From Octopus vulgaris (taxonomy: Eukaryota): a stretch of 64,000 nt of DNA. A program made the position numbers and the translations under genes. The notes beneath the pieces were generated by a model. That model was not told the DNA's origin and did not search any database. It saw only the letters and a program-made list of their open reading frames with translations. Location: contig OX597818.1 in NCBI GenBank assembly GCA_951406725.2, positions 49,228,001 to 49,292,000 on the forward strand, given 5' to 3'. The number at the start of each line of letters is the position of its first letter. Position 1 is the stretch's first letter. This document shows, one piece after another, positions 1 through 64,000 of the stretch.

Positions 1-283
1 AGAGGTGTGGCTGTGGGTGGGTGGATGGGTGGGATGTTGTGAATGAGAAAGGAAGGAGGCAAGACAGATGCCAGATGTGTATAGGGGTAGGGCAAGGTGA
101 AGAGGAACCTAGGAATTGGCAAGGGACTTAGTAGAAAATGCTGATGCCTCCAACCAAGCAAAAGAAAAAAAGTGAGGAGTTTTAAGTAAAGTGAAGATTG
201 GGGATGGTAAAGTAGAGATAATTAAAAGACAAAGAGCAACTATCATGACACCCCTAGCTTTGTTAAGTAACAGGTAAACAAAT

Positions 284-383
284 GATAATAATAATAGTAG
301 TAATAATAATAATAATAATAATAATAATTAGTAATAATAGTAATAATAATAGTAATAATAATAATTAGTAATAATAATGATAA
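284..383. repeat. (TAA)n microsatellite
   Basis: Direct reading of imperfect TAA/TAG repeats. Confidence 0.9.
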
Positions 384-610
384 TCTTTTCTTTATTGGCC
401 ACAAAGGCTGAGCACAAAACAATAAGGGTCAATGCAACACAAGGGACAAGTGGGGACACAAAGCCAGTTATTTCAGGGAAGTTGGTAAATTGATTTCATT
501 ATTAACCCCAGTGCTCAGTTAGTATTTATTTCATCAGCCCCCAAAAGATGAACGGCAAATTTGAACTCAGAATGTAATTTTCGAAGTTATTATTATTATT
601 ATTATTATTA

Positions 611-773
611 TTGTTCAGGTCACTTCTTGGAATCGAACTTGGAATCTTGGGTTTAGTAGCCCACGCTCTTAACCACTATGCCATATACCCGTGGGCATAT
701 GGCATAGTGGTTAAGAGCACAGGCTACTAAATCCAAGATTCCAAGAAGTGACCGGAACAACAACAACAACAAC

Positions 774-804
<31 letters not shown>

Positions 805-976
805 TTGGAAAACACCTTAGGAATGAGAGCCCAGGTTCGAAATTTCCCCAAGACACCTGATGAAGGCTGGAGGGTATATCAGCTGAAATGTTGTGTTAAC
901 AACAAACAAGATGAGGACAAATAACCATTGAATGTAAATAATGTACATGATTCCTCACCTCTTAAATATAGAACTG
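611..976 (+). mobile_element. Non-autonomous retroelement: back-to-back tRNA-like heads, (AAC/AAT)n, hammerhead-containing tail (Penelope-associated or retrozyme-like)
   Basis: 611-760 is an inverted repeat centred near 691. Each arm starts TGGCATAGTGGTTAAGAGC (A-box-like). The left arm (minus strand) keeps GTTCGATTCC (B-box); the right arm has lost it. The tail carries the CTGATGA...GAAA motif. Confidence 0.6.
852..897 (+). ncRNA. Minimal type I hammerhead ribozyme motif
   Basis: GACAC-CTGATGA-A-GGCTG-(gagggtatat)-CAGCT-GAAA-TG-T-T-GTGTT. Stem I GACAC/GTGTT, stem II GGCTG/CAGCT, all core nucleotides present, rudimentary stem III, predicted GUU cleavage triplet at 890-892. Confidence 0.7.
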
Positions 977-1647
977 TGGCATAAAATTCTCTCTGTTCAA
1001 AACAATAACATGAAACTAAAGAATTGTATGTCAAGAGTTCTATATGAATGAAATATGTCCTTGAGGTCAAGGTTTATAAAAATGTTTTTCTTTGTTCTGT
1101 TGGACAAAAAAAAAAAGACTTGAAATCTCTTAAATAGGTGAAGCAATGACGAAGGAAAACACAAAGAAAGAACACTTAAAAATTGGGAATAAAATGTGTG
1201 AACAGTATAAGAAACCAAGGCTGTAGAAAACAGAAAAACTAACCCAAAAATCTACAGCAGGTTTGCAAACAAAGCCTCAATGCATTTTTTAAAGACAGTT
1301 GTTCTGTTACAGTATCTCAGAAAGGAGGAGGCTATTGAATGATCAGTTCAACAGTTTTTTTCTTCAGCATCATCATCATCACCATCATCATTTTTCCATG
1401 CTCGCATGGGTCGGATGGAATTCATTGCAGCAGGTTTTCTTGCAGCTGGATGCCATTCCTGTCACCGACCCTCACCTGTTTCCATGTAACATTATTTCCC
1501 CATGGCCAGAAGATTGAAAATGAAGAACACCACTTGCATGGCAATAACATTCATTTACAACTATCACACAATTCCAAGACAAAGCAGCAGTAACACGCTC
1601 ATTCACTAGCACCACACACACACCTGATGGGCTTTTTTCAGTTTTTT

Positions 1648-1887
1648 ATTTCTTTATTGCCCACTAGGGGCTAAACATAGAGGGGACAAACAAGGACAAA
1701 CGGATTAAGTTGATTATATCGACCCAGTGCGTAACTGGTACTTATTTAATCGACCCCGAAATGATAAAAGGCAAAGTCGACCCCAGCGGAATTTGAACTC
1801 AGGACGTAACAGCAGACGAAATACCTATTTCTTTACTACCCACAAAACGACTAAACACAGAGAGGACAGACAAACAGATTAAGTCAA
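1648..1887 (-). mobile_element. SINE family A (tRNA-derived; core GCCTTTCATCCTTTCGGGGTCGAT, Meta/MESC-like)
   Basis: Reverse complement of the copy at 31136-31708. Confidence 0.8.
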
Positions 1888-1908
1888 TTCTTCTAAAAAC
1901 ATACAAAA

Positions 1909-2238
1909 AGGCGCAGGAGTGGCTGTGTGGTAAGTAGCTTGCTTACCAACCAGTTGGTTCCAGGTTCAGTCCCACTACGTGGCACCCTGGGCAAGTGTCT
2001 TCTACTATAGCCTTGAGCCAACCAAAGCCTTGTGAGTGGATTTGGTGTGTTTGTCCCCCCAACATCGCTTGACAACCGATGCTGGTGTGTTTACGTCCCC
2101 GTAACTTAGTGGTTCAGCAAAAAAAACCAATAGAGTAAATACTAGACTTACAAAGAATAAGTCCTGGCGTCGATTTGCTCGACTAAAGGCGGTGCTCCAG
2201 CATGGCCGCAGTCAAATGATTGAAACAAGTAAAGAGTG
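1909..2238 (+). mobile_element. SINE family B (tRNA head, internal TA/TG microsatellite, tail GCGGTGCTCCAGCATGGCCGCAGTCAAATGACTGAAACAAGTAAAAGAG), internally deleted
   Basis: Matches more than 10 other copies in the window. Confidence 0.85.
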
Positions 2239-2369
2239 CTTAGCAGAACCGTTTCAGATATTTTTCCAAAGCTTCTTTTGAAGTGGAAAACCCAGGTGTA
2301 GAATGGAGGTTGCAGTAACACTGATGGCAATACTCTTTGATATTTCAGGCTTTCTGAGATTGGCAACAT

Positions 2370-2620
2370 TGAGACAATTTGCATTCAGTTTGAACATCTT
2401 TCAGTCAATGCCTGTTGGGAAAGCATTGACATGGAGTGAATTCCAAACACTTTGAGAATGAAGATTTTGGAAAACTGGTTAGTAAAAGATGTTTAAAGAC
2501 AGACATAATAAAAGTGATAAGAGAAGAGAGAGGTGAAGGTGTTGTTGAGCAGGTGAAGGTGTTGCACAGCTTGTTAGCTCAGAGTAGTAAAGGCCAGTGA
2601 AGAAACAGCAAAAGCTAAGT
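2370..2620 (-). mobile_element. Degraded CR1-like LINE 3' fragment
   Basis: Frameshifted translation ...TNQF...VWNSLHVNAFPTGID*KMFK resembles the CR1 ORF2 C-terminal WNSLP motif. Confidence 0.35.
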
Positions 2621-3014
2621 TTTGGTCTCCTTTGGTCAAAGTTGACCATATATTTGCACAGTTATGTGCAGGTTGGGACAAGATTTTTGAAAGGAAGATA
2701 GTTGTTCATATATACAGGTCCCTATATATATCTGGTCTTCCCTCTCTGTAAGACTTGTGTTTATCCATGGAAAAGGCTGTGAGTCAGTACATTTTGGCAC
2801 TAGTGTCATAGTAAATGTTGCCGACTGATATAAAGATCCAAAACAGGTTCTGCAAGGTATTTTGCCTGACCCTCAAGCATTCTGACAATCCACTTTCCTG
2901 AATTAATACATTTTTATCAACTCTGAAAGAATGAATTGTAAAGTTAAACTCAGAGTGCAGGGAGCTGAAACAAATGTCATGAATTTTAAAAGTATTTTTA
3001 TATTTTATGTATCA

Positions 3015-3512
3015 TTAACCCTTTCATTACTGTATTTATTTTGAGATGCTCTGTGTTTCTTTCAATTATTTTAAATATAACAAAAAATGTAGTAAAATAA
3101 TTTAGTTATCGTTAAGCTAGTGTTAGGAACATAAATTGTGACTAAGGTTTGGTGGAAGATTTTAATTCAAAACTTATGAAAACAAGACATTTGTACTATA
3201 GGGCCAGAGCTGAGTTTCTTTCAATTAATTTTAAATATAACAAAGAATTTAGTAAAATAACTTAGTTATCATTAAGCTAGTGTTAGGTACATAAATTGTG
3301 ACTAAGGTTTGGGGGAAGATTTTTAATTCAGAACTTACGAAAACAAGACATTTGTACTATAGGGCCAGAGCTGAGTTTCTTTCAATTAATTTTAAATATA
3401 ACAAAGAATTTAGTAAAATAACTTAGTTATCATTAAGCTAGTGTTAGGTACATAAATTGTGACTAAGGTTTGGGGGAAGATTTTTAATTCAGAACTTATG
3501 AAAACAAATAAT
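3015..3512 (+). repeat. About 3 tandem copies of a ~160-bp unit following a TTAA-CCCTTTC (piggyBac-like MITE) end
   Basis: Unit start TTTCTTTCAATT at 3056, 3215 and 3376. Confidence 0.8.
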
Positions 3513-3553
3513 TTTATGCAAATAATTTTAAAATTCTATTTATAAACTATGCA

Positions 3554-3897
3554 GAGCGGAGACCCCTTTGGTCATGACTGACCCTGGGATTGCACCTAGA
3601 AAGTTACCCTCCTAGACACAAGTCTGGGCAAAGTTGTTTTTATGGAAGACCAGCAGTCGCCCATACATACCATCTTTCCCTCTCCACGCCACCAGTGTTA
3701 TCCAAAGGAAAGGCAAAGGGGCTGATACAGCTTGGCACCTGTGACGTCGCAACTCATTTCTACAGCTGAGTGAACTGGAGCAACGTGAAATAAAGTGTCT
3801 TGCTCAAGAACACAACATGCAGTCTGGTCCGGGATTCGAACTCACATCCTCACGATCGTAAGCTCGACGCTCTAACCACTGAGCCATGCGCCTTCAC
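3554..3897 (-). mobile_element. SINE family D (tRNA-derived, CORE/V-like central domain)
   Basis: Minus strand GGCGCATGGCTCAGTGGTTAGAGC...GTTCGAATCC (A/B boxes); homologous to 47366-47703. Confidence 0.8.
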
Positions 3898-4336
3898 ATA
3901 TAAACTATGAATGAATACATAATTAAGAATTATCATGAGACAATAAATATATTTACTTTTCATATTTATCCTTGAGTATAATTTGTATTGTTCTAAATTT
4001 CAAACTGCATTATTTAACTTTTGCTTTTGATTTATATTTATTTTAACAATTATAAGTGAAAACTAAATAGTCAGTTTCAACATTGAACATTCCACTTGTT
4101 CAGTAAACAGAATTATGCACTCATAATATTAGCATTTAAATGGTTGATAATTCCAAGAATTCCACCGTAAATTGTTCATCCACCTCCTATTGCAGAAACA
4201 AGTAATACTTAATTGCCTCCCTTGTATAAAACAATGACAGGTTTATTTTAATGGATTCCAGTGACTGATAATACTCTCTATCCTGGTTTCTCTGGTACTT
4301 AAGGGAGCAATACTTGTAGGCTTTGCAATTGCTGTA

Positions 4337-4640
4337 TGGAGGCACATGGCCTAGTGGTTAGAGCAGCGGACTTGCAGTCGAGGGATCACCGGTTCGAATC
4401 TCAGACCGGGCGATGTGTGTGTTTATGAGCGAAACACCTAAGCTCCATACGGCTCCGGCAGAAGGTAATGGCGAAACTTCTGCTGACTCTTTCGCCACAA
4501 CTTTCTCTCACTCTTTCCTCCTGCATCTTGCAGTTCACCTGTGACGGTCTGGCGTCCTGTCCAGGTGGGGAACCTATACGCCAAGGAAACTGGGAAACCG
4601 GCCCTTATGAGCCAAACATGGCTCGAGAAGGAACAAACAA
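4337..4640 (+). mobile_element. SINE family E (tRNA-derived, V-domain-like CTGTGACGGTCTGGCGTCCTGTCCAGG)
   Basis: A box TGGCCTAGTGG and B box GGTTCGAATC; homologous to 54810-55339. Confidence 0.8.
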
Positions 4641-4999
4641 TTTGCTTTGTATAGGGTCAGCAGCAGATGAAGGCTAAATTATCCTCTGGGCCTGAACAGG
4701 CTGGTTAGTTTTTTTAGTTGTAGTTTAGGTTATGTGTGGTCACAATGAGATATAGAAAGTGGTGAGGCCCAATATTATGTAGATTTTGATGTGTCAAAGC
4801 AGGGTTTTGGGAAATCAGATCTACACATTTGTTTAAAAAAAAAAGAGAAAGGCCTATTTGGAACTTAAGAAACCAACATGGTCACTAGAGCTGCTAGTTA
4901 TTGCAATGAAATCTCTTGTTCAGATTCTTGCCATCTCATGAAATCTTTGGCAATCTAATTCAGGAGAAACTGAAAAGATTGGTCAATATTAAGCATTCT

Positions 5000-5515
5000 A
5001 TCATCATCATCGTTTAACGTCCGTTTTCCATGCTGGCATGGGTTGGACGGTTCAACTGAAATATAGGAAGCCAGGAGGCTGCACCAGGCTCCAGTCTGAT
5101 CTGGTAGTGTTTCTACTGCTGGATGCCCTTCCTAACGCCAACCACTCCATGAGTGTAGTGGGTGCTTTTATGTGCAACCGGCACGGAAGCCAGTCAAGGT
5201 GGCGCTGGCATTGGCCATGTTCGGATTGTGCATTTTACGTGCCACCGGCACAGGTATCACAACTACAATTTCCATTTGATATTTATTTTGATGTTGATGT
5301 ACTTGACTCAATAGGTCTCCTCAAGCACAGCAGGTCGCCCTACGATCCAAGGTAAGCACAGCAGGTCATTCTGCAATCCAAGGTATTTTGGATGGGCTGG
5401 AGCTATGCGAAACTGGTGCAGGAAACAGCCATGCATTCACGTTATTTGTCGTGTCTTTGCAGTCACAGCATATCTCCAGAGATCTCGGTCTTTTGTCATT
5501 GCCTCTGTGAGGCCA
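5000..5515 (-). mobile_element. RTE LINE 3' end (last codons, 3' UTR, (GAT)n tail)
   Basis: Minus strand encodes LTEAMTKDRDLWRYAVTAKT (RTE C-terminus) and ends CATGGAAAACGGACGTTAAACGATGATGAT. Confidence 0.75.
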
Positions 5516-6174
5516 AACTATGTCTACGCAAATGTAAATCTCTATCTCTCTCCTGCTTTTCTTTCTTCCATTCATGTTTGATCCTCTCTGAAGGGCAACA
5601 TTCTATCCTTTTCAACTTGGAGGTAGGTGAAACTCTACAACTGATACGGAAGGCTTGGATTGTTAGTCCCAGAGCAGGGAAAATTCACTCAGAGGGTTTG
5701 GAACAATTAACATTCAAAACACTTTTGGTTCTCTCTCTCTTTGATACCCAATCTCTCCCACTCTCTTTCTATCGCTTTCTCTTTCAATCTGATCAACATT
5801 CAAGATGCTGCCTACTTCCTGTGAGTGGAAATTTTCCAGAAACTGGGTTGACACTTTGCCTAGGCAAACACCAGTTGCTTCTTTGGTCTGGATGAGTCCT
5901 GCATCTCTATCACCCTCTGAGTCAGAGGTGGTTCATGTGGAAAAATGCAGTGTTATTATGGCAAGTCCCCTGATTTCAGAAGTCTTTATGGACTGTCATG
6001 TTCACTGAATGTGGGTCACATTGTTCTCCACAACAAACAAACATGATCATCATATGAGAACTAGCCAGGGTATATGTTGTTTGAAGTCTGAAGCCAGTGA
6101 GATTCTTAAGGGACAATAGAAAGAAACTCAATGAACTTACTCTTTGTCCATGAGCTATCTCTTATCTTTTATAT

Positions 6175-6600
6175 TTTACTTGTTTCAGTCATTAGACTGC
6201 AGCCATGCTGAGGCACTGCCTTGAAGAATTTTAGTCAAACAATTCGACCCCAGTGCTTAATTTTTTAAAGCTAGGAACTAATTTTATTAGTCTATTTTGC
6301 CAAACTGCTAAGTTACAGGGACATAAACACACAAACGCCAGCTGTCAAGCGGTAATGACGGTTAAACAGGCACAAACACACACACACACAAACGCATGCA
6401 TGCACGCACACACACGCATGCATGCACACACACACACACACACACACACAGCTGGCTTCTTTCAGCTTCCGTCTACCAAATCTACTCACAAGGCTTTGGT
6501 CGGCCTGAGGCTAAAGTAGAAAACATTTGCTGAAAGTGCCATGCTGTAGGACTGAACCCAGACCTGTGTGGTTGAAAAGCAAACTTCTTACCACATAGTC
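6175..6600 (-). mobile_element. SINE family B
   Basis: Homology to other copies. Confidence 0.8.
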
Positions 6601-7884
6601 AAAGGCAGAGGCCTCATATGGGGCACCACTATTTGTTACTCATTTACTCCATCACACGTCCTTAATCCTGCTGTAGAGGTAGGTATTACAGCATCCATAA
6701 CTGAACCAAATTAGATACTGAAATACTGTTGCCTTTTAGTAGATTACATTTTCCCACCTGTAGCTTTTGAGATGTTGGAATGTCCTGGATTAGCAACTTG
6801 CCTCCTTGATGTATCAGATGATGCTTGAATGGGTGTCTGGGTGTTCTAGTATTCCAGCAGTTGTGTCATGAGTATTGAGGGATGTCTCAAAAAATTTTAA
6901 TAGGGAACACCAGTTTCCTTTGATGGAATGTATAATCGAGTGAGTGTGTAAGCCTCTGTTTTGATTTTTTATTTATTGATATATATATCCATCTGTTTTC
7001 TTTATTTATTTTCTGACTGTTTACTTTTGTAGATAATGTTCTTTTTAATAGAATTATTACAGCAACACTTTTAGCAAAGAGAAGGGTTATAATTCACTGC
7101 ATACGAAGTTTCGTTTCGTTATGGATGACATGCTATAGCTAATGTCTAAGGGAGACAATTCTTTCCTCAACTTTCAGCATGGACGTTTTAATAACATCAA
7201 ATCAAATCTTAAAAGGTCAAAAATAAATAAAATTCATTAACAGTACTAAGAGTATCAAGGTTACAAAAAGAGCTTCTTCACCACACAACCATGCCTGTGC
7301 CTATTTATTATGAAATAAAATATTTTAAAATCTATCTTAACTTTTTATTAATACCTCTTATAAAGGAAGATATAACAATTGATAGAAATAAATTATATTT
7401 CATTCTGAATTCCAAACCTACTGGGTGGATATTACCTTTCCTTCTTCTGGAGTGAACAAAATTTTAAAACACATTAGAAATACATGAATCCTACTTTGGC
7501 CAAATGTCTTCTACTATAGCTTTGGGCCGACCAAAGCCTTGTGCGTGGATGCTAGTACTGGAAACTAACAGAAAGTGTATTAGATTAAATGGCTTTCAGT
7601 ACTTAGGTCCTGTCAAACTGCAAACTGTCAAAGTTGCACTTACTCGTATTTGCAGCAGCTGAACCCAGAACCATGTGGTTAGGAAGCAAAATTCTTACCA
7701 CACAGCCATGTCTGGAAACCAGTAGCATTTCAATATATCTCCAAAATGAAAACAAAAACAAAAATGAAATATATTTGACTTCATAATGTATTTAAGAATC
7801 AATTATTAAACCTATAAATATCTGAGATGAGCATTAATACAATTATAATTTTCCAAACTGTTAACCTCATTTTTGGGAGAAGGT

Positions 7885-8036
7885 GCAGCCATGGCTGTGT
7901 GGTAAGAAACTTGCTTCCCAACCACATTGTTCTGGGTTCACTACTTGATACCTTTGGCAAGTGTCTTCTACTATAGTCTCAGGTTGACCAAAGCCTTGTG
8001 AGTGGATTCGGGAGATAGAAACTGAAAGAAGCCAGT

Positions 8037-8083
<47 letters not shown>

Positions 8084-8166
8084 CAATGTATGCATCTATG
8101 TATGTATGTGTGTATGTATGTATGTATGTATGTATGTATGTATGTATGTATGTATGTATGTATGTA

Positions 8167-8207
<41 letters not shown>

Positions 8208-8680
8208 AAATATCGTTTGTAGAAAACTTAAATCCAGAGAAGAAGTACACTCTAAGATTTAGGGCAGTATATATTAAAAATAGGGAAGGCTGGTTTATGG
8301 GATAACCTTAGGTTTCCCGTCCATAAAGGGTTTTTAGCTTTATGGCATATCGTCAGACCTCAAAACCTGTCTTGGGGTCTGACGATATGCCATAAAGCTA
8401 AATTCTTTATGGACGAGAAACCTAAGGTAATCCCATAAACTGGCCTTCCCCATTTTTAATATATATATATGTGTGTGTGTGTGTGTATTTGTAACTGACA
8501 AACGGTGTTGGTGTGTTTGCATTCCTGTAACTTAATGGCTCAGCAAAAGAGACCAATAAAATAAACACCAGGGTTAAAAAAAATAAGTGTTGGGGTCTAT
8601 TCAATCAAATTAAAAATCTTCAAGGTGGTGCCCCAGCATGGCCACAGTTTAATGACTGAAACAAGTAAAAGATTAAAAAT
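7885..8680 (+). mobile_element. SINE family B split within its microsatellite by (TA)/(GTAT)/(GT) expansion and a fold-back MITE
   Basis: 5' half approx. 7885-8040; 3' half approx. 8490-8680. Confidence 0.7.
8268..8467. mobile_element. Fold-back MITE (~95-bp arms, 8-nt loop), TA context
   Basis: TATATATTAAAAATAGGGAAGG...GACCTCAA / TTGGGGTC...CCTTCCCCATTTTTAATATATA. Confidence 0.75.
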
Positions 8681-8889
8681 AATCGTTTTAATGTCAATTC
8701 TTCTGTTCTTGCCTGAGTCAGATGGAGTTTGTTGAGTTAGATTTTCAAGGGCTGGGTGCCCTTCCTATTAGTAACCCTTACCTGTTTTCAAGCAAGGAAA
8801 TATTTCTTCATGGTGAAAGCTGTTTCCACAGAATACTGGAAATGAATCACTTTCATTTTCAACAATCATGTGATGCCAAGATAAGGAGA

Positions 8890-8933
8890 CACAAACAATC
8901 ACATGTACTTATACACGCACACACTTATACACG

Positions 8934-8964
<31 letters not shown>

Positions 8965-9535
8965 ATACTCATGCAACACACACAATATGTGCATGTGTGC
9001 TCACACATGCACACACACACACATGCACACACACACACATGCACACACACACATGCACACACACACACATGCACACACACACACACATGCACACACACAC
9101 ACATGCACACACACACACATGCACACACACACACACACATGCACACACACACACATGCACACACACATTCATGCACACACAACACACAATATACGCATGT
9201 GCACTCACTCATGCACACACACACATGCACACATACACACATGCACACACACTCACACACACATTCATGCACACACATATGCACACACAACACACAATAT
9301 ACGCACGTGCACTCACACATGCACACACACACACATGCACACACACACACACTCACACACTCATTCACACACACACACATATGCACACACAACACACACA
9401 ACATACGCACGTGCACTCACACATGCACACACACACACACATGCACACACACTCACACATTCATTCATGCATGCACACATGCACACACAACACACACAAT
9501 ATGCACACATGCGTGCACACACACACACACATGCA
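8890..9535. repeat. Compound (CA)n/CACACAT array with a higher-order motif; expanded internal microsatellite of a minus-strand SINE B whose head is at approx. 9545-9700
   Basis: Direct reading. It generates the spurious His/Thr and Cys/Val ORFs. Confidence 0.9.
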
Positions 9536-9852
9536 ACAATATACAACAAGCTTCCTTCAGTTTCTCTCGACCGAATCCACTCACAAGGCTTTGGTCAGCT
9601 CGGGGCAAGAGTAGAAGACTCTGACTGGAGGTGCCACACAGTGGGACTGAACCCGGAACTATGTGGTTGGGAAGCGAACCGCTTAACCTCAGAAACACAC
9701 CTGCACCTAGTCTTAATGATAGCCACACCTGCACGTGCTCTTAATGACAGCCATAAATAAAATAACTCCTACACAGGTCACTTCCTCTTATCAGTGAACG
9801 CTTATCAACTCATTTTTATAATTAATAATCGTTACATTATGTTTCCACGCAG

Positions 9853-9869
9853 TTTGAATGAGAATAATT
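9853..9869 (+). CDS. Candidate 17-nt micro-exon of the host gene (xLNENN)
   Basis: tttccacgcAG|TTTGAATGAGAATAATT|GTAAGT; only one frame is open and it is compatible with the next exon. Confidence 0.35.
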
Positions 9870-9943
9870 GTAAGTGTGACATAGTAAAGCCATGAATTTG
9901 GTTCTCGGGTTAATGATTTCTGTATTATTTGTGGACCATTCAG

Positions 9944-9984
9944 GGGGTACATCTTTGAATTCCTTACAAGATGAAAATAATTTG
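9944..9984 (+). CDS. Candidate 41-nt exon (WGTSLNSLQDENNL)
   Basis: ccattcAG|GGGG...AATTTG|GTGAGT; 74-nt intron from the previous candidate; phases compatible. Confidence 0.4.
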
Positions 9985-10754
9985 GTGAGTGTAACCAGAT
10001 TGATGAATTTTTTGAAATTACATTTGTATCTATTTATTAAGTTGCATGACTAAATTTTGCTTTGTTGTAAAGTACAGCCAATTGTTTTATCTCAAGTATT
10101 TTGTGGTTGTTTATTTCATACACTTAAAAAAAAAAATGTATTTCGAAATCAACTCGGGGTTTGATTTTGAGTGAGATTGAAAACCAAAGGCAATGTTAAA
10201 TACTAGAAAGCTTTTAGTTTTACCCGAATTCTCAGAATTTCAGTTATATAATTTAGTTTCACTACATTTCTATGATCCGCAATATTTTCTCTATTTTATC
10301 TGTTACATTAACTTAGAATAACTGATGGTTGTATAAATAACGCAACATAGTTCAGGCCTGATTAAGTAAAATAATTACCAAGGGTCTTTCAATGATTAAG
10401 TGAATCCCCTATCATTCAGATGTACATCTTGGGCTACATTGTTTTGTGTGTTGTTGTTTTTGAGAAAGTAAGGTTCATGTTGAAGGATACTTAGCTACTA
10501 TTTTTAGCAGGTTGAAGCTTCCTTAGTGGCTAATTTCTGTTGGTAAATCCCTAATGCTGTTGAGGTTGTACTAAATGATGTTGTTAGGTAGTCATTAATT
10601 AGTTAACTGTAAACAAGGATGCAAGAAATATTCGGAAATCTCACTTAGCAAACATCTATTTTAATCTCAATAAAGACAACAAAATATATAGAGTATGAAG
10701 GTTACACGGATACATATATACACATACACCCAATCAGATATATATATATATATA

Positions 10755-10980
10755 TCGTGACGTATATTTGCCATTTGAATGTGGCTAACCCCTAAGGGTG
10801 GATGCTACTGTAGTTTGTAGCCCCAGGAAGACACCTCCTCCAGCTGGCTATAGACACACTTTCTGTGCCCTATCAGTGTGTCTATAGCCAGCTGGAGGAG
10901 GTGTCTTCCTGAGGCTACAAACTACAGTAGCATCCACCCTTAGGGGTTAGCCATATTCAAATGGCAAATATATGTCACGA
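10755..10980. repeat. Fold-back inverted repeat, 106-bp arms, 14-nt spacer, 3 mismatches
   Basis: Arms 10755-10860 and 10875-10980, read directly. Confidence 0.95.
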
Positions 10981-11217
10981 TGTGTTACCGTTACTGTTTA
11001 TAACTCGCTCTGAGATTTATCATTATATATATATATATATATAGACATGTATTGATTATTAATAATACCAGATAATTCTTGTATAATAAGCATGAAGATA
11101 TATTTGCAAACAATGAATAAGAAAATGAAGGACATTTCTTTTCTCCTAAGCAAAAGATGAGTGGATTGGTAACAGCTTTACACACACACACACAAACTTG
11201 TCCAATATTCATTATTA

Positions 11218-11279
<62 letters not shown>

Positions 11280-11337
11280 GTTGTTGTTGTTGTTGTTGTT
11301 GTTGTTATTATTATTGTTATTAGTGTTATTATTATTA

Positions 11338-11560
11338 CTATGAAAAGGCACCAGCTGGCACAAATGTTGGCATGCCTGACAAAATGTTGAGTGGCATTTC
11401 ATCAATCTTAACGGTCTGAGTTCAAATTCCACCGAGGTTGACTTTGCCTTTCATCCTTTTCAGGATCGATAAAATAAGTACCATTTGAACACTGGGTTTG
11501 ATGTAATTGACATATTCCCTCTCCTAAAATTGCTGACTTCGTGCGAAAATTTGAAACCAT
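11338..11560 (+). mobile_element. SINE A variant, copy 1 of a local duplicate pair
   Basis: Shares private variants (CTATGAAAAGGCACCAGC; CATCCTTTTCAGGATCGAT) with 12127-12349. Confidence 0.8.
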
Positions 11561-11575
11561 TATCATTATTATTAA

Positions 11576-11612
<37 letters not shown>

Positions 11613-12090
11613 GAGTGAGAGAGCAGTGCATGCCATCAAAGTGACACTGGGGTAAAATATACGAAGCCCAGTATACCCATCATGACTACCCGTCTGATAA
11701 GGGTACACCAGGCACATGCATCACAACCATATGTGCACGGCATGGTGATCCCATATCAAGGTAAACAGCGCATGACCTTGCAGGTGGGGCCCAGTTAGAA
11801 TTTTCTTCAGGTCGAGTAGCCCATCCCGCTCAAAAGGTCCCTGAATAAGGGTTGTTTAAGGATGTTGAAAGAACCATCTATGTTTCCAGAGGTGAATTAT
11901 TCAAACCCCAAAGAATCCCTCTCAACAAATGGCTATGATGCTCCCCCACTACTTCTGCTCGTGATCAGAGATGCACATATCGTCAGCTACTAAGGGACAT
12001 ACTCAACTGTTTAAGGTCAAACAACTGACAAGCAAATCTGTGGTATTGAGCAGAATATTTGCTTTAGCCCATCTTTTATACCAAGACAAA
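11613..12090 (-). mobile_element. Interspersed element embedded in (TAA)n (family G); second copy at 60762-61098
   Basis: Two homologous copies, both flanked by TTA repeats on each side. Strand is inferred. Confidence 0.7.
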
Positions 12091-12126
12091 TTGTTATTAT
12101 TATTATTGTTATTATTATTATTATTA

Positions 12127-12346
12127 CTATGAAAAGGCACCAGCTGGCACAAATGTTGGCGTGCCTGACAAAATATTGAGTGGCATTTCATCAATCTTAA
12201 CGGTTTGAGTTCAAATTCCACCGAGGTTGACTTTGCCTTTCATCCTTTTCAGGATCGATAAAATAAGTACCAGTTGAACACTGGGTTCAATGTGATTGAC
12301 TTATTCCCTCTCCTAAAATTGCTGACTGTGTGCAAAAATTTGAAAC

Positions 12347-12349
<3 letters not shown>
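12127..12349 (+). mobile_element. SINE A variant, copy 2 of a local duplicate pair
   Basis: 789-bp offset from copy 1. Confidence 0.8.
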
Positions 12350-12396
<47 letters not shown>

Positions 12397-12399
<3 letters not shown>

Positions 12400-12775
12400 G
12401 TTTGATTTTTGCTTTGTATTTGAACAAGTTGGCTCCAAGTCTCACCCAGAGACCTCAAAAGACAAGTTAGAAGTTCAAATTGGTACTATGACTAGGATGC
12501 CATATATTTGGTTTTACACAAAGAATTGTTCTAGTGAATGTCTAAGAAAACATAAGAAAATTATAAGTTTGTTTTAAAATTTGGGATTACAAAGACAGTA
12601 TTTTACATACGATATGGGCAGTTCCCATGAGCACTGTTTTTTAAATTTCTTCCAATTTTTGATTTCCTGGTATCTGAGCTAGGTATCAATCAACCCCTTT
12701 TTCTATCATTTCTCGGGCACCTATGACAACAGATATTGTTTTAGTCTTGAGGTTCCATATTTTTTATATTTTTGA
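12397..12775 (-). mobile_element. R4/Dong-like (RLE) LINE 3' end terminating in (TAA)n
   Basis: Translation IWNLKTKTISVVIGA...YLAQIPG...VLMGTAHIVCKILSL*; its 3' UTR is shared with 33975-34145. Confidence 0.75.
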
Positions 12776-13012
12776 TGATGAAGAGCATGATTCGATTGTA
12801 ATAGATATTTCATTGGCTGAATGATATTTCAACAATAAGTCAAGTTCAAAATAAGAGGTGATAAAAATTCAAAATTATAGAAATTTAAATTTAAAGTATG
12901 AACAAGAGCAACCAGCATCCACACGTTGATGGAATTTAGTTTCAATTTTATAATAGGCGAAAAGAAAAAGACAGAAAAAAAGAGGAAAGAAGAAAAAGAA
13001 AAAGAAGAATAT

Positions 13013-14085
13013 TTAATCAAACAGTTTTGTATAAAGTTGACGATATTCACCTGTCGTTTTATTCATTCCTGCAGGGTGTGATGTTAATAACCTGCAAACA
13101 TATTTCTCCTCATGCATTCTGAGAAGTGAATTTGAAGTAGATTCAGAATATTTTCTGAGAATATGCACTTTCAAGTCTTCTTCAAAATTGCAGCCGCTTG
13201 AAATGAAATGTTCAGCAAGTTCTGTTGAACTACTGTTATTGTGCTTAACGTTGAATCTGTGCCCATTAAACCTTTTGTTTAATTGTTCCGTTGTGCAACC
13301 AACATAAATTAAGTTGTGTTTCATGCATTCTGCAGTGTACACCAAATGGGAATCTTTACATGTTCCACATTCTGTATAAATCATAACATTTCTGTTTTGA
13401 TTTCTGATGGAATTCACTTCACTCATGTTGTTGCACAATGAACAGGGCTTACCTCTCTTGCGGCTGTTCTTTAAGGTACAGCATGTAGATACTCCAATGT
13501 TTGCTTTCTTGGAGTCAGATATAGAATTCAATAATTCTCTTATATTCTTATTCCGTCTAAAGGCTACAATAGGCAGCTGAGGAAATATCTGTTTGAAGCG
13601 AGGATATTTTTTCGCCACATGCTGGTAACTTTCATGCAACACTTTTGAAATGCCAGTGAAATTTCAGTGCCAGTTAATCACTTAAGGAATTCTGTCATCT
13701 ATTATATCGTGTTTGCTAAAATTACGCGTGAAGGTTTGACTATCTTTGCTAATCTTAGCTATTTCATTTGCTATTTCCTTTAATCGTGATTCACAGTAAC
13801 CACGTTTGACATAATGATGTACAAAAGCATTTTCATGTTTCCAGTAATCCCCTATGTCAGTACAAATCCGTTTTATCCTCAAAAATTGGGATTTCAGATT
13901 TGACCTAATATGATGTGGATGATCGGAGCAGTGGTAGAGATAAATGTAGGATGACGAGGGCTTGCAAAATAACTCTGTCACTATTCTGCCTCCAGAAAAC
14001 TTGACCTTCGTGTCCAAAATTCAACGCTAGTTTTTGAAAAACTAGATATAAATTTTGTTGGATTTAAAGCCATAGTTTTTAGCAT
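13013..14085 (-). pseudogene. Penelope-like element: RT C-terminus/thumb plus GIY-YIG endonuclease, 5'-truncated
   Basis: The ORFs 13682-14017 and 13013-13642 are one frame broken by two stops (IP*VINWH*NF). Motifs: LFCKPSSSYIYL, VYTAEC..IYVGCTT..LNKRFNGHR, LAEHF, GMN. One frameshift near 14018. Confidence 0.9.
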
Positions 14086-14089
14086 AACA

Positions 14090-15658
14090 GTCACAGAAAT
14101 AAAAGTTGGTTCACCTATTCCTCGATGTACTGGGACATCAAAAATATCATAAAGAAATTCCATTGGTTCTTCGTGTCTTATTTTTTCCTCCATAAACCTT
14201 TTTTCAGTTGTTTGTCTTTTGTGTTCCCACGTATGACCTTTTACTATGTACATTATTTTTCCTAAATGTTTACTTATTATACCTTCTTCCCAGCTTTCCT
14301 TTCCATTTCTGTATATTTTAAAAAACACCTTGTCACCAATTTTGAAGTATTTTATCTTATTTTCTGTGTTTTTCTCCATCTTTTCTTTTCTTCCCGGTAG
14401 TAATTTGTCAAACCTGTCTTTCCTGGCGAGCATTAGTTCAACCAGTGACATACCTGAAGTCATGTTGGGGTTAGTTGTTATTCGGTAGACAATTAAGAAT
14501 TGCATCAATGCAGTATCAGCTAGTAGCTTATTCCGAGATTTTTTCAGTGCTCTCTTAAACGTGTCTACAAAACTTAGCATTAGTCAATTTGATTGTATGG
14601 CAGAGTAGTAATATGCTCCACTGCATTCATTTTGCAAAAGTTTTTCAATTCCTTCGACGTGAACTGTGTTCTGTTATCAGACCCTCTAGCATCTTAGATG
14701 CCATATTGTGCAAAAAGTTCATCCAGAAATTCCATTGTTACTTATTTCTAACCATTTCATGTAACTATCCGCAACTATTAGATAATGCCTTCCATTTAAC
14801 GGTCCTGCAAAGTCTATGTGTAACCTAGACCAAAGCATGTCAGTCTTGGGCCAAGGCTGAATTTTTGTAGGTGGTGCTTTTGCTACCAGGGCACAAGCCC
14901 TGCAGGCTTTCACCAATTTTTCAATAGCCTGATCCATAATTGGCCAATAAACATTGCTCCTCATCAGTGCTTTCATGCTCATGATTCCTGGATGTCCCAT
15001 ATGGAATTCTTTTTGCATACGATTTTGCAAAGAAGCAGATATTACAACCCTCTGAGCATACATAAGTATGTCATCACCTATCAAATGCCATTTTGAAACT
15101 GTGTTACGTTTGGCTACATGAGTTTTTGTATTTGTTTCTGATTTCATTATTTTTTTCATTTCTATTATGAACACATCCTTCTCTGTTTTGATTGTAACAG
15201 GTAGTCACAGTATATTTTTTATTTCAATTTCAGCTTTCAATGCCGCTATTATTGTGTTTTCTAACGGTTCATTGTATTTAGGTATCAATCTTGATAGCCC
15301 ATCTGCATGTCCCAGTTTTTTCAATGGTAGAAATTCCATCTTAAAGTTATAGTTTAACAGGATCATCCCCCAGCACTGTAATTGGTTGGCTGTATGTATG
15401 GGGATACCCCTTTTCAATCTGTAAATTGACAACAATGGGTGGGGATCTGTCTTCAGACTGAATTTCCTTCCGTGTATGAATTTGTGAAATTTTTTCACCA
15501 CAAAATTAATGGCTAATGCCTCCTTCCCAATTTAGCTGTGATTTTTTTCAGCCACCAACAATGAACGTGACGCATGAGCGACGGGTTCTAGGCTACCATT
15601 TTCATACTTGTGTGAAATTACTGCTCCTATACCACTTTCATTAGCATCTGATGCTACT
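14090..15658 (-). mobile_element. Ty3/Gypsy (K02A2.6-like) pol fragment: RNase H and integrase, frameshifted
   Basis: ASDANESGIGAVISH, KEALAINFVVKKFHKFIHGRKFSLKTDPHPL, HMGHPGI..MKALMRSNVYWP, WSRLHIDFAGP, SFVDTFKRALKK. Confidence 0.92.
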
Positions 15659-16210
15659 CATCATCATCATCATCATCGTTTAATGTCTGCTTTCCATGCT
15701 AGCATGGGTTGGACGATTTTGACTGCTGCACCAGACTCCAATCTTAATCTGGCAGAGTTTCTACAGCTGGATGCCCTTCCTAACGCCAACCACTCTGAGA
15801 GTGTTGTGGGTGCTTTTTACGTGTCACCGGCATGGGGGCCAGTCAGGCTGTACTGGCAATGACCTCGCTCAAATCTTTTTACATGTGCCAGTGAAGCGAC
15901 GTTGGTAACAGTCACGCTCGAATGGTGCCCTTTTACATGCCACTGGCACGGAAGCCAGTTGGCTGCTCTGGCAACGATCACGCTCGGATGGTGCGCTTGG
16001 TACCCTACTAGCACGAACACAAGTGCCAGTAAGGCAATGCTGGTAATGATCATGCTTGAATGGTGCCTTTTAAGTGCCACTGTCACGGAAGCTAGTGAGC
16101 TGCTCTGTCAATGATCACACCCGTATGGTGCTCTTTGCACCCTGCTAGCACGGATGCCAGTCATCGAATTTGATTTTGATTTTGATTTTGATTTTGATTG
16201 ATTTCACTTG
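15659..16210 (-). mobile_element. RTE 3'-end repeat truncating the Gypsy RNase H
   Basis: Same family as 5000-5515; (CAT)n at the junction. Confidence 0.8.
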
Positions 16211-16529
16211 CCTCAACAGGTCTTCGCAAGGAAAGTTTATCATATTTTTTAATACAAAAACCTTCGTTTTCAAAATTTTCCAGAAAATGTCACGTCACCA
16301 TTTTGCCCCAAAATCGCAATTGTTCCCCTGAAATACCTTGCATAGTTTTTGAAGTTTTTTTTTTTTAATCTAGGCTTTCCTATTTTCGCCATGTATCATT
16401 GTTAATTATCATGATATCACTATTTGTGTCCAACTGTAGTCTCGTATTCACATGGTTTATTTTTATGGAGACAGTTTTTCTTTTTTGTGCCTCGCTTTGC
16501 ATTTATGTTGACAATACTTCATGAGCAGG

Positions 16530-17225
16530 CTGTTCCATTGATCGGATCAACTGGAACCTTCGTCGTCGTAACTGTATGTATGTGAGTGTGTGTGTGTGTG
16601 GATGGATGCATGCATGTCATTTAATTTTATTTCAAATTTTTTTTGTCTATAGAGAAAGAGCTGGTTTCTAACATAGATTCAAGGCTCCTTCACTGGAATT
16701 TCAACATCAGCAACAGAGTATTTTTGAATGTTGCTGATTCAACATTCAAATCTGCACCTAAATATATACCTACATGTATCATTGTTAATTATCATGATAT
16801 CACTACTTGTGATATGTAGGTGCAGATTTGATTGTTTTATTTTATATATGTTTTCTCATGCATATAGTTGCATATCTAGACGCACCCATATATACTTAAA
16901 AGATAAACTTCTGGAAAGTTTTACAAATTTTTACAGTTCCGGTTATATTGAATCTATAGTCTTCAAATCCGCTTTCTCCTTTCTGATTTTGAGAAGCTTA
17001 ATTTCTCAAGATCAGTATTTAGGCAGTGTGTTATATATCCCAGTGTCCCAGTAATTACAGGTATAAACCTGAACTTGTAGTCTAGATAGAGTAACTTCAG
17101 ATTTTTCAAATATTTCAGTGTAGGTATTCTCTTTTTCACTGATCTTCAACTTCATGTTAACATCTGCTGGGCAGCTGATTTCCACAACAGTAAACCATTT
17201 CTCTTCTCTATCCCAAATCATTATA
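16530..17225 (-). mobile_element. RLE-type non-LTR retrotransposon C-terminus and 3' region
   Basis: MIWDREEK..VVEISCPADVN...EKENTY, then after a frameshift YKFRFIPVITGTLGYI...TGTVKICKTF. Confidence 0.7.
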
Positions 17226-17227
17226 TC

Positions 17228-17385
17228 ATGTATGTATGTATGTATGTATGTATGTATGTATGTATGTATGTATGTATGTATGTATGTATGTATGTATGTA
17301 TGTATGTATGTGTGTGTGGATGCGTGTGTGCGTGCATGTGTGTATGTGAATGTATGTATGTATATATGTATGTATGTATATTTAA
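17228..17385. repeat. (GTAT)n/(GT)n microsatellite
   Basis: Direct reading. Confidence 0.95.
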
Positions 17386-17699
17386 AGGGCTAAAAACCAC
17401 TAAGTGGTCAGCCGTATGCTAGAAGTAGATCACCAACGATTAAACTACAAAGACAAGAATGTTCTCTAGAGAAAAATTCAGCGGACACCAGAACAATATG
17501 TGGGCAAGACAGATGAAAATTATATAAAAAACAAAAATTATTCGCAGATTGGTGGTTTCGCCTACTATACACATGTATTAGAATTTTCTCTGATTTTTCA
17601 GAATTTTGTATGCTAGGCTACTGGTTTTAAATTGATACTAATTAAATTGATATTCAATTTATCTCCCTCATTATTTATATGTATGTATGTATGTATGTC

Positions 17700-18056
17700 A
17701 CTGTAAGTTACACAAAACACCACTGCATAGTGCCAAAGATTCCAACATTGCCGTCAAAATACGGGACCAGATACTGCAACAGTTTGGCTTTCAAGGATCC
17801 ACTTCTCTTCAGTATCCTCCCCAAAGGCCTGAGAGAGATAGATGGTGTGAATGAAGATGTCTTCGAAACAAAACTGGATCTCCTCCTGTCAACAATTCTA
17901 GATGAACCTATGAAGGCAGTAACCTCAAACACCCTCATTCACCAAGTACTACATATGAGAGGAAGTTTCAAGAAAAGAAATTATTGCAAAACTAATGGCA
18001 GTGCTCCAGCTTGGTCACAGCTCTTGATATGAAACTTATAAAAAGTAAAGAGTATT
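17700..18056 (+). mobile_element. CR1/Jockey-group LINE 3' end; shorter second copy at approx. 19310-19482
   Basis: NSLAFKDPLLFSILPKGLREIDGVNEDVFETKLDLLLSTILDEP, followed by a tail resembling the SINE B tail. Confidence 0.7.
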
Positions 18057-18084
18057 ACTGAAACTTGTTTTCTTAGGGTTGGTC

Positions 18085-18314
18085 AACCCTTTACTCTTTT
18101 ACTCTTTTACTTGTTTCAGTCATTTGACTGTGGCAATGCTGGAGCACCGCCTTTAGTCGAGCAAATCGACCCCAGGACTTATTCTTTGTAAGCCCAGTAC
18201 TTATTCTATCGGTCTCTTTTGCCGAACTGCTAAGTTACAGGGACATAAACACACCAGCATCGTTTGTCAAGCAATGTTGGGTGGGGAGACAAACACACAA
18301 ACATATACACATAC

Positions 18315-18364
<50 letters not shown>

Positions 18365-18528
18365 GATGGGCTTCTTTCAGTTTCCGTCTACCAAATCCAC
18401 TCATGAGGCTTTGGTCGGCCTGAGGCTATAGTAGAAGACACTTGCCCAAGGTGCCACGCAGTGGGACTGAACCCAGAACCATGTGGTTTGTAAGCAAGCT
18501 ACTTACCACACAGCCACTCCTATGCCTA
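18085..18528 (-). mobile_element. SINE family B, full length
   Basis: Homology to other copies; (AAAAGAGT)n tail. Confidence 0.9.
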
Positions 18529-19487
18529 TAGAAAATTTAGCAGGAAGTTATACCTTTTATTCAATAGTCAAGGAAGAAAATGAAATTGTGTTATCTGGTG
18601 TTGGGTTTGCAATAAAAACTACCTTTAGTAAAACTTTTCCAGGGTCTGCGTGACTGCATTATGGCATTAAAGATAGATTTGAGGGAAGGAAACTCAGCTT
18701 ATTTTATAAGAACTATGTCATGCAACAAGCAAGAAAATGAGACATTATATAATAGTTTATTATATTCTGTCATCTCAGAAGCCTGTTATATTGACAAGGC
18801 CCTATTGATTGGTGATTTTAGGTCAAAGTAGGTTGTGATTACAGTACTTGGTCACATGTGATTGGCAGACACAGTGTAGGCAGAAGAATAGTAATGGATT
18901 GCATCTGCCGTCCTTTTGTAATGAAGTTGACCCTTTTGTAACGAAAACACTTTGAAAGCAACCAAAAACAAAAAAAGGGATAATAAAATAACTTGGATAC
19001 ATTCTTAGTCCAAGGAAATGGCATTTAATTCAACAGAAGACATGATAGAAAGGATGTAGGAGTCACTTGCTTATTCTATGCCATCTATTGGTTATTAGAC
19101 TACTTCTTGTTGCTAAGGTTGTATTTCAGAACTTTGAACAAACAATGATACTATACAAGCTAAAGTAGGCATATAAATGCCAAATCACTCAATACTGAAT
19201 ATAAGAGATGTGAACTTCAAGGACGATTAGCTTAATTTCTGTTGAATATAAATATCACAGATAAAATTGAGGCTTCTTAGATGTGCTTCGATTACCTTAT
19301 TTTAATCAACAATTCTAGACGAACCTATCTCTTAAGATGAAACACAAATGAGGTCAGTAACCTCAAACACCCTCATTCACCAAGTACTACATATGAGAGG
19401 AAGTTTCAAGAAATGAAATTATAGCAAAACTAATGGCAGTGCTCCAACATGGTCACAGCTCTTGATATGAAACTTATAAAAAGATGT

Positions 19488-19775
19488 GGAGGCACATGGC
19501 TTAGTGGTTAGGGTGTTGGACTCATGAACGAAGCCTGTCGTATATATGTATATATATGCATGTGTGTGTCTGTGTTTGTCCCCCTAGCATTGCTTGACAA
19601 CCGATGCTGGTGTGTTTATGTCCCTGTTACTTAGCGGTTCGGCAAAAGAGACCGATAGAATAAGTACTGGGCTTACAAAGAATAAGTCCCGGGGTCAAGT
19701 TGCTCGATTAAAGGTGGTGCTCCAGCATGGCCGCAGTCAAATGACTGAAACAAGTAAAAGAGTAGAAGAGTAAGA
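19488..19775 (+). mobile_element. Chimeric SINE: a different tRNA head (TGGAGGCACATGGCTTAGTGG) joined to a SINE B body and tail
   Basis: The head matches the family E start; the rest matches SINE B from GAAGCCTGTCG onward. Confidence 0.55.
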
Positions 19776-19925
19776 GAGCCAAAAAAGTTTATAGACCAAA
19801 GACCTATGATTCATCTCCTGTTCTAATTGTTGATTAATGATATGAAACTGGCGACAGAGAAAATGAGACCTTACAAAGCTGGAAGGAACACTTTCAGACA
19901 GTTTTGAATACTGATTCATTACCTA

Positions 19926-20090
19926 TAGGTGCAGGAGTGGCTGTGTGGTAAGTAGCTTGTTTACTAGCCACATGGTTCTGGGTTCAGTCCCACTGCACGA
20001 CACCTTGGGCAAGTGTCTTCTACTATAGCTTCGGGGCCAACCAAAGCCTTGTGAGTGGATTTGATAGATGGAAACTGAAAGAAGCCAGTC

Positions 20091-20128
<38 letters not shown>

Positions 20129-20352
20129 GTGTGTGTGTGTTTGTGTGTTTGTGTGTCTGTGTTTGTCCCCACCAACATTACTTGACAACTGATGCTGGTG
20201 TGTTTACATCCCCGTAACTTAACAGTTTGGCAAAAGAGACCGATAGAATAAGTACTAGGCTTACAAAGAATAAGTCCTGGGGTCTATTTCTTCGACTAAA
20301 GGCAGTGCTCCAGCATGGCCACAGTCAAATGACTGAAACAAGTAAAAGAGTA
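19926..20352 (+). mobile_element. SINE family B, full length
   Basis: Homology to other copies. Confidence 0.9.
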
Positions 20353-20811
20353 ATGAGGATATTCTTTCTTATTTCCACAAAGATCAGGAATGGTATTATT
20401 TGTTAATAAACTTAAGTTACATTAACTTCACCCAGCAATCAAACAAATGATGTCTGGGAAGTTTCTTGTTGAGACCTTTTGAAGAAATTGTGTTGTAAAC
20501 ACCTGAAGCTCTTTTCACAGGTATGCAGCAACAGGCATTTTCTCCAGAACTTTAGTGATGCTTCTGTCAAAGTTCTTAAAACAAAAATCAAAAGCAGCAA
20601 TGTAATTTGTGGCAAATATTGCAGTGATTCTCTTCTTTTTGTTACTAGTAAAAGTCCTGGTTCAGTTTACCCTGAACAAGCTGATCTTGTTGACAAAATT
20701 TACCCTGAATCCCAATGTGACATTAAGTCAATTAGCGGGATAGTTGACCCCATATATTTCTCGAGGTAAGAGGCAGAAAAATTACAGAAGAGAAATCAAG
20801 AACTATAGATT

Positions 20812-21390
20812 CATCATCATCATCATCATCGTTTAACGTCCGCTTCCCATGCTAGCATGGGTTGGACAATTTGACTGAGGACTGGCGAACCAGATAGCTG
20901 CACCAGGCTCCAATCTTAATTTGGCAGAGTTTCTACAGCTGGATGCCCTTCTTAATGCCAACCATTCCGAGAGTGTAGTGGGTGCTTTTATGTGTCACCG
21001 GCACGAGGGCCAGTCTGGCGGTACTGGCAACGGCCACAGAAAAATCGTGTTTTTTTTTTACATGTCACCTGCACACTGCCACAAGTGCCAGTAAGGTGAC
21101 GCTGGTAATGATCACGCTCAAATGGTGCCTTTTACATGCCACCGGCATGAACGCCAGTTGGCCATTAGCATGGATGCCAGTCATTGAATTTGATTTCGAT
21201 TCCAATTTCACTTGCCTCAACAGGTCTTCACAAGCAGTGTCCAGTGAAGGGAAGGTACACATAAGTGGGCTGTTTACCCCCATGGCTCAGGCCACAAGGT
21301 TATGGTCTCACTTATGCTGTAGTTGAGAAGACCCAGGTCTTGTCAAGCACAGCATATTTCCAAAATTTTCAGTCACTGGTCATTGCCTCG
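20812..21390 (-). mobile_element. RTE 3'-end repeat
   Basis: Same family as 5000-5515. Confidence 0.8.
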
Positions 21391-22842
21391 TTTTTATGAA
21401 ACTCTCTATGGCCTTTGCAACAGTAATCTAGGGGGGGGGGGGGCTCTCTGAAAAGTACTAAAAGAAATCAGAGTCTTTGATAACATAATAAGTGTGATTA
21501 TTATACATGATGACTGCAGCTATCTGAGGCTGAGAATTATCTGAATCTTTCAGAGTCTGTAATGGCACCAGGCAAAACGTTTTTGCTTCCTAAAATGTTT
21601 GCCTTTTATTTTTCAGTCTTGCTTAATTGCACTTTCAAATTTTGACTGGAGATACAGATTTGTTCTTTGTGTTCATGGAAGAGTATTGCTTAAGCCAGAG
21701 ATTGAAGTGAACTCACTGAACAGAGGAAAGTTTATCACTGATACATCTTTTTGGTGAAGATACTGCACTTATGGCAACATCCCTTGATTTTGTGAAATGC
21801 TTCTCACATATTACTAAACACTTTGGTCTGAAAATAAACGTAAATAGAACAGAAATTATTTACCAACTCATAAAAAATATTTCTAAGTGAAAAAAAAAAA
21901 GGTTGGGGAGTAAAACTTGCCCAGTTTCCCCTTACTTTTCCAGCAAATTATAGAGAAGTGGGCAGCCATGTTCTAAAATATGGAAGATCCTTTTCTTCTT
22001 TTGGTTTCAGAATTAATACAAGTGCCTCCTTGAGAAATTATATCATTAATATGTTATCAAAAGCAACTACATCCTTTAGTATATTGCAGCACCATATCTG
22101 GAATGAGAGAGATCTTAGTCTGAAGACAAAACTTAATGTGTTTCAAGCTGTGATCTTTTCTCCCTTAAATTACAGAACTGAAAATTGGATTCCTTGAAGA
22201 TCCTATATACAACAATTAGGTACCTTCTACAAATGTTGCAAGAACAGTGTCAATAACATTGATTTTTTAAAAAACTATCATGCATTGAAGCTTTGCTTAT
22301 CCAGCCTCAGTGTAGATGGATTGGTGATGTAATTTGGGTGGGATGATGAATGGCTAACTGTGATTCTCCTATGAAGACAAAAAGACAAATTTACAATGGG
22401 GCTCAAAATATTTGGAGACCAATCTCATGATAAAAAGATAAACTGTGATCAAATTTATCTATTTTAAATGCTTCCATGAAATACAGTGATGCTGGTTTAC
22501 AAGTTATGGAGATAACTAGATGACAATGTTATAAAACAACTTTAAACTTTCAAGGTTAGATAAGTAATCAATAAATAGAGAAAAACATAAACATATATTT
22601 AATTTGTCCCTTGTTTATTCTGTTCCCATTGTGATTTGTATGAACTGTGATCTTGTTTGTAAAGCCAAAACTGGCTTGATGTCTCATCATAGACACAAGT
22701 GCTTGGTAGCACTTGGACCTTCATGTCAAAAAGATCAGTGGAAGTCCCGTCATATACACTGGCACTCCCTCAGTTACAGTTGATCCAATCAGAATGGCCT
22801 GCTTGTGAAATTAATGGTCTCTGTTTGATGCATTTGGTCATC

Positions 22843-23195
22843 ATCATAATCATCATCGTTTAACGTCCGTTTTCCATGCTAGCATGGGTTGGATGGTTCG
22901 ACCGGGGTCTGGGAAGCCAGGAGGCTGCACCAGGCTCCAGTCTGATCTGGCAGTGTTTCTACAGTTGGATGCCCTTCCTAACACCAACCACTCAGTGAGT
23001 GTAGTGGGTGCTTTTTACATGTCACCAGCACAGGTGCCAGGGGAGGCTGGCAACGGCCATGATCGGTTGGTGGTTTTTACTTGCCACCGACACGGAAGCC
23101 AGTCAAGGCAGCGCTGGCATCGGCCACGTACGGTTGCCAGGGTAGGCTGGCAACGGCCATGAATGGTTGGTGCTTTTTACGTGCCACCAGCACAA
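22843..23195 (-). mobile_element. RTE 3'-end repeat
   Basis: Same family as 5000-5515. Confidence 0.8.
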
Positions 23196-24134
23196 GTGAA
23201 AATCCAATGAGCATGCATTACATATCTGTGCTTTAGGCATAACAGCTGGGAACGAATGCAGTGTACTGGTGTGAAAATTTTCATGCGTGCACAGAAAGGT
23301 TGGTGTCACCACCCAACCAAAGGATTTTGTCCATGTGGCATTAGTTTGGACAGACAAAAATAAAGTCAAATACTTTCTGAACACACCTTTCCTGACCGAC
23401 CAAAAGCGTAGTGTACATAGATACAAGCAAGAAGTTCAAACAATACTCAGTGCTTGGGTAAGAGAGATATTTAGAGTAATTGCACCTCACATTTAGTTAT
23501 CTGAATTTCATATTTCTGTACATCTGAGCGGATATGAAGTGTAAGTGGTTGTTCAAACTACAAATGTAAGTGCGTGGGCAGAGAATGAATCAGTAGATAG
23601 CTGGTGGAAAAAGAAAGTGTTAAAAAAAAAGGTAGGGTAAAGAGAGAAAACCGTTATTTCCAGCGGTTGTTAGGTAGGAGGTGAAGGGGATGTTATGATT
23701 TATACGCTGGTTGACCTTTGGAATTAGAGTGAAATTTGATGATAGACTTATAAGGTTGTAAGTAATGCAGTCAAAAGTTTAGGCTTAACTCTGAACATGT
23801 GCATTGCAAGGAAATTTTGAAATGCCATATGTTTGAAGTAGTTTGCTTTTTAACAACTGTATGCCCAATGTACCGTTGTTTACAAGAGATACACCTTCAT
23901 GAAATTAACAATTTCTTTGTGTAATAACTGTGTTTGTTAGGGGTTGGTTATGTAGATCAGATTGTGGATTGTTTATTGGGTATAGGGATTTACACTCTAG
24001 GTATTTATTATAAAGGTTGAAAGAGCTGCTTGATACTGAAACATGTGTAACAATTGAAATAAAGGATTATCAAGTTATGCTTATGTTCTTTTCTCATATA
24101 TATATGTATGTATGTATATATATATATATATATA

Positions 24135-25068
<934 letters not shown>

Positions 25069-25142
25069 AATATTAGGGAATGAATCCAAAATTACAGGGA
25101 AAAATCAGATTTAGGGTTAAATCCAATTTTATAGTAAAATAT

Positions 25143-25366
25143 TATATAATATAATTCGAGATAAAACCACTATTTTAAAACCAAACAAGGAAAGACTTAA
25201 TCAATACATAAAATTTTAATATAAATTAAATAAACCGCCACTACAAATGTTTCATGAAACATTTGTAGTGGCGGTTTATTTAATTTATATTAAAATTTTA
25301 TGTATTGATTAAGTCTTTCCTTGTTTGGTTTTAAAATAGTGGTTTTGTCTCGAATTATATTATATA
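25143..25366. repeat. 224-bp palindrome with no spacer (112-bp arms, one mismatch)
   Basis: Centre TTTCA|TGAAA at 25254/25255. Confidence 0.95.
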
Positions 25367-26729
25367 TATATATATATATATATTAATAAAAGGAATTCCA
25401 ACCTTGTCTGATTTTCACGTTTTATTTACAATCTTATAATGATATAATATAATATAATATAATATAATATAATATAATATAATATAATATAATAAAATAA
25501 AATAATAGAATGTTAAATGTTCATTCTGATTGAACTAGTACTTTCATGCATTAAATTATGCAATCTTCATGTTCATGTAGTAGTGGTGACAGTCATGCTT
25601 CACAATTTTTGACTGTAACGAGATGGTTAAATCTGTGCCTTAAATATACCTGTGTAGGCTCCAGATTGCTAGGTTTTGCAAACTGTATTCTGAACAATCA
25701 GTGTGTAGCATCACTCAATTACTTAAGCTGATTGGTTTAGGTGTCACGCTTTGTTGAACATGTCAAGAGTCCTGTATCTTAACCCTGGCAGCAATTGTTG
25801 GGCTATTTTTAGAAATGTGGTATAATAGCCTTTGTCAGGGATTTTTATATTTCAATTGTCATCATCATCATTGTCAGCACCTTAATTATTGTTGCTAGTG
25901 GTGATGGTGGTGGCAATAGAACTTTTAACCCTAAATAAGATAATTTTCCTATCTTCATATATATATATATAAATTAGAAAAAACCCCACCTTTTATCAAT
26001 TCAATAATGAAAAATTAAATTATACCATTTAGAAAAATTACATATAGAAAGATTAAATATAAGATAAAACATATAACAATGATATATATATATATATATT
26101 ATATTTTGTGAAATTTTATTTAGTATTTCTAAACTGAATTTTTCCCTGTAAGTTTGGAATAATATTCCCTCATATATATATATATATAAAGAATATGAGG
26201 GGTTTAGTTCACTGGTGATCTAAATGAAGAGGTATGCTGAGTAAGTGCTATAATTGGTTATCGTAAGGTTTCAAGTTCACAGCTGAGGCTGCAGTTAGGG
26301 ATCTGTTTTAGGTTTCCATGCTAGCAGTTATATATTAGAGAAAAAGGACAACAAAAACTAAGGCAGGAGAAGTATCACAAGTCATTTATGATAATTTAAT
26401 TAGGGTAAAGTGTATTTGAAGTCTTACAGCTGTTTCTGGGATATTCCAAATGATAGGCTAGCATGTCTGTGCACTGGGTATTCCATCATCAGAGACAAGG
26501 TGAGTATGCCAAAGTGTTGCTTGGATTTATCTGGGATTATACCTAAGGGCCTATACCTTCATGGAAGTATGGACCAACTTCCTCTGGAAAATGATGAACT
26601 GTGAACTTTATTCTCCTGTCTGTATTAGTCTATTTACTTTTAATCTTCTATTTTAATCTTCAATTTTATTCCTTATAATCTGTGAATTTCCTTGTCTAGA
26701 ACTTTCATACATACTCACCTAAAATGGTT

Positions 26730-27005
26730 TGTGTTCAGAAGGGCGTCCAGCTGTAAAAACTTTGTCAAAACTGATCTCGCCTGTGCTTATGTCGCATAAA
26801 AAGCACTACTCACTTCACCTGTGCTTGTGCCACGAAAAAAGTAGTAAGTCCACTCTGGTGAGTGGTTGGTGTCAGGAAGGGCATCCAGCTGTAAAAATTC
26901 TACCAAAACAGTCACAGTAGTCTGGTGCAGGGTTCGGTCTGGCTGGCTCTTGTGAAACCGTCTCACCCATGCTAGCATGGAAAGCGGTTGTTAAACGACC
27001 ACGAC
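26730..27005 (+). mobile_element. RTE 3'-end repeat, tail-to-tail with the next RTE
   Basis: GGAAGGGCATCCAGCTGTAAAA...GTTAAACGAC(GAT)n. Confidence 0.7.
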
Positions 27006-28340
27006 GATGATGATGATGATGATGATATCTATATATTTATCATCATTATTTCATGTCCGTTGTCCATGCTGGCATACATTGGACAGTTTGACTGGGCTGG
27101 TAAGCTAGAAGGCTGCACCAGACACCAGTCTGATTTGGCATGGTTTTCTACAGCTGGATACCCTTCTTAACCCCAACCACTGCGAGAGTGTTATGGGTAC
27201 TTTTACTTGCCACCAGCACAGGTGCCATTTGCCAGAATCTGCCACAACTACAATTTCACTTGGCTTGATGGGTCTTCTTCTCAAACACAGCATAATGTCA
27301 AAGGTCACAGTCATTTGTCATTGCCTCTGTGAGGCCCAAACACTTGAAATACTTTTCACATTCCGCTGAAGCTTAATACTCAAAAGGTGTCTTTACCCAG
27401 CCTATTCTTATTCTCACAGCTACGCTCTCAGAGCATCCACCTCCACAACTAACTTGGTCACCTAGATAATGGAAACTATCTACTACCTCTAGCTTACCCA
27501 TCTGGCAGTTGATGGGGTCTATTTTTAGTAAATTTTCTGTTTTATTGAGTGTGTGCATCTTCTACACATAATAACTATTGGGTTGTCTGGAAAGTTCGTG
27601 CCGATTTTTAAAGGAAAGAAAAAAGTCAATAAATACTTGCCATTACCCAAGCTTTACCAGGTGCTCATGAACGATGGATTTTGATTGGTTGAGGCTTTCT
27701 GCCAATTCTCGGGTTGTGCAATGTGGGTTATTCTCAATTAATGACTTGATTTGGTCATCATCTGTAATGGATGGTCTGCCTTCCAGCTCGGAACCTTGTG
27801 AACCACTTCTGTACAGTTCTTTCGGATAAAGAAACATCACCATAAACTGTGCATATTTCTTTGGCTACTTGTGAGGCATTTTTCCCTTTACAGAAAAAGA
27901 AAAGCATCAAGTGCCAGAAATGAACTTTCTTATCTTCCATTTTAAAGGGTTACAGAATTAACACAGGTTATAGAAACATAAACCTTCTCCCACGAAAAGA
28001 TAGCTTAAACTGTGCTCTAAATGGAGGTGTAGTCAAATCCTATTTTATGGACTCAACCATGTTCTAAAATAAATTGAAAGGTAAGCTACTATAAATCGGC
28101 ACAAACTTTCCGGACAACCCAATATTTTCCCAATTAACCTTCGTCTGATATTGCTGTACCTATTATGTGTCCATAGTTTGCACTGGGTACATTTTATACA
28201 GTTTCTACCAATGCCTTTCCTACAGATCGAACAGGGCCATCTACCAATGGGATTTGTGATTTGCCTCTTCTCCTATTTACTAAGACTTTGGTTTTTGCTA
28301 GATTATCTCCAAAGCCCTTTGATTCTAGACCTTGCTTCCA
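27006..28340 (-). mobile_element. RTE LINE fragment (RT end, Cys-rich segment, 3' UTR) interrupted by a mariner derivative
   Basis: LESKG..NLAKTKVL, GRWPCSICRKGIGRNCIKCTQCKLWTH, then after the insert KLEVVDSFHYLGDQVSCGGGCSESV..RIRIGW. Confidence 0.85.
27578..28122 (-). mobile_element. Internally deleted mariner element (545 bp)
   Basis: TIRs TTGGGTTGTCTGGAAAGTTCGTGCCGATTT / AAATCGGCACAAACTTTCCGGACAACCCAA, TA on both sides. Frameshifted transposase N-terminus (HTH region, 27940-27643). Confidence 0.92.
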
Positions 28341-28399
28341 TGCACGTTTCTAACTTAGATCCAAGGCTCCGTCATTGGAATTTCAACATCAACAACAGG

Positions 28400-28812
28400 C
28401 TATGTATGTATGTATGTATGTATGTATGTGTGTGTGTGTATGTATGTGTGTATGTATATGTATGTATGTATGTGTGTGTATGTATGTGTGTATGTATGTA
28501 TGTATGTATGTATGTATATATGTATGTATCTATGAATGTATGTATGCATGTATGAGTGTACGTATGTATGTATGTATGTATGTATGTATGTATGTATGTA
28601 TGTATGTGTGTGTGTATGTATGTATGTATGTGTGTGTGTGTATGTATATGTGTATGAATATATGTATGTATGTATGTATGTGTATGTATGTATGTATGTA
28701 TGTATGTATGTATATATGTATGTATCTATGAATGTATTTATGCATGTATGAGTGTACGTATGTATGTATGTATGTATGTACGTACGTACGCATGTATGTA
28801 TGTATGTATGTA
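28400..28812. repeat. (GTAT)n compound microsatellite
   Basis: Direct reading. Confidence 0.95.
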
Positions 28813-29540
28813 CAGAGTAAGAGAGAGGGGGGCAACATTATTGGCTGGTGTCTTCAACTGTGGCTGTGGATTGGCCAATGTCTTGTGATTGAAATTTAGT
28901 AGACAATATCTGAAAGCAGTGTGTCTCAATAAAATGCACTCACTGGTTAGTCACAGGGTAGATATCCAGTTATAAATAAATGTAAAACAGGAGAATATAT
29001 GACTCAGAGGAAAATAAAGTCAGTTAGTGTTCGGTTTATGTGCATATCAGAAAACAAATAACTGTGACAAGTAGAAATGCTGTGAGACCCATCTAATCCA
29101 TACCAACATGGAAAAGTAGACATAAAACAATGAAGTCCTGATAACCTGCAGATATATCTGTGGGTGGTTATCTCTGTGTGTTGTTGTAGTATTTGAATTA
29201 CATGAAATACTTCTGAACTACTTCATCTTTATCTCAGTAGATACAAATAGCATTGCCCTCCATATAATAAACAATTGATTTACAAACACCTACCTAGCAG
29301 TTAATTTGTTATTGTTATTACTATTTAACTCCAAGTGGTCCTTCAATTGGCAGACCTAGGAAGTAACTTTGATCTACACACAAAGCAAACATTAACACAG
29401 GAAGCTCACTTCTGTAGGTCTTTCTCAATTTTCTGTTTCTTTACAACTATAACCCAACCTCTAACATTAGAATACCTTAATCTATAGCCTCCACTTAGTT
29501 GTAGGCTTTTCAAGTTTGGCATATCAACTGATACGTTCTA

Positions 29541-30833
29541 TCAGGTCATCCCATAAGTTCTGTCCAATTTTACCCTTTTTAAAATTGAACGAAATTTAAT
29601 AATAGTATTTTAGAATGTCTAATGGAATTAAAAATTATTTTTATGCATTTGTGTATATTTAAACTAATTAAGTATTATTTTACAGAATAATAGAATTAAA
29701 ATTTCTATGATTAAAACCCTTTTTAACGTGGAAGTATCCAAAGAGTATTTAAGGCACATAATGCTTTATGAGTACAAAAAAGGAAACTCTGCAGCCAAAG
29801 CGACTTGAAACATACACTCAGTTTATGGGAAAGAATGCTTGAATGAAAGAACTTGCAGAAGGTGGTTTGCAAAATTCAGAAGTGGAGATTTCAGCCTTGA
29901 AGATGAAGATCGAACAGGACGTCCAGTTGAGTTTGATGATAAGCTCTTTGGGGCATTACTTCAAGATAATCATGCATTATCAGTTGAAGAATTGAATATA
30001 ATGCTTAGTTCAAACCATACAACTGTTCATCGTCATCTTCAATAACTTGGAAAGGTTCCTAAGCTTGGAAAATGGGTGCCTCATGAATTGTTTGAAAGCA
30101 ACTGCAAATCCTGAGTTGACATCTGCTCTTCTCTCAGTTCTCGTGAACTCATTTCACCCTTTTTGGATAGATTTGTGACTGGTTATGAAAAATGGATCTT
30201 CTATAGAAATGTTAAACGTTGTAAGCAGTGGCTTGGTAAAAGGGAAAAAGCTCAACCACAACCAAGAAGGGAACTTCATGGAAAAAAAGGTACTTCTCTC
30301 TATCTGGTAGGATTGCAAAGGAGTAATTCACTTTGAATTGTTACCACCTAATGCAACAATCAATGCTCAAGTCTACTGTCAGCAATTAGAGCGTTTGAAC
30401 CAAGCTTTAAAGAAAAACAGACCCACTTTAGTGAATTGAAAAGGAGTGATGTTTCATCAGGACGATGTGTGACCCCACACTGCAAAGATCACATCACAGA
30501 AGATGGAAGAGCTTGGTTGGGAAAAAATTTCTCATCCCCCTTATTCTCCCGACCTTGCTCCTTCAGACTACCATTTGTTTCATAGTTTACAGAATTATTT
30601 GGGGGACATAACTTTCGACAAGCCAGGAGGAGGTCGAAACATACATTTCAGAGTTCTTCGCTTTGAAACCAAATGAGTTTTACATTGATGGGATTAAAAA
30701 GCTTGTAAATAGATGGAAGGAAGTCCTAGATAATGAGGGAAAGTACATTGTTGATTAAATTTCAATTAAATAAAACATTTGATCACTTGTTTTCTTTATT
30801 CAAAATTCGGACAGAACTTATGGGATGACCTGA
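29541..30833 (+). mobile_element. Full-length mariner (DD34D) transposon fossil, 1293 bp
   Basis: TIRs TCAGGTCATCCCATAAGTTCTGTCC / GGACAGAACTTATGGGATGACCTGA; TA at 29539-29540 and 30834-30835. Confidence 0.95.
29728..30758 (+). pseudogene. Mariner transposase pseudogene
   Basis: WVPHEL and HPPYSPDLAPSDYHLF motifs; several stops and frameshifts; first catalytic Asp reads Tyr (TGYEKW). Confidence 0.93.
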
Positions 30834-31051
30834 TAATCAGTTGCTAAGGCATGTGAGAGATGTGTTAACCCTAATCTTTGAGGTGGACTTTAAGACTGAA
30901 CTGGTTTATCTCAATTGAACTGTACACTTAAAATAAGCCCTGAATTGATAAATCCTTCAAGTGTTTGAGAACAATAAGTGATCTACATGACAAACATTAA
31001 CTCTTTATTCATATGAAGTAAAAATTTTCTTTTTGTATACTTATACTTTAG

Positions 31052-31099
31052 TACATAAGGATAAAATGTCACGAAGTAGCACTAAATAGGAATCAGCAG
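31052..31099 (+). CDS. Candidate host-gene exon (YIRIKCHEVALNRNQQ), phase 0-0
   Basis: ttctttttgtatacttatactttAG acceptor and CAG|GTTTAT donor; the only open frame fits the next exon. Confidence 0.35.
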
Positions 31100-31135
31100 G
31101 TTTATGTAGTCTTCCTGTAATATTTTTGATTATCA

Positions 31136-31708
31136 CAGCAGCGAGCTGGCAGAAATGTTAGCACGCCAGGCGAAATGCTAAGCGGTATTTCGTCTGCCAT
31201 TACGTTCTGAGTTCAAATTCCGTCGAGGTCGACTTTGTCTTTCATCCTTTTGGGGTCGATTAAATAAGTACCAGTTACAACTGGGGTCGATATAATCGAC
31301 TTAATCCATTTGTCTGTCCTTGTTTGTCCTCTATGTGTTTAGCCCCTTGTGGGTAGTAAAGAAATAGGTATTTCGTCTGTCTTTACGTTCTGAGTTCAAA
31401 TTCCGCCAAGGTCGACTTTGCCTTTCATCCTTTCGGGGTCAATTGAATAAGTACCAGTTACGCGCTGGGGTCGATATAATCGACTTAATCCGTTTGTCTG
31501 TCCTTGTTTGTCCTCTCTGTGTTTAGCCCCTTGTGAGTAGTAAAGAAATAGGTATTTTGTCTGTCTTTATGTTCTGAGTTCAAATTCTGTTGAGGTCAAC
31601 TTTGCCTTCATCCTTTCAGGGTCGAAAGTACCAGTTGTGTACTGGGTTACATCTAATTGACTGTCACTCACCTTCAAAAGTTTGGGCCTTGTACCTAGAG
31701 TAGAAAAG
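31136..31708 (+). mobile_element. SINE A with a tandemly triplicated body inside one 17-bp TSD
   Basis: TSD AATATTTTTGATTATCA at 31119-31135 and 31709-31725; unit starts at 31186, 31369 and 31553. Confidence 0.9.
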
Positions 31709-32514
31709 AATATTTTTGATTATCAGCTACTTGTGAGTACCTCTGGTTCTATGACCCAAAATCATGAGCTCTAAATAGTTCATATTTAAATTATAACCCA
31801 CAAACAATTACAACTTAGAATTAGAACCGTTTTGTAAGAAGTTATGCTCCAAAAACCAGTTTAATATGCCAGCAAATGAAGGGCTGAAGTAGGATCTTCT
31901 ATGTAGTCAATCAAGCTGCTAGAAATAGCAATCAAATTTGTCAAAGGCTACATTAAATAATGTGGTATTTAAAAAAAATATAGGGTGGGGGGTCACAACT
32001 GGAAAAATCTTCGATTTTAGGTTTACTCATACAGGGTTGACCTGGGTTAAACAATGAAGACAAAAACAGCACCCACTAAATGAAAAAGTGAATTGTAGTT
32101 ATTTAAACCCTCTAAATTCTTAATTATTTTCACAATTAGTCAAAACACGCAGAGGCTGATTAGTTAGGTATCTGTTCATAATAGAATACAATACACCTGG
32201 GAATATTATAAACAACAAAGACAGTCATTAGCAAAGGGCAATTATCTGATGAGCTTGTGGGTCAAAGGAGCAAGTGTGTTAGTCATATCTGATGGTAAAT
32301 ATCATTTTTCCCCTGTTTTGATACCCCTTTGATACAACTTTAGGGTTGCAGGCAGAGCAGCTTGTGTTATGCTCAACAGTGCTCTGTGGTAGAGACTGCC
32401 GCTCGATGATTGGTCTGCACAGCCACACCAGGAAGTGCAGATAAACCCACCACCTTTTCCGGGCTACACCATCGTTTCTCGAGACGGACGTATGCCGAAG
32501 AAAGGAGAGGCTCT

Positions 32515-32600
32515 ACATATAGTAATCCAAGGGATTATAACTGGGGAATTAGGAGACCAGAAATTGGGATCAAAGTCATAAAAATTCTCCAACATACAGC
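32515..32600 (-). mobile_element. Tc1/mariner-superfamily transposase remnant
   Basis: LENFYDFDPNFWSPNSP, then after a frameshift YNPLDYYM (WPPNSPDLNPLDY motif). Confidence 0.55.
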
Positions 32601-32657
32601 TGTTCCTGAAAAAAAATCATCAAATTTAGCCTGATTTCTCTGTATACGTGCACGCGC

Positions 32658-32699
<42 letters not shown>

Positions 32700-32735
32700 C
32701 ATTAAAATAAGGATGGTGAATTGTACATGAACAAA

Positions 32736-32940
32736 GCATCATCATCATCATTATCATCATCATCATCATTGTTTAACGTTTGCTTTCCATGCTAGCATGG
32801 GTTGGACGATTTTGACTGAGGGCTGGCAAGCCAGATAGCTGCACCAGGCTCCAATCTTGATCTAGCAGAGTTTCTTCAGCTGGATGCCCTTCCTAATGCC
32901 AACCACTCCGAGAGTGTAGTGGGTGCTTTTTACGTGCCAT
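32736..32940 (-). mobile_element. RTE 3'-end repeat
   Basis: Same family as 5000-5515. Confidence 0.8.
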
Positions 32941-33419
32941 TACAATTGTATATACAATGTATTTTCTTTAAAACTCTGTCCGACATGTGTTTCTACCACA
33001 TAGATATCCTAGGGTGTGATATCCAGTATCATCCTGTTGGTTCAGTTGCATTATGATTTCATCCAAGGTAAACATATCCATGCAGCTTTATTCAAGTAGT
33101 TACTATTATGAGTCTTTGAAACAAACTGAAGTATATAGAATAGTGATGATCTTTTTCAATGTATATTCTTTGTATATCTCTGCTAAACACACTTATCCCC
33201 CACCAAAAATATGCATATATAGACTAAAGTGTGAAAGAGGGACAGGAACAGATATCTTGTTGTAGAGGAGATTGTTATACCTGCTGAAAAGTGAGAAAGG
33301 ACAGTAGAGATGAAATGCCAGAGCATATTCTCAAAGTACAAGAGAACGGGGTCAGATAATTGAGCGAAGGTTGGATGGGTGGATTTGCAAGAGTAAGAAG
33401 GTAAGTGACAGAAAGTTAG

Positions 33420-33870
33420 AAATGGGTATGGATACATTGAAACTCTGACGTCTGGCAGCTGACTTGGCAGACGCCCATAAAATTATTAACCGTCTTACTA
33501 ACAATAACTCTGAGCACCTTTTCAAACTCCACCTGTCTAACACCCGTGGACATGTTTACAAAGTCAGAAAACAGCACAGCTCCCATGACTTTCGGAAACA
33601 TTTTTTCATGTTAAGAGTTGCTGAAGCATGGAACAAACTGCCGGCATCAGTTGTTAGTTGTCGGAGCACTGCATCCTTCAAAACTTCCATGCTTCCTGAT
33701 ATTCACCAACACTACACCTGATTTTCTCCCCTCCATACACACAAGCATGTATCTGACTCATACACTATTCACTTCTCAGACATTTGTACATTACTGCATA
33801 TGCTTTATATGCACTTTTGACAAGTTGTGGTGCACCTGAGCACTGTATACAATAATTTCATTATTATTAT
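33420..33870 (+). mobile_element. CR1 LINE 3' end with (ATT)n tail
   Basis: NTRGHVYKVRKQHSSHDFRKHFFMLRVAEAWNKLPASVVSCRSTASFK. Confidence 0.9.
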
Positions 33871-33899
33871 TATCATTATTATTATTATTATTATTATTA

Positions 33900-33974
<75 letters not shown>

Positions 33975-33976
<2 letters not shown>

Positions 33977-34145
33977 GTTTGACTTTTGCTTTATATTTGT
34001 ACAAGTTGGCTCCAAGTCTCACCCAGAGACCTCAAGAGACAACAGGTTGGAAGTTCATGTTGTTGTTATGCCTAGTGTGCCATATATTTGTTTTTGTCTT
34101 TTTGGTGTTGTACTAGTGAATGTCCAAAAAAAAAAAAACCGAAAA
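33975..34145 (-). mobile_element. R4/Dong-like 3' UTR fragment embedded in (TAA)n
   Basis: Homologous to 12397-12545 (GGCTCCAAGTCTCACCCAGAGACCTC); TTA repeats on both sides. Confidence 0.75.
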
Positions 34146-34157
34146 TTATTATTATTA

Positions 34158-34222
<65 letters not shown>

Positions 34223-34593
34223 ATTATTATAAGATGAATGTAGTGGATAAGGAACACATGTAAATGAATATGTTCACATGTATTCATGTATATCCATGTA
34301 AAATCAATTTATCAAACAAAATTTGCAAATCTGAAGAGTTACATTCCTTTACATTAAAAGATAAATTTAACCAAAGAAATACAGATTGATAAAATAGAGT
34401 ACTCTACTCTATCAATATTGATCTAATAGATCAATATTAATATTGATCTATTAATAGATCAATATCATCTATTAAAACCATTGAGAGTGATGCTCCAGAA
34501 TATTTGCCCTTCTATGATAGAAATTAGTACAAGAATAAAGGAACATTATATTAATTTTTTCTTTTTTTTTTTCTATTCTTCTTTTTGGAATAG

Positions 34594-34627
34594 AGCTTTT
34601 CCAAGAAAGAAAAGACAGGTCATACAG
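34594..34627 (+). CDS. Candidate host-gene exon, 34 nt (SFSKKEKTGHT-G in phase 0-1; alternative frame AFPRKKRQVIQ)
   Basis: Long polypyrimidine tract + TAG acceptor and a perfect CAG|GTAAGT donor. Confidence 0.6.
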
Positions 34628-35349
34628 GTAAGTACTGAAAATTGTGAAGTTGAAATTAAATAATTCTAAAATTGTAAAATCTCAACAAGAGATCAGAGTA
34701 GTAACTATACTAACAAGTAAAGTCGATCGCCACATCAAAGTGGCTGTTCCATGTTACTACTAGTTTAACCCCTGACAGATCTTCTGCCAGCTGGTTACGT
34801 GTGTTACTGCACCCATTATCTAACTCTCACATCTCTGTAGGAGAAGGTTTATCTCTCTATTCCACTTACAGAACTTATGTCTGGGTGTTTACAAATTTGC
34901 ATTTTGTAAACAATGTTTTGAAACTGTCCATGTTTTCGAAAGGAGAGATCTGACTCTTTTCAACCATAACGTCTACCAATTTTGATGTATTTTGTCCAAA
35001 CTTGATGCCAGCATTACTTAGGACTCATGGGATCTTTGACTGCTTTAAGTTCTCCAAAAACGAAAAAAGAAACAATCAATCATCGTTTAACGCCCGCTTT
35101 CCATGCTAGCATGGATCGGACGGTTCAACTGGAGTCTGGGAAGCCCGAAGGCTGCACCAGGCCAGTCAGATCTGGTGGTGTTTCTACAGCTGGATGTCCT
35201 TCCTAACGCCAACCACTCCGTGAGTGTAGTGGGTGCTTTTTATGTGCCACCGACACAGGTGCCAGATGAGGCTGGCGAACGACCACGCTCGGATGGTGTT
35301 TTTTTACGTGCCACCGGCACGGAGGCCAGGCGAGGCTGGCACAATGAGT

Positions 35350-35546
35350 GGAAAAAAATCAATAAACCGATTCCTTATGGGATTTCCTAATCAAATTGTC
35401 TGCAAAATTTCAGCCAAAAGTTTACCAATTTCAACGGATTTCACTCAAATTTGATGTCGATGTTACTTAGTTTGCTTTGAAATAAAGAGCTTGATTAGCT
35501 TAATAATCCTAACTTAATCCCGAGCAAAGCTGGGCTATACTGCTAG
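35350..35546 (+). mobile_element. Non-autonomous Helitron 3' part
   Basis: CCCGAGCAAAGCTGGG hairpin, then CTAG|T. Confidence 0.6.
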
Positions 35547-35555
35547 TATACAATA

Positions 35556-35755
35556 TATATTGCTAGCAGGATGTGTGAACCCCTACCATCCTCTAGCAGA
35601 CAACAGGACAATATATTGCTGACTGGAGCAGACCTTGGTTATCGCTCCGGTGCTCGCGACTGAGGTTAAGCCAACCAGCTTTAAACTGAGTCAGTCTTGC
35701 AATCCTATTGTCTGCTAGAGGATGGTAGGAGTTCGCTCCCCCTGCTAGCAATATA
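35556..35755. mobile_element. MITE with long imperfect TIRs; right half repeated at approx. 36460-36612
   Basis: TATATTGCTAGCAGG...CCTACCATCCTCTAGCAGACAA / TTGTCTGCTAGAGGATGGTAGG...CCTGCTAGCAATATA. Confidence 0.7.
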
Positions 35756-36257
35756 CAGGGTGTCCACAAAGTCTGGGTACATGGAGTAAATAAAATCATA
35801 ACATAAAGAATTAAATATAAGAAATAGTAATTTCTTAAAGTATGTGTCAATCTCCATGTGGGTACATGGAGTAAATAAAATCATAACATAAACAATTGAA
35901 TATAAGAAATAATAATTTCTTAAAGTATGTGTTAATCCCCATGTGGGTACATGGAGTAAATAAAATCATAACATAAACAATTGAGTATAAGAAATAATAA
36001 TTTCTTAAAGTATGTGTTAATCCCCATGTGGGTACATGGAGTAAATAAAATCATAACATAAACAATTGAGTATAAGAAATAATAATTTCTTAAAGTATGT
36101 GTTAATGCCCATGTGGGTACATGGAGTAAATAAAATCATAACATAAACAATTGAGTATAAGAAATAGTAATTTCTTAAAGTATGTGTTAATCCCCATGTG
36201 GGTACGATGTAAATAAAATCATAACATAAAGAATTAAATATAAGAAATAGTAATTTA
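35756..36257 (+). repeat. Tc1/mariner-type end (TA-CAGGGTGTCC) followed by ~5.7 tandem copies of an 85-bp unit
   Basis: GGGTAC at 35775, 35860, 35945, 36030, 36115 and 36200. Confidence 0.9.
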
Positions 36258-36617
36258 TATAAAAGTTGCAGCATCACACTGATAACCAGTGGCCAGAAGA
36301 CTGACCTGGGGTTAAACATGCAGTAACACGGAGCAGCTACTTTAATGTGGCAATTGACTTTACTTGTTTGTATAATTACTATTCTGATCCCTTCTTAAAG
36401 ATTTTGCAACTAGCTATTTTGCTTTTTGCAAATCAGTGACTGATGGTCACTTTGTTTACAATACATTGCTGGCTGGAGCAGATCCTGACTCTCACTGTGG
36501 TGACCAGGTGCTCATGGTTGAGGATGAGCCAACCAGCTTGAAACTGAGTCAGTCTCGTGATCCTGTTGTCTGCTAGAGGATGGTAGGAATTCGCTCCCCC
36601 TGCTAGCAATCTACACA

Positions 36618-37010
36618 TCTCTATATATAAAAGTAAGGTTGTGTGCTGTCTGTCTCCTACGATTTAGATTCCTAACTACTCCCACATTTTGTGGTGCAGT
36701 TTAACCAAAACCGGGTATCTTATAGTCGTGATTCATATCGAGCCCTTCTGGGTATTAGCGTGCGTCTTCGATGAGTCTATGATTTAAAAAAAAATTTACC
36801 ATCAATTTTTCCCATTTTTAATGCATTTTTGGCATATATAAGGGAAGTAACTCTCTAAAAATTTATTATTAAATCTCAGAATGTAAAAAGCTACAGTAAC
36901 ACCCCCCTGTGGTTAGCCATATTGAGATGGCTATTATACTTTACATCTCTAAAAATGCTTATATAGTTATTTCCCTTACAAACCCGAGCAACGTCGGACG
37001 ATACTGCTAG
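36618..37010 (+). mobile_element. Non-autonomous Helitron
   Basis: A|TC 5' end, subterminal CCCGAGCAACGTCGG hairpin, CTAG|T 3' end, no TSD. Confidence 0.8.
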
Positions 37011-37127
37011 TTGTATATAAAGCATGCAGTGTCGCACCAATAACCAGCTGGTGGAAGATCTGCTTGGGGTTAAACTAGTAGTAACATGGAACACCCCTAG
37101 CTAGCAATCTATATATTGTATATACAT

Positions 37128-37540
37128 AGGCGTAGGCATGGCTGTGTGGTAAGTAGCTTGCTTACCAACCACATGGTTCCAGGTTCATTCCCACTGCATG
37201 GCACCTTGGGCAAATGTCTTCTACTATAGCATCGGGCTGACCAAAGCCTTGTGAGTGGATTTGGTAGACAGAAACTGAAAGAAGCCCGCCGTATATGTGT
37301 ATATATATATATGTGTGTGTGTGTCTATGTGCTTGTGTGTCTGTGTTTGTCCCTCCAACATCGCTTGACAATCGATGCTGGTGTGTTTACGTCCCCATAA
37401 CTTAGTGGTTCGGCAAAAGAGACCAATAGAATAAGTACTAGGCTTACAAAGAACAAGTCCTGGGGTCGATTTGCTCGACTAAAGGCGGTGCTCCAGCATG
37501 GCCACAGTCAAATGACTGAAACAAATAAAAGAGTAAAAGC
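37128..37540 (+). mobile_element. SINE family B, full length
   Basis: Homology to other copies. Confidence 0.9.
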
Positions 37541-37774
37541 ATGCAGTGTTGCACCAATGACCAGCTGGTGGAAGATCTGCCTGGGGTTAAACGAGTTGTA
37601 ATAACAGGGAACAGCCACTTTGATTTGAGAATTGACTTTACTTAATTCTAAAATTATTTTATTGAAATATTTTAATGTTGAAGTATGTCACATTATGAAA
37701 TTGAAATATCATCATATTTGGATACTCGAAATTTGAGATGCATTTCATTTATTTAACCTAATTTAAATCAAAAT

Positions 37775-38772
37775 CAAAAATCAAAATTAAATTCGATGAC
37801 TGGCGTCCACGCTAGTGGGGTGCAAAGAGCACCATACAGGTATAATCATTGACAGAACGGCCAACCGGTTTCTGTGCCAGTAGCACTTAAAAGGCACCAT
37901 TCGAGCGTGATCGTTACCAGCGTCGCATTACTGGCACTCGAGCCCTGTGCTAGTAGGGTATTAAGAGCACTATCCAAGCATGATCATTGCCAGAGTGGCT
38001 AACCGGCTTCCGTGCCGGTGGCACGTAAAAGATACCATTCGAGTGTGATCGTTACCAGCATCGCTTTACTGGCACCCGTGCTGGTGGCATGTGTAAAAAG
38101 ATTCGAGCAAGGTCATTGCCAGTGCCGCCTGACTGACTCCATGCGGGTGGCACGTAAAAGCACCCACCACACTCTCGGAGTGGTTGGTGCTAGGAAGGGC
38201 ATCCAGCTGTAGAAACTATGCCAGATCAAGATTGAAGCCTGGTGCAGCCATCTGGTTTGCCAGCCCTCAGTCACATTGTCCAACCCATGCTACCATGGAA
38301 AGCGGACATTAAACGATGATGATGATGGTGATGAATTTAATTAGGTTATGTAACTGACTGACCGAATGACTTTCTATTTCAAATAAATAGCCCTAACAAT
38401 TACTACCTTTGTGGAAATAGGAACCAGTTTTAGCCCATGTGTGCAGATATATAGAGAGGTCCACATATAAAGTATCTCAGGCCCCAAAATTACATATATA
38501 TGTTGAATAGATCTAGTATCAGCTTCAATGTTGAGTATTCCAAGGATTTGTTCAAAGAAACTATTTATTGATGCCAGTACCACCAAACTGGCCCTCATGC
38601 CGGTGGCACGTAAAAGCATCCACTACACTCTCAGAGTGGTTGGCATTAGGAAGGGCATCCAGCTGTTGAAACTCTGCCAAATCAGATTGGAGTCTGGTTC
38701 GCCAGACCTCAGTCAAATCGTCCAACCCATGCTAGCATGGAAAGCAGACGTTAAATTATGATGATGATGAAA
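37775..38772 (+). mobile_element. Two RTE 3'-end repeats (approx. 37775-38330 and 38570-38772)
   Basis: Both end CATGGAAAGC..ACGTTAAA-(GAT)n. Confidence 0.8.
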
Positions 38773-38879
38773 GTAAATGGCTGTGTATTCCACAGACACT
38801 CATCCTTTTAACCATGTAATCCTTACGTAGACATTTTGTGTGCATGTGTAGGCATGTAGTGTGTGTCTGAGTGTGCATG

Positions 38880-38924
<45 letters not shown>

Positions 38925-38933
38925 ATGCATGTA

Positions 38934-38946
<13 letters not shown>

Positions 38947-38975
<29 letters not shown>

Positions 38976-41110
38976 GGCTGGTCCTTTGTTATAAGTACAA
39001 TTCATTCAATAGACTTCTACGTTGTTTTTGTTCACTCAGTTCCACTCAAGTAGTCTTGAGTAGACGAAAGGTTATCATAGAAGACTGTGGTGACGTGCAG
39101 TGAGACTGAACCTAGCATTTCATGATTCTGAAGCAAGTTTCTTAATCACACACAATAAAACATACATATATAATAAATACAGGTATGAAGTAATATCAAT
39201 TAATCAACTTAGAATTCAAACCTTAGAATTAGGTTACATAACCTAATTTACTGATAAATAAATGAAATGCATCTCAAATTTTGTGGTGGTTTGGAATGGT
39301 CATTACTCCAATAATAATGAAGACATGCACTGGTTCAATATCACTTCTTTATGCTTAGTGGCATTTCATTCATCTTTATGTTCTGAGTTCAAATTCTATT
39401 GAGATCAGCTTTGCCTTTCATCTGGGTCAATAAGATAAGTACCAGTTGAACACTGGGGTCAGTGTAATTGACCTACCCCATCACCTAAATTCACTGACCT
39501 TGTGTCAAAATTTGAAACCAGTATACCTTATATATCTTTTATCTTTTACTTGCTTCACTCATTGGAATGCAGCCATGCAACTGGTTAAATATCTAACCAA
39601 CTAACTAACTGATCATTTATTTAATGTTGTTTCCTTGTCAAAGTCCTATTCACAAATACATCAATGACATGCTCTCTCTCTTTTCAAAGACTGCTTTGAG
39701 GTCTGTCTGAGAATTAGTCTTATGCTTGTCTGTACGTATGTAGATGTATGATTGCTTACAAGAGAATGGAATGGGTGAAAAGACTTTGACAAATAAACAA
39801 TCAATTGATAGTTTAGCCACCACATTAAACAAACAATTAGTTAGAGCTTTAGTTAGATATTTAAACTGTTGACTAACAGCAAAGAATTGTATTTATCATT
39901 ATTGACTTAATGACCCTCCCAAGACACAAGAATTCACAGCAAGAATCTTGCAAAAGTATTCTAATAAATTATGCTTAAATTTTTAGGATTGTTGCTGAAG
40001 ACTCTCTACCAGAAACTCTATGATGTGATTATCCAAGTCTTTGGTGTGTGTGAGAGAGAGAGAGAGAGAGAAGGCTGGTCCTTTGTTATAAGTACAATTC
40101 ATTCAATAGACTTCTACGTTGTTTTTGTTCACTCAGTTCCACTCAAGTAGTCTTGAGTAGACGAAAGGTTATCATAGAAGACTGTGGTGACGTGCAGTGA
40201 GACTGAACCTAGCATTTCATGATTCTGAAGCAAGTTTCTTAATCACACACAATAAAACATACATATATAATAAATACAGGTATGAAGTAATATCAATTAA
40301 TCAACTTAGAATTCAAACCTTAGAATTAGGTTACATAACCTAATTTACTGATAAATAAATGAAATGCATCTCAAATTTTGTGGTGGTTTGGAATGGTCAT
40401 TACTCCAATAATAATGAACACATGCACTGGTTCAATATCACTTCTTTATGCTTAGTGGCATTTCATTCATCTTTATGTTCTGAGTTCAAATTCTATTGAG
40501 ATCAGCTTTGCCTTTCATCTGGGTCAATAAGATAAGTACCAGTTGAACACTGGGGTCAGTGTAATTGACCTACCCCATCACCTAAATTCACTGACCTTGT
40601 GTCAAAATTTGAAACCAGTATACCTTATATATCTTTTATCTTTTACTTGCTTCACTCATTGGAATGCAGCCATGCAACTGGTTAAATATCTAACCAACTA
40701 ACTAACTGATCATTTATTTAATGTTGTTTCCTTGTCAAAGTCCTATTCACAAATACATCAATGACATGCTCTCTCTCTTTTCAAAGACTGCTTTGAGGTC
40801 TGTCTGAGAATTAGTCTTATGCTTGTCTGTACGTATGTAGATGTATGATTGCTTACAAGAGAATGGAATGGGTGAAAAGACTTTGACAAATAAACAATCA
40901 ATTGATAGTTTAGCCACCACATTAAACAAACAATTAGTTAGAGCTTTAGTTAGATATTTAACCTGTTGACTAACAGCAAAGAATTGTATTTACCATTATT
41001 GACTTAATGACCCTCCCAAGACACAAGAATTCACAGCAAGAATCTTGCAAAAGTATTCTAATAAATTATGCTTAAATTTTTAGGATTGTTGCTGAAGACT
41101 CTCTACCAGA
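38947..41110 (+). repeat. Near-identical tandem duplication (~1067-bp copies, 1097-bp period)
   Basis: AAGGCTGGTCC at 38974 and 40071; only about 3 substitutions seen; ~30-bp linker at 40014-40043. Confidence 0.95.
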
Positions 41111-41208
41111 ACTCTAATGTGGCAATCATAGTTAGTCAAATACCTGAAGGAGTGGCATATATCCAAGTTTCTTTGACTAATTCTATTTCCTTTGCAAACG
41201 TTTCTGTG
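41084..41208 (+). CDS. Host-gene exon, phase 1-0 (LLLKTLYQNSNVAIIVSQIPEGVAYIQVSLTNSISFANVSV)
   Basis: aaatttttAG acceptor and GTG|GTAAGA donor; single open frame, compatible with the downstream exons. Confidence 0.65.
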
Positions 41209-41698
41209 GTAAGAATTTAAATATTTTTGTAGTTAAAACATTTTCTTTAATGTAAAAATCAATACCCATTTTTATTAATCATGTCTTTTATATCAAATAA
41301 GATGAACTTAAACCAAAACCTTGTGAGTGGATTTGGCAGATGGAAACTGAAAGAAGCTCGTCATATATATGTATATATCTATTTTATGGGGAGCTGACCA
41401 GAGGGGAAAAGCCACAGAAAATACTATAGAAGCAATTTAAGGATGTTATAAAAGGCAGTCTTAAAGCTTTGGAAACAGATGTGGATAACTGGGAGACATT
41501 GGCTGAAAACAGTGCATCATAGATTGTTAAAAATAGATGTGATGTGATGTATGTATTGGCAAGATATTTAAAATAAATCAATGCAAAAAAATGCAAAAAC
41601 AAATCCTTGTAGAATTATTATGAGTGAGTTACATCTTTCTATGATGAAGAACCCATCCTATTGATGAATTAAGTACCAGTTCAAAGAACTGGAGTTAA

Positions 41699-42038
41699 TC
41701 TTTCTATATATAAAGCTGAAGTTGTCTGTGTATGACAGGTTTGGTAGCCTTCAACTAACACTATCTCCTCCCAGACCCTGCGGCGCAAGTTGACCAAATT
41801 GAGAGTATGATAGAAGAAGGCTTGCTCTTCATTCCGTAGAAGATAATATTCAAATCGGACCATGTTAACACCAAAAATTATTTACATCAAAAAGGTGCTT
41901 TTTTTCTATGAAAATCTATATTTTTTACAGTTCACTTAAAGAGAATAACAAGCTACATAATGCAAAATTTTTACTTTTCGAAAATTCCAATCCTAAAGGG
42001 TCGAAACAAACCCGAGCAACGCCGGGCGATACTGCTAG
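41699..42038 (+). mobile_element. Non-autonomous Helitron (same family as 48355-48746, with a 52-bp internal deletion)
   Basis: A|TC...CCCGAGCAACGCCGGG...CTAG|T. Confidence 0.85.
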
Positions 42039-42874
42039 TATAATATATGATTAACTAAAACATCCAAAAGGCATTGCTTCAATATGATCACAATCCAAAG
42101 ACAGAAAGCAGTAAAAATACATGGAAACTAGAAAAACACTGCAATGCCATAGAAGAGTTTGTTCAAAACTCATGTGTTTGATGGATTTCTTTGATCCTGT
42201 CAGTATTTGACAACAGCCATTATTTGAAAATCCTAGCAATAGGATGTAGAAAGACATAAAAATGCATGGCTATGAAACTGAATATTTCTGACATGTTATC
42301 TAATGTATTAATTATCCTTTCAATAAATATTACACAGACAGGAAATAAGTAACTGTTATAATTCACCAACTTTAAGAGGCTGTCATTTTGATTTGATCGT
42401 AAGAGCGAGGACATTGTTTGCAAAGACAAAGTAGTGACATGTTGACAAATCAATTCTTTGCCAGTCTATCCGATCATTCTACAGTTTTACTATTTTTAAA
42501 CATTCTCCCCAAAGCATGGCCTGCCACTTAAAACATTTGCTGTGATTTTACTCTCTAAATTACTATATCTTCATTGTTAATTACAAGCTTTCCATTAGTA
42601 CTACGAGTATATAGTCTTTTGATTTAATTTTCTTGTTAAAATTTTTCCTTATTTTTAGAATTTCTTTAAGTCGTTGGTATTGTTATTCACATCATAAAAT
42701 GGCCTCAGAAATAGCCATGCGTTAGTAACAGTATCGTTCATAATGTAAACAAGCTCCAACATTTTTCTACAAAGTCAGCCAGTTTGGCAGAACAGCGCAG
42801 AAGGGCAAATTGCTACATATGTGATAGCTAGGACACATGTGTAGGTTTCCTGAATAGAAGAATAGGGAAAACAG

Positions 42875-42961
42875 AGAGGGAGAGGGAAAGAGAGAGAGAG
42901 AGAGAGAGACAGAGATAGGCAGACAAAGACAGACAGAAAAACAGAGAGATTAAGTGTGTGC

Positions 42962-43013
<52 letters not shown>

Positions 43014-43095
43014 CAGACAGATAGACAGACAGAGAGATTAAGTGTGTGCATAAGAGAGAGAGAGAGAGTAAGAGAGAGATTGTGTATAGAAGAGA
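42875..43095. repeat. (GA)n/(GACA)n compound microsatellite
   Basis: Direct reading. Confidence 0.9.
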
Positions 43096-44021
43096 GTGAG
43101 GGTAATATGAGAAAGGAGCACCAACAACAGCAGCTCTATAGGTAAATCTTTGGATTTTTAGAGCGCCACTTGTTGCAGCTTCAGTCATAGACAGAGAAGA
43201 AGCAAATGAAATTGCCTCATCCTCATTGCCATCATTGCCAGACAATGATCCAAGAAGCTGAGGAATCCTTTCCTTTTTTACATAACTGAGCTGAGATTCA
43301 ATACATGAGTTCTGGGGTTGAAAACTTCTGCTGTTAGGGCAGTGTAATAGCAAACTGGGATCTTTTCGCTTTGACCAGCAAATATTTAAAATAATTTCTT
43401 TGTAACTAAACACTTTTAAACTTCATATACTGGTAGAATGTGTTTATAAAACATATTTTTCTCTTGGCTTTCTTGAGAAACTTCTGTAGTTTGTAAGCTA
43501 TTTGTTCTTTAATTTCTTGCATTTTGGCAATTTCAACCAATCAATGACGTCTATTGAGGTGAATCCAATTTGTCTGGATCGTTGTCAACAACAATTATTT
43601 CCAATGTCATATGAAATTGTCCCTGTTATTTATGAGAAAAAAAGATACCCTGTGGCCATAAACTGAGGGGTCACTCGCAAACTGTATACAGTACCAGACA
43701 AAATGCTGTGTGTTATTTAATCAGATCCCTCCCTGTTTTAAGTTGAGCTGAAGTTCTGCTGAGGTCGATTTTGAATTCTGTTATTCCAGGGCTAATAAGA
43801 CATGTGTTGATATTAGCCAAAAATCTGAGTAATAGTTGGGTCCAGCTTTGCCTGCGATTTCTAATAAGTTGATTGTAAGATTGACTATTTGTTCTCTCTG
43901 ATTTTTTTTTATCTTGAATTCTCTTTATCCTCAATCTGTTACTGTTCTTACAAATACATGATCTTTTTTTTTGCATAGATTTTAAAATTTCATTTTTTAT
44001 TCATAGTTATTTTACTACTTC

Positions 44022-44390
44022 TAACACCACCACCACCACCACTACCACCACCACCACCACCACCACCACCACCACCACCACCACCACCACCACCACCACC
44101 ATCACCACCACTATCACCATCATCACCACCACTGCCACCACTGCTGCCGCCACCGCCACCACCACCGCCACGACGACGACGACCACCACCACCAACATCA
44201 TCACCACCACTGCCACCATTGTCGCCACCAGCACCACCATCATCACCTCACCAGCACCAGCACCAGCATCACCACCACCACCACCATCACCACCACCACC
44301 ACCATCACCACCACACCACCACCACCACCACCACCACCACCACCACCACCACCACCATCATCGTCATTGTTGTCATCGTCATCTTTAATG
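44022..44390. repeat. (CAC)n/(CAT)n compound microsatellite
   Basis: Direct reading. Confidence 0.95.
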
Positions 44391-44831
44391 CCCATGATCC
44401 CTACTGGCATGGGTTGGACAGGTTAATAGGATCTGAAAAGTCAAAAGACTGCATCATGCTCTATTGTCTACTCTGGTTTGGTTCCTATTGCTGGATGCAA
44501 TTCCTAAAGCCAACCATTTTATACTGTTTATTCTTATATTTACTAAACTTGACAGTGTTTGAACTGTGAGATGATTTTTTTTGTTTTTTGTTTTTACATT
44601 ACTAATTACTAATATCATCACAATTTAATAATTACATCATATCTTTTTTTGCTTGATAAGACTGCTATTGGTCACCATTTAATTTTTATCTGAATGCTCA
44701 CATACCGATTCACCTTTTAATTATAACGAGATCAGTTTTTATCAATAAATCATAAATTTAAAAATTAAGTCAATAACCAGGTTATACAAAATTTCCCCAA
44801 AATTTCCCAAAAATTTCCCCAAATTTCCCCA

Positions 44832-45252
44832 TAGGCGCAGGAGTGGCTGTGTGGTAAGTAGCTTGCTAACCAACCACATGGTTCCAGGTTCAGTCCCACT
44901 GCGTGGCATCTTGGGCAAGTGTCTTCTGCTATAGCCCCGGGCCGACCAATGCCTTGTGAGTGGATTTGGTAGACGGAAACTGAAGGAGGCCTGTCGTATA
45001 TATGTATGTATATATATGTATGTGTGTGTGTGTTTGTGTGTCTGTGTTTGTCCCCCTAGCATTGCTTGACAACCAATGCTGGTGTGTTTACGTCCCCGTC
45101 AATTAGCGGTTCGGCAAAAGAGACCGATAGAATAAGTACTGGGCTTACAAAGAATAAGTCCCGGGGTCGATTTGATCGACTAAAGGCGGTGCTCCAGCAT
45201 GGCCGCAGTCAAATGACTGAAACAAGTAAAAGAGTAAAAAAAGAAAGAGAGT
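44832..45252 (+). mobile_element. SINE family B, full length
   Basis: Homology to other copies. Confidence 0.9.
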
Positions 45253-45360
45253 AAACATTTTTGCTATAGGAAAATTCACCATAAGTGATTTCATTTTAAC
45301 CCTTAGAACCCAAACTGCCATATATTCCCAATATATTGTAACCCTTAGGACCCAAGGCTG

Positions 45361-45870
45361 TCATCATCATCATCATCATCGTTTAACATTCATTTTCCGT
45401 GCTAGCACGGGTTGGATGGTTCAACCGGGGTCTGAGAAGCCAGGAGGTTGCACCAGGCTTCAGTCTGATCTGGCAGTGTTTCTACAGCTGGATGCCCTTC
45501 CTAACGCCAACCACTCTGTGAGTGTAGTGGGTGCTTTTTACGTGCCACCGGCACAGGTGCCAGGGGAGGCTGGCAGCATCCACGATCAGTTGGTGCTTTT
45601 TACGTGCCACCAGTACAGAAGCCAGTCAAGGCGTTGCTGGCATCGGCCATGTTCGGATGGTGCTTTTAACGCACCACCGGCACAGGTATCACAACTACAA
45701 TTTCTATTTGATATTTATTTTGATGTTGATGTACTTGACTCAATAGGTCTCCTCAAGCACAGCAGGTTATGTGCCACCGGCACAGAAACCAGTCAAGGCA
45801 GCGCTGGCATCGGCCACATTCAGATGGTGCTTCTTACCTTCCGCCGGCACAGGTATCATAACTACAATTT
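45361..45870 (-). mobile_element. RTE 3'-end repeat nested in piggyBac
   Basis: Same family as 5000-5515. Confidence 0.8.
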
Positions 45871-46389
45871 CCATTTGTATGTATATTCTCAAAATGCCAG
45901 TGTCTTCATTTTGTTACACACTGTAGAAATAGCCACTTGAACCATTTAGCAACCAATCAGTGAGTGTATTATTTTGGGTCTTTGCCATACATACTCTATC
46001 ATGGATTCCTTATTTCATGCTTGAATTTTGCCAAGAATGTCTTCAAACTGTGTCAGTGCTGAAGAAGCACCAGCTCAGATTCTTGGTGATGATGAGAAGG
46101 ATTTAGATGAGTCTGATTACAGTAGCAAAAGTGATTTTGAGCATGAAACTAGCAAAGAATTGCCCAGCAATTCTGACAGTGATCAAGGTGAACTTGTACA
46201 TAACGTAGACAATGCTGCAGTGCATATTCAAATGCCCCATGCTAATAGGAGGGGGTGGCCATAGTGGTGGGTATGGCAGAGGCTTGATGGCGGTAGTAAA
46301 TATGAATATTCCTGCGCCCTGGAGACGAGATATGGCTGGTTTTACTGCAAGACTGTTTAATCCTAACCATCCCACAGATCCAAAAGATA

Positions 46390-46425
<36 letters not shown>

Positions 46426-46435
46426 GTTTAACGTC

Positions 46436-46656
46436 CACTTTTCATGCTAGCATGGGTTGGACGATTTCACTGAGGTCTGGCGAACCAGATGGCTGCACCA
46501 GACTCCAATCTGATCTGGCAGAATTTCTACAGCTGGATGCCCTTCCTAACACCATCCAGCTATAGAAACTCTGCCAGATCAGATTGGAGTCTGGTGCAGC
46601 CATCTGGTTCGCCAGACCTCAGTCAAATCGTCCAACACATGCTAGCATGGAAAGTG
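46436..46656. repeat. Fold-back of an RTE 3' end: 104-bp arms, 13-nt spacer, about 5 mismatches
   Basis: Arms 46436-46539 and 46553-46656. Confidence 0.9.
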
Positions 46657-47365
46657 CACCTAATATAAATGGAGAAAGTGGTACCCTAGCTTTCCTCTCC
46701 CTTTTCGGGGATAATGTGCTTTGGGACATTTTGGTTAGAGAAAGTAATAAGAATGCCACATGTGTCAAGGCTGCTAAGCCCAATAACTATGCTGCAAAAA
46801 GATGGTATGACATGACAGTAAAAGAGATGAAGGCCTTCTTTGCTTGTAGAGTTGCTGCAGAGATGTTAGCTCATAAGGATAGGTATGAACAGTACTGGCA
46901 TACAAAAGGCAGCTTTTTGACATTAACTCTAGGATTTGGGCAGGTCATGGTAAGGAACAGGCTTTTAGCTATGTGGTCAATGTTACACTGTGTTGATGAG
47001 GATGATCCTAATGTAAATAAGAAAGACAAAATACATAAGTCACAGCCAGATATTGGTTATATCTTGCCAAGGTTTCAAAAGCATTTTGTGACTGAATATG
47101 AGATGTCTTCAGATGAAGGTATGATTCTGACCAAAAATGCTTTATCCATAAAGACAAACCCATCCATTGGTGCTTGAAGACATTCCTGCTAACAGACAGT
47201 GCAAATGTTTACATTGTGAATGTTGAAGTGTACTCTGGAAGGAGACCAGATGCTTGAGCAGTTGATAATTTGGGTGTCACAGGGACTCTCGTAGTGCAAA
47301 TGATGGAGGGATAACAAACAGGCCTAGAACTATTCACTATTCATGGACAGATTTTATACATCAGT

Positions 47366-47703
47366 CAAGGTGCATGGCTCAGTGGTTAGAGCGTAGAGCT
47401 TACGATTGTAAAGTTGTGAGTTCGATGCTTGGATCGGGCTGTGTGTTGTGTTCTTGAGCAAGACACTTTATTTCATGTTGCTCCAGTTCACTCAGCTGTA
47501 GAAATGAGTTGTGACATTACTGGTGCCAAGCTGTATCGGCCTTTGCCCTTCCTGTGGATAATATCAGCGGCATGGAGAGGAGAGGCTGGTATGCGTGGGC
47601 AACTGTTAGCCTTCCACAAACAATCTTGCTCTGACTTGTGCCTGGGAGGGTAACTGTCTAGGTGCAATCCCATGGTTATTTATGACTGAAGGGGGTCTCC
47701 TCC
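47366..47703 (+). mobile_element. SINE family D inserted in the piggyBac catalytic domain
   Basis: 13-bp TSD TTTATACATCAGT at 47353-47365 and 47704-47716. Confidence 0.92.
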
Positions 47704-48354
47704 TTTATACATCAGTTGAGCTTGCAGAAGGTCTTTTCCAAAGTGACTCAGAAGAACTGACAGGCAAATTCAAAAAGGGGAATCAGTGATCTGTTCAATG
47801 GGAACATTACAGTGATATGGATAGACAAATGCCCCATATATTTCGTTTCATCAATTTATGTGGATTCACCCATGACCTCAGCCACTAGGTATGATTGTAA
47901 TGAACACAGAAAGGTACCTGTCCTCTGTTTCATAGCAGTGAAGAATTAGAATAACTTCATAGGAAGACTAGAAAAAATGACCAAAAGTGCCAACGCCATT
48001 ACAAATGGCCTTGCCGATTAGTGATGAAGTTCTTTATGTGGACATTATATAATGCCTATGTTTTGCAAGGATTTTACAAGCCCCACCTCCAGCCTAACAA
48101 AAGAACTTTCACGTTCCATGCTTTCTTGGATAAGCTAACTTTCATGTTCCATGCTTTCTTGGATAAGCTTTGTGTGAACTAATCGGTGTTGTGAGGGTCA
48201 GTACCCATGTGGGACATGATTATCCAGCAACTGCCGAGGATCGTTTGGTTGGCGTTGGTTTGCACAATGTGGAACAAGCTGAACATACAACTACAAACAA
48301 TTCTTGTGCTGTGTGCATGAGGAAACATAAGCAGGCCAAGAGAACAAATCCTAA

Positions 48355-48746
48355 TCTCTGTATATATAAAGCTGAAGTTGTCTGTGTATGGCAGATTTGG
48401 TAGCCTTCAACTGACACTATCTTCTCCGAGACCCTGCGGTGCAAGTTGACTAAAATTGAGAGTATGATAGAAGAAGGCTTGCTCTTCCTTCCGTAGAAGA
48501 AAAAATTTAAATTAGACCATGTTAACACCAAAAATTATTTACATCAAAAAAGTGCTTTTTTTTCTATGAAAATCCCTATTTTTTACGATTTTTGACTGGT
48601 GTGTCGCCATTTTTCGGTGTATTTCAACCAGAAAAATGTTCACTTAAAGAGAATAACAAGCTACATAATGCAAACTTTTTACTTTTCAAAAATTCCAATT
48701 CTAAAGGGTCGAAACAAACCCGAGCAATGCTGGGCGATGCTGCTAG
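48355..48746 (+). mobile_element. Non-autonomous Helitron inserted in the piggyBac Cys-rich tail
   Basis: A|TC...CTAG|T; removing it restores TNPN-AQYKDLPK in frame. Confidence 0.9.
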
Positions 48747-49024
48747 TGCTCAATATAAGGACTTGCCAAAACAGTCAAAGACTATTTTCTTGTGTAACCA
48801 CTGCAAAGCTTTCCTGCTGGCATGACTGACTCAACGTATTGGAGATAGATTAATGAAAAAATTCTTGAACGTCTTGTATTCTATCATTTTTCACCATTTT
48901 GTACCCTTGTGTTATGAAACAAGCATATCTTTTAGCATAGATTCTAAACTTAAAAATTTTCAGTGAAAGCTTAGGGGAGTGCATTCAATTCTTGTAGGTG
49001 GTTAGGGTTCAAAGGATTAAAAGA

Positions 49025-49226
49025 CTTACTTTTTTACTTGTTTCAGTCATTTGACTGCAGCCATGCTGGAGCACTGCCTTTAGTCGAGCAAATCGACCCC
49101 AGGACTTATTCTTTGTAAGCCCAGTACTTATTCTATTGGTCACTTTTGCCGAACTACTAAGTTACGGGGATGCAGACTCACTAGCATCGATTGTCAAGCG
49201 ATGTTGGGTGGACAAACACAGACACA

Positions 49227-49286
<60 letters not shown>

Positions 49287-49432
49287 TACATATATACGAC
49301 AGGCTTCTTTCAGTTTCCGTCTACCAAATCCACTCACAAGGCTTTGGTCGGCCTAAGGCTATAGTAGAAGACACTTGCCCAATGTGCCATGCAGTGGGAC
49401 TGAACCCGGAACCATGTGGTTGGTAAGCAAGC
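49025..49432 (-). mobile_element. SINE family B
   Basis: Homology to other copies. Confidence 0.88.
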
Positions 49433-50094
49433 TAAATCTTTTAAATGTTTGATGTAGAATAAAGACTTGGCTATTTAATGTTTTTTATAAAACCTTTTTA
49501 TCAATCTTTTTTTATTTTGCAAAATGCTGATATAATACACTTTGTCTTATGGTAAATTTTGTGGATACAAAATGACCGGGGAAATGTTTGAGCAAAATTC
49601 CTGAAAAAAAGGAAATATGGGCATGAGAAACTGCAATTAAATAAATGTCCAATTATTCCCAATCTGTAGAGCTTTTATCAAACCAGCAGTATTTACCCAG
49701 TTCTACTTGCTTCTCTGATAGCAGTGCCAAATATTTGAGATGTTGTTCACAGGCCCAGAAAAAAACTGTTCCCTGATTTTCATTTCCTTGAGGATGTGAT
49801 CACTCTTGCTTGCCTTTAATCCTCCATAGAATGCTATGATTAGTCTTCTGGTGGCCACATTGCCCTTGACAATATTCCTGATATCAAGTGATGAATCTTA
49901 GGACTTTATCTTCACCAAAGAGATGAGCTGTGTGAAGTCATTCCTGATAAACAGTAGTAGGAACCTCTGCAGAGGTCACAGTTCCATGAATGCTATGATG
50001 TACTGAATCCTCTGTAAAGAGGGTGTAGTTTGATGGAGGAAAAAGACAATAGAAAAAGGAGCAAACAGGAGAAAGAAATACAGAGACCTTACCT

Positions 50095-50330
50095 ATTTCT
50101 TTACTACCCACAAGGGGCTAAACACAGAGGGGACAAAACAAGGACAGGCAAACAGATTAAGCCGATTACATCGACCCCAGTGTGTAACTGATATTTAATT
50201 TATTGACCCCGAAAGGATGAAAGGCAAAGTCGGCCTCGGCAGAATTTGAATTCAGAATGTAACGGCAGATGAAAATACGGCTATGCATTTCGCCCGGCGT
50301 GCTAACGTTTCTACCAGCTTGCCGCCTTTT
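50095..50330 (-). mobile_element. SINE family A
   Basis: Homology to other copies. Confidence 0.85.
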
Positions 50331-50724
50331 CCTTACAGAGACCTTACCTGTTGACCTAGGTGGGATGAGCAATCACTGTCAAGAAATAAACACATCCTTG
50401 CACACTGCCGTCTCTCGTCGAACTTCCCCATGTGCTTCCTGCCCATGCTTGCCCCATGGCTGTTCTGCTTCCGTCTACCTCATCTGCAATCCTCTCCACC
50501 AACACCACATAGCTCATCACAGCCCATAACACCACAAACACCACAGAGGGTGTTATGAGTTGATAGACTTTCTAACCAGTGAAATGTAAATTTCCCATAA
50601 GAAATAAGCATATACTCCAAATGATAATAAAAATGATTTCTTTTATTTGCCACCAGGGCAATGAATGATGGGACATTACAAGATCAAATTTACAAAAATT
50701 ATAGAAATATATACAGAACTGATT

Positions 50725-50837
50725 ATGTGTACACACACACACACTCACACACATACACACATACACACACAGACACACACACAGACACACACACACAGAC
50801 ACATACACACAGACACACACATACACATGCACACACA

Positions 50838-50915
<78 letters not shown>
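50725..50915. repeat. (AC)n compound microsatellite
   Basis: Direct reading. Confidence 0.95.
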
Positions 50916-50918
<3 letters not shown>

Positions 50919-51218
50919 AGGCATGGTAAACAATAGTATAAAAAGGAAATATTTCAAAAAATTTGGGCACAAGAGTAGGTTGGCTATAATAAGTTAAACT
51001 GATCTCATTAATTGGGACCAGCTTAATTACTTTATTTTTTTCACCAATTCATGAGATGGGAAAAGCCAAATTGACCCCTGCAAAGGCTGCAGAGTTATGT
51101 GAGAAGAGTAACAGCAGTGTTTAATATACATATTAAGAGGAGTCTGTGTATTAATAATGTTTATCTTTTAGAATTAAAGTGAGAAATGAAGTAACCACAT
51201 TTCCTTTTGTTTTCACAG

Positions 51219-51290
51219 TCACCAAATCACAAAGCCACGGTTCGAGTCAATTCATCAAAACTGAAACCTTCCCAAAAATACGATGTAAAG
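51219..51290 (+). CDS. Host-gene exon, phase 0-0 (SPNHKATVRVNSSKLKPSQKYDVK; FN3-like L-x-P-x-x-x-Y-x-V)
   Basis: ttccttttgttttcacAG acceptor and AAG|GTAATA donor; 72 nt. Confidence 0.75.
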
Positions 51291-51309
51291 GTAATATTTT
51301 ATATTGTTT

Positions 51310-51965
51310 TATTCTTCTGTTCGTTTCAGTAATTTGACTGTGGCCATGCTGGAGCACCGCCTTTAGTCGAACAAATCGACCCCAGGATTTATTCTTTGTT
51401 ATTTCTTTATTGCCTACTAGGGGCTAAACACAGAGGGGACAAACAAGGACATACAAAGGGATTAAGTCGATTACCTCAACCCCAGTGCATAACTGGTACT
51501 AAATTTATTGACCCTGAAAGGATGAAAGGCAAAGTTAACCTCGGCGGAATTTGAACTCAGAACGTAACGGCAGATGAAATACCACTAAGCATTTCACCTG
51601 GCGTACTAATGTTTCTGCCAGCTTGTCACCCAGGGCTTATTCTTTGTAAGCCTAGTACTTATTCTATTGGTCTCTTTTGCCAAACCGCTAAGTTACAGGG
51701 GACGTAAACACACCAACATCAGTTGTCAAGTGATGGTGGTGGGGACAAACACAAATACAAACACACACATACATAAACACACACATACACACATATGTAT
51801 ACGACGGGCTTCTTTCAGTTTCTTTCTACTAAATCCACTCACAAGGCTTTGGTCAGTCCAAGGCTATAGTAGAAGGCATTTGCCCAAGGTGGCACACAGT
51901 GGGACTGAACCCAGAACCATGTGGTAGGGAAGCAAGCTACTTACCACACAGCCACTCCTGTGCCT
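51310..51965 (-). mobile_element. SINE B with a SINE A nested at approx. 51400-51627
   Basis: ~19-bp imperfect TSD CCCAGG(A/G)(T/C)TTATTCTTTGT ending at 51399 and 51647. Confidence 0.85.
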
Positions 51966-51993
51966 ACTTATTTAATATTTCATATTTAATATT

Positions 51994-52228
51994 TTGCAGC
52001 ATGGAAGGTGTTTATAAGCCATTTAAGAAACACACAAAAACTGTTAGATTCACTTCAACATTTAAATTTAATTTACCAAAATCAGATGCAGCACGGAATT
52101 TTGTCAGTGAACAGGTTGCAGTCTCAAAGTGACAAAAATATTTTGGTAAATTAAATTTAAATGTTGAAGTGAATCTAACGATTTTTGTGTGTTTCTTAAA
52201 TGGCTTATAAATACCTTCCACGCTGCAA
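51994..52228. repeat. Inverted repeat, 89-bp arms, 57-nt spacer
   Basis: Arms 51994-52082 and 52140-52228. Confidence 0.9.
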
Positions 52229-52690
52229 TTGTTTTCCTTCCAGCACACGATCTCAGATCAGGTCACTTGCTATGCAAGTACATCTCCGTAATTAAATATT
52301 TTATTTAAGAGAAAACACAGGTATGTCTTGAGTTACAAAAGCACTGTATTCCCTAAAATTTATTTTCCTTTTGATATTTTTGCCATGTAACAGAAAGTTT
52401 TTATCTTACAGAATTACATGTTATGGCACAATTTACGGAATGTGGTGCTTTTGTAATACAGATGTCTGCATTTAAAAAGAAAATTTTCTCTCTGTTTTCA
52501 ACATATCACAAACATTGGGAATGTCATGGTCACAGACCCTTGTATCTAACTAAAACCAATAAAAATAACAAATACACACACAAGCCAATAACATGCTAGA
52601 AATAACAACTGACTATCTCTCAAATCATACATATAAGGTAATCCTACAAAGATTCATTGTGCTTTGAACATACACAATAGAATACCATCA

Positions 52691-52726
<36 letters not shown>

Positions 52727-52885
52727 CTCGCTTTCCGTATCATATTTGCTCTTTCTCTCTCTCTCTCTTTCCCTCTAACGTTTGCTCTCTCTCTCTTTCA
52801 CTTTCACCCTCTCTCTCTCTCTCTCTCACACACATACTTTCGTTTTCTCTCTCTCTTCCACTCTCATTCTTTCTCTCTCTATTAG

Positions 52886-53250
52886 AACAAATCGACCCCA
52901 GGATTTATTCTTTGTAAGCCTAGTACTTATTCTATCGGTCACTTTTGCTGAACCGCTAAGTTACAGGGACCTAAACACACCAGCATTGGTTGTCAAATGA
53001 TGTTGGGGGACAAACACAGACACACAAACATACACACACATACACACACACATATATATACATATATATATATACATATATATGACGGGCTTCTTTCAGT
53101 TTCCGTCGACCAAATCCACTCACAAGGCTTTGGTCGGTCCGAGGCTATAGTAGATGACACTTGCCCAAGGTGCCACACAGTGGGACTGAACCCGGAACCA
53201 TGTGGCTGGTAAGCAAGCTACTTATCACACAGCCACTCCTACGCCTATGA
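52886..53250 (-). mobile_element. SINE family B, preceded by (TC)n at approx. 52690-52880
   Basis: Homology to other copies. Confidence 0.88.
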
Positions 53251-54228
53251 GTATAGAGTTTTAAAATTTTTATGAAATAGTTTCCATGGTTAGAAAATGT
53301 GAAAAACGAATCATACTGCTGGAATATCTTTTATTGAAATTAACAACATCCACGTGAGGGATGAGCATGGTGCTGGCTAAGTATTTCAAGCAGTTCATCT
53401 GGTCTTTCGGATGCTGACCCCCATTCGACTCCTTGGCTATCATTGCTGCCCCCCCCCCCCCCACTGTAATTCTCCGCCAACCCCTTCGGGGTCCCTCGAA
53501 CCCCCTTTGGCAACCCCTGGACAAGAAAACTATTACTTTGCTTGGAAACTGGTAAAGGTTAGCAACTGGACAGGTCTCCAGCCATAGAAAATCTACCTCG
53601 ACAAGTTCCATCTGACCCATGCAAATATGTAAAAGCAGATGTTAAAAAGAACGGAAACAAACTGAACAGCAATGTATATTGCATAAACCACTTTTCCACC
53701 TATGATTAAGGACGCTTACATTTTTTTAATTCTCTCACATCTTGTCATCATCATGTCTTCCTTCCAGTTACTCTCACTTTATATAATGTAGGATATAGCA
53801 AGACATCTATACCCGTCCCTGTATTTATTTAAGCTTCTCAATACCCAACATGAAGCTACCTCCCTCTTTACTACACCCTCATTTGGTTAATGGTAATCGG
53901 CAGGATCATTTTCTTTGTTTTGTGAGATACAGGGTGACCTCACTAGTGCTGGTGTCATAAAAATAACAGCCAGTACTTTCTGCAAAGTTATAAGCATTAG
54001 GAAGAGCATCCAGCCACTGAAACTATGCCAATGCAGACATTTTTATTTGATGCAGTTCACCAGTTCATTGGATCTCATCAAACTGTCCATCCTATGTCAA
54101 CATGAAAAACATACATTAAATAATAGTGATGATGATGATGATGATGATGATATGTCATGAGATTAACTAATAAATCAATCGTACTCATTAAATTTTATTG
54201 TTTCTTTCTTTTTTTTTTATCATTATAG

Positions 54229-54289
54229 ATACTTTTGGGAAAAATCTTTACTACAGGAACTATTTATCGTTTTCCATCAGCTGTTCAAA
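54229..54289 (+). CDS. Host-gene exon, phase 0-1 (ILLGKIFTTGTIYRFPSAVQ-I)
   Basis: Long T-rich tract + TAG acceptor and AAA|GTAAGT donor; 61 nt. Confidence 0.78.
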
Positions 54290-54422
54290 GTAAGTGATAA
54301 CCTCTTATTAAATTTCATAAGATGGCGAGATGGTGTGAGGGTGGTTGCTATGGTATTGAGGTAAATCCGGCCACCCCCGTTAATGGGGACAAAACCCGGA
54401 TTTAAAACACTGGATGATGATA

Positions 54423-54459
<37 letters not shown>

Positions 54460-54809
54460 CGACGACGATGACGACGACGACGATGATGATGATGATAATT
54501 TGATGTATTTTTGAATGATTGCATTTATGCATAATCAGTGGAGCCATTAAAAACATACATACACTGTCGTATTCATTGAAGTGGAGGATGAGGGTGAAGA
54601 GGTGGTGTGCAGACTGTACCATCAACAAATTTGATGAAGATACAGGCTCAAGTACTGAAACTGCTACTTAGGGAAGGACCGATCCTAGAATTCTGCTGAA
54701 AGATTATAAGCAGAAGAGAACTGCAAGCCAGAGCACAAATGGTCCCAAAATGTCTTAGTGTTCCATCTCTTCTGTGTGCTTATTTTTTTTTTTTTTATAT
54801 TGCTACATA

Positions 54810-55339
54810 GTGGAGGCACATGGTCTAGTGCAGTGGTTTTTAGCCAGGGTTCCGTGGAACCTTAGGGTTCCGCCAGTACAGTCCAGGGGTTCCATAAGAA
54901 GTTACAAAACTGCTAAAATCGGCAGTAATTTTTAATTCTCCTGTGCAGATATGTGTGCATAAGACTATTAAATTATTGCACAGGGGTTCCCCGAGCCGGT
55001 GGAATGTTTCCTTGGGGTTCCGCTCCAGCAAAAAGTTTGAAAAGCACTGGTCTAGTGGTTAGAGCACCGAACTCGTGGTCGAGGGATCGCGAATTCAAAT
55101 CTCAGACTGAGCAATGTGTGTATTTATGAGCGAAACACCTAAGCTCCACACGGCTCCGGTAGAAGGTAATGGTGAACTTATGCTGACTCTTTCGCCACAA
55201 CTTTCCCTCACTCTTTCCTCCTGCATCTTACAGCTCACCTGCGACGGACCGGCGTCTCATCCAGGTTGGAAACCTATACACCAAGGAAACCGGGAAACCG
55301 GCCCTTATGAGCCAGGGAAGGCTCGAGAAAGAACAAACA
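54810..55339 (+). mobile_element. SINE family E with a hAT MITE in its tRNA head
   Basis: 13-bp TSD ATATTGCTACATA at 54797-54809 and 55340-55352. Confidence 0.92.
54831..55049. mobile_element. hAT (Charlie-like) MITE, 219 bp
   Basis: 8-bp TSD GTCTAGTG at 54823-54830 and 55050-55057; TIRs CAGTGGTTTT / AAAAGCACTG. Confidence 0.9.
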
Positions 55340-55429
55340 ATATTGCTACATAATTTCATGTTTTCTGTCTATTATTTTTTTATGTTGTGTTATCTTTTTG
55401 TCCCTTTTCAGATTACTTATTTATTTATT

Positions 55430-55508
55430 TTGTGTGTGTGAGTAGTGTGTGTGTGTGTGTATGTGTGTGTGTGTGTGTGTGTGAGTTTGTGTGTAAGTGT
55501 TTGTGTGC

Positions 55509-55542
<34 letters not shown>

Positions 55543-55659
55543 GTGTTTGTGTGTATGTGTTTGTGTGTGTGTGTTTGTGTGTATGTGTGTGTGTGTATGT
55601 GTTTGTGTGTTTGTGTGTGTGTGTGTGTGTGTGTTTGTGTGTTTGTGTGCGTGTGTGTG

Positions 55660-55720
<61 letters not shown>
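55430..55720. repeat. (TG)n compound microsatellite
   Basis: Direct reading. Confidence 0.95.
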
Positions 55721-55722
<2 letters not shown>

Positions 55723-56143
55723 CCAACATATTTTGTAACCTTTCTTGTTTAACATGTTTTGTATTTATGGTGAAAATGTTCATTTTTGCACTCCATGTTA
55801 AAATCGACACTGAACTAACGGCTGTAAACAAAATTACGTGCAATTTGCTACTAAAATAAGCTAGAAATAATGGCTATCAAATGTCAAAAGGAAAAATAAA
55901 GCATAACATTGACAAAAGTCATTCAAAAAAATCGTAATTGTATCTATTTGTGAAAAACGAAATTACTTTCTTGCCAACCCAATATAACAATGTTACAAAG
56001 ATCAATATAATGGTTTGTGTACATCTTGCTTCTACAGACATCTAATTGATTGTTTCAGCAGGTGATCTCAGGTAAATACCCTGACAAACAAGTACAACTC
56101 AAAAATATTTAACATTCATGTATTTTTTTTCTCTTTCTTTTAG

Positions 56144-56301
56144 TTCCCCCCAGAAATTTTTCAGTTCAATGTAACAAAGTGGATAACTATGTAAATATTA
56201 ATTTTACACATCTTAACGAAGAAACAAAACTATACACAGTGTTTATAACACAACAAAGGCATCCTTCATTAAGAATATTATGCAGTGACTCTGTAAATTT
56301 G
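56144..56301 (+). CDS. Host-gene exon, phase 1-0 (PPRNFSVQCNKVDNYVNINFTHLNEETKLYTVFITQQRHPSLRILCSDSVNL; FN3-like N-half)
   Basis: ttttttctctttcttttAG acceptor and TTG|GTAAGT donor; 158 nt open. Confidence 0.82.
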
Positions 56302-56324
56302 GTAAGTATTCTCTTTCTCTCTTT

Positions 56325-56535
56325 TTTCTCTTTTACTTGTTTCAGTCATTTGACTGCGGCCATGCTGGAGCACCACCTTTAGTCGAGCAACTCGACCCTG
56401 GGACTTATTCTTTTATAAGCCCAATACTTATTCTATCGGTCTCTTTTGCCGAACCGCTAAGTGACGGGGATGTAAACACACCAGCATCGGTTGTCAAGCA
56501 ATGCTAGGGGAACAAACACAGACACACAAACATAT

Positions 56536-56578
<43 letters not shown>

Positions 56579-56735
56579 TGACAGGCTTCTTTCAGTTTCC
56601 GTCTACCAAATCCACTCACAAGGCATTGGTTGGCCTGGGGCTATAGCAGAAGACACTTGCCCAAGATGCCACGCAGTGGTATTGAACCCGGAACCATGCG
56701 GTTGGTAAGCAAGCTACTTACCACACAGCCACTCC
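56325..56735 (-). mobile_element. SINE family B; a degraded further copy lies at approx. 56860-57300
   Basis: Homology to other copies. Confidence 0.88.
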
Positions 56736-57679
56736 TTAATTTTCTGATAAGGGTTTCTTCTCATATGTAGGGTACAGTTTATTGTTTTAGAACAAGGATG
56801 GAATTGTAGAGAAGTAATAGATTTAGATGAATTAACCCCCAACATATTACTGTTCCTTTACTTTTTACTTGTCCCAGTCATTAGACTGCGGCCATGCTGG
56901 GGCACAGATTTGAAGAACTTTATTTGACTGAATCAACCCCAGTTCTTATTTTGTTTTAAAACCTGGTACTTATTCTATCAGCCTCTTTTGCCAAACCTCT
57001 AATTATAAGGATGTAAACAAACCAACGCTGGTTATCAAATGGTGATGGGGAACAAATACAGATACAAAGACACACATGCGCATACACACACATGCACAAA
57101 CACACAGACACATACACAAGCACACAAATATATGATAAGGTTCCTTCAACTTCCGACTAAAAAAGCTGTTCACAAGGCTTCGGTCAGCCTAAGGCTACAG
57201 TAGAAGACACTTGCCCAAGGTGCCAAGCAGTAGGACTGAACCTAAAACCTAAAACCATGTTATTGGGAAGCAAACTTATTGCCACACTGCCATGCCTAAT
57301 TAAAAAAAAAAGAAAAAAAAACAGCGGAAAAAGAATAAAAGAATAAAAGAATAAAGAATTTAATTACTTTGCCAGTGAAGGATCAGCAGTGCTCATGATC
57401 TTTGCAGACAGACAAGACCCCAGTGAACTCAAAAAAGTGAACTCAGTACCAGCAGAATTTGAACTCAGAACACAGAAAGATGAAAGAAGATATTGTGAGA
57501 CATTTAATGCAGTATTTTACTGTTTCTCTTGAGTTCCTGAAAAGTGGAAAGATTCCAACAAGGGGTTGAAACTGTTTTCTTTTCTTCTCTAAATCAAACT
57601 AATGTCAGTGATGAAAGTTTTTTAACTATTCTCTACTTTATAAAATATCCTTTCTATTAAAGGCACAAGGCCTGAAATT

Positions 57680-57900
57680 GTGTTTAGCCCGTTGTGGGTA
57701 GTAAAGAAATAGGTATTTCGTCTGCCGTTACGTTCCGAATTCAAATTCCGCCAAGGTCGACTTTGCTTTTCATCCTTTCGGGGTCGATAAATTAAGAACC
57801 AGTTGCGCACTGGGGTCGATGTAATCGACTTAATCCCTTTGTCTGTCCTTGTTTGTCCCTTCTGTGTTTAGCCCCTTGTGGGTAGTAAAGAAATGGGTAT
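57680..57900 (+). mobile_element. SINE A body (about 1.2 units)
   Basis: Homology to other copies. Confidence 0.8.
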
Positions 57901-58132
57901 TTTATTTTATCAATTCTGGAAGGCTGAAAAGCAAAGATGACTTTGGTAGAAATCACTCACAGTAATATAAAGGACAACCATTTAGACATTTATGAACTAC
58001 ACACCACAATGCAGTTCTGATTTTCTACCATCAGTGCCATCTTCCTAGATATTTAAATACTGAAATTATTTTATTCATATAAAAGTATCCCTAAATGATT
58101 TTATTTTCTAACCAGTTTTTCTTATTTTTCAG

Positions 58133-58210
58133 ACTGACCAAGAAACACAAATGATCCACATGCAATTCAAATCTCAATGTTTCCAATGTGGCAAATATTA
58201 TTATGTATTT
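58133..58210 (+). CDS. Host-gene exon, phase 0-0 (TDQETQMIHMQFKSQCFQCGKYYYVF); donor position less certain
   Basis: tttttcttatttttcAG acceptor and TTT|GTAAGA donor; only frame 0 is open. Confidence 0.68.
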
Positions 58211-58290
58211 GTAAGATATTCAAACTCTTTTTTTCTTAAATTGTTTTATTTTAAAGCAGTGTTTATATTTCGGATTAAAAAGCTTAGAAT

Positions 58291-58718
58291 AAGGCGCAAG
58301 AGTGGCTGTGTGGTAAATAGCTTGCTAACCAACCACATGATTCAGGGTTCAGTCCCACTGCGTGGCATCTTCGGCAAGTGTCTTCTGCTATAGCCCCGGG
58401 CTGACCAATGCCTTGTGAGTGGATTTGGTAGATGGAAACTGAAAGAAGCCTGTCGTATATATGTATATATATATATATATATGTGTGTGTGTATGTGTGT
58501 GTGTTTGTGTGTGTGTGTGTTTGTCCCCCTAGCATTGCTTGACAACCGATGCTGGTGTGTTTACGTCCCCATCACTTAGCGGTTCAGCAAAAGAGACTGA
58601 TAGAATAAGTACTGGGCTTACAAAGAATGAGTCCCAGGGTCGATTTGCTTGACTAAAGGCAGTGCCCCAGCATGGCTGCAGTCAAATGTCTGAAACAAGT
58701 AAAAGAGTAAAAGAGAGA
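58291..58718 (+). mobile_element. SINE family B, full length
   Basis: Homology to other copies. Confidence 0.9.
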
Positions 58719-58930
58719 GTAACTAGGCATTTGAAGAGACAAATCCTTGCTGGTGATTTTGGGTTCCAGTTTGATTCAAACTTCCACATGAATAGGGCCA
58801 CAGACAAGAGGACTATAAGGAAGGTGGATCTCATCTAAAAATGGGTTGTGATGAAAAGGTGACGAGCTGGCAGAAGCATTAGCAAGCCGGGTGAAATGCT
58901 TAGCGATATTTTGTCTGTCATTATGTTCTG

Positions 58931-59275
58931 GGAGGAATTACAACCGTGTTTCATGGTCTGCTACCACAACAGCTCCTTTATAGGATCCAGTTAGCTCAAG
59001 ACATCATCAGGAGGAACCACGTCCAGTTTCGGCCCCTACTCCTCTACCGTTTTGATGTGGAACCCCACCCCCTTTTGGAGGTGTCTTCAGCTCTGGTGTT
59101 GGGTGCATGTCTTCTTTCTTCTTCTTTCTTCTGTTCCCTGGCCTCTTCGATATATCATCAGCGAGTGTCAGCCGGTGACTGTCTTGTCAAATTTTTCCCT
59201 TTAAATACCTGCCGCATAGGCTCCAGCAGGCAGCCCCAGCAAGTTGTCACGTGACACTGTCTTACCTTAACTGAT
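58931..59275. other. Unclassified GC-richer insert splitting a SINE A (head 58862-58930, tail approx. 59280-59410)
   Basis: The SINE A halves flank a non-homologous segment. Confidence 0.5.
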
Positions 59276-59644
59276 TCTACGAGGATCAACTTTACCTTTC
59301 CTCCTTTCAGGGTTTATAAAAACGAGTACCAGTTGAACACTGGGCTTGATGTAATTAACTTACCTGCTCTCTGAGATTACTGGCCTTGTGCTAAAATTTG
59401 AAACCATTATTATTACATAAGGATTATAAAATGTTATATCAATTAGGAAGTTTATAACTGAATCAGACATGTAGTACTGCAGAGTTGTGAGTTTAAAAGA
59501 CTTCAGGGTTGTAGAGGAAGAAGATAAGTATTTTTCATAATGTTTTCTTTTCTGTTCATTGACTGCCTTCAATTATTGAATCAAGTTACATTTTGATATA
59601 TTTCAACATTCTTTACTGTGGACTTTTTTACTTTCTATTAAATA

Positions 59645-60055
59645 CCCATTTCTTTACTATCGACAAGGGGCTAAACACAGAGATGACAAACAAGGACAGA
59701 CAAACGGATTAAGTCGATTACATCAACCCCCATGTTCTCAGTTGGTACTTAATTTATCAACCCCGAAAGGATGAAAAGCAAAGTCGACCTCGGTGGAATT
59801 TGAACTCAGAATGTAGCGGCAGACAAAATACCTATTTCTTTACTACCCACAAGGGGCTAAACACAGAGAAGACAAACAAGAACAGACAAACGGATTAAGT
59901 GGATTACATCGACCCCAGTGCACAACTGGTACTTAATTTATCGACCCCAAAAGGATGAAGGCAAAGTCAACCTCAGCGGAAATTGAACTCAGAACGTAAC
60001 GGCAGACGAAATACCGCTAAGTATTTCGCCCGGCGTGCTAACAATTCTGCCAGCT
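59645..60055 (-). mobile_element. SINE A with a tandemly duplicated body
   Basis: Two-plus body units, with the head at the right end. Confidence 0.85.
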
Positions 60056-60729
60056 CTATCAAATACCACTTCCAAATCATGCGTCAGTGAGAAGCTAAGG
60101 CAGATAACACTTACCCAAGGTGTTATAAAGAGCAGTCAAATACCCACGATTTTATGGTTGTTAATTCAGCTTCTTAACCACCCAACTATGTGTTGCAAAG
60201 AAGTTAAGAGGAAAATATTTGCTTGAGAAAATATCAAGTTATATCAAATGTATAGTATTGAGACTATTTGACAAGACTAGTACTAGCAATAGTTGTTGAC
60301 AGAGTTGGTGGTTACTAAGGTGAAATCAATTAACAATGATGATTTAGAAGTCTAAAGGCAAAGAAAATTAGAAGCTGTGTTACAACTTCATCAACCTATT
60401 GTACAGAGGTTTAATCTTTAGCATTTGAATTTATCGATTACTGCTAGAATTTCAATTTGATGCTTAGGCATGGATAAATCTGTCTTTAATTGCTATATTT
60501 ATCAAACAGATGCGTTAAGGTCTTGATAGTATCATTATTATTTCATTCTGCTCTGTATGTTCTATGTTCAAATGCCTCCACAGTCGACTTTGCCTTTCAT
60601 TATCCTGGGCTCAATAAACTAAGTAGCAGTGAAACATTTGGGTCATTGTAATCAACTATCCACCCCACACAAATTCCAGGGGCCTTGTGCCTATAATAAA
60701 AAGAATCATTATCATCATCATCATCATCA

Positions 60730-60761
<32 letters not shown>

Positions 60762-61097
60762 GAGTGAGAGAGCAGTGCATGCCATCAAAGTGGCACTGGG
60801 GTAAAATATACGAAGCCCAGTATACCCATCATGACTACCCGTCTGATAAGGGTACACTAGGCACATGCATCACAACCATATGTGCGCGACATGGTGATCT
60901 CATATCAAGATAAACAGCGCATGACCTTGCAGGTGGGGCCCAGTTAGAATTTTCTTCAGGTCGAGTAACCCATCCTGCTCAAAAGGTCCCTGAATAAGGG
61001 TTGTTTAAGGATGTTGAAAGAACCACCCATGTTTCCAGATGTGAAATATCCAAACCTAAAGAATTCCTCTCAACACATGGCTATGATGCTCCCCCAC

Positions 61098-61098
<1 letters not shown>
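60762..61098 (-). mobile_element. Family G element in (TAA)n, truncated
   Basis: Homologous to 11613-11950. Confidence 0.75.
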
Positions 61099-61133
<35 letters not shown>

Positions 61134-61134
61134 G

Positions 61135-61415
61135 GCCAATGCCAGCGCCGCCTTGACTGGCTTCCATGCCGTTGGCACGTAAAAAGCACCAACCGATTGT
61201 GGCTGTTGCCAGCCCCCTTTGGCCCCTGTGCTGGTGGCACGTAAAAAGCACCCACTACACTCACAGATTGGTTAGCATTAGGAAGGGCATCCAGCTGTAG
61301 AAACACTGCCAGATCAGACTGGAGCCCGGAGCAGGCTTCTGGCTTCCCAGACCCTAGTCGAATTGTCCAACCCATGCTAGCATGGAAAACGGATGTTAAA
61401 TGATGATGATGATGA
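61135..61415 (+). mobile_element. RTE 3'-end repeat; another copy at approx. 62403-62582
   Basis: Same family as 5000-5515. Confidence 0.8.
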
Positions 61416-61479
61416 TTCTTCGTAATACAGTGTAGATAAAAATGCACTGGAGTCTTTAGTCGAATCACAACAAGGACTT

Positions 61480-62400
61480 CAGACAGATAATACTTTCCTT
61501 AAGATGTGTGCTGTACCCAATAAGGCTGCTTTTTGCATGGGATTTCCAGTGAAGAAGTCTTGAAGTTTCCATGGGATTGAGCCCAATGCTCCAGTCACCA
61601 CTGGTGTCACTCTTACATTACTCTCTCATATTCTACACAGTCTTGTCACTTCTACTTTCAATTCGAAGTTACTGGTGAATTTTTTCAACCTCTTTATTCA
61701 CAACATTCACGACATTTTGTATAGCTACGTCAATGATCTGACAGTATTTGTCTCTTTTATTCAATATGACAATATCCGGCCAACACTGTGCAATTACACG
61801 ATCTGTCTGAAAATCATAGTCCCAGAGTATTGTTACTTTTCCATCCTCTTGCATAACTTTACTTGGTACAAGCTCATACCAGTTCTCTGTTACTTCATTT
61901 TGGTATTTACAGCATAAGAGCCAATGAAGATACACACACTTTATTGTGACAGCACTTGTATTCTTTTTGTGCAAGGCTCTCACATCCACTTACCAAATGG
62001 GACACATTTTCCACACTCTTTCCACAGAGTCTGCATTTCTGGGTGTCAGAAGTTTTATAGATGTTATACTTCACTGACTTGGTAGGAAGAGCCTGGTCTT
62101 GTGCAGCAATGATCAGGCTTTCAGTGGTACACTTCAAATTACCTCACTCAAACCATGCTCAAGATGCTGTATTATCCTTAACGTCTTGTGTATTCCTTTT
62201 AAACTGTCCATACATTCTTATTTCAAGAAGATCTTTTCTCTTCTCTTCGGCTCTTTGGTTAAACTATTCCTTGCCCATCATTTCATCTGCATTTATACCC
62301 ATATCTTTTGCAGCATTTTGCAGCAGGCCTTCATCACTATTTATCAAATACTCAGCAAGCATTCTCCTTTCACTTCTTATGCAATGGTCTATACTAATTA
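61480..62400 (-). mobile_element. R4/Dong-like RLE LINE C-terminal fragment (zinc knuckle plus restriction-like endonuclease)
   Basis: ESLIIAAQDQAL, CRLCGKSVENVSHLVSGC, ILWDYDFQTD...PDIVILNK...IIDVA, PVVTGALG, LLGTAHILRKVLS*. Confidence 0.9.
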
Positions 62401-63629
62401 GTCCTCTGCCACCACTCTCAGAGTGGTTGGCATTAGGAAGGACGGCCAGCTGTTGAAACCTTGCCTGGTCAGATTGGAGTCTGGTGCAGCTTCCTGGCTT
62501 GCCAGTCTTCAGTCAAACCGTCCAACCCATGCCAGCATGGAAAGCAGACGTTAAACGATGATGATGATGATGATGATGATGATAATCCCTACTGTACTAC
62601 AACTTCATAGGCACATTATGGCCAAATGGTTAAGAAGTTTACTTTGGAAATACGAAGTCTGGAATTCAATCCCACTGTGTAGTATCTTAGACAAGCATCA
62701 CTTTCTGCAACTTCAACCTTTTCTGAGGGATCCTACTAATAATTCAAAAGATTCGACCTTGTCACAAACTGTGTCACACTGATTCTACCTGACAATTACA
62801 TTAAGGGTGCATACATCCGTGGAATACTAAATCACTTACACCATAATTCAGGGGCAGGTAATTCACTTTATTGAACAACTGACTCCACCTCGTCAATCAA
62901 TGGAGATTCACCATCACCAAACACCACCACCACCACCACCACCACCACCACTATCACCATCATGGTAACTATTTAGTTGTTTCATCATCATCATCATCAT
63001 CATCATCTTTCAACTTGTTTGAACAACCAATCTCAACGAATCGAGGTTCACAATAACGATCACCTTCCATGCCTCTTGATCATTCAACACTATTGATTGA
63101 AGGAAATTCCTGAGTCACATACAATGACATCTAGGAAGTTTTTTTCTTGAGAAGTCTCTTCCTGTTGGCCTTCACAGGAGGAGAGATGAAATAATTTCTC
63201 TGTCTGCTCATATACAGTGACCAGCTAATTACAATCATTTCTGATGTAGATACATACCATAAATCCTCAAGTATAATCCACATTTTTTCCCCAAAATTTA
63301 AAGGTTAAAATCCCTAGTGTGTACAATATATGGGAGGTTAAAAATGAAAAATATTTTCTAAACAATGTCCGAGTTTCTATTTGCTGTCCAGCAATGTTTA
63401 TTCAGATGCATTTTGTGATGTTGGGCACGAAAATACCTTAAGCTAAGCCTGAAAGCAATGAAGTCATAAAAGAATCATCCATAACTTGCAGTAAACAACA
63501 TTTATTAAAATACCCAGACGACTAATAATAGTGTCTGTCATAGATACAAAGTCACACATATTAAGCAAGGGCTAAAAGTCTATTAAACGAGCTTTTTCTT
63601 TTTTGTATTTTTATTTTATTCATCATCAT

Positions 63630-64000
63630 AGGCGCAGGAGTAGCTGTGTGGTCAGTAGCTTGCTTACCAACCACATGGTTCCAGGTTCAGTCCCACTGTG
63701 TGGCACCTTGGGCAAGTGTCTTCTACTATAGCCTGGGGCCAACCAAAGCCTTGTGAGTGGATTTGACAGACAAAAACTGAAAGAAGCCCGTCGTATATAT
63801 GCGCATATATATGTATGTGTGTGTATATGTTTGTGTGTGTGTTTGTCCCCCCCACATCGCTTAATAACCGATGCTGGTGTGTTTACGTCTCCATAACTTA
63901 GAGGTTCGGCAAAAGAGACCGATAGAATAAGTACTAGGCTTACAAAGAATAAGTCCTGGGGTCGATTTGCTCGACTAAAAGGCGGTGCTCCAGCATGGCT
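63630..64000 (+). mobile_element. SINE family B running off the window end
   Basis: Homology to other copies. Confidence 0.9.

What the first reader, a model, noticed from the sequence alone, without database searches (positions are those of the whole stretch)
31052..58210. Unannotated + strand gene for a divergent FN3-like extracellular protein built from a repeating three-exon module
Seen: five exons with strong splice sites join in frame for 164 codons, ...VSQIPEGVAYIQVSLTNSISFANVSV|SPNHKATVRVNSSKLKPSQKYDVK|ILLGKIFTTGTIYRFPSAVQI|PPRNFSVQCNKVDNYVNINFTHLNEETKLYTVFITQQRHPSLRILCSDSVNL|TDQETQMIHMQFKSQCFQCGKYYYVF. Phases repeat 1-0, 0-0, 0-1, 1-0, 0-0. Five N-glycosylation sequons occur (NVS, NSS, NFS, NFT, and NLT formed across a junction). 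Candidate exons 31052-31099 and 34594-34627 extend the chain upstream in phase. Established: PPxN at the start and LxPxxxYxV near the end typify FN3 domains. Inference: a lineage-divergent cell-surface receptor, possibly cytokine- or IL-17-receptor-like; I do not recognise an ortholog.
Basis: partly seen in the sequence, partly recalled or inferred. Interest (0 to 1): 0.7.

Follow-up and report, generated by a model that had tools for sequence, protein, structure and literature searches.

The report
Octopus double-FN3 receptor gene, IL-17R-like

Summary
The five exons are real. They match, residue for residue, NCBI models of Octopus sinensis LOC115212051 (XP_029636720.1, 592 aa) and O. bimaculoides LOC106868403. 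The full gene has 11 coding exons at window coordinates 9892 to 78559, so it runs 14.5 kb past the window end. All 20 splice dinucleotides are conserved in three species, and dN/dS against O. bimaculoides is 0.52.

- The first listed exon starts at 41084, not 41132.
- Candidate exon 34594-34627 is confirmed; 31052-31099 is not supported.
- The three-exon module (phases 1-0, 0-0, 0-1) occurs exactly twice. The predicted third exon of module 2 lies at 64288-64348.

The protein has a signal peptide, two FN3-like domains, a stalk, one transmembrane helix and a 300-aa tail encoded by one exon. A low-confidence AlphaFold model of the ectodomain is all-beta and matches tandem FN3 receptors, IL-17RA among them.

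The tail fails Pfam SEFIR. It does share a SEFEX-like segment and a C-terminal LERINERND motif with true octopus SEFIR receptors (P about 1e-3). The SEFIR core itself is not demonstrable.

A tandem paralog downstream has a very different ectodomain (about 23% identity) but a tail kept about 90% identical by gene conversion.

Verdict: real gene, probable degenerate IL-17R-like receptor, moderately interesting.

The parts
9892..9984 (+). Coding exon 1: start codon and signal peptide (MNLVLGLMISVLFVDHSGGTSLNSLQDENNL). Ends in phase 0.
   Evidence: tblastn of P0004, 97% identity. Donor GTGAGT. Conserved in O. sinensis and O. bimaculoides.
34594..34627 (+). Coding exon 2 (SFSKKEKTGHT, phases 0-1). 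It is skipped, together with exon 3, in isoform X2.
   Evidence: 100% match to P0004 residues 32-43. Donor score 12.7. Absent from P0001.
41084..41208 (+). Coding exon 3: first exon of FN3-like domain 1 (phases 1-0).
   Evidence: P0004 residues 43-84 match at 100% from 41083. AG at 41082-41083.
51219..51290 (+). Coding exon 4: second exon of domain 1 (phases 0-0). Carries the LKPSQKYDVK F-strand-like motif.
54229..54289 (+). Coding exon 5: third exon of domain 1 (61 nt, phases 0-1).
   Evidence: Donor GTAAGT. 100% match to P0004.
56144..56301 (+). Coding exon 6: first exon of FN3-like domain 2 (phases 1-0). Contains conserved Cys138 and Cys175.
   Evidence: Best splice scores in the window. 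Its 52-aa peptide retrieved XP_036359090.1 at 98% identity.
58133..58210 (+). Coding exon 7: second exon of domain 2 (phases 0-0). Its last codon is TTT (Phe) here and AAT (Asn) in O. sinensis.
58211..64000 (+). 5' part of intron 7. The gene continues past the window end. The remaining coding exons, in window-relative coordinates (genome = C5:49228000 + coordinate), are:
- exon 9, 67392-67445: Cys-containing stalk (phases 1-1);
- exon 10, 72551-72688: Ser/Thr-rich stalk plus the transmembrane helix (phases 1-1);
- exon 11, 77655-78559: the whole 300-aa cytoplasmic tail and the stop codon, with the SEFEX-like segment and the C-terminal LERINERND motif.
   Evidence: Flanking DNA fetched. Exons mapped. 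Splice sites conserved in three species. Tail analyses.

Best explanation
The window holds the 5' two-thirds of an intact 11-exon gene. It is most likely from Octopus vulgaris or a very close relative and is orthologous to O. sinensis LOC115212051.

The gene encodes a 592-aa type I membrane receptor with these parts in order:
- a signal peptide;
- two FN3-like beta-sandwich domains, each encoded by three exons with phases 1-0, 0-0, 0-1;
- a short Cys-containing, glycosylated stalk;
- one transmembrane helix;
- a 300-aa cytoplasmic tail encoded by a single last exon.

I read it as a strongly diverged ('degenerated') member of the IL-17 receptor / ILCR type of double-FN3 receptor.

Inferred mechanism: the fast-evolving ectodomain, D2 above all, binds one or more of the expanded octopus IL-17-like cystine-knot ligands. 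The conserved tail then recruits a SEFIR-type adaptor or a co-receptor chain to activate an NF-kB/MAPK-type response.

Shown here: the gene structure, its conservation, the membrane topology, the all-beta ectodomain, and the tail's local similarity to octopus SEFIR receptors.

Inferred only: the SEFIR fold of the tail core, the ligand, and the signalling route.
For: Gene and structure:
- The exon-by-exon match to XP_029636720.1 gives an intact 1779-nt CDS with GT-AG throughout.
- All splice sites are conserved in three species, and the only length changes are in-frame indels in the stalk exons.
- dN/dS against O. bimaculoides is 0.52 (bootstrap 0.36-0.76), and 0.26 in the tail core.

Topology and ectodomain:
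- One TM segment, 7 ectodomain sequons, and 6 ectodomain Cys residues conserved between the paralogs.
- Pfam fn3 is sub-threshold on both domains (E 0.005-0.025).
- The AF2 ectodomain model is all-beta, in two blocks of 6 and 7 strands.
- Foldseek gives 37 PDB hits at E<=1e-3. Nearly all are tandem FN3 pairs; IL-17RA is at rank 13 (E 4e-4).

Tail:
- hhalign against the tails of Pfam-positive octopus SEFIR exons gives P=9e-4.
- An HMM of those tails ranks the real tail 3rd among 5004 sequences that include 5000 shuffles.
- The global collinear alignment to a SEFIR+SEFEX alignment (which includes human IL-17RA and IL-17RB) scores 20.3. Column shuffles reach at most 14.1 (0 of 400), block shuffles at most 12.3 (0 of 200), and rotations at most 18.8 (0 of 96).
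- The comparison profile is a true SEFIR profile: it hits human IL-17RA SEFIR, PDB 4NUX, at E=1.4e-5.

Other:
- D2 aligns collinearly with the Ig_ILCR1 domain of octopus SEFIR receptors (P=0.026; 4 of 300 shuffles score as high).
- In both gene types the last exon begins in phase 1 just after the TM.
- Literature: canonical IL-17Rs are double-FN3 plus SEFIR, about half of invertebrate IL-17Rs have 'degenerated' domains that domain models miss (PMC11087794), and O. bimaculoides has 31 IL-17 genes (PMC8353272).
Against: - No Pfam SEFIR, TIR or IL-17R-specific FN3 family matches at E<=10.
- A whole-genome PF08357 scan finds 9 loci, none of them here.
- PDB sequence searches with the protein and with the tail profile find nothing.
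- Restricted to the putative SEFIR core (tail residues 14-175), the profile alignment is no better than shuffles: 5.4 against a mean of 3.6, with 56 of 300 shuffles at least as high. The significant signal is therefore confined to about 60 residues (alphaE/SEFEX-like) plus the C-terminal motif.
- The full-length hhalign against the ILCR1-like receptors gives only P=0.065.
- AF2 on the tail failed (pLDDT 35.7), and Foldseek on that model gives nothing.
- The ectodomain model is low-confidence (pLDDT 51.6). Its top Foldseek hits are class I cytokine receptors, so the fold search does not single out IL-17R.
- I picked the comparison families after seeing the resemblance by eye, so the P values are somewhat optimistic.
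Confidence: 0.58

Rival explanations
1. The gene encodes a real double-FN3 type I receptor, but its tail is a lineage-specific signalling or scaffolding region unrelated to SEFIR. Examples would be a class-I-cytokine-receptor-like or Torso-like ectodomain coupled to a novel octopus-specific cytoplasmic module. On this reading, the short similarities to octopus SEFIR receptors are shared docking motifs or chance.
For: - No SEFIR or TIR match in Pfam.
- The SEFIR-core-only profile alignment is not above shuffles.
- AF2 and Foldseek on the tail are uninformative.
- The top Foldseek ectodomain hits are IL-3R beta, IL-4R alpha and the leptin receptor.
- The family is restricted to Octopus.
Against: - There is no WSXWS motif, and the ectodomain contains no Trp at all (sequence).
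- The tail segment L..AL....P.W[YF] lies about 200 residues after the first beta-strand-like motif, the same spacing as SEFEX in IL-17RA and in the octopus SEFIR receptors.
- The LERINERND motif sits at the very C-terminus, as in the L031-type SEFIR receptors.
- D2 resembles Ig_ILCR1.
Confidence: 0.3
2. The locus is a decaying or non-functional duplicate. The RefSeq models would then be gene-prediction products without biological function.
For: - Against O. sinensis there are 14 nonsynonymous and 3 synonymous differences (omega about 1.2; 7 to 0 in the ectodomain).
- D2 and the stalk have omega of about 0.9 against O. bimaculoides.
- Exons are only slightly more conserved than their 100-bp intron flanks (91.3% against 89.2%).
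- No spliced protein fragment was found among 90-287-aa database proteins.
- The exact protein is absent from the collection.
Against: - A 592-codon ORF is intact in three species, and all 20 splice dinucleotides are kept.
- The only indels are in frame.
- Overall omega is 0.52 with an upper bootstrap bound of 0.76, and the tail core is at 0.26.
- The CDS is 99.0% identical to O. sinensis, against about 96-98% for the collinear intron DNA.
- High omega confined to the ligand-binding domain is the usual pattern for immune receptors (established knowledge).
Confidence: 0.07

Closest known systems
IL-17 receptor family (e.g. human IL-17RA: ectodomain PDB 3JVF/7UWM, SEFIR/SEFEX PDB 4NUX)
   Same: - Type I topology with two FN3-like ectodomain domains.
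- The cytoplasmic domain begins right after the TM.
- A helix-like segment L..AL....P.W[YF] lies about 200 residues into the tail, where IL-17RA has LRAALDRFRDWQVRCPDWFE.
- The ectodomain model hits IL-17RA in Foldseek at E 4e-4.
   Different: - No Pfam SEFIR or IL-17R FN3 match.
- The SEFIR core similarity is not significant.
- There is no Trp in the ectodomain.
- The family is limited to Octopus.
Octopus ILCR1-like SEFIR receptors (O. sinensis LOC115217418 = P0007; O. vulgaris P0006/P0008; Argonauta P0009; own-genome loci L029-L036)
   Same: - Same overall architecture, with a single last exon in phase 1 encoding the whole tail.
- Shared NWY/WF segment and C-terminal L-E-x-I-N-E-R/Y-N-D motif.
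- D2 aligns collinearly with their Ig_ILCR1 domain (F-[ST]-H...Y-[TN]-V, C-x-G-x-Y...V-[KR]-P).
   Different: - Those proteins pass Pfam SEFIR (44-49 bits) and Ig_ILCR1 (34-58 bits); this one passes neither.
- They have one annotated Ig-like domain; this protein has two FN3-like domains.
- Pairwise sequence similarity is not significant.
'Degenerated' invertebrate IL-17Rs as defined in PMC11087794
   Same: That paper reports that about half of the IL-17Rs in each subphylum (amphioxus excepted) have double-FN3 domains, and often SEFIR domains, too diverged for domain models. It attributes this to rapid co-evolution with ligands. The present gene fits that description, including the fast-evolving D2 (omega 0.89).
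   Different: Whether that study counted this octopus family is unknown; I did not find it named there. Here even the SEFIR is below detection, which the paper describes as less common than FN3 degeneration.
Class I cytokine receptors (cytokine-binding homology region, two FN3 domains)
   Same: They are the best Foldseek matches of the ectodomain model: IL-3R beta, IL-4R alpha, leptin receptor, IL-2R beta.
   Different: - No WSXWS motif.
- No four-Cys pattern in D1; all six ectodomain Cys residues lie in D2 or the stalk.
- No fn3 or cytokine-receptor Pfam hit above threshold.

Membership tests
IL-17 receptor family | Type I membrane protein: signal peptide, single TM, extracellular N-terminus | tested here: met
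   The N-terminal leader is hydrophobic (MNLVLGLMISVLFV). There is one Kyte-Doolittle peak, in the 19-residue windows starting at 268-282, and 7 N-glycosylation sequons lie before it.
IL-17 receptor family | [quoted passage not shown] | tested here: inconclusive
   Pfam fn3 scores only 15-17 bits against a cut-off of 25, and no IL-17R-specific FN3 family matches. AF2 gives an all-beta two-block model, but at pLDDT 51.6. Foldseek gives 37 hits at E<=1e-3, nearly all tandem FN3, including IL-17RA.
IL-17 receptor family | Cytoplasmic SEFIR domain (Pfam PF08357 at gathering score) | tested here: not met
   No PF08357 hit at E<=10 on any family member. The own-genome PF08357 scan hits 9 other loci, not this one. 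The core-only profile alignment is not above shuffles.
IL-17 receptor family | SEFIR extension (SEFEX-like helix) and tail collinear with known SEFIR receptors | tested here: inconclusive
   Local hhalign gives P=9e-4. The global score of 20.3 exceeds all 696 shuffled, block-shuffled or rotated controls. However, the signal is carried by about 60 residues plus the C-terminal motif.
IL-17 receptor family | Binds IL-17-type cystine-knot ligand; signals through a SEFIR adaptor (CIKS/Act1) | not testable with these tools
   Needs binding and signalling assays.
Fibronectin type III domain (Pfam PF00041) | Sequence match at the curated threshold (25 bits) | tested here: not met
   Scores of 17.4, 16.7, 15.3 and 15.2 bits, E 0.005-0.025. 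The paralog P0005 has no hit.
Fibronectin type III domain (Pfam PF00041) | Seven-strand beta-sandwich fold of about 90-100 residues | tested here: inconclusive
   AF2 gives 6 and 7 strands in two blocks of about 90 residues each, with strand pLDDT of 50-72. The Foldseek top hits are FN3 pairs with probability about 1.0, but TM-scores are only 0.23-0.36.
Ig_ILCR1 domain (Pfam PF23608) | Sequence match to the profile | tested here: not met
   No Pfam hit. hhalign of D2 against the octopus Ig_ILCR1 domains gives P=0.026, and 4 of 300 shuffles score as high.
Class I cytokine receptor | WSXWS motif and conserved Cys pairs in the N-terminal FN3 | tested here: not met
   No WSXWS motif, no Trp in the ectodomain, and no Cys in D1.

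The most novel reading that the evidence does not exclude
The two tandem genes (this one and its downstream paralog) would form an octopod-specific receptor system. Their ligand-binding ectodomains are free to diverge (about 23% identity; D2 omega about 0.9). Their signalling tail is kept nearly identical by ongoing gene conversion. In O. bimaculoides the last exons of A and B are 96.6% identical, more than the A orthologs between species (94.8%), and 14 sites group by species against 8 by paralog. If the tail is a SEFIR so degenerate that no profile detects it, this would be a hidden branch of IL-17 receptors matched to the 31-gene IL-17 expansion of octopuses.
Probability: 0.35. Interest if true: 0.6.

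Novelty: new variant of a known kind. Interest (0 to 1): 0.42.

Why it matters
Octopuses have one of the largest IL-17 ligand repertoires known (31 genes in O. bimaculoides; PMC8353272). Their receptors, by contrast, are barely described, and domain searches find only a handful of SEFIR loci in this genome.

This would be a receptor pair that escapes every domain model yet keeps the double-FN3, TM and tail layout, plus tail motifs shared with octopus SEFIR receptors. That would enlarge the candidate receptor set and give a concrete ligand-receptor pairing experiment.

The contrast between a diversifying ectodomain and a gene-converted tail is also a tidy example of modular evolution in an invertebrate immune-type receptor.

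For annotation, the result supplies a complete gene model for this assembly. It also flags the 1149-aa O. bimaculoides RefSeq model as a probable fusion of two genes.

Tried and rejected
- Word-index protein search with the 164-aa spliced peptide found nothing, because candidates are limited to 90-287 aa.
- The representative search refuses spliced peptides. The single contiguous exon-6 peptide worked instead.
- A simple splice-PWM exon scan was too noisy to build the gene alone (20 candidates on the + strand against 7 on the - strand). It did flag the last exon.
- phmmer and BLASTP of the tail against octopus SEFIR tails were not significant.
- PDB sequence searches with the protein and with the tail profile found nothing.
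- AF2 on the tail with a 4-sequence alignment gave pLDDT 35.7. Foldseek on that model gave only E>0.19 hits to tRNA-synthetase anticodon domains, which I disregard.
- I did not run AF2 on the tail with SEFIR sequences added to the alignment. That would largely return the fold of the added sequences, so it is no test.
- Full-length hhalign against the ILCR1-like receptors found only the C-terminal motif, P=0.065.
- Global hhalign of D2 against Ig_ILCR1 failed.
- The SEFIR-core-only global hhalign is not above shuffles.
- The last word-index search, a padded query with region set to an octopus SEFIR tail, returned only 4 close relatives. No deep SEFIR profile could be built from it.
- There are no tRNA or Rfam features in the window.

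Full report
OBSERVATION

The window is G000:C5:49228001-49292000 of a 2.8-Gb genome. It is AT-rich (about 37% GC) and full of microsatellites and interspersed repeats.

They are flanked by polypyrimidine-AG and GT(A/G)AG sites and join in a single open frame.

A crude splice-PWM scan finds more candidate exons on the + strand than on the - strand (20 against 7). It gives exon 56144-56301 the best scores in the window.

IDENTIFICATION

The contiguous 52-aa peptide of exon 56144-56301, searched against 1.84 billion representative proteins, hit one eukaryotic protein at 98% identity. That protein is XP_036359090.1, 'uncharacterized protein LOC115212051 isoform X2' of Octopus sinensis. Its cluster mate is isoform X1, XP_029636720.1, 592 aa.

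Mapping isoform X1 onto 264 kb around the window gives 11 coding exons, in window-relative coordinates:
- 9892-9984
- 34594-34627
- 41084-41208
- 51219-51290
- 54229-54289
- 56144-56301
- 58133-58210
- 64288-64348
- 67392-67445
- 72551-72688
- 77655-78559

The CDS is 1779 nt, intact, with GT-AG at every intron.

The corrections are:
- The acceptor of exon 3 is at 41084, not 41132.
- The candidate exon 34594-34627 is exon 2.
- The candidate 31052-31099 is in no isoform, has weak splice scores, and has a GC donor in O. bimaculoides.

The third exon of the second module lies 288 nt past the window end. The module therefore occurs twice, once per domain.

WHICH GENOME

A SEFIR exon elsewhere in this genome is 100% identical to an NCBI protein of Octopus vulgaris. 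The locus is collinear with O. sinensis at about 96-98% identity, introns included. The assembly is therefore O. vulgaris or something very close.

The exact 592-aa protein is not in the 15-billion-protein collection. No O. vulgaris model surfaced in the homology searches. 'Unannotated' may thus be true for this assembly, but RefSeq models exist in O. sinensis and O. bimaculoides (LOC106868403, P0017).

IS IT A LIVE GENE?

- All 20 splice dinucleotides and the lengths of exons 1-8 and 11 are identical in three species. The only length changes are in-frame (18 nt and 3 nt) in the stalk exons of O. bimaculoides.
- Against O. bimaculoides, dS is 0.13 and dN/dS is 0.52 (bootstrap 0.36-0.76).
- By region, dN/dS is 0.31 for D1, 0.89 for D2, 0.93 for stalk plus TM, and 0.26 (0.11-0.57) for the tail core.
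- Against O. sinensis there are only 17 differences, 14 nonsynonymous and 3 synonymous. That is too few to interpret. The CDS (99.0% identity) is more conserved than the surrounding introns.

The gene is therefore under purifying selection overall, with a fast-evolving second ectodomain and stalk. I could obtain no direct transcript evidence with these tools.

THE PROTEIN

- It has an N-terminal hydrophobic leader and one strong TM segment (about residues 270-292).
- Six ectodomain cysteines all lie in D2 or the stalk and are conserved in the paralog.
- Pfam finds only sub-threshold fn3 matches, 15-17 bits against a cut-off of 25, on both domains.
- AlphaFold2 on the ectodomain was run with the only available alignment: four sequences in two paralog groups at about 23% identity. 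It gives a low-confidence model (pLDDT 51.6) that is entirely beta, with 6 and 7 strands in two blocks of about 90 residues each.
- Foldseek against the PDB returns 37 hits at E<=1e-3. Nearly all are tandem FN3 pairs: IL-3R beta, IL-4R alpha, integrin beta4, fibronectin, tenascin and NCAM. IL-17RA is at rank 13 (E 4e-4).

The fold search does not distinguish IL-17R from class I cytokine receptors. However, there is no WSXWS motif and no Trp in the ectodomain.

THE TAIL

The 300-aa tail is encoded by one exon. These tests were negative:
- Pfam reports no SEFIR, TIR or other domain.
- PDB sequence searches find nothing.
- AF2 failed (pLDDT 35.7), and its Foldseek output is noise.

A PF08357 scan of this genome finds nine SEFIR exons elsewhere. 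Their translated tails resemble this tail in several places:
- a first-strand motif: GLVICFPYPMEH here, against ILFLYSHDHQHH or GLLFYTEDH there;
- FIIVHSDG here, against FIILVYS or FVLLLHS there;
- an NWYTD / NWFQDKY segment;
- a C-terminal LERINERND / LEQINEYND / MLNERND motif.

Quantitatively:
- hhalign of the two small alignments gives P=9e-4 over the C-terminal part.
- An HMM of the SEFIR tails ranks the real tail third among 5004 sequences, 5000 of them shuffles.
- That profile is a true SEFIR profile, because it hits human IL-17RA SEFIR/SEFEX (PDB 4NUX) at E=1.4e-5.
- A global hhalign of tail residues 14-224 to an 8-sequence SEFIR+SEFEX alignment is collinear. It scores 20.3, above all 400 column shuffles (maximum 14.1), all 200 block shuffles (maximum 12.3) and all 96 rotations (maximum 18.8).

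When I cut both sides back to the SEFIR core alone, however, the score (5.4) is no better than shuffles, and 56 of 300 shuffles score at least as high.

The honest statement is therefore this. The tail shares a roughly 60-residue segment corresponding to alphaE plus the SEFEX helix (L..AL....P.W[YF], at the same distance from the TM as in IL-17RA), and it shares a C-terminal motif with true octopus SEFIR receptors. The 150 residues in between have the right length and an alternating beta/alpha prediction, but no demonstrable SEFIR sequence signal.

THE ECTODOMAIN LINK

The octopus SEFIR receptors retrieved with the last word-index search (P0006-P0009) carry Pfam Ig_ILCR1 plus SEFIR. D2 of the present family aligns collinearly with that Ig_ILCR1 domain over 94 columns. 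The match is weak: P=0.026, and 4 of 300 shuffles score as high.

The full-length profile comparison recovers only the C-terminal motif (P=0.065). In both gene types the last exon starts in phase 1 just after the TM.

THE FAMILY

Homologs are confined to Octopus: one ortholog each in O. sinensis and O. bimaculoides, plus one paralog.

The paralog lies 7 kb downstream, at window-relative 85614-137215. It is O. sinensis LOC115212086 and O. bimaculoides LOC106868483. It has the same two three-exon modules.

Its ectodomain is about 23% identical to this gene's, and its tail about 90% identical. Within O. bimaculoides the two last exons are 96.6% identical, more than the orthologs between species (94.8%). 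Fourteen sites group by species against eight by paralog, and the latter lie mostly at the 5' end of the exon. This indicates ongoing gene conversion of the tail exon.

INTERPRETATION

The literature defines IL-17Rs as double-FN3 plus SEFIR type I receptors. It reports that about half of invertebrate IL-17Rs have 'degenerated' FN3 domains, and often SEFIR domains, that domain models miss. It ascribes this to rapid co-evolution with ligands (PMC11087794). O. bimaculoides has 31 IL-17 genes (PMC8353272).

The architecture, the weak but collinear similarities in two separate regions to octopus SEFIR receptors, and the selection pattern (fast D2, conserved tail) make a degenerate IL-17R-like receptor the best reading (confidence about 0.58).

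Because Pfam SEFIR and FN3 thresholds are not met, I do not file it as a proven family member. The main rival is a double-FN3 receptor with a non-SEFIR, lineage-specific tail (about 0.3). A decaying gene is unlikely (about 0.07).

VERDICT

The gene is already modelled as 'uncharacterized' in sister species, so the novelty is in the functional assignment and the paralog-pair evolution, not in the gene's existence. Interest is moderate.

Noticed in passing
outside the window: window-relative 85614-137215 (+), i.e. C5:49313614-49365215: A tandem paralog (ortholog of O. sinensis LOC115212086 and O. bimaculoides LOC106868483) has the same exon architecture, with two three-exon FN3-like modules. Its ectodomain is about 23% identical to this gene's and its tail about 90% identical.
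   Followed up: partly
last exons: window-relative 77700-78559 and 136356-137215; L043:48351-49210 and 95989-96848: There are signs of gene conversion between the tail exons of the two paralogs. The O. bimaculoides A and B exons are 96.6% identical, against 94.8% for the A orthologs between species. Fourteen sites group by species and 8 by paralog.
   Followed up: partly
window-relative 111656-111751 (-), outside the window: A near-identical inverted copy of the 3' half of the paralog's exon at 121121-121274, together with its downstream intron. It is either a local inverted segmental duplication or an assembly artefact.
   Followed up: no
window-relative 137821-138139 (+), outside the window: A degenerate partial copy of the tail exon lies about 600 bp downstream of the paralog's stop codon. 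It is about 78-79% identical and contains stop codons.
   Followed up: no
L043 (O. bimaculoides CM046605.1), whole locus: The current RefSeq model XP_014769126.2 (1149 aa) joins genes A and B into one protein. The older models keep them apart (599 and 621 aa). The join falls inside the tail exon of A, so it is probably an annotation fusion.
   Followed up: partly
window 13013-15204 (-), intron 1: Mobile-element ORF fragments: a GIY-YIG nuclease domain (13013-13663; E 8.8e-5), typical of Penelope-like elements, and an integrase H2C2 zinc-binding domain (14719-15204; E 7.8e-13).
   Followed up: partly
window 46566-47177 (+), intron 3: A fragment of a piggyBac-type transposase (Pfam DDE_Tnp_1_7, E 5.4e-16).
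   Followed up: partly
window 4993-5355, 22815-23162, 45230-45940, 46209-46565 (+) and 61070-61498 (-): An interspersed repeat occurs at least five times. Its copies keep a long open frame with a conserved translation (...GCTRLQSDLAVFLQLDALPNANHSVSVVGAF...). Pfam found no match for the one copy tested (45230-45940).
   Followed up: no
window 58208-58210: The last codon of exon 7 differs from O. sinensis by a dinucleotide change (TTT Phe here, AAT Asn there) right at the unchanged donor site.
   Followed up: yes
own genome: C11:34588097-34840686 (L031-L034), C11:22531875-22571577 (L029-L030), C30:9144256 (L036), C3:176455798 (L028): SEFIR-encoding last exons cluster on contig C11: four near-identical copies within 250 kb and an inverted pair 40 kb apart. 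This suggests local expansion of ILCR1-like receptors in this octopus.
   Followed up: partly
window 9984 | 51219 junction (isoform X2 of O. sinensis): The RefSeq isoform X2 skips exons 2 and 3. That removes the first half of FN3-like domain 1 while keeping the reading frame. Its reality is untested.
   Followed up: no
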